From assembly GCF_000315625.1 (NCBI RefSeq), contig NW_005434560.1, forward strand, positions 1-32,371: 32,371 nt of DNA. The letters are read 5' to 3'. This DNA comes from Guillardia theta CCMP2712 (Eukaryota > Protista > Cryptophyta). The first letter of the stretch is position 1, and every line of letters begins with the position of its first letter. The notes below the pieces were generated by a model. That model did not search any database. It had not been told where the DNA came from and saw only the letters and a program-made list of their open reading frames with translations. Positions 1-32,371 of the stretch are shown one piece after another. The position numbers and the translations under genes are program-made.

Positions 1-1480
1 GGTCTACTGACGGGCCCGGCCGGCAGGATCCGTCGAGAAACAGGGGGGTCAAGGGAGGTTTTCTTCCCCTGGGAGAAAATTTACGGGCCTGCTGACACGG
101 TCCGCTGACCGGTCACGGCCGCCCGGAGAGATCAGGCCCCCGGCCAATCTCCGGACACTTAGCCTCCTGGCGGGCCTCCAGGGGGTCTGAGGCGGGGCTG
201 AAGGCTGCAGTCGGTCTACTGACGGGCCCGGCCGGCAGGATCCGTCGAGAAACAGGGGGGTCAAGGGAGGTTTTCTTCCCCCTGGGAGAAATGTCCTATG
301 GGTTTTTGGATCTGCGATATAAAAAAGTCTTGTCTCGGTCACGTGATGTGTCACGTGACCGGTCAGGTGAGCCTGTCAGCCGGGTCACGGCCCCTGTCAG
401 CCGGCTGACATGTCACGGGCCTGCTGACACGGTCCGCTGACCGGTCACGGCCGCCCGGAGAGATCAGGCCCCCGGCCAATCTCCGGACACTTAGCCTCCT
501 GGCGGGCCTCCAGGGGGTCTGAGGCGGGGCTGAAGGCTGCAGTCGGTCTACTGACGGGCCCGGCCGGCAGGATCCGTCGAGAAACAGGGGGGTCAAGGGA
601 GGTTTTCTAAAAAAGTCTTGTCTCGGTCACGTGATGTGTCACGTGACCGGTCAGGTGAGCCTGTCAGCCGGGTCACGGACCCTGTCAGCCGGCTGACATG
701 TCACGGGCCTGCTGACACGGTCCGCTGACCGGTCACGGCCGCCCGGAGAGATCAGGCCCCCGGCCAATCTCCGGACACTTAGCCTCCTGGCGGGCCTCCA
801 GGGGGTCTGAGGCGGGGCTGAAGGCTGCAGTCGGTCTACTGACGGGCCCGGCCGGCAGGATCCGTCGAGAAACAGGGGGGTCAAGGGAGGTTTTCTTCCC
901 CCTGGGAGAAATGTCCTATGGGTTTTTGGATCTGCGATATAAAAAAGTCTTGTCTCGGTCACGTGATGTGTCACGTGACCGGTCAGGTGAGCCTGTCAGC
1001 CGGGTCACGGACCCTGTCAGCCGGCTGACATGTCACGGGCCTGCTGACACGGTCCGCTGACCGGTCACGGCCGCCCGGAGAGATCAGGCCCCCGGCCAAC
1101 CTCCGGACACTTAGCCTCCTGGCGGGCCTCCAGGGGGTCTGAGGCGGGGCTGAAGGCTGCAGTCGGTCTACTGACGGGCCCGGCCGGCAGGATCCGTCGA
1201 GAAACAGGGGGGTCAAGGGAGGTTTTCTTCCCCCTGGGAGAAATGTCCTATGGGTTTTTGGATCTGCGATATAAAACAGTCTTGTCTCGGTCACGTGATG
1301 TGTCACGTGACCGGTCAGGTGAGCCTGTCAGCCGGGTCACGGACCCTGTCAGCCGGCTGACATGTCACGGGCCTGCTGACACGGTCCGCTGACCGGTCAC
1401 GGCCGCCCGGAGAGATCAGGCCCCCGGCCAACCTCCGGACACTTAGCCTCCTGGCGGGCCTCCAGGGGGTCTGAGGCGGG
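1..1480. repeat. 332-bp GC-rich tandem satellite, array 1 (with deletion-variant units)
   Basis: Near-identical units recur with a 332-bp period (identical spurious ORFs at 651 and 983). The unit contains the CGGTCACGTGA-tgtg-TCACGTGACCG hairpin and the palindromes TGTCAGCCGGCTGACA and TGACCGGTCA. Confidence 0.97.
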
Positions 1481-2226
1481 CATAGCGTTGCCGTTCCGTA
1501 TCCTTGTCGGATCAGTAAACCAGGGTGGTTCTTATAGTAGTTTTAGTCAAATTCAAGCGGCAAGAGAAAATTGAGCTAAAAATGTTGGCTCCGTCAATTT
1601 ATGTACCTTTTTCGTTGCCAGGGCTGCCGGGCCATCCAAGACAAGAAGGGCAATGTTGAGCAAAACCTTCCTCTATTTGATATGAATAGGCGTGTATAGT
1701 TGACTAAATAATCATGAGGAGGCTCGGGGTAGGTATTCAAATGATTTGAATCTTTCCAACGGCCTCCAGCCCGTGTTGAGGGGTAGGGGGTAGTGCAAAC
1801 TTCTCGTATCAATCTAAAACACTTGTAAACGACCTCACACTTGCCCCGTCTCTTCCCTATCCCACTACTCCCAATGTACTCAGGGACTGTTTGCTCAGCT
1901 GCTGAGCGCAGTCAAGGACCATGGCCCCTCAATGCTAACTCCTGAAACTGCCAGGCAAGTACTGAGATCAAACAGCTCAATTCTTGGCTGAGAATCACAC
2001 CTATAGTAGGTTGAGGGTGTTGCATCTCATCGAAATTTGCACTTGCGTACCAAAGCACTCATCAGCTATAGGTGATGGTTGTTCACTTCCAGAAGAAGGG
2101 AAACATGAAGGGAACCGATCAGAGAAGCAACCTTCGAAGACATGAAGGAAATTCGATTCTCCTTGTTGTGTTGACGCCCTAGCTTCCTTTACCTGAATGC
2201 TTCGTCGGTTGAATAAGAAACATATT

Positions 2227-3450
2227 TCAAGAGACTTCCTGTTGCTTTGCCATGATTGCGTTTTTTGTGGCTTCTCCCAACCTATTGTTATATGGCGGTG
2301 TCATTTGTGAGGAGGTGAGGAGTTTGAGAGGCTGGGGGAAGGAGAGGGGAGGGGTTGGAAGGGAAATGGACGCCTGGGAGGCCAGGCTAGTTGATATGCC
2401 TGATCGCTGCGAGAGGAGATGCCGGAGGAGAGACCGTGTTTACTCAAGACCACTAGCGAGGAAGGCAGGAGGGCGAGGAGGACATGAGAGGAGAGGAAGG
2501 AGAAAGCTACGGGTAGAGACGGTTTACTTGACAGCACTAATGAGGAAGGGATGCTTCAGAGCCTCCAGTGCTGTAATCCTCGTGCGGGGATCGATGTTGA
2601 GGCAGCAGTTGAGGAAGTCCCAGATCGCATGTTTCTCATCCACCTCCAGCCAGTCCTTGCATCCCGCATGTGCGCCCAGGGAGCTTGACAAGGTCCGCCA
2701 TGTTTGCTTGAAACCGCGGGCATAGCTGAGATGCAGTTCCAATGGTGGAATCTGAATGACATCAAGTTAGCAACCTCAGGCCTCCCGCCACCATATCACC
2801 CTCATCCTCATCCTCTTGATACAACAACGCCGACGACAACAATTTTACCTTAACGTCGAGGAGCTTCCACACAGCATCCATGCTCTTGATGTACATGCGC
2901 AAGCTGCTCAGACAGTCAGACAAGCGCACTTCCAAGGTACACAAAGAGCGTACCCGTAGATCTCCATCGTTGCCGTGACTATGTCGTTATACTGGAACCA
3001 TTGGAACTGTGTCGTGCGGCACAGCAGGGTAAGCAGTACTACCCCAGCAGCCCACACGTCCACTGCTGTGGTCTGGCACTGCATGCCCATGAGCACTTCG
3101 GGCGCTCGGTATCCCCGAGTTCCCGCGCGTTTGACTGGACGTTCGAATTTGACCCCTGAGTTCCTCACTGTCACCGATGCGTTCGTCTTGCTGACGCCCA
3201 ACATGATCCGCCTCTTCGCCATCTGCTGCGCCATCTCTAGCTTCTCCTGCTCCTTTTGATTCCGCGAGGAGCGAGAGCTGGCCGTAGAAACCTCACAGGG
3301 CAAGATGTTGCCGATGCTGCGGCCTGATGACTGCATTTGTTTCTCTGCCAGCCCAAAGTCCACAAGCAAGTACTTCTTATTCCTTCTGTCGTAGAGGAAG
3401 TTATTCAATTTCACGTCTCGATGTATAATAAATGTATAATGTATAAGACA
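2227..3450 (-). pseudogene. CDC7: Cdc7 (DDK catalytic subunit)-like Ser/Thr kinase, 5'-truncated (N-lobe missing), with introns
   Basis: Motifs IIHRDVKxNNFLYD, LVDFGLA, a long insert, RAGTRGYRAPEVL, QTTAVDVWAAG and DPRTRITALEALKHPF are characteristic of Cdc7. No GxGxxG or VAIK upstream, where the sequence is cut by a GC-rich tract at ~3574. The last exon (LGEATKNAIMAKQQEVS*, stop at 2227) is inferred from a phase-compatible GT..AG intron. Confidence 0.8.
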
Positions 3451-3573
3451 GTTCTTGCTCAAGACCGAGTTTAATGCACACTGTGACACGAAACCACTGA
3501 GAATTGAGGCAGCACTGCACATGAGAGACTCCCGACTGTATGCTAGAATATGGAACTCAAGCATCATTGCAAC

Positions 3574-4205
3574 GCCGCCGCTGTTCCGATGACACGGATC
3601 GGACCGGGTACGGCCCGGTACCGCCGGGCATTGCCGCCGCGTGGGGCCGCCGCCTGGCTCGGAACTTGACTCTCACCGTTCAACGGTTGACTCACCGGCT
3701 CGGCGGTAGCCTTGAAGCCTCAGAGGTCCCGGAGAGTCCGGCTCGCCCGGCCGGGCGGCGGTCGGACCGTACCTTCGGAGTTTTCAGCCTGTGTTCAATT
3801 AACTCAGCGGGGCGGTAGTATCTGATCGGACGGACTGGCCGCACGGCTGGCATGCTGATCCCGGCATTAATCAGCAGTGCCGACGGTGACCGTCTCACTG
3901 AGCCTCCGCCGGGCGGCGGCGGCCGGGCGGAGCCCGCCGAGTCAGTCACTCAGCGGCTGAGTGCCGCGCCAGCCCGGCGCTCAGCTGACTCAGTGACTCG
4001 GCCTTGGAACCGCCGCACGGTGCCTGCTTGCCAGCGCCGGGGCCGGGCGGCCCCGGTACTACGGTAGCCTGAGTCACGGTGTCATCGGACACAACTTGAA
4101 CAGTCCGGGAGGTCGGCATAACTTAACATAAACTGATGGCATGCCAGGCTTCAGTCGGAACTTGGAACACTCAGTGCGCCCGAAATGACTCATGATTCAG
4201 GGCCA
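3574..4205. other. GC-rich, palindrome-dense patchwork tract of unknown origin
   Basis: Abrupt compositional shift. Short words (GACTCA/TGAGTC, ACTCAG/CTGAGT, CCGG, CGGC, GTAC) are recycled without periodicity. An 11-bp inverted repeat TCCGATGACAC (3585) / GTGTCATCGGA (4079) lies near its edges. Confidence 0.6.
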
Positions 4206-4227
4206 CAAAAAATACTAAGTTTCACTG

Positions 4228-5277
4228 TGGAACACGGCTTGACTGAAATTGAGGGGGTGTTCGGCCTGAAATCTTTGTGTGTCACTCAGCGGCCGGCCCG
4301 GGGCGCAAGCAAGTCCAACCTACATCGAACAACTTGAAAATTGAGGGGGTGTTCGGCCTGAAATCATTGTGTGTCACGCTCCTCCAAGTTTCAAGTTGTT
4401 CCATATAGTTTGGAGCAAGTCCAACCTACATGGAACTTGAGTCACGGTTGCCGCGGTGCAAGGGACTGAAGGGGAGGTGACTGCTGTGAATAAAGGAAGT
4501 GTTGGTGGTGTTGTGTGGTTCCGAAGTTCTGAGAGTTCTATCATCATCAGTGAAGGTGTTAGAGGCTGCACAGCTGTGTATCGTTCAGAGGTGAATAAGG
4601 TTGGGGTAAGGATCTCAGGTGTACTGAGAGATAGTGTTTGCCACGGTGGACATGATCTTGGGTTAAATAGAGTCTGGCCAGTAGGAGGTGGAGGTTGATT
4701 CGGCCTGAAATCATTGTGTGTCACGCTCCCGGAGTCCAAATTTCAAGTTGTTCCATATAGTTTGGAGCAAGTCCAACCTACATGGAACAACTTGAAAATT
4801 GAGGGGGTGTTCGGCCTGAAATCATTGTGTGTCACGCTCCTGCGGCCTGAAATCATTGTGTGTCACGCTCCTCCAAGTTTCAAGTTGTTCCATATAGTTT
4901 GGAGCAAGTCCAACCTACATGGAACAACTTGAAAATTGAGGAGGTGTTCGGCCTGAAATCATTGTGTGTCACGCTCCTGCGGCCTGAAATCATTGTGTGT
5001 CACGCTCCTCCAAGTTTCAAGTTGTTCCATATAGTTTGGAGCAAGTCCAACCTACATGGAACAACTTGAAAATTGAGGGGGTGTTCGGCCTGAAATCATT
5101 GTGTGCTCCTGCGGCCTGAAATCATTGTGTGTCACGCTCCTCCAAGTTTCAAGTTGTTCCATATAGTTTGGAGCAAGTCCAACCTACATGGAACAACTTG
5201 AAAATTGAGGAGGTGTTCGGCCTGAAATCATTGTGTGTCACGCTCCTGCGGCCTGAAATCATTGTGTGTCACGCTCC
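4228..5277. repeat. Hairpin-containing minisatellite (~107+30 = 137-bp unit) with an unrelated ~260-bp insert at ~4440-4698
   Basis: The unit recurs with a 137-bp period (4844, 4981). Each unit has a 16-bp perfect stem TTTCAAGTTGTTCCAT / ATGGAACAACTTGAAA around an imperfect inner stem. Confidence 0.93.
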
Positions 5278-6850
5278 CATCGCAAGTCAGCTTTGATGGC
5301 CATTATGGCCTTTACAGGCGTGGCTGGCCCTCCGAAGCTCAATCATGATGCATCGCCAATACGATATCAAATATCAAAATAAAAAATATCAATGTTGAAA
5401 GTTTTCCGCCACTGTGAACTCTGCGAAGCCGTACAGATATGAGGATGTGCAGCGTTTGACAGAGCAAGACAAGTCAGGTGAGCATTATCTCTTTTTTTCA
5501 TCGAAATTATCACGGGAAGAGATCCAAATGACGTGTTCTTGATGCAGGTTGGAATGATTTGCAGCCTTTGGCAACTTGTATGAGATTGATGAACGGGTGA
5601 AGACTTTGGCAAGTGCCCAACCAATATTACAAACCGGTATCCAGGAGTACGTAGACGTACCAGTAAGCCGCCCAGCATACAAAACTCTCGAGACAATGGC
5701 TGCATACGAAGGGGTTTTCGACACATCGCAGAACTGTCCCGATGTGAAAAGGTTGTGACATGAAATGGGCACAAACAAAGATAAGTTCAGGACTCGGGAG
5801 TCGATCAGGTCTAGGCAAAATATTGACATGGTCATCTCACTGCATGGAAGAACATGCAAAACTGAAGGAAAAGCTCAACGGAAAGTTCTAAATGAACAGA
5901 TACAGCGCATTTTAGCAGTCACGGTCGGAGCAGCTCGATGCTTGAAACAAAGATGATCCTCAGTACAATCGAATGATGACAAGTAAGTCCCGTGGTTCGT
6001 GAAGGATTCTTCATCCAATTCTTAAGGATGTGTTGGAACGATGAAACATTTTGCAAATCACCAATTTCATCACACTGACTGATGCATCATGTAAATATTA
6101 CTGGTGTGAACTTGCATCAGATTCTGTTCATCGGATGAGCCGCTACCAAGCAGTTGATGTCACAGCAAACAAGAGAGCCGTTTTGAAGATGTTGATATTC
6201 CTGACCGTAGAGCATTCAAGATGTGGCCACATGTCACATGCTTTTTGGTTAACGCAGATACACCCTCGCCAGGCAAAAGATGGAACGTCTTCAGGATTAC
6301 AGGGAGGTCGGTTGTGCTTGTACCCTGATTGTAACTCTTCTAATAAAGATATGATAACCTGAATGTGCAATTCTGTTTGTTGATTCACAGTGTTTGCGAC
6401 TCGATTGCAATCATCGAGTGCTTGCTCTGTTGAACAAGGCACTCCTCTGTAGAGCCATGCGACAAGAACACTACAGTTGCACGGTAGCATTGCGACACCA
6501 AGACAGGATTGATCCGATGAACGTCTCATTTATTGATATGCAAAGGCATCATCTGCACATTGCTTCATTTCTGACTAGGTTTCTGTGCAATCGAAATCCT
6601 GTGAAAATATCATGACAGAGGAAAAATTTGAAGCGAAACGGAAAAATCATCGAAATATGATCATAGATATAGTGATTCATGATCAACAACGGTTCTCTAC
6701 AGTCATCTATGCGGGCAGGAACAGTCATCTTCTGTGCAAACGTCTCTTCATGTATCGTTGAACGGTTGAGTGCATGTAAGACTTGCCTCCATAGAAAGGT
6801 GAAGTGCATGAATCCTGACTGTAAGACTAGAAGAATTGAAAGCAAGTGAT
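5278..6850 (+). pseudogene. Degenerate, intron-containing internal gene(s) of the CATAGCGTTG element; possibly a KDZ/CxC-type transposase remnant
   Basis: Short peptides SFDGHYGLYRR and GCAAFDRAR near 5290-5475 resemble the DGxF/YxLxR and CxxFxA pattern of Kyakuja-Dileera-Zisupton transposases (by eye only). A Cys/His-rich peptide (WPHVTCFLV..GKRWNVF) is conserved in copy A2. Many stops and frameshifts. Confidence 0.3.
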
Positions 6851-7890
6851 GACATGAGAACACATATCTAGACAGAAAAGTCGCTCAAGGTACAGCTGGA
6901 TACAAATTTCTCACAAATCACAGTCATGCATTTGAGCGCAACGTGCAACCTACGGCAATTTGAATAAAGGGTCAATCAGAGTTGATTCTGTTCAATGGTG
7001 TATCGATTATCAATTCCTTACCTGATCATAAAAATTTCATCTTGTCTTCGAAGAATATTTGCAAGTACACCCGCGGATTGTTTGAACCTAGGGTGCATAT
7101 TCCATTGCAGGATGGATGATTCAAACCTTGGCCCAACCTGTAGAGTTGAGAAAGAAGCTCGATCATCTCTTACAGGTATGATATGAGATCTTCATCTCAT
7201 TTCTATCTCAGTTGGGTTGGATTCGAAGTCTCTCAATATCAAAGTTCATCCTGGTGAGTCAGGAAGGCACCATTTCATCGCTTCTTGCTCGTCCAGGGAG
7301 AGGGGGCTTGGGGAAGGAGAAATGGGTGTTACCCCCACCCCCTATTGTACAGTTTCAAACTCGTTCAAAGGTGGGTAGTTGAGGGTGCTCCATACCCACC
7401 CCACCACCCAAAATGACTCAAACGGAGGGGTTCTCGGATCCGAAGGAGTCCCGCCTCCATCACCCCCTCTCATTTGAATTCAAGATGGTTCAGGCCGACC
7501 CCACATACAGGCTTGCAGTTTTCTTATGTATGCCCATATGATTTGATCGGACAGGTGAAGCAAATCACCAGCATGCTTGAAGATTTTTCATGGGAGTGGG
7601 ATTATACTTGTACCGGATGTGTACAATACATAGGGGAGAACCCCGAATGGTACCAAAAGAGTACCAAAGTCACATGGTTCGGACTGTACTAACTGGTACC
7701 AAGAAATTGTACTCAAGAAGACCCTACCCCTGAAAAAGTTCTGCTTGGCTCTTCGTGATTTGAATTCGGAACACGGTCGGAAGACCCACCCCGCCCCCAC
7801 ATGAGGCGTGGTATGCGTGGATTTGAATCTACCAACCTCACCGCGAAACGTTTTAGAGCTCCAAGGTCAATTGAGAAAGGCAACGCTATG

Positions 7891-8794
7891 GGCTGAAGGC
7901 TGCAGTCGGTCTACTGACGGGCCCGGCCGGCAGGATCCGTCGAGAAACAGGGGGGTCAAGGGAGGTTTTCTTCCCCTGGGAGAAAATTTACGGGCCTGCT
8001 GACACGGTCCGCTGACCGGTCACGGCCGCCCGGAGAGATCAGGCCCCCGGCCAACCTCCGGACACTTAGCCTCCTGGCGGGCCTCCAGGGGGTCTGAGGC
8101 GGGGCTGAAGGCTGCAGTCGGTCTACTGACGGGCCCGGCCGGCAGGATCCGTCGAGAAACAGGGGGGTCAAGGGAGGTTTTCTTCCCCCTGGGAGAAATG
8201 TCCTATGGGTTTTTGGATCTGCGATATAAAAAAGTCTTGTCTCGGTCACGTGATGTGTCACGTGACCGGTCAGGTGAGCCTGTCAGCCGGGTCACGGACC
8301 CTGTCAGCCGGCTGACATGTCACGGGCCTGCTGACACGGTCCGCTGACCGGTCACGGCCGCCCGGAGAGATCAGGCCCCCGGCCAATCTCCGGACACTTA
8401 GCCTCCTGGCGGGCCTCCAGGGGGTCTGAGGCGGGGCTGAAGGCTGCAGTCGGTCTACTGACGGGCCCGGCCGGCAGGATCCGTCGAGAAACAGGGGGGT
8501 CAAGGGAGGTTTTCTTCCCCCTGGGAGAAATGTCCTATGGGTTTTTGGATCTGCGATATAAAAAAGTCTTGTCTCGGTCACGTGATGTGTCACGTGACCG
8601 GTCAGGTGAGCCTGTCAGCCGGGTCACGGACCCTGTCAGCCGGCTGACATGTCACGGGCCTGCTGACACGGTCCGCTGACCGGTCACGGCCGCCCGGAGA
8701 GATCAGGCCCCCGGCCAACCTCCGGACACTTAGCCTCCTGGCGGGCCTCCAGGGGGTCTGAGGCGGGGCTGAAGGCTGCAGTCGGTCTACTGAC
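7891..8794. repeat. 332-bp satellite, array 2
   Basis: Same unit as 1-1480; resumes in register after element A. Confidence 0.97.
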
Positions 8795-10919
8795 CATTCT
8801 GGGGTCAAACCGCGTTGGTTTTCGCCCTATATCTTCAAGGGGGTGGTGCATGGGAAAATGGGGGTACACGGCGTGTGATTTGCGCAGGTTGAAATTCTGT
8901 ACTGTTGAAATTCAAACCATACTCAAAACCGTGATTAAAAGTGATTTTGGAAGTTTAGCTTATCGTTTCTTGGTACCTTCTAAAATGTTTTAATTCTACA
9001 CGCCTCCACCCACTACCCCAGCGCGTCTCCCCTCACCATTCTGCTCTCATGTCGCGAAGCTCTTCTCTGCCGATCCTTGTCTTCAGTGTTTGAGTTTTGT
9101 GCGAGCATGTTTGCCCAAGTTGCAGTCACTTGCAGCAGGTGAGCCTCATCAATATTTCTCTTCGTCAAACCCGCTGTGCCGGTTGGTGAAAATGTTACAA
9201 TGCCATAATCTGTTTTCAAAGTTTGGTTTGTTGAACGCATCCATTGATGGGGACGAGTATACCACGAACACACACGAGCATGAAGAGACTCGAAATTATT
9301 TTGTGAGAGGAAAAGGTGCAAATGAACTCATTACATCACACAGGTAGAGAGTTCTTCTGTGGATTGTTCATTTTTTAATCGTTGTGAACAAGTAGCAAAA
9401 GCATGGCGATGTTGATAACTAGGTTCTGAATGGTTGCAGCTGAAACGCACATGATTACAAGATTCCAAGACCTTTATTCCACGAAGACCTTCATCTTCAT
9501 GTACTGGATGGAATATCATATTTATGAGAGATGCTTCACTGTGCCACATGACTTGTTCACATCATGTTTGTACTTCTCCGCCTTTGAATGATGCATCTCT
9601 TGTTGCATGACTTAAAAACCACTTTGTGAAGATGCATAGTCTTGTATATATCCATGTCCACATGCTCAAAGCCTTGCCACTTTGTGACAAACAATATTGA
9701 AAAATCTTGAAGACAGCAAACCCAACGGCACAGTGTTGGATGGCAGTGCACCTACAGCATGTGCTTCGATTCTGTTGTGCGCGCACCATATGCTATTGTG
9801 GTTGTCATTATCATTGACTGGAAGTCAGTGTCAATTTGCTGGTAGTTCGACATCCTGAGATAAATGCTTCGAATGAATAATAAATGTCAAATCAGATATC
9901 ACCTCCAACCTTGATTCTACATTCATGTCAGTCTGATTGCAACGCACAATGGATTCTTGCATGCAAGCTGACAAGCTCGAGACTTGATCTCTGATATGAT
10001 CTGAGGCTTAATTGGACGTCAACAGCTCCGCCATTAGGGAAGCAAAGCAAAGTTCATGCATTTCACCAAATGTGCGAACATGCAAAGGACTTGAGTGAGG
10101 AGAGTTTGGAGAGAGGAGGGGAGATACTTCAACAAGAGCTTCGTGAGAGTCAAGTAATTGGCATATTTTAAAGAGTCAAATATCATCAAACTTTTTCTGA
10201 ACGTGTGAAGCAACGATGTAACGAAGCGTACAGAAGACATGCCGAGGAGGGAGTCAAGTGAGATGTGATTGCGCCTTAATTAAGTGAACTCGTCATTATC
10301 TTACAGATATTATTATTCAGTTCACTTTTCAGATAAAGTACATTACTCTGAGAGCCCAGAAGTCTTGAAGAGAACATTGATGATACGATTGACTTAGTCG
10401 TCGGACATGTAGGATGACGAACTCATGCAGATTGATCCACTCCTGCAAGATCACCAAGTAAAAATTTATGCTGGATTCTTGATGCCAAGTGTACCTTGCG
10501 ATCATCTTCTTACTCGGCAGTCCTTCACCTGTGCTCATGGTGGCAGCTCGCTGACCTGGCTGCTGTGCTCGCCCGGCGGCTCAGCATGACGGTGTGCGAT
10601 TTGACGATGGGAATGATGGGGAGTGTTTCCCCACCCTCATCGATAGGGTGGGTCATCAAAATTGTTTTAGATGGTACAAATCAGCAGTTATAAACCGTTA
10701 CTCAGTACAACTGCTTGTACCACGGATTCGAATAAACAATTCATTACCGTTAAAACAAGTGGACACGCCAGTTCAAAATTTGAAGCACCCCTACCACTGA
10801 TATTACCGAGCGCCACCCCTCAAAAACGATGGGGTACACCACCACCGGTATCCTATGAGAACAGCATACGCATTCCTCTTTTGCGTTAATAAAGACCAAC
10901 GCGGTTTGACCCCAGAATG
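8795..10919. mobile_element. 2.1-kb non-autonomous TIR element (element B) with 25-26-bp perfect TIRs
   Basis: (C)CATTCTGGGGTCAAACCGCGTTGGT at 8794/8795 and ACCAACGCGGTTTGACCCCAGAATG(G) ending 10919/10920. Lower-GC interior with decayed Cys/His-rich coding remnants. Satellite on both sides; no short TSD. Confidence 0.88.
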
Positions 10920-13455
10920 GGCCGCCCGGAGAGATCGGGCCCCCGGCCAATCTCCGGACACTTAGCCTCCTGGCGGGCCTCCAGGGGGTCTGAGGCGGGG
11001 CTGAAAAAAAGTCTTGTCTCGGTCACGTGATGTGTCACGTGACCGGTCAGGTGAGCCTGTCAGCCGGGTCACGGACCCTGTCAGCCGGCTGACATGTCAC
11101 GGGCCTGCTGACACGGTCCGCTGACCGGTCACGGCCGCCCGGAGAGATCAGGCCCCCGGCCAATCTCCGGACACTTAGCCTCCTGGCGCCGCCGGGCCTC
11201 CAGGGGGTCTGAGGCGGGGCTGAAGGCTGCAGTCGGTCTACTGACGGGCCCGGCCGGCAGGATCCGTCGAGAAACAGGGGGGTCAAGGGAGGTTTTCTTC
11301 CCCCTGGGAGAAATGTCCTATGGGTTTTTGGATCTGCGATATAAAAAAGTCTTGTCTCGGTCACGTGATGTGTCACGTGACCGGTCAGGTGAGCCTGTCA
11401 GCCGGGTCACGGACCCTGTCAGCCGGCTGACATGTCACGGGCCTGCTGACACGGTCCGCTGACCGGTCACGGCCGCCCGGAGAGATCAGGCCCCCGGCCA
11501 ATCTCCGGACACTTAGCCTCCTGGCGGGCCTCCAGGGGGTCTGAGGCGGGGCTGAAGGCTGCAGTCGGTCTACTGACGGGCCCGGCCGGCAGGATCCGTC
11601 GAGAAACAGGGGGGTCAAGGGAGGTTTTCTTCCCCCTGGGAGAAATGTCCTATGGGTTTTTGGATCTGCGATATAAAAAAGTCTTGTCTCGGTCACGTGA
11701 TGTGTCACGTGACCGGTCAGGTGAGCCTGTCAGCCGGGTCACGGCCCCTGTCAGCCGGCTGACATGTCACGGGCCTGCTGACACGGTCCGCTGACCGGTC
11801 ACGGCCGCCCGGAGAGATCAGGCCCCCGGCCAACCTCCGGACACTTAGCCTCCTGGCGGGCCTCCAGGGGGTCTGAGGCGGGGCTGAAGGCTGCAGTCGG
11901 TCTACTGACGGGCCCGGCCGGCAGGATCCGTCGAGAAACAGGGGGGTCAAGGGAGGTTTTCTTCCCCCTGGGAGAAATGTCCTATGGGTTTTTGGATCTG
12001 CGATATAAAAAAGTCTTGTCTCGGTCACGTGATGTGTCACGTGACCGGTCAGGTGAGCCTGTCAGCCGGGTCACGGCCCCTGTCAGCCGGCTGACATGTC
12101 ACGGGCCTGCTGACACGGTCCGCTGACCGGTCACGGCCGCCCGGAGAGATCAGGCCCCCGGCCAATCTCCGGACACTTAGCCTCCTGGCGGGCCTCCAGG
12201 GGGTCTGAGGCGGGGCTGAAGGCTGCAGTCGGTCTACTGACGGGCCCGGCCGGCAGGATCCGTCGAGAAACAGGGGGGTCAAGGGTAGGTTTTTCCTTCC
12301 CCCGTGGGAAGAAATGTCCTATTGGGTTTTTGGATCTGCGATATAAAAAAGTCTTGTCTCGGTCACGTGATGTGTCACGTGACCGGTCAGGTGAGCCTGT
12401 CAGCCGGGTCACGGACCCTGTCAGCCGGCTGACATGTCACGGGCCTGCTGACACGGTCCGCTGACCGGTCACGGCCGCCCGGAGAGATCAGGCCCCCGGC
12501 CAACCTCCGGACACTTAGCCTCCTGGCGGGCCTCCAGGGGGTCTGAGGCGGGGCTGAAGGCTGCAGTCGGTCTACTGACGGGCCCGGCCGGCAGGATCCG
12601 TCGAGAAACAGGGGGGTCAAGGGAGGTTTTCTTCCCCCTGGGAGAAATGTCCTATGGGTTTTTGGATCTGCGATATAAAAAAGTCTTGTCTCGGTCACGT
12701 GATGTGTCACGTGACCGGTCAGGTGAGCCTGTCAGCCGGGTCACGGACCCTGTCAGCCGGCTGACATGTCACGGGCCTGCTGACACGGTCCGCTGACCGG
12801 TCACGGCCGCCCGGAGAGATCAGGCCCCCGGCCAACCTCCGGACACTTAGCCTCCTGGCGGGCCTCCAGGGGGTCTGAGGCGGGGCTGAAGGCTGCAGTC
12901 GGTCTACTGACGGGCCCGGCCGGCAGGATCCGTCGAGAAACAGGGGGGTCAAGGGAGGTTTTCTTCCCCTGGGAGAAAATTTTGGGATCTGCGATATAAA
13001 AAAGTCTTGTCTCGGTCACGTGATGTGTCACGTGACCGGTCAGGTGAGCCTGTCAGCCGGGTCACGGACCCTGTCAGCCGGCTGACATGTCACGGGCCTG
13101 CTGACACGGTCCGCTGACCGGTCACGGCCGCCGCCGGAGAGATCAGGCCCCCGGCCAATCTCCGGACACTTAGCCTCCTGGCGGGCCTCCAGGGGGTCTG
13201 AGGCGGGGCTGAAGGCTGCAGTCGGTCTACTGACGGGCCCGGCCGGCAGGATCCGTCGAGAAACAGGGGGGTCAAGGGAGGTTTTCTTCCCCCTGGGAGA
13301 AAATTTTTGGGATCTGCGATATAAAAAAGTCTTGTCTCGGTCACGTGATGTGTCACGTGACCGGTCAGGTGAGCCTGTCAGCCGGGTCACGGACCCTGTC
13401 AGCCGGCTGACATGTCACGGGCCTGCTGACACGGTCCGCTGACCGGTCACGGCCG
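10920..13455. repeat. 332-bp satellite, array 3 (~7.5 units)
   Basis: 332-bp period (11385, 11717, 12049). Small insertions at ~11188 and ~13130; short-variant units at ~12970 and ~13300. Confidence 0.97.
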
Positions 13456-13560
13456 CATGGCACACGCCGCCTGGCACACCCACAAACCCATCGATGCAGT
13501 AGCAATCCGTGATGGCCTTCGCCCCAACGTACAGTGACGTGGAATTGCCGGGCCTACATA

Positions 13561-13685
13561 CCGGCTGACAGGGGCCGTGACCCGGCTGACAGGCTCACCT
13601 GACCGGTCACGTGACACATCACGTGACCGAGACAAGACTTTTTTATATCGCAGATCCAAAAACCCATAGGACATTTCTCCCAGGG
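13561..13685 (-). repeat. Inverted fragment of the 332-bp satellite
   Basis: CCGGCTGACAGGGGCCGTGACCCGG...CATTTCTCCCAGGG is the reverse complement of part of the unit. Confidence 0.95.
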
Positions 13686-13971
13686 TTAGTTTTTTTTTTT
13701 TTTGGCGATCAGCGGGTGAAGCGGGACTTTGCGGCGTAGCAGAGACCCATGCAGCGCCTATCGCCTGCAATACACGCGCGGGGACTTTGCGACGTAGCAG
13801 AGACCCAACGAGGACAACATTGCATGGAGTATGTCTGGTTCATGTGCAACCAGTACCTTGTGACCGAGAGGGAAACGATTAACAAGGTGCATGGTATGTA
13901 GATATTCATGGACATCTTCCCAAACATCGCCGACGGCTTCAGGCAGGAGAACCTGCAGTCTTGCGAGTGGG

Positions 13972-14006
13972 GTGGTATGTGTGGATTTAAGAAAAGCAAC
14001 GCTATG
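13972..14006. mobile_element. Orphan terminus of the CATAGCGTTG family
   Basis: GAAAAGCAACGCTATG (13991-14006) is preceded by GTGGTATGTGTGGATTT, which matches the subterminal GTGGTATGCGTGGATTT of copy A (~7808). Confidence 0.7.
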
Positions 14007-14341
14007 AGCCAAGCCTTGCATGATGGGATACTTCCAGTTTCGCTTGCTCGTTTAAGCAGAAACTAGTTGACAATCGGCCTTTACCGTACTGCAGCCTGAG
14101 AACCTCTCCCTGCAGCCTTAGCGCCATGTCCGAAGATGCAATGGGAGGGTATCCGGGGTTATGTTGCCAGTGCGGAGGCGGGCAACAATAAGTGCATGCT
14201 TCTATTAGACTAATTCGGTGCGCAACGGGCTAGGCTCGATTGCAGAAACTTTTTGGCGTGTTCAAAATCATGAGTTTATTCTGTGCAACCTTAAACGTCA
14301 ATGAACGGCACATTTTGCGTGAACGTATTGATGAACATCAT

Positions 14342-16007
<1,666 letters not shown>

Positions 16008-16412
16008 GTTGGATCTCCAAGCCCCCTTCCCTTTTTATAGGGGCGTAGGATTAACGTTGTGGAACCGTGGTGTATATTTACACTTGTAAGACCAAAACAG
16101 GAGATTACAGTTCTTTATTGTCGGTTTTTCCATTTACTATAGAAGTAACATAAAAATTGTTCGGAAATGGACCCCACCCCTCCAAATCTATCATTTAGTA
16201 CCCACCCCTGCACGTCGAACCCCCATCCCCACCCTCCGCTTTGTGTGGCCACCCGCCTCAGAGTGTCCAACACTTAGCCAAATTTTCACAGTTCGAGTCA
16301 ACACACAACTTGAACGCATCGTTGCATCTTTACGTCACCCGCGGTTCGAGGTTCCATACCATTTATGTAAGATCTAAACTTCAATTCCACAGCCACTCCA
16401 GTTCATCAAGGT

Positions 16413-16954
16413 CTAGAAGGTGCACTTGATTCGCAGTTTGCGAACATAACTTGTCCATTTTAGCTGTCCACTTCGATTCGTCGAACTGCTACTGGCAGCT
16501 CCAATGTCGATCCAATTCAGGTATTGATGGGCATACTTCATGAAGAATTCATTCGTTTCTCGGACTGAAGGATTCCCCCGCTCTATACAAACCAGTTGGT
16601 CCATTTCCCTCCTTCTCGCTTCATTGTCCTGTTCGCTGTCCCTGATCACCTTCCTTATGAATTGATGAAATTGCCTCATGAAAAACTTCATATCTGTCAA
16701 TCGTTTATCTTGGCTCTTCTGTGTCAAATCTTTTCCCCTCATACGTTTCAGCGGTGGAAGTCCTTTTAAATTGTTGCCACAATGCCAAATGCTCCAGGCT
16801 GCCTCTGTTACTCCTGCCCGGTCGTCCGATACTCGTATATCTTCCGGAAGAAGCCTCTGACCTTGGCACTGCTGTACTTCTGGCTGCTGCTGTGAATGAA
16901 GTGGCTCCTGACATACTTCCTCTTGCCGTTGTTGCACTTGCTGTGGTTGCACTA

Positions 16955-17043
<89 letters not shown>

Positions 17044-19525
17044 AGGTGCTGGAGCAATTCAAGTTGTTGCTGCTGCAAATTCTCTATCATCCGTTTCTGC
17101 ATGTCCCAACCTTCCTGTAGCTTTGCAACTACTTCTCGTAGTTGCATTTGCACCGTGAAGTTCTCGTGGCCATGATTTTGTTGCATAGATACTTCAAGCT
17201 GTTGTAGCAATAGCAGGCGATTTTCCTCATTCTTTCCCTGAGACTGTTTAAAATAGTTGACAATCTCCTTGAATTGCACCTCCATCTTTTGCATCATGCT
17301 GTCTTGCTTCAGTCTCAGCTGTTCATTGGCTGCCACCAGCTGTTCATTGGCTGCCACCAGCTGTTCATTGCCTGCCACCACTTGATCAAGCTTCTCTTGC
17401 AAAAGTTGTGTCTTCATCATCCACTGCTTTTCGTGAACCAGTGATGTGACATGAGGCGGACATCCAGTACTACGATAAATGGGAACCTGCACAGTGCACA
17501 TCATGTTCTCGGAACTTTCATTCATCTCTGTGGGTACGTCTGTAGGAAGCAGAACTAAAACTTGCTCTTTCAGCTGTTCATAAATTCCAGTATCCCGAAA
17601 CAATGCGCAGCTCCATAATGGATGACTGGGGTCCAACTCCTTTCTCAAGTAATCGAAATGATACACAATGCTTGCTAAGCAATGTATCAGAATCCCATTC
17701 ATATTCCCTGGCAATGTAGGAAAACATAACTGAATCGTACTCTGTACTAATTCATCATTTCCCTTCTTGAACTGTGGAGGTAATGACGCAAACATCGCCG
17801 AATGAATGGGTAATCCACAGGCCGTACGACCAACAAACAGATCTGATGCAGCCTCGTACTTGAAGTAAGTCTTGGGAATTGTTCCGTTGTTCCAACTGGC
17901 TCGGTCAGAAACCGCGGTAACTGATGGACAGTGAGTAGAACCACTTGTACAATACGTCGCTGCACCCTACACGTAGGGTTCAAACAATCTTCACATCATC
18001 AATCATTATCTCACCTTTCGAATGGAGTGGGTGCCTAAATCCTCCTTGTTCATCCCAAGTCTTTGCAGCTCCTGACAGACAGCTTTCCGAATGGCTCGGT
18101 AATCATACGGAGCATCCTGTGCGCTAGAAGATTCATCACACTCACCCCGTTCGGGCAGTGTCATGACTTTCTGCAGACAATTGACAAAACGATGGTATTG
18201 ACTGCCACCTATCATGCCCAAAAAATGCATCAGTATCAACCACATTTCATGCCAAGTACACCTGGAAACAACTTCCTGGTGTCTGGAGAATGACTCATTA
18301 GGTACACACCCATAGCAAGAATGGGGCAAATTGCAGGACAGATCGGATTGGCATATATTGATTTCGGCTCGTTCCGTTCTCCAACTTGATCTGTCTTGCT
18401 ATGAGGAAAACATATCCACATGTGATCGTCTTTCCATCCCATGTGTTGAAACAGAATCTCAGCCGTATTGAAAGATCTGCAGATCAGATTCCAACTTAGT
18501 ATCAGGAAGGTACGACCAACTATTAAATCCATCTTCTTACATTTCAGCAACTCTCCACCCATTATGACATACAAACTAAAGGGTAATGGATCCTTGCCAG
18601 ATGACAATTTCGTTCCACTCACGGCTCTCTCATCTGCGATGGTGTTCTGAAGACCTTTATAGAAATCGGCTATCTGAACGTCGAACTTTCTCCTGTACGT
18701 TTTGGTCTTGTGGTGCCTTCTATAGAAATGCCTAACACCTGATCTCAAAGCTACGTATGACGAAAATTTCAACTTTTTCTTCATCATGACATTTACCACA
18801 TAGCTGGTCCATTGCTTGTATGAGAACCTTCTCGTGTTGAATGGTAACAATTCTCTTCTCTTCAACAATTCTTTGATCTTCTTGGTAATTGGACCACGAT
18901 TTCTGGGTTCGTTGTCTAAACAACTCTTGAATTCGTGATTCAAACAAAATGGTTTGGTTTCATACAACCATGCAATCAGCTGACTTACAGAACTCAAGTA
19001 ACATGCCTTCGAATTGTCCGAGAGCATCCTGTCTTTGACAGACTCGATTCTTTCTCTTGTTTCTTGTTCGTCCTCGCCTTCCATTTCCTCCACTTCCTCG
19101 TTATCGTCCTCGTCGTCGTCTTCTTCTTCGTCTTCGTCTTCGTCCGAGGCTTCGTCTCCGCCTACCTCTCTCTCTGCAACTCCGTCTGCGTCGTGATCGT
19201 TCTCCTTGTTGCATACCCGTCTAGTTCTGTTAGTCCCTGAAACGTATTCCACAATTGATTCCGCGATTTGTTCTTCAGAGATGGAAGGAACAACTTTTGG
19301 GGTTTGCTGCTGCGCTGAAGTTTTTGGTCCCTTTGTTCCTTTTGGGTTGCGAGTCGAGCAACCACAATCACTCCACTCTTCACTCCATTCACTAGCACAA
19401 AGATGATGAAACATGTTTGAGCAGACAGTACATTGATACAGTTGAGCTGCGTCGTCCCTAACCTTGCATCGTGAACCGAACAAGCATTTCTGACGGCTAC
19501 CTTGTGATCCAGCGGCTGTGGCCAT
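16413..19525 (-). CDS. Crypton-type tyrosine recombinase (~1003 aa, 3 exons) with an N-terminal PHD-like Zn finger, acidic tract, polyQ and a C-terminal GCR1_C-like region
   Basis: Exons 19525-18262, 18208-18015 and 17966-16413 joined by 53- and 48-nt GT-AG introns give one open frame. Catalytic set: R (WNLICRS), K (HSKTDQ), HxxR (LGTHSIRKGAAT), W (DRASW), Y (KTYFKYE). The GKDPLPF and IYANP..P.ICP motifs resemble oomycete/diatom CryptonS recombinases. Confidence 0.9.
16956..17042 (-). repeat. (CAG)29 microsatellite encoding polyglutamine in the recombinase
   Basis: Uninterrupted CTG run of 87 bp on the + strand. Confidence 0.97.
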
Positions 19526-21162
19526 GCTGAGCGATTTGCGCGGTTGCAGGCATGAAAGGGGGGGTGGGGGGTGGAGGGGGCCGGGGGCTGCAATAAACTA
19601 CTACGCAGGAGGCTCAGGATTTAGGGGGTAGGAGCAATTAGAGGTCCAGAGTTGAGTGAAAAAAAATCTCTAATTGAAATTTCCTGTTTTGGTCATGATG
19701 TTTTTCAATAAATTTTTACAAATAAGACATCCCCTCTGTCAACCCGTAAAAGTAGGGGTACTCAGATTCCGCACCCCTAAAATAGTTTTAATAAAGTTTG
19801 GGATTTCAGGAAATCCGTCGGACAGGGATTTGAACTAGGAAAAATCCTGAAAACGCTAGCTAATTAGAGGTGTAAGATGTAGTCCGGACAAGTGTCTGAC
19901 AGATGCCGGACACGAGCATAAGGTCTTGTCCGGCAGGGAGGGCAAAGTTGAGTAAATATTTTGTCCTGCATCTTCAATGAATGCCAAATAATACCTTTGG
20001 AAAGCAGGGCATGATTTTACTAGGGTACTTGAAGTGTTTAGTAGGGGTAGCACAAAAATTATGCTACTTATAAAAGTTCTTATATAACACATGCCGGACA
20101 AACCAATTTCCTGAACCCTGTTGGAATAATACTACTAGGTTTTTTACTCGATGCTGGAATTTCATGAGGGGATGAAACGGTATGTGCATAGCGTTGCTTT
20201 TCCGGCCGGGCGCTCATAGGAAAAATTGGCAATATTTTTTTTTTTTCGAAGGACCTGAGGGGTCCCTTCATTCCATGCCAATTGGGAGTACCCTCCTTTG
20301 AGAAGTCATGTGGGAGGGTAGTCGCTCTCATGAAAATCGTTGCTGTGCAGGGCCAAAGAGGGGTAGGGTGATTTGAATTTGGTGGCGTGGACACCTCACC
20401 ACGCCAAACCAATGTAAAAGTACGCATTTTAGGAGTATCTGTGGTACCAACTTAAAATTGCAGCTCTTACATGGTACAAAATGAGGGCCAAACTGGTCGG
20501 AACTTCGACTTCCGAGAACCCCTCCATTTGACTGTTGTTGGGGGGTGGGGTAGGCATGGAGCACCCTCAACCACCCACCTTTGAAAGAATTTGAAACTGC
20601 GTAATAGGGGGTGGGGGGTAGCCCCCTTTTCTCATTCCCCAAGCCCCCTCTCCCTGGACGAGCAAGAGGCGATGAAATGGTGCCTTCCTGACTCGCGAGG
20701 ATGAACCTTGATATTGAGAGACTTCGAATCCAACCCAACTGAGATAGGAATGAGATGAAGATCTCATATCACATCTGTAAGAGATGATCGAGCTTCTTTC
20801 TCAACTCTGCAGGTTGGGCCAAGGTTTGAATCATCCAGCGTGTAATGTAATATGTGCCCTTGGTTCATACAATCCGCGAGTGTACTTGCAAATATGCTTC
20901 GAAGACATGATGACATTTTTATGAACAAGTAAGGAACTAATAATGGATACACCATTGAACAGAATCAACTCTGATTGACCCTTCTTTCAAATTGCAGTGC
21001 GTTGCACGTTGCGCTCAAATGCATGATTTGTGAGAAATTTGTATTCAACTGTACCTTGAGCGACTTTTCTGTCTAACAATATGTTCTCATGTCATCGCTC
21101 ACTTTCAATTCTTCTAGTCTTACGGTCAGGATTCATGCACTTCACTTTTCTACAGAGGACAG

Positions 21163-21333
21163 TGTTGTATTCTGGACTCATACCGGACGCCCCTTGGACG
21201 TAGCGTAGGGAAATAGGATGACGATGCAGATTCCTGCAGTGGTGCTGCTGATCTGATGAGCGTGTGTGCTTAATAAACAGAGATCCTAAGATCATCTGAA
21301 CTCAACGTCTTACGCAAGGTTGTGTATACAACA
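21163..21333 (+). repeat. 5' LTR (171 bp)
   Basis: TG...CA ends with an 8-bp inverted repeat and an internal AATAAA; identical by eye to 27185-27355. Confidence 0.97.
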
Positions 21334-21335
21334 TA

Positions 21336-21344
21336 TGGTAGCGA
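21336..21344 (+). promoter_or_regulatory. Primer-binding site (TGGTAGCGA), probably for initiator tRNA-Met
   Basis: TGG (complement of tRNA CCA) starts 2 nt after the 5' LTR. TGGTAGC matches the iMet-type PBS start. The tRNA identity was not verified. Confidence 0.65.
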
Positions 21345-21383
21345 ATTGGTTCACATTCCAGCACTGATTCAGAATCTCAAAGG

Positions 21384-23306
21384 ATGATTTCAGCAAAGAA
21401 AGCAAGCAAACTATCAGTATTGAAAGTGAGAAAATCGCGTAAGGCTCAGACCAGTGAACGAAGGATTCCGACATCTACGGAACAAGTCTCTGATTCAACT
21501 TCGATCCATCCAAATATTGGAGCTCAACAATTTCAATTCCCCCGTCCTTTTTCCGCAACGAAAGATGATGATTCAATTATGCAAGATCGACCACAGCAGG
21601 ATTCCCATCCAGCTTCTGGTGCTCGCCCAGCTTCTGGTGCTCGCCCATTTTTTTTCACGCCAGTACCAGCCCCGTCTATCTTCGGACAGGAGTCTCCGGC
21701 ACCGCATGCTTCCCGTCCTTCCGCTTTTGGTGCTTTTTCTCCGCGTACCCCTGCCGCAGAGCCCATCCCTGCGATGTCTTCGGGTCGGAATGCCCCTGCC
21801 GCAGAGCCCATCCCTGCGATGTCTTCAGGTCGAAATTCTCCTGCCACCAACGACAAGGAACCATCTCTTCGTCAACTTTTTGCTTTACTCCTGCAACAGA
21901 ACGCAGATGCCCAGCAACGTCAAGAAGCACTTGAACGCAAGCTGGATCGTCAATTTGAGCAATCTCAGGAATTCAATGATCGTCTATTTGCTCAATCCTA
22001 CGAACTTCAAGACCGTCTGGTTTCCGCCCTTTCAACCTCTGTGGCAGCAATCCAGCGCTTGAAGCCCCTCCCAGCACCGTCTAGCGCGCAGCCGTCTCCG
22101 CGCATGGCGAGTTCTCCCTCCCCTCCCAGCCCTCGGCTGATGCAGACGCATGTCATCCCGGTTGAGTCAGACCCTTCGTCGATTCCCGAAGCTCCCCCTC
22201 CAGTTTCTCTCTTACCAGAGCGACTGATGACTCCGTTGCCAGGTATTCGTGCTTCTAACATGCAGCAGAATCCCTCTCGTGACGCGTGCATGTCGCTGAT
22301 TCCTCAGCCCACGCCCGTCCGTCCTTCTCAACCTTTCCCTGGTGACAAACTCCCGAAATTTCAGCCCCGAACGTCCATCACCCCCTTTATCGGTCAGGCT
22401 GATTCTCGAAGCATTCACAGCTGGCTCTCTCAGATGGGACGCGCTCTGTCTGTTCAACGGATTCCCGGCAACCTGTGGGTTTACTATACAACGACATTTC
22501 TTGATGACTCTGTTCTTCAACGCATGTCTCACGATCGTCCTCTTGACGAATGGTTTCTTCTTCCTTGGTCGGAATTCTGTCTTTTCATCACGCAGCAATT
22601 TCCTCCCGCGGCTCACATCGCCAAACTACAGCACCAAGTGACCAATCTCTGTCAAGGCGTCAACGAATCGATCACTGATTATACTCTTCGGACGCAACGT
22701 TATGTTGACGAACTTTTACTCTACAAATCTGAAACTGTCGTATTTCAAGAGCACAATCTTCTTCAGCAATTTGCCAACGGTTTTCTCGACCCGGAAGTTC
22801 GACTCGTTATGGTCCCCATAGCGCACATGCATCCTGCTACAGCTGCCACGATGTCGCTTCTCGCACAGAAAGCTTTCGCCTTCGTCAAACCGTCTTCTTT
22901 GGTTCCGGCTCCACAGCCCATTTGTGCCCTTCAACCCTCTCCGTCGACGCCAGGAGTTCAGCCCTCCCCAGCTCCCGCGCAGTCCTCCAGTTCTCCCCCA
23001 AATTATTTCTGCACGTACTGCAAACGTTCTGGACACACGTTGAAGTACTGCCGCAAGAAAAAGCAAGCTGATCGCAATGCTTCTTCCGCCGTGACACAGC
23101 CCTCCCATCCTCCAGCGAGTCAAGCCGCCATCGTCAATGCCATCACGGCTCTCCTTCAGAATGGTGCTCCAGCTCCTAACCCGGGCTCTCCCGGTCCCGT
23201 CACGCATTCCCCTGCAGTCGCCTCCGCTTCTGCTCCTCCTGGGACAGTCTCTTCGTCCTCATCAGCAAGAGCTCAGCCTCCTGCTGATCCCCCGCCTCAG
23301 GAATAG
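21384..23306 (+). CDS. gag: Gag polyprotein (Pro/Ser-rich N-terminus, capsid-like core, CCHC zinc knuckle)
   Basis: 640-aa ORF after the PBS. CTYCKRSGHTLKYC fits CX2CX4HX4C; LCQGVNESITDY is a major-homology-like motif. Confidence 0.93.
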   Translation: MISAKKASKLSVLKVRKSRKAQTSERRIPTSTEQVSDSTSIHPNIGAQQFQFPRPFSATKDDDSIMQDRPQQDSHPASGARPASGARPFFFTPVPAPSIFGQESPAPHASRPSAFGAFSPRTPAAEPIPAMSSGRNAPAAEPIPAMSSGRNSPATNDKEPSLRQLFALLLQQNADAQQRQEALERKLDRQFEQSQEFNDRLFAQSYELQDRLVSALSTSVAAIQRLKPLPAPSSAQPSPRMASSPSPPSPRLMQTHVIPVESDPSSIPEAPPPVSLLPERLMTPLPGIRASNMQQNPSRDACMSLIPQPTPVRPSQPFPGDKLPKFQPRTSITPFIGQADSRSIHSWLSQMGRALSVQRIPGNLWVYYTTTFLDDSVLQRMSHDRPLDEWFLLPWSEFCLFITQQFPPAAHIAKLQHQVTNLCQGVNESITDYTLRTQRYVDELLLYKSETVVFQEHNLLQQFANGFLDPEVRLVMVPIAHMHPATAATMSLLAQKAFAFVKPSSLVPAPQPICALQPSPSTPGVQPSPAPAQSSSSPPNYFCTYCKRSGHTLKYCRKKKQADRNASSAVTQPSHPPASQAAIVNAITALLQNGAPAPNPGSPGPVTHSPAVASASAPPGTVSSSSSARAQPPADPPPQE

Positions 23307-26300
23307 GGTACCGCAGGTCATGCTCTCGGTTATTGCAGTTCGACGACGAGCATGATTTCTTCTTCTACGGAGCCCCAGCTGTGCTCTCATTTCATCTTCT
23401 CAGCTGAAACTCCGTCCCCTTCCGTTCTGCACAATTCAGCATCGCTGGTCACCGATCTCATCAAATTTCCCGTGACTTGTTCATCTATTTCTCCTGATGC
23501 TGACCCTTATCATTTTACAGCTCTTCTCGATGGCGGTGCTGCTGTCGATGTTATTTCGACCGCCCTCCTCGATCGTTTGCATATTCCCTTATCAGCTATT
23601 GACAGCTCTATTCGTATCCCTGTATGCGTCGCCAATGGAGTTCACTTACAGACTCTCGGCATTATTTCTCTTACTTATTCAATTGGCAAACACTCATTTA
23701 CCGATAATTTCAATGTGCTGCCTTCTACATTATCTACATGCATTTTTTCCCTGACGTGGCAAACTCGATATGGACTTGTTTTTCGTGCCCGAACCCGTGA
23801 AGTATGGATTGAATCTTCCCACAAGCAACAACTCGTGCGTCTTCCGACATGTGAAATGATTCCGCTTAATTGTCTTACAGCTCCCCAATCCTTTGCGCAA
23901 GTTACTTTCCTGTCATTGACCGATGTTTTTGCTTCTCAACAACAAGACAACGATGAGGACGATTGGTTTCTTTGCGTTCTCCAAGTTGATTCATCCTCCA
24001 CGCCACCGTCAGCCAGTTCTTTCTCTCCGGCTCGTTCTTCTGATGTGTCCCCAGAGGAGCAAGCAATTTCTTTACTTCTGGACGAATTTTCTGCTGTCAT
24101 TACCGATGATCTGCCCGCCAATTATAACATTTCTCGTGAATTTCAGGCCACCATTGACATTTTACCTGATGCTAAACCTGTCAGTCTACGACCCTATCGG
24201 CTCCCGCTTTTCCTCGAACAAGAACTTCAAAAGACGTTGGAATATTTGTTATCTCGCAACATCATCGAACCTTCCAACAGCCCCTTTGGCTTCCCCGTGC
24301 TTTACAGTCGCCGCAAAAACGACCCTCGATCTCCTACAGATCCCTCCAGCTATCGTCTTTGCACTGACTTGCGAAAACTTAATGCCATGGTCCACAGCAA
24401 CCCCAGGTATCCCACTCCTAACCCTGAGGAGATGTTAGAATCTGTCGCCGAGGTCATTCGTAAATCCAAGCGTTTCTTGCACCCTTCTGAATACAAACTT
24501 TGGATTTCAGCTCTCGATCTTCTCCGCGGTTTTTGGCAAATTCCTGTTGCCCCTGATCATCGCAAATATGTCGCCATCATCACCAAGTTTGGCAAATATC
24601 AGTTTCGCAATCTTCCATTCGGCTACATTCACGCAAGCAATATTTTTCAAGAATGGATTACTCTTCTCTTTCGTGATATTACCAGTGTATTCCCGTACAT
24701 TGATGACTTGCTCATCCTTGATTTCGGCACGTTTGATCAACACCTCAACACTCTACGTCGCGTTCTTCTGCGCTGCCGCGAGAATCAAGTTTACCTCAAG
24801 AAATCAAAAGTCAAGCTCTTTCAAGATAGTGTCGAGTTCCTCGGTCATCAAATCTCTGCTGATGGCATATCGACTCAATCCAGTAAGACCAGCGCGATCC
24901 TTGACTGGCCACCACCCAGCAACGCAAAGGAGATCAAAATATTTCTTGGGCTCTCCGGATATTACCGTCGCTTTATTCGCAACTATGCCCACATTGCTGC
25001 TCCTCTTCATGCTCTTCTTCGTAAGAATGTCGTCTTTCAATGGACTCCCGAGTGTCAGCAAGCCTTTGATCTTCTCAAACACCGGTTAACCTCCTCCCCA
25101 ATTCTCTCTCACTTTGATCCAGCGCTTAGGACAGAAGTTCACACCGATGCCTCAAACACAGCTCTCGGCGGTGTTCTTCTTCAGTACGACGCTGACAACA
25201 AAGAGAAAGTCATTGGATTCTACAGTCGCCTGTTTACTGATGCAGAAAGAAATTATCAAACCACTGAGCGCGAACTTTTGGCCATCAAAGACGTGCTTCT
25301 TCACTTCCAATTTTATCTTCTTGGCAAGCCCATCATCCTTCGTACTGATCACAAGGCTCTCACGTACTTTCAAACTCAAAAGGATCTCAAAGGTCGTCTT
25401 CGCCGCTGGTTAGAAACTCTCAGTGAATTCTCTATCGTCGAGATCGCGCACGTGAAAGGTACCGATAATGTCGTCCCTGACGCTCTCAGCCGCCAATATC
25501 CCGACGACGACGTCGCACCTCCACGCGATGACGCAATCCTACATTCAGATGATCAAGATTTTCATCATCTCCTTGCTCTCGATGCTCCTGCTGATAATGC
25601 TTCTCTCGTTGAATCTCTTCACGACACAATCGTCCAAGCATATTCCTCGTGTTCATACTTTTCTACAATCTATCAAGCAGTTCAAAACAACCCATCGTAC
25701 AAGCATTTTCACATTGAAAATCATCTCCTGATTCTAACAGATAGTCTTCACCGACAACGCATTTGCATTCCTCAATCTGTTCGCAAAGAAGTTCTATACC
25801 GTGCCCATGACCTTCACAGTCACCGCGGCTTCTCTCGAACATACTTGGCTCTTGTTCCTGTTGTTTATTGGCCCTCTATGCGTCAACAAGTCGAACGTTA
25901 TATCCTTTCCTGTCAATCTTGCATCCAATACAAATCTTATCGCAAGCCACAGATGGGACCGTCGCACAGTCAAGCAGCTCCGTCTGATCGTTTTGCTACA
26001 ATCTCCATCGATGTCGTTTCCGGCTTCCCGCCTACTCGTTCTCATTACGACTCGATCTTCGTTTGTGTTGACAACTTTTCTGGACGTGTCTTTCTGTCTC
26101 CATGCAAGAAGACTCTCACCTCTCAACAAGCTGCCGATCTTTTTGTTTCGAAAGTCTGCGCCAACCAAGGCCTTCCCAACGAAATCATTTCAGATAATGC
26201 AAAAATCTTCTCTTCTGCCTTCTGGACTAAACTTTTCGAACTCTTGCAGGTCAAAATCAAGCATTCTTCGCCTTACTATCCTCAAGGCAATGCTCGACCT

Positions 26301-27119
26301 GAACGCCTCAACTCCGTCTTGATTGAAGCTCTCCGCATCTACTGTGCCAATCGCGTCAACCATGACTGGGACAGATTTCTTCCCCTCTTCGAGATGCATT
26401 ACAATTCTTCCGTCAAACGTTCCACAGGCCTTGCGCCATTCGAGATTATTTATGGCCGCAACGTCAAAACTCAACTGGCTCTCCCTGACCTTTCCAACTC
26501 GTCTGATGATCCTGACGACATTCGCGAAGCCATCCAAGTGCACATGGAAGCAGCTCGCGACGCCCTCGATCACATGGCTCGTTCAACTGAACAGACCCTT
26601 GACCAACACCGTCGCCCTCACAATTTCAACATCGGCGATCTCGTGTGGCTCTCAACGACGAATATTCCCATCACCGACAGCTTTCCCAAGCTCCGTCCTC
26701 GTTTTATTGGTCCCTTCAAGATCCTCTCCTTTGTTTCTGACAACACTGTTCATCTCGAACTGACAGATCGCTTTCGTCATCTTGAACACAGCGTCTTCAA
26801 CCTCAAGTGGCTTCGCCCCCATCAGGACCGTGATCCCAACTTCGAGCTTCACGTCGATCGACCGGATCCTCTTTCGACAGCTCAAGGACTTGAATACGAA
26901 GTGGAACAAATTCTCGACAAACGTCAACGTGGTCGTGGTATCCAATATCTTGTTCATTGGAAAGGCTATCCTAACCCAGCTGATCACTCCTGGAAATCAG
27001 CTTCTGAACTCAACAAGAAATCTGGTATTCGTGCTTTAATTCAACAATTTGAATCTTCTTTATTAGCTCAAGCGTCACCTTCCCGCCGCTCTTCTTCCTC
27101 TTCTTCTGCAGATCCTTAA
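23307..27119 (+). CDS. pol: Pol polyprotein: protease, RT, RNase H, integrase, chromodomain; in frame with gag after a single TAG
   Basis: LLDGGA (PR), LPFG and YIDD (RT), TDAS..ERELLA (RH), H-H-C-C plus ISIDVV/ISDN/ERLN (IN), PRFIGPF, and YEVEQILDKR..YLVHWKGY..SW (chromodomain). Ty3/gypsy domain order. First ATG at 23352. Confidence 0.97.
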   Translation, partial: GTAGHALGYCSSTTSMISSSTEPQLCSHFIFSAETPSPSVLHNSASLVTDLIKFPVTCSSISPDADPYHFTALLDGGAAVDVISTALLDRLHIPLSAIDSSIRIPVCVANGVHLQTLGIISLTYSIGKHSFTDNFNVLPSTLSTCIFSLTWQTRYGLVFRARTREVWIESSHKQQLVRLPTCEMIPLNCLTAPQSFAQVTFLSLTDVFASQQQDNDEDDWFLCVLQVDSSSTPPSASSFSPARSSDVSPEEQAISLLLDEFSAVITDDLPANYNISREFQATIDILPDAKPVSLRPYRLPLFLEQELQKTLEYLLSRNIIEPSNSPFGFPVLYSRRKNDPRSPTDPSSYRLCTDLRKLNAMVHSNPRYPTPNPEEMLESVAEVIRKSKRFLHPSEYKLWISALDLLRGFWQIPVAPDHRKYVAIITKFGKYQFRNLPFGYIHASNIFQEWITLLFRDITSVFPYIDDLLILDFGTFDQHLNTLRRVLLRCRENQVYLKKSKVKLFQDSVEFLGHQISADGISTQSSKTSAILDWPPPSNAKEIKIFLGLSGYYRRFIRNYAHIAAPLHALLRKNVVFQWTPECQQAFDLLKHRLTSSPILSHFDPALRTEVHTDASNTALGGVLLQYDADNKEKVIGFYSRLFTDAERNYQTTERELLAIKDVLLHFQFYLLGKPIILRTDHKALTYFQTQKDLKGRLRRWLETLSEFSIVEIAHVKGTDNVVPDALSRQYPDDDVAPPRDDAILHSDDQDFHHLLALDAPADNASLVESLHDTIVQAYSSCSYFSTIYQAVQNNPSYKHFHIENHLLILTDSLHRQRICIPQSVRKEVLYRAHDLHSHRGFSRTYLALVPVVYWPSMRQQVERYILSCQSCIQYKSYRKPQMGPSHSQAAPSDRFATISIDVVSGFPPTRSHYDSIFVCVDNFSGRVFLSPCKKTLTSQQAADLFVSKVCANQGLPNEIISDNAKIFSSAFWTKLFELLQVKIKHSSPYYPQGNARPERLNSVLIEALRIYCANRVNHDWDRFLPLFEMHYNSSVKRSTGLAPFEIIYGRNVKTQLALPDLSNSSDDPDDIREAIQVHMEAARDALDHMARSTEQTLDQHRRPHNFNIGDLVWLSTTNIPITDSFPKLRPRFIGPFKILSFVSDNTVHLELTDRFRHLEHSVFNLKWLRPHQDRDPNFELHVDRPDPLSTAQGLEYEVEQILDKRQRGRGIQYLVHWKGYPNPADHSWKSASELNKKSGIRALIQQFESSLLAQASPSRRSSSSSSADP

Positions 27120-27184
27120 CTCAAGATTCTTCTGAGCGAAGTCAACGACAGGTGGACCTTCTTGTCGTCTCGCAGTGGGAGCGA

Positions 27185-27355
27185 TGTTGTATTCTGGACT
27201 CATACCGGACGCCCCTTGGACGTAGCGTAGGGAAATAGGATGACGATGCAGATTCCTGCAGTGGTGCTGCTGATCTGATGAGCGTGTGTGCTTAATAAAC
27301 AGAGATCCTAAGATCATCTGAACTCAACGTCTTACGCAAGGTTGTGTATACAACA
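27185..27355 (+). repeat. 3' LTR (171 bp)
   Basis: Identical to the 5' LTR; followed by TSD GACAG. Confidence 0.97.
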
Positions 27356-29630
27356 GACAGGCTCACACGCACTCAACCGTTCAACGGTGCATGAAGAGAC
27401 GTTTGCAAAAAGGATGACTTCACCTGCTCGCATAGATTACTGTAGAGAATTGTTGTTGATCATGAATCACTATATCCATGATCAAGTGCATTGACCATTG
27501 CATTTCCATGTTTCATGACGTAGGATGATTTTTCTGCACTTGGATTTCTTCCTCAGTCATGATGTTTCCACAACGCTTCAGAAACCTAGTCAGAAATGAA
27601 ACAATGTGCAGATAAATTTGAGCATCAATAAAAATAAATGAGATGTTCTTCGAATCAATCCTGCCTTGTTTTGACGGTTCGCAATGCTGCCGTGCAGTTG
27701 TAGAGTTCTTGTCGCATGTGGCACTACAGAGGAGTGCCTTGTTCAACAGAACAAGCACTCGGTGATTGTAAAAGGATCACAAACGCTGTGAATCAATAAA
27801 TAGAATTCCACATCCAGGGTATCGCATCTTTATTAGAAGAGTTTCAATCAGGGTAAAAGCACAACCGACCTCCTTGTAATCAAGAACACGTTCCATCTTT
27901 TGCCTTGCGAAGGTGTATCTATGTGAACCAAGAAGCATGTGACATGTGGCCACATCATACATGCTCTACGGCCTGGAATATTGGCATCTTCAAAAGTGCT
28001 CATGTTTGCGTTGAGATCATCTGCTTGGCAGCGGCTCATTGATGAACAAAATCCGATGCAAGTTCACACCAGTAATATTCACATGATGCATCATGTGATG
28101 AAATGACCTAGGCCTTGGTGATTTGCAAAATGTTTCATCGTTCAAACACGTCCTTGAAAATCAGATGAAGAATCCTTCACGAACCACGGGACTTGCTTGT
28201 CCGACATCATTCGACAGCACTGCGGATCATGGTTGTTTCAAGCAGTCGAGCAGCTCACTGCTAAAATGCACCGTGCATTATTTATTGGCATCTTCTTGCG
28301 AGACTATCAGACATAGTCGTGCAGATATGTGTTCTTGAGCTCACAGGTGACCGTACAGCTTTTGAACAATCCAGTCACCATCTGATGATGATTCCCTGTC
28401 GTCTTGTGTGTAACCTCCATCCATTTACTCCAACTCAGTTTCCCTGTCATGCATCACAGATAGCTTAGGGTATTTTACGCTTTGGTTTCGATTGCAATGT
28501 AACCCTGTGATGGTGTTTTCACTTGTATTATTCATGCTCTTCGCTTACCAAACGATTTTTCGTGAGATTCACGAGCTCTACCAATCACTCCTCAAGGATC
28601 ATCATCTCTACACCTCAGGAATTTCCCATGAGTATGTTCGGTGAACATCTGACATCTGCACACGCTGCCGCGGGCTTGCTGTTTGCGAGCCATCGTTAGG
28701 GCAGTACAGAGCGGTGCGACGTGCCCCGTGCAAGGGGAGGCTCATGGCGTGTAGGGGGAGTTTCAAACTTGTTTATAAATTTGTACCACAAGAAGGCTTT
28801 ACAACTAAGTTGGTAGACTACCCCACGATCTGACTGTAACTTGTGGGGTGTAGCCCTACTTCTCTGTTTATACTCAACCATTACACAATACAGTCTAAAA
28901 TATCTTATTGGAAAACAAAATGAGAATTATAAAGCTGAATTCGAACCCTATTTCAGATTCTCAAACACGCCACCCCCAAATCTACCTAGAAAGCAGAACA
29001 ACCCCCCCACGGGAAAGCATACAGCCCAAAACAGACAAATCAAAATGTCAACGCTATGAGGGTGATGATGAGGGGTATGAGGACGATGATGCTTGTGATG
29101 GAGGGCGATGAGATTGTAAATTCCAACGCAATCATTGGGGTAGATACAGACTTCACGAAAGGTGGAAAATACGTGAAAAACCCTGTCAATTTCCAGTTGA
29201 GTTTCGACCTCGAAAAAAATCCTATACGTATAAATACGTTGCAAGTTTTTTCTTCCCGGCTTCTCTCCCATATCATTTTATACCTCCCCGCGACCCCTCG
29301 GCTCAAGCGCCACACTGGCATTTTGTCGGGAGGCTCATAACCTGTTTCCACGGGCCAGGACGGCCCGCACGGGCCTGGAGCTCGCCGGAGAGGCCCGGAA
29401 TATGCCCAAAGGATGTCAATCAGGCCGATCCAAAGCAAAGAGACATAATCAGGACTTTTTGGAGAGATTTCCGATCAATTAGTACATGTTGGCCGGGGGC
29501 CTGATCTCTCCGGGCGGCCGTGACCGGTCAGCGGACCGTGTCGACCTCGAAAAAAATCCTATAAGTATAAATACGTTGCAAGTCAAGTTTTTCTTCCCGG
29601 CTTCTCTCCCATATCATTTTATACCTCCCC

Positions 29631-29816
29631 GACAAGACTTTTTTATATCGCAGATCCAAAAATTTCTCCCAGGGGAAGAAAACCTCCCTTGACCCCCCTG
29701 TTTCTCGACGGATCCTGCCGGCCGGGCCCGTCAGTAGACCGACTGCAGCCTTCAGCCCCGCCTCAGACCCCCTGGAGGCCCGCCAGGAGGCTAAGTGTCC
29801 GGAGATTGGCCGGGGG
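29631..29816 (-). repeat. Inverted fragment of the 332-bp satellite (another at 29489-29542)
   Basis: Reverse complement of the short-variant unit seen at ~13300. Confidence 0.93.
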
Positions 29817-30220
29817 ATACCTCCTTGTGTCATCCGACTCATATATATACTGAGGCGGGCCCGCAGGGCCCGCCTTACAAAAAACTCATAACGTCGGGAG
29901 CCCCACCGCAAACATACCCCCAGATCCCCTCCCACCTTCCATCTGAGGTCATGGAGAGGCTCATTGGCCTCCATCTAGACTGATCTGATACCTCCTTGTG
30001 TCATCCGACTCATATATATACGGAGGGGGGCCCGCAGGGGGGGGCCATATAACGTCGGGAGCCCCACCGCAAACATACCCCCAGATCCCCTCCCACCTTC
30101 CATCTGAGGTCATGGAGAGGCTCATTTGCCTCCATCTAGACTGATCTGATACCTCCTTGTGTCATCCGACTCATATATATACTGAGGCGGGCCCGCAGGG
30201 CCCGCCTTATAACGTCGGGA
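29816..30220. repeat. ~171/161-bp tandem repeat (~2.4 units) with a GC hairpin
   Basis: GATACCTCCTTGTGTCATCCGACTC at 29816, 29987 and 30148. Hairpin AGGCGGGCCC-GCA-GGGCCCGCCT at 29853-29875 and ~30185-30207. Confidence 0.92.
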
Positions 30221-30483
30221 AATCTCTCCAAAAAGTCCTGATTATGTCTCTTTGCTTTGGATCGGCCTGATTGACATCCTTTGGGCATATTCCGGGCCTC
30301 TCCGGCGAGCTCCAGGCCCGTGCGGGCCGTCCGGGCCCGTGGAAACAGGTTATGAGCTTCCCAACAAAATGCCAGTGTGGCGCTTGAGCCGAGGGGTCGC
30401 GGGGAGGTATAAAATGATATGGGAGAGAAGCCGGGAAGAAAAACCTTGCAACGTATTTATACGTATAGGATTTTTTTCGAGGT

Positions 30484-32321
30484 TTGGAGAGAAGGCGCTG
30501 TCCCTCCTCGCTGCCTTGTTCCCTTGCACCCGTGTCCAGCGCTGCTCGCCGAGGTACGCTCTGAGCTTTTCTTTCAACATGTTTCGCTTCGATCCCATCG
30601 TCGGCGTGGCTGCCCAAGCTCCGAGCGTCATGAACTCCACGTTGCCCGGCGAGCAGAAGGTGTCATGCAGCTTGCCAACACTCTTGTCTAGCTCCAGAGA
30701 GATCGGCTTGCCAGCTAGCAGCTCCTCCTCTGATGTCTCCAAGAGCATCGTCGAGAGGTCGACCAAGACCTGTTGATCGACTGGCCCTGACGGCGACGCT
30801 GCTTCCATGGTGATCCTGTCGATGTCGCTGAGCTCCAGCCATCCAGCGCCTTGCTGCTGCCCTTGGGGCACTTGGGCTTGCTCCTCGCTGCTCGGGCTCC
30901 TCTCCTCCTCATGCTGAGGCCCGTTGAGCTTGAACCCCACCGCTTCGAGCTTGACTTCCAGGATCCCTTCCAAGTAAAAGGGCATGTCGTCCATCAGGCG
31001 TCGAGCGTCTGCCTTGGTCGCCAGGGAGAGAGCTATCAGGCTCCCATCCCAGCTGAGCGTGTCACGATCCTCCTCGACCTCGACGCTGACCGGCGTCACG
31101 CCTATCCTTCTTGCTAACTCCAACATGGCTCGCTTGACTCTCGTGATCGATGTGTTACCTCCTCCGCACAGCGCTTCCATCTCCTTCCTCGAGAAGCGGC
31201 CTGTGCTCATGCTTGACCTCGACTTGATCTGTACTCTGAAGCTGCTGCGCCCCGCATGATCTCTCTCGCGAAGTGCCCTCCTTTGCTTAGTGATCTTCCC
31301 CCTAGGAACGAAGGTGTCGGCTGTGAGCTCGACTGCAAACGTCTCTCTGAGCTTGGCGTCGTCGCTGATGAGAGTCAGGTGCACCCCCTCCATCGCCTCG
31401 CTCTCTCTGAACGAGGCCAAGGTCTGCTCGCAACTTGCCGTCGAAGGCGAGCTCAGCACCCACTCCAGCTCTTTTTGCTGGAGAGTTCCAGTACTTGCCC
31501 CAACAGCAACATACGTCTTCGGGCTCGGCCCCTTGCGACCTCTCTGCCCAGGACCCTGCACGAGCATGCCCGCAAGCGGTTGTACCTCTGCGGCTGCAAG
31601 AGATTGCGAGAGCAGCTGAAATCGATAGATCTGAGCGATCTCGGCCGTCGACATTCCTCCAAGGGCTAAGAGCTGTGATAGCTCGGCAAGGCTCCCTCCC
31701 TTGCCCCAAGGTCCTCGCTTGGCTCGAAGCTTGAACGACCGGTCATGTGCAATGCTCACCTCTGTGGCTCTGAACGATCTGCCGTCTATGCAGTATTCTT
31801 TCCTGCCTTCCCATAGCTCCATGGCTGCTTCATTCCGAAGGAAGGAGACGGTGACTGAGATGTCGTCTGCTCTTGCTATCTCAGGTCTGTAAGGTGCTTT
31901 CCACATGATGGCCTTGTCGACTCCATCGACTGAGTCTACCATGAGACCTAGCTCCATAAGCTTCGATTTCAACTTTTCTTCTTGTCGAACATACATCGAG
32001 GAAATCCCTAGGAGAGTCATGGAGATGAAGGAGGTCCCCTCGGTGCCTTCGGTGCCGATGTATGTCTCGACATTCTGCTTCTTGGCCTCCTCCATCTGTT
32101 GAATAAACCATGCTTTCGACTCTGAGCTCCATTCGCTCAGAGAGTCTTCAAACAGGTCGCGTCTCGCCTGCCGACATGTCGAGCGGATGGCTTCAGCGAT
32201 AGCGTAGGGAGTGCATCCCCCCTCAGCTCTGCAAGCATAAGCTGTCCGACTATTCGGATAACGCTTGGTGAAGTTCTTCACCTTCTCGACGAGGTCGGCG
32301 GCTGCTTCTCGACGAGTCGCG
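30484..32321 (-). pseudogene. ~610-codon open frame truncated at both ends; two RRM-like segments, probably ORF1 of a non-LTR retroelement
   Basis: The frame is open from the telomeric junction (no upstream ATG) until it runs into the 266-bp repeat at ~30483. Beta-alpha-beta-beta-alpha-beta patterns (SMTLLGI..EEKLKSKLMELG..SVTVSF..NEAAMELW..IDGRSF) look RRM-like by eye. No RT or endonuclease in the window. Confidence 0.5.
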
Positions 32322-32371
32322 CTAAACCCTAAACCCTAAACCCTAAACCCTAACCCTAAACCCTAAACCCT
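32322..32371. repeat. Telomeric repeat (CCCTAAA)n / (TTTAGGG)n with one CCCTAA variant
   Basis: About 7 units run to the window edge, with the C-rich strand on +. Confidence 0.97.

What the first reader, a model, noticed from the sequence alone, without database searches (positions are those of the whole stretch)
1481..29058. A cargo-carrying TIR element family (CATAGCGTTG...CAACGCTATG) that inserts with no or 1-bp target duplication
Seen: five termini share CATAGCGTTG (1481, 7890, 14006, 20187, 29058). They fall into two end types (..GCYTTTC and ..GMCRTT) whose orientation agrees with the internal homology between copies A and A2. Removing A restores the satellite with only one extra G in a G run. 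Removing A2 joins ...GGGGATGAAACGGTATGTG|AGGGTGATGATGAGGGGTATGAGGAC..., a continuous acidic GDETVC-E-GDDEGYEDDD tract with zero duplication. Known: most DDE TIR superfamilies make 2-10-bp TSDs (P elements start CAT/CAN but make 7-8 bp); TSD-less TIR elements such as Spy are rare. Inference: an unclassified superfamily or a recombinase-mobilised element. Candidate enzymes are a KDZ-like transposase (remnant at ~5290) or the neighbouring tyrosine recombinase.
Basis: partly seen in the sequence, partly recalled or inferred. Interest (0 to 1): 0.8.

Follow-up and report, generated by a model that had tools for sequence, protein, structure and literature searches.

The report
Duplication-free inverted-repeat transposon family, Guillardia
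The alga Guillardia theta carries a multi-copy family of gene-less jumping DNA elements with short inverted ends (CATAGCGTTG) that insert with almost no duplication of the target, an unusual trait whose enzyme is still unknown and is not the recombinase gene next door.

Summary
CATAGCGTTG occurs exactly five times in the window. It bounds a 6.4-kb insertion in a 332-bp satellite (A), an 8.9-kb copy (A2) and a truncated copy (X).

Reads show a 15-40-fold depth jump exactly at position 20187, with diverse flanks in other copies. A metagenome contig holds a 98.5 % identical copy of A with a new flank. It is therefore a real family of roughly 10-40 copies in Guillardia theta.

Removing A restores the satellite with one extra G. 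A2 shows no duplication. The target duplication is 0-1 bp.

- A2's "cargo" is a nested young Ty3/gypsy element. A carries a CDC7-like kinase fragment and tandem repeats.
- No transposase or KDZ remnant is detectable, so both copies are non-autonomous.
- The neighbouring tyrosine recombinase is a separate 3.6-kb Crypton (16258-19865) with its own ends. Three other loci encoding this recombinase or a paralogue lack the motif.

New points:
- A subterminal GGGGTAGGG motif sits inside three ends.
- Flanks 2 bp outside the ends mimic an inverted copy of the terminus (p about 1e-5).
- A second TIR element, CATTCTGG... (8795-10919), shares a TIR block with this family.

The scan had already noted duplication-free, CAT-ended TIR transposons with a RAG1-fold transposase in this genome. 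That is the leading candidate enzyme and was not tested here.

The parts
1481..7890 (.). Copy A: 6410-bp element inserted in one unit of the 332-bp satellite. It may include G 7891.
   Evidence: An independent 98.5 % identical copy of 4984-7890, with a different flank, is on metagenome contig L003.
1481..1496 (+). Left (L-type) terminal inverted repeat of A, CATAGCGTTGCCGTTC
7875..7890 (-). Right (R-type) terminal inverted repeat of A, CATAGCGTTGCCTTTC on the minus strand
2911..3672 (-). CDC7-like protein kinase gene fragment inside A. It has the catalytic loop, DFG and APE motifs, and no N-lobe was found.
   Evidence: Pfam Pkinase E 1.6e-19. The CDC7 resemblance is my reading of the motifs.
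4246..5277 (.). 137-bp tandem repeats inside A. They are also present at the start of L003, so they belong to the A subfamily.
5928..7438 (.). 1.5-kb core shared with A2 (84 % identity). It is non-coding.
   Evidence: No 3-base periodicity, and indels are not multiples of 3.
1780..1788 (+). Subterminal motif GGGGTAGGG, 300 nt inside the left end of A
   Evidence: The 9-mer occurs only 3 times in the window, always inside family ends and pointing inward.
7722..7730 (-). Subterminal motif GGGGTAGGG, 161 nt inside the right end of A
13702..14006 (-). Copy X: truncated copy with an R-type end only. The terminal 16 nt are identical to the A2 end, and a subterminal 20-nt block is shared with A.
14009..14019 (+). 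Flank half-site CCAAGCCTTGC, 2 nt outside the end of X. It matches 8 of 11 positions of an inverted copy of the terminus.
20174..20184 (+). Flank half-site GAAACGGTATG, 2 nt outside the R-type end of A2. It matches 9 of 11 positions of an inverted copy of the terminus.
20187..29058 (.). Copy A2: 2679-bp element, inverted relative to A, plus a nested retrotransposon
   Evidence: Depth jump and diverse flanks at 20187.
20187..20202 (+). R-type terminal inverted repeat of A2, CATAGCGTTGCTTTTC
29043..29058 (-). L-type terminal inverted repeat of A2, CATAGCGTTGACATTT on the minus strand
20360..20368 (+). Subterminal motif GGGGTAGGG, 174 nt inside the R-type end of A2
21163..27355 (+). Nested Ty3/gypsy chromovirus with identical 171-bp LTRs and a 5-bp duplication GACAG. 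It is not cargo.
   Evidence: Other family copies continue straight across this site.
16258..19865 (-). Separate Crypton-type tyrosine-recombinase transposon. It is not part of the family.
   Evidence: Boundaries come from copies on JH993180.1 and JH992970.1 and from a third flank in a run contig.
8795..10919 (.). Element B: a second TIR element in the same satellite, with 25-28-nt TIRs CATTCTGGGGTCAAACCGCGTTGGT. Its TIR shares the block GCGTTGSTTTTC with the family's R-type ends.

Best explanation
These are non-autonomous copies of a TIR-bounded DNA transposon family of Guillardia theta. Each end consists of a 10-16-bp terminal repeat (CATAGCGTTGCYTTTC at one end type) and a subterminal GGGGTAGGG motif 160-300 bp inside. 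The copies here encode no enzyme, so they must be moved in trans. I infer that a transposase multimer binds the two ends, cuts the element out, and joins it to a target with a blunt or 1-nt staggered cut, which leaves 0-1 bp of duplication. Targets are not random: the 11 nt lying 2 nt outside an end tend to resemble an inverted copy of the terminus. This suggests that the DNA-binding surface that holds an end also engages the target. The enzyme is neither the adjacent Crypton recombinase nor a KDZ transposase. The best lead, not tested here, is the RAG1-fold transposase of the duplication-free, CAT-ended TIR transposons that earlier scan notes report in this genome and in this same satellite. 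What is shown: the boundaries, the copy number, the absence of coding capacity, the 0-1 bp duplication in two copies, and the flank pattern. What is inferred: cut-and-paste chemistry and the identity of the enzyme.
For: There are five exact termini, paired in the correct orientation. A sits precisely in a satellite unit, with one extra G compared with 14 intact units. An independent copy of A, 98.5 % identical, ends at the same CAACGCTATG. It also has G next and then an unrelated flank, so the extra G may belong to the element, which would give zero duplication. Read depth rises 15-40-fold exactly at 20187, with diverse loose ends and a 5-kb contig carrying another flank. GGGGTAGGG occurs only 3 times in the window, each time just inside an end and pointing inward. 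Pfam finds no transposase domain in 103 pieces, and the core evolves neutrally. The flank half-site scores 3, 6, 8, 9, 5 and 5 of 11 at a 2-nt spacing. The sum of 35 was reached in 2 of 200,000 random samplings. Element B, in the same satellite, starts with CAT and shares the block GCGTTGSTTTTC. Scan notes describe duplication-free, CAT-ended, RAG1-fold transposons in this satellite (these are leads only).
Against: Only two complete copies could be examined. One sits in a G run, which makes the count ambiguous, and the other has no empty site for comparison. No autonomous copy and no transposase were seen. A and A2 share only the 10-16-bp tips, the subterminal motif and an internal core, while their terminal 300-450 bp are unrelated, which is odd for one family. 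A flank that mimics the end at a fixed 2-nt spacing is more typical of site-specific recombinases than of DDE-type transposases. Copy number rests partly on ChIP-seq depth and on summed contig depths, both of which are rough.
Confidence: 0.55

Rival explanations
1. A serine-recombinase transposon of the IS607 or Tn4451/Tn5397 type. The element would excise as a circle whose joined ends form a perfect palindrome, GCAACGCTATG-NN-CATAGCGTTGC. It would then recombine at the central dinucleotide with a target that resembles this site, leaving hybrid half-sites at both junctions.
For: Each junction reads flank half-site, 2 nt, element half-site, and the flank half-site is significantly end-like. A lies in a G run with GG on both sides, and L003 also has GG next to the end. 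IS607 inserts at GG without duplication, through a 2-bp exchange (PMC6188088). Tn5397 always uses a central GA dinucleotide (PMC4430133).
Against: A 2-bp exchange predicts 6 G at the A site, but 5 are seen. The two dinucleotides at A2 differ (TG and AG). The nucleotides just outside the end vary among copies, whereas serine transposons keep a fixed dinucleotide. IS607 elements lack TIRs. No serine recombinase gene was seen.
Confidence: 0.1
2. The family is mobilised by the tyrosine recombinase of the neighbouring Crypton or a related Crypton. The joined TIRs would form a lox-like site with 12-13-bp inverted arms around a 6-8-bp spacer.
For: The Crypton lies between two family ends that form a perfect 16-bp inverted repeat. 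The joined ends have the geometry typical of tyrosine-recombinase sites (PMC3212892). Tyrosine recombinases make no duplication (PMC12220804). The only AACGCTA 7-mer in the window that is not in a family end lies 14 nt from the Crypton end. Many CryptonS elements end in TATGG, and the right end of A reads CTATGG.
Against: The two ends point away from the Crypton, and homology of X to A runs leftward from 14006. The Crypton has its own boundaries at 16258 and 19865, without TIRs, and 321 bp of low-copy DNA separate it from A2. The deletion copy on JH992970.1 lacks the 11 nt that hold the shared 7-mer. Three other loci with this recombinase or a paralogue have no motif within 10 kb. Every junction falls at one fixed point, whereas exchange across a 6-8-bp spacer would not give that. 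The satellite target has no matching spacer.
Confidence: 0.08
3. This is not one family. The shared 1.5-kb core would be an independent repeat nested in two unrelated elements that merely share a short end module.
For: Apart from the tips and one 9-mer, the terminal 300-450 bp of A and A2 are unrelated. The core is about twice as deep in reads as the A2 terminal region.
Against: In both copies the core lies in the same orientation and at a similar distance (452 and 324 bp) from the R-type end. Its edges show no TIR or duplication. The tips, the end types and the subterminal motif all agree.
Confidence: 0.12
4. A rolling-circle element (Helitron, Helentron or Replitron-like), which also leaves no duplication.
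For: No target duplication is seen. Helentrons have short terminal inverted sequences (from my own knowledge).
Against: The ends are not TC...CTRR. Insertions are at G|G and G|A rather than A|T or T|T. The two ends are symmetric, including the subterminal motif. No Rep or helicase domain was found.
Confidence: 0.03

Closest known systems
Non-autonomous TIR DNA transposons (MITE-like or deletion derivatives of cut-and-paste elements)
   Same: Short TIRs, subterminal motifs at both ends, no coding capacity, tens of copies, discrete boundaries, and variable internal content that includes a gene fragment.
   Different: Target duplication is 0-1 bp, whereas most DDE superfamilies leave 2-10 bp. The ends match no superfamily that I can name.
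Spy (PIF/Harbinger-related elements without target duplication)
   Same: TIR elements that insert without duplicating the target.
   Different: From my own knowledge, Spy inserts into AAATTT-type sites and has a PIF-like transposase. Here the targets are G-rich and no such transposase is seen.
Duplication-free, CAT-ended, RAG1-fold transposons of G. theta noted earlier in this scan (unpublished AI notes)
   Same: Same genome and same 332-bp satellite as target. The ends start with CAT and there is no target duplication. Element B in this window shares a TIR block with the family.
   Different: The terminal sequence differs (CATAGCGTTG against CAT(T/G)CC). No transposase or BAH partner gene is present here. 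The link was not tested.
Transib / RAG
   Same: The tip CATAGCG matches the heptamer CACAGTG at 5 of 7 positions (comparison from my own knowledge).
   Different: Transib ends start with CAC and Transib makes a 5-bp duplication. Neither holds here.
Crypton
   Same: No target duplication, and a Crypton sits next door.
   Different: Cryptons lack TIRs, have short terminal direct repeats and encode the recombinase (PMC3212892). These elements have TIRs and no recombinase gene.
IS607 and Tn4451/Tn5397 serine-recombinase transposons of bacteria
   Same: No duplication, insertion at or in GG in one case, and junctions that read half-site, 2 nt, half-site.
   Different: IS607 has no TIRs and uses a fixed crossover dinucleotide. 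Here the dinucleotides vary, and the G count at the A site does not fit a 2-bp exchange.

Membership tests
Non-autonomous TIR DNA transposon | Terminal inverted repeats bounding a discrete insertion | tested here: met
   A interrupts a satellite unit precisely. The TIRs match at 15 of 16 positions in A and at 10-12 of 17 in A2.
Non-autonomous TIR DNA transposon | Multiple copies with different flanks | tested here: met
   Depth jump and diverse loose ends at 20187, plus another flank in a 5-kb contig. L003 has a new flank.
Non-autonomous TIR DNA transposon | No functional transposase gene | tested here: met
   Pfam on 103 pieces hit only a kinase. The core evolves neutrally.
Typical DDE superfamilies (hAT, P, MULE, CACTA, PIF, Tc1/mariner, piggyBac, Transib) | Target duplication of fixed length, 2-10 bp | tested here: not met
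   1 bp or 0 at A and 0 at A2. Only two copies were examined.
KDZ (Kyakuja-Dileera-Zisupton) | KDZ transposase domain or a remnant of it | tested here: not met
   No Pfam hit at E up to 1 for ORFs around 5290-5870, and none among the 103 pieces.
Crypton | Encodes a tyrosine recombinase | tested here: not met
   None in A, A2 or X. The adjacent recombinase gene lies in a separate element, 16258-19865.
Crypton | No TIRs; short terminal direct repeats | tested here: not met
   The family has TIRs. Crypton features are taken from PMC3212892.
Crypton | The end motif travels with the recombinase gene in other copies | tested here: not met
   No CATAGCGTTG within 10 kb in L001, L002 or L096.
IS607-like serine transposon | Fixed crossover dinucleotide on both sides, no TIRs, serine recombinase gene | tested here: not met
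   TIRs are present. The dinucleotides are GG/GG at A but TG/AG at A2, and they vary in other copies. No such gene was found.
Helitron / Helentron | TC...CTRR ends, insertion between A and T or between T and T, Rep-helicase | tested here: not met
   The ends are CATAG...CTATG, the flanks are G|G and G|A, and no Rep was found.
RAG1-fold duplication-free transposons of G. theta (scan notes) | RAG1-fold transposase paired with a BAH-like gene | not testable with these tools
   I had no sequence of that transposase, and the copies here have no long ORFs. There is only indirect similarity: the CAT tip, no duplication, the same satellite target, and a TIR block shared with B.

The most novel reading that the evidence does not exclude
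The CATAGCGTTG family and the CATTCTGG element B would be non-autonomous members of an undescribed superfamily of cryptophyte TIR transposons that leave no target duplication. Their enzyme may be the RAG1-fold transposase noted elsewhere in this genome. Integration would select target half-sites that mimic the element's own end at a fixed 2-nt spacing. That would be a cut-and-paste element capturing its target in the manner of a site-specific recombinase.
Probability: 0.3. Interest if true: 0.8.

Novelty: new variant of a known kind. Interest (0 to 1): 0.55.

Why it matters
TIR transposons that leave no target duplication are rare, and the length of the duplication is a main diagnostic of the integration chemistry. 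This well-bounded, multi-copy family has 0-1 bp of duplication and flanks that mimic its own ends. If it belongs with the RAG1-fold transposons reported in the same genome, it would provide natural substrates for finding out how a RAG-like enzyme integrates DNA without a staggered cut. The answer bears on how V(D)J-type recombination evolved, and on transposon tools that insert and excise without a scar. The family also shows that satellite arrays in this alga are a preferred landing site for several transposon families.

Tried and rejected
- **KDZ remnant.** No Pfam hit.
- **The reading that 13991-20202 is one recombinase-driven cargo element bracketed by a 16-bp inverted repeat.** Rejected. 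The two arms are the outward tips of X and A2. The Crypton has its own ends at 16258 and 19865. A multi-exon GDP-fucose-synthase-like host gene fills 14100-16007.
- **Rfam scan of the window.** No match.
- **IMG/VR scan with the 16-nt end.** 92 hits, all inside conserved phage genes and none related to the window.
- **JGI metagenome scan with a 22-nt block conserved in A, A2 and L003.** No hit.
- **Protein word search with an element ORF.** One metagenome contig, L003, which was useful.
- **Word search with the Crypton C-terminal ORF.** Nothing.
- **Representative search with an ORF near the left end of A.** Only an unrelated translated satellite.
- **Exact look-up of the 107-aa satellite ORF, to fetch more satellite arrays.** Not on record.
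- **PDB sequence search with the recombinase N-terminal ORF.** Nothing significant.
- **A large imperfect duplication at A2.** Considered and rejected. The similar flanks are copies of a local purine-rich repeat, offset by 9 bp (read by eye).
- **Limits.** I could not collect genome-wide copies because no tool searches the G. theta assembly by DNA.


Full report
**Organism and setting**

The window is nuclear DNA of Guillardia theta CCMP2712. The recombinase ORF at 18236-19525 is 99 % identical to GUITHDRAFT_121198. The left 14 kb is an array of a 332-bp satellite interrupted by insertions.

From there rightwards the window holds, in order:
- a host gene with GDP-fucose-synthase-like motifs, on the minus strand at about 14100-16007 (my reading of the motifs);
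- a Crypton;
- a large composite insertion;
- more repeats.

**Observation**

CATAGCGTTG occurs exactly at 1481(+), 7890(-), 14006(-), 20187(+) and 29058(-). I estimate 0.06 chance matches for an exact 10-mer in this window. Read from the outside inward, the ends fall into two types:
- R-type, CATAGCGTTGCYTTTC, at 7890, 14006 and 20187;
- L-type, CATAGCGTTGCCGTTCC at 1481 and CATAGCGTTGACATTTT at 29058.

A (1481-7890) and A2 (20187-29058) share a 1.5-kb core in inverted orientation, which agrees with the end types. X (about 13702-14006) is a truncated copy. It shares the terminal 20 nt and a further 20-nt block with the right end of A, so its interior lies to the left of 14006.

**Are they real mobile units?**

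Fourteen intact satellite units read GAGGCGGGGCTGAAGG. The unit that holds A reads GGCGGG|CATAG...CTATG|GGCTGAAGG, so the whole 6.4 kb went in as one piece.

A metagenome contig (L003, ENA ERZ930071) is 98.5 % identical to A 4984-7890. It stops at the same CAACGCTATG and continues into an unrelated purine-rich flank.

Raw reads and contigs of G. theta runs were laid on 17200-21400. The results were:
- Depth per strand is about 7-16 in the flank 19879-20160.
- It jumps to about 200 in the bin that starts at 20161, and to 300-430 over the core.
- Loose ends at 20186 and 20187 have low agreement, which means many different flanks.
- A 5-kb contig holds another copy of the end at 91 % identity and runs on into other DNA.

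Depending on the run, this gives roughly 5-20 copies of the A2-type end and 10-40 copies of the core. The raw reads are from ChIP-seq, so these numbers are rough.

**Target duplication**

At A the flanks total 5 G, against 4 in intact units. That means either a 1-bp duplication, or none if the element ends in ...CTATGG. L003 also has G after CTATG, which fits the second reading.

At A2 the flanks are ..GTATGTG| and |AGGGTGA.., with no duplication. No empty site was available to confirm this. The 'acidic tract' is a short ORF in a degenerate repeat of TGAGGG(G)ATGA-like units, not a demonstrated gene.

**Content**

The 6.2 kb inside A2 is a Ty3/gypsy chromovirus. It has gag, protease, RT, RNase H, integrase and a chromodomain, identical 171-bp LTRs and a 5-bp duplication GACAG. 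Other family copies read straight across its insertion site. It is a nested insertion, not cargo.

A contains a CDC7-like kinase fragment (Pkinase, E 1.6e-19), a GC-rich stretch and 137-bp tandem repeats. The tandem repeats also occur in L003, so they belong to the A subfamily.

Pfam scans of 103 stop-to-stop pieces of at least 45 aa from A and A2 gave no transposase, integrase, recombinase or Rep domain. The A/A2 core differs at 210 sites with no codon periodicity, and its indels are not multiples of three. Both copies are therefore non-autonomous, and the KDZ remnant is not supported.

**The neighbouring recombinase**

After removing two introns, the minus-strand gene at 16413-19525 shows motifs typical of Cryptons..CRSFN....GTHSIRKGAATY.. 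and ..DRASW..KTYFKY (my reading). Its homologues are unnamed proteins of oomycetes and metagenomes.

Two other G. theta copies fix its boundaries at 16258 and 19865. They are on JH993180.1 (L002) and JH992970.1 (L096, a 94 % identical deletion derivative). A third flank appears in a run contig. The ends read AATTAGCTAGCGTTTTCAGG...GGACACTCTGA, with no TIR.

Between this Crypton and A2 lie 321 bp of low-copy DNA. No CATAGCGTTG occurs within 10 kb of these two other copies or of a 64 % identical paralogue, L001.

One point remains unexplained. The only AACGCTA 7-mer in the window outside the family ends lies 14 nt from the Crypton end. L096 lacks those 11 nt, so I treat this as weak.

Its two 16-bp arms are the outward tips of X and A2.

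**New features**

1. GGGGTAGGG occurs only three times in the window. The sites are 300, 161 and 174 nt inside the left end of A, the right end of A and the R-type end of A2, and each points inward. So the ends are symmetric beyond the tips.

2. The 11 nt that lie 2 nt outside each end resemble an inverted copy of the terminus.
   - The scores out of 11 are A-left 3, A-right 6, X 8, A2-R 9, A2-L 5 and L003 5.
   - A spacing of 2 nt gives the highest score at five of the six ends.
   - The sum is 35, against a null maximum over all spacings of 21.9 +/- 2.1. It was reached in 2 of 200,000 samplings.
   - The best-kept part is GCAAC, 9-13 nt outside the end.

3. A second TIR element, B (8795-10919), sits in the same satellite. 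Its insertion point lies 28 nt further along the repeat unit than A's, in a different unit. Its TIR is CATTCTGGGGTCAAACCGCGTTGGT. The 12-mer GCGTTGCTTTTC, allowing one mismatch, occurs only at the three R-type ends and in the left TIR of B, in the same orientation. The two families are probably related.

**Mechanism**

Symmetric ends with subterminal motifs, trans-mobilised derivatives and a fixed junction point all fit a transposase that synapses both ends. A duplication of 0-1 bp implies a blunt or 1-nt staggered attack on the target.

The end-like flank half-site at 2-nt spacing is what a serine recombinase would leave. Three observations argue against that:
- The G count at A is 5, not the 6 that a 2-bp exchange predicts.
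- The two dinucleotides at A2 differ.
- The neighbouring nucleotides vary in other copies.

In addition, IS607 elements have no TIRs (PMC6188088).

A tyrosine recombinase would exchange strands across a 6-8-bp spacer (PMC3212892). That does not fit a junction fixed at the tip, or the satellite target.

Earlier scan notes describe duplication-free, CAT-ended TIR transposons in this genome with a RAG1-fold transposase and a BAH-like partner, which repeatedly hit this same satellite. I could not test that link. It is the best lead for the enzyme.

**Verdict**

This is a new, unclassified variant of a TIR DNA transposon with almost no target duplication. The scan has already met the general phenomenon on other DNA of this genome.

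Noticed in passing
window 8795-10919: Element B is a 2.1-kb non-coding TIR element with 25-28-nt TIRs, CATTCTGGGGTCAAACCGCGTTGGT, inserted in the 332-bp satellite after CTACTGAC. The satellite resumes about 215 bp out of register, so its target duplication could not be judged. Its TIR shares GCGTTGSTTTTC with the CATAGCGTTG family.
   Followed up: partly
window 16258-19865 (minus strand); L002; L096 9837-12106: A 3.6-kb Crypton with a PHD-like finger, an acidic tract, coiled coils and a long polyQ run. At least three copies exist. The copy on JH992970.1 has a 1.04-kb internal deletion, which is also seen as a joint in run X15, and it lacks the first 11 nt (AATTAGCTAGC) of the 5' end.
   Followed up: partly
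window 21163-27355: A young Ty3/gypsy chromovirus with identical 171-bp LTRs (TG..CA), a 5-bp duplication GACAG, and open 640-aa gag and 1255-aa pol ORFs. Several other copies with different flanks are visible in the runs.
   Followed up: partly
window 19700-21100 (runs X2, X4-X13); L003: Freshwater, lake and other aquatic metagenome runs hold 10-40 % of the 31-mers of this stretch. An ENA metagenome contig is 98.5 % identical to A over 2.9 kb. Either Guillardia-like DNA is present in those samples or the family occurs nearly unchanged in other cryptophytes.
   Followed up: no
window 2911-3672 (minus strand): A CDC7-like kinase fragment (HRDVKLNNFLY..DFGLA..GTRGYRAPE) lies inside A with no detectable N-lobe. 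It is either a captured gene fragment or a pseudogene. The parent gene was not located.
   Followed up: no
window 29207-29472 and 30218-30483: A 266-nt inverted repeat (98 %) encloses inverted fragments of the 332-bp satellite and 161-171-bp direct repeats. It lies just right of A2 and may be another TIR element or a rearranged piece of satellite.
   Followed up: no
window 14100-16007 (minus strand): A multi-exon host gene with GDP-L-fucose-synthase-like motifs ([19 protein letters not shown]). It lies between the end of X and the Crypton and was not checked with a family scan.
   Followed up: no
window 19852-19858: The 7-mer AACGCTA, the core of the family terminus, occurs once outside family ends, 14 nt from the Crypton boundary. 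Whether this is chance or a shared binding motif is not resolved.
   Followed up: partly
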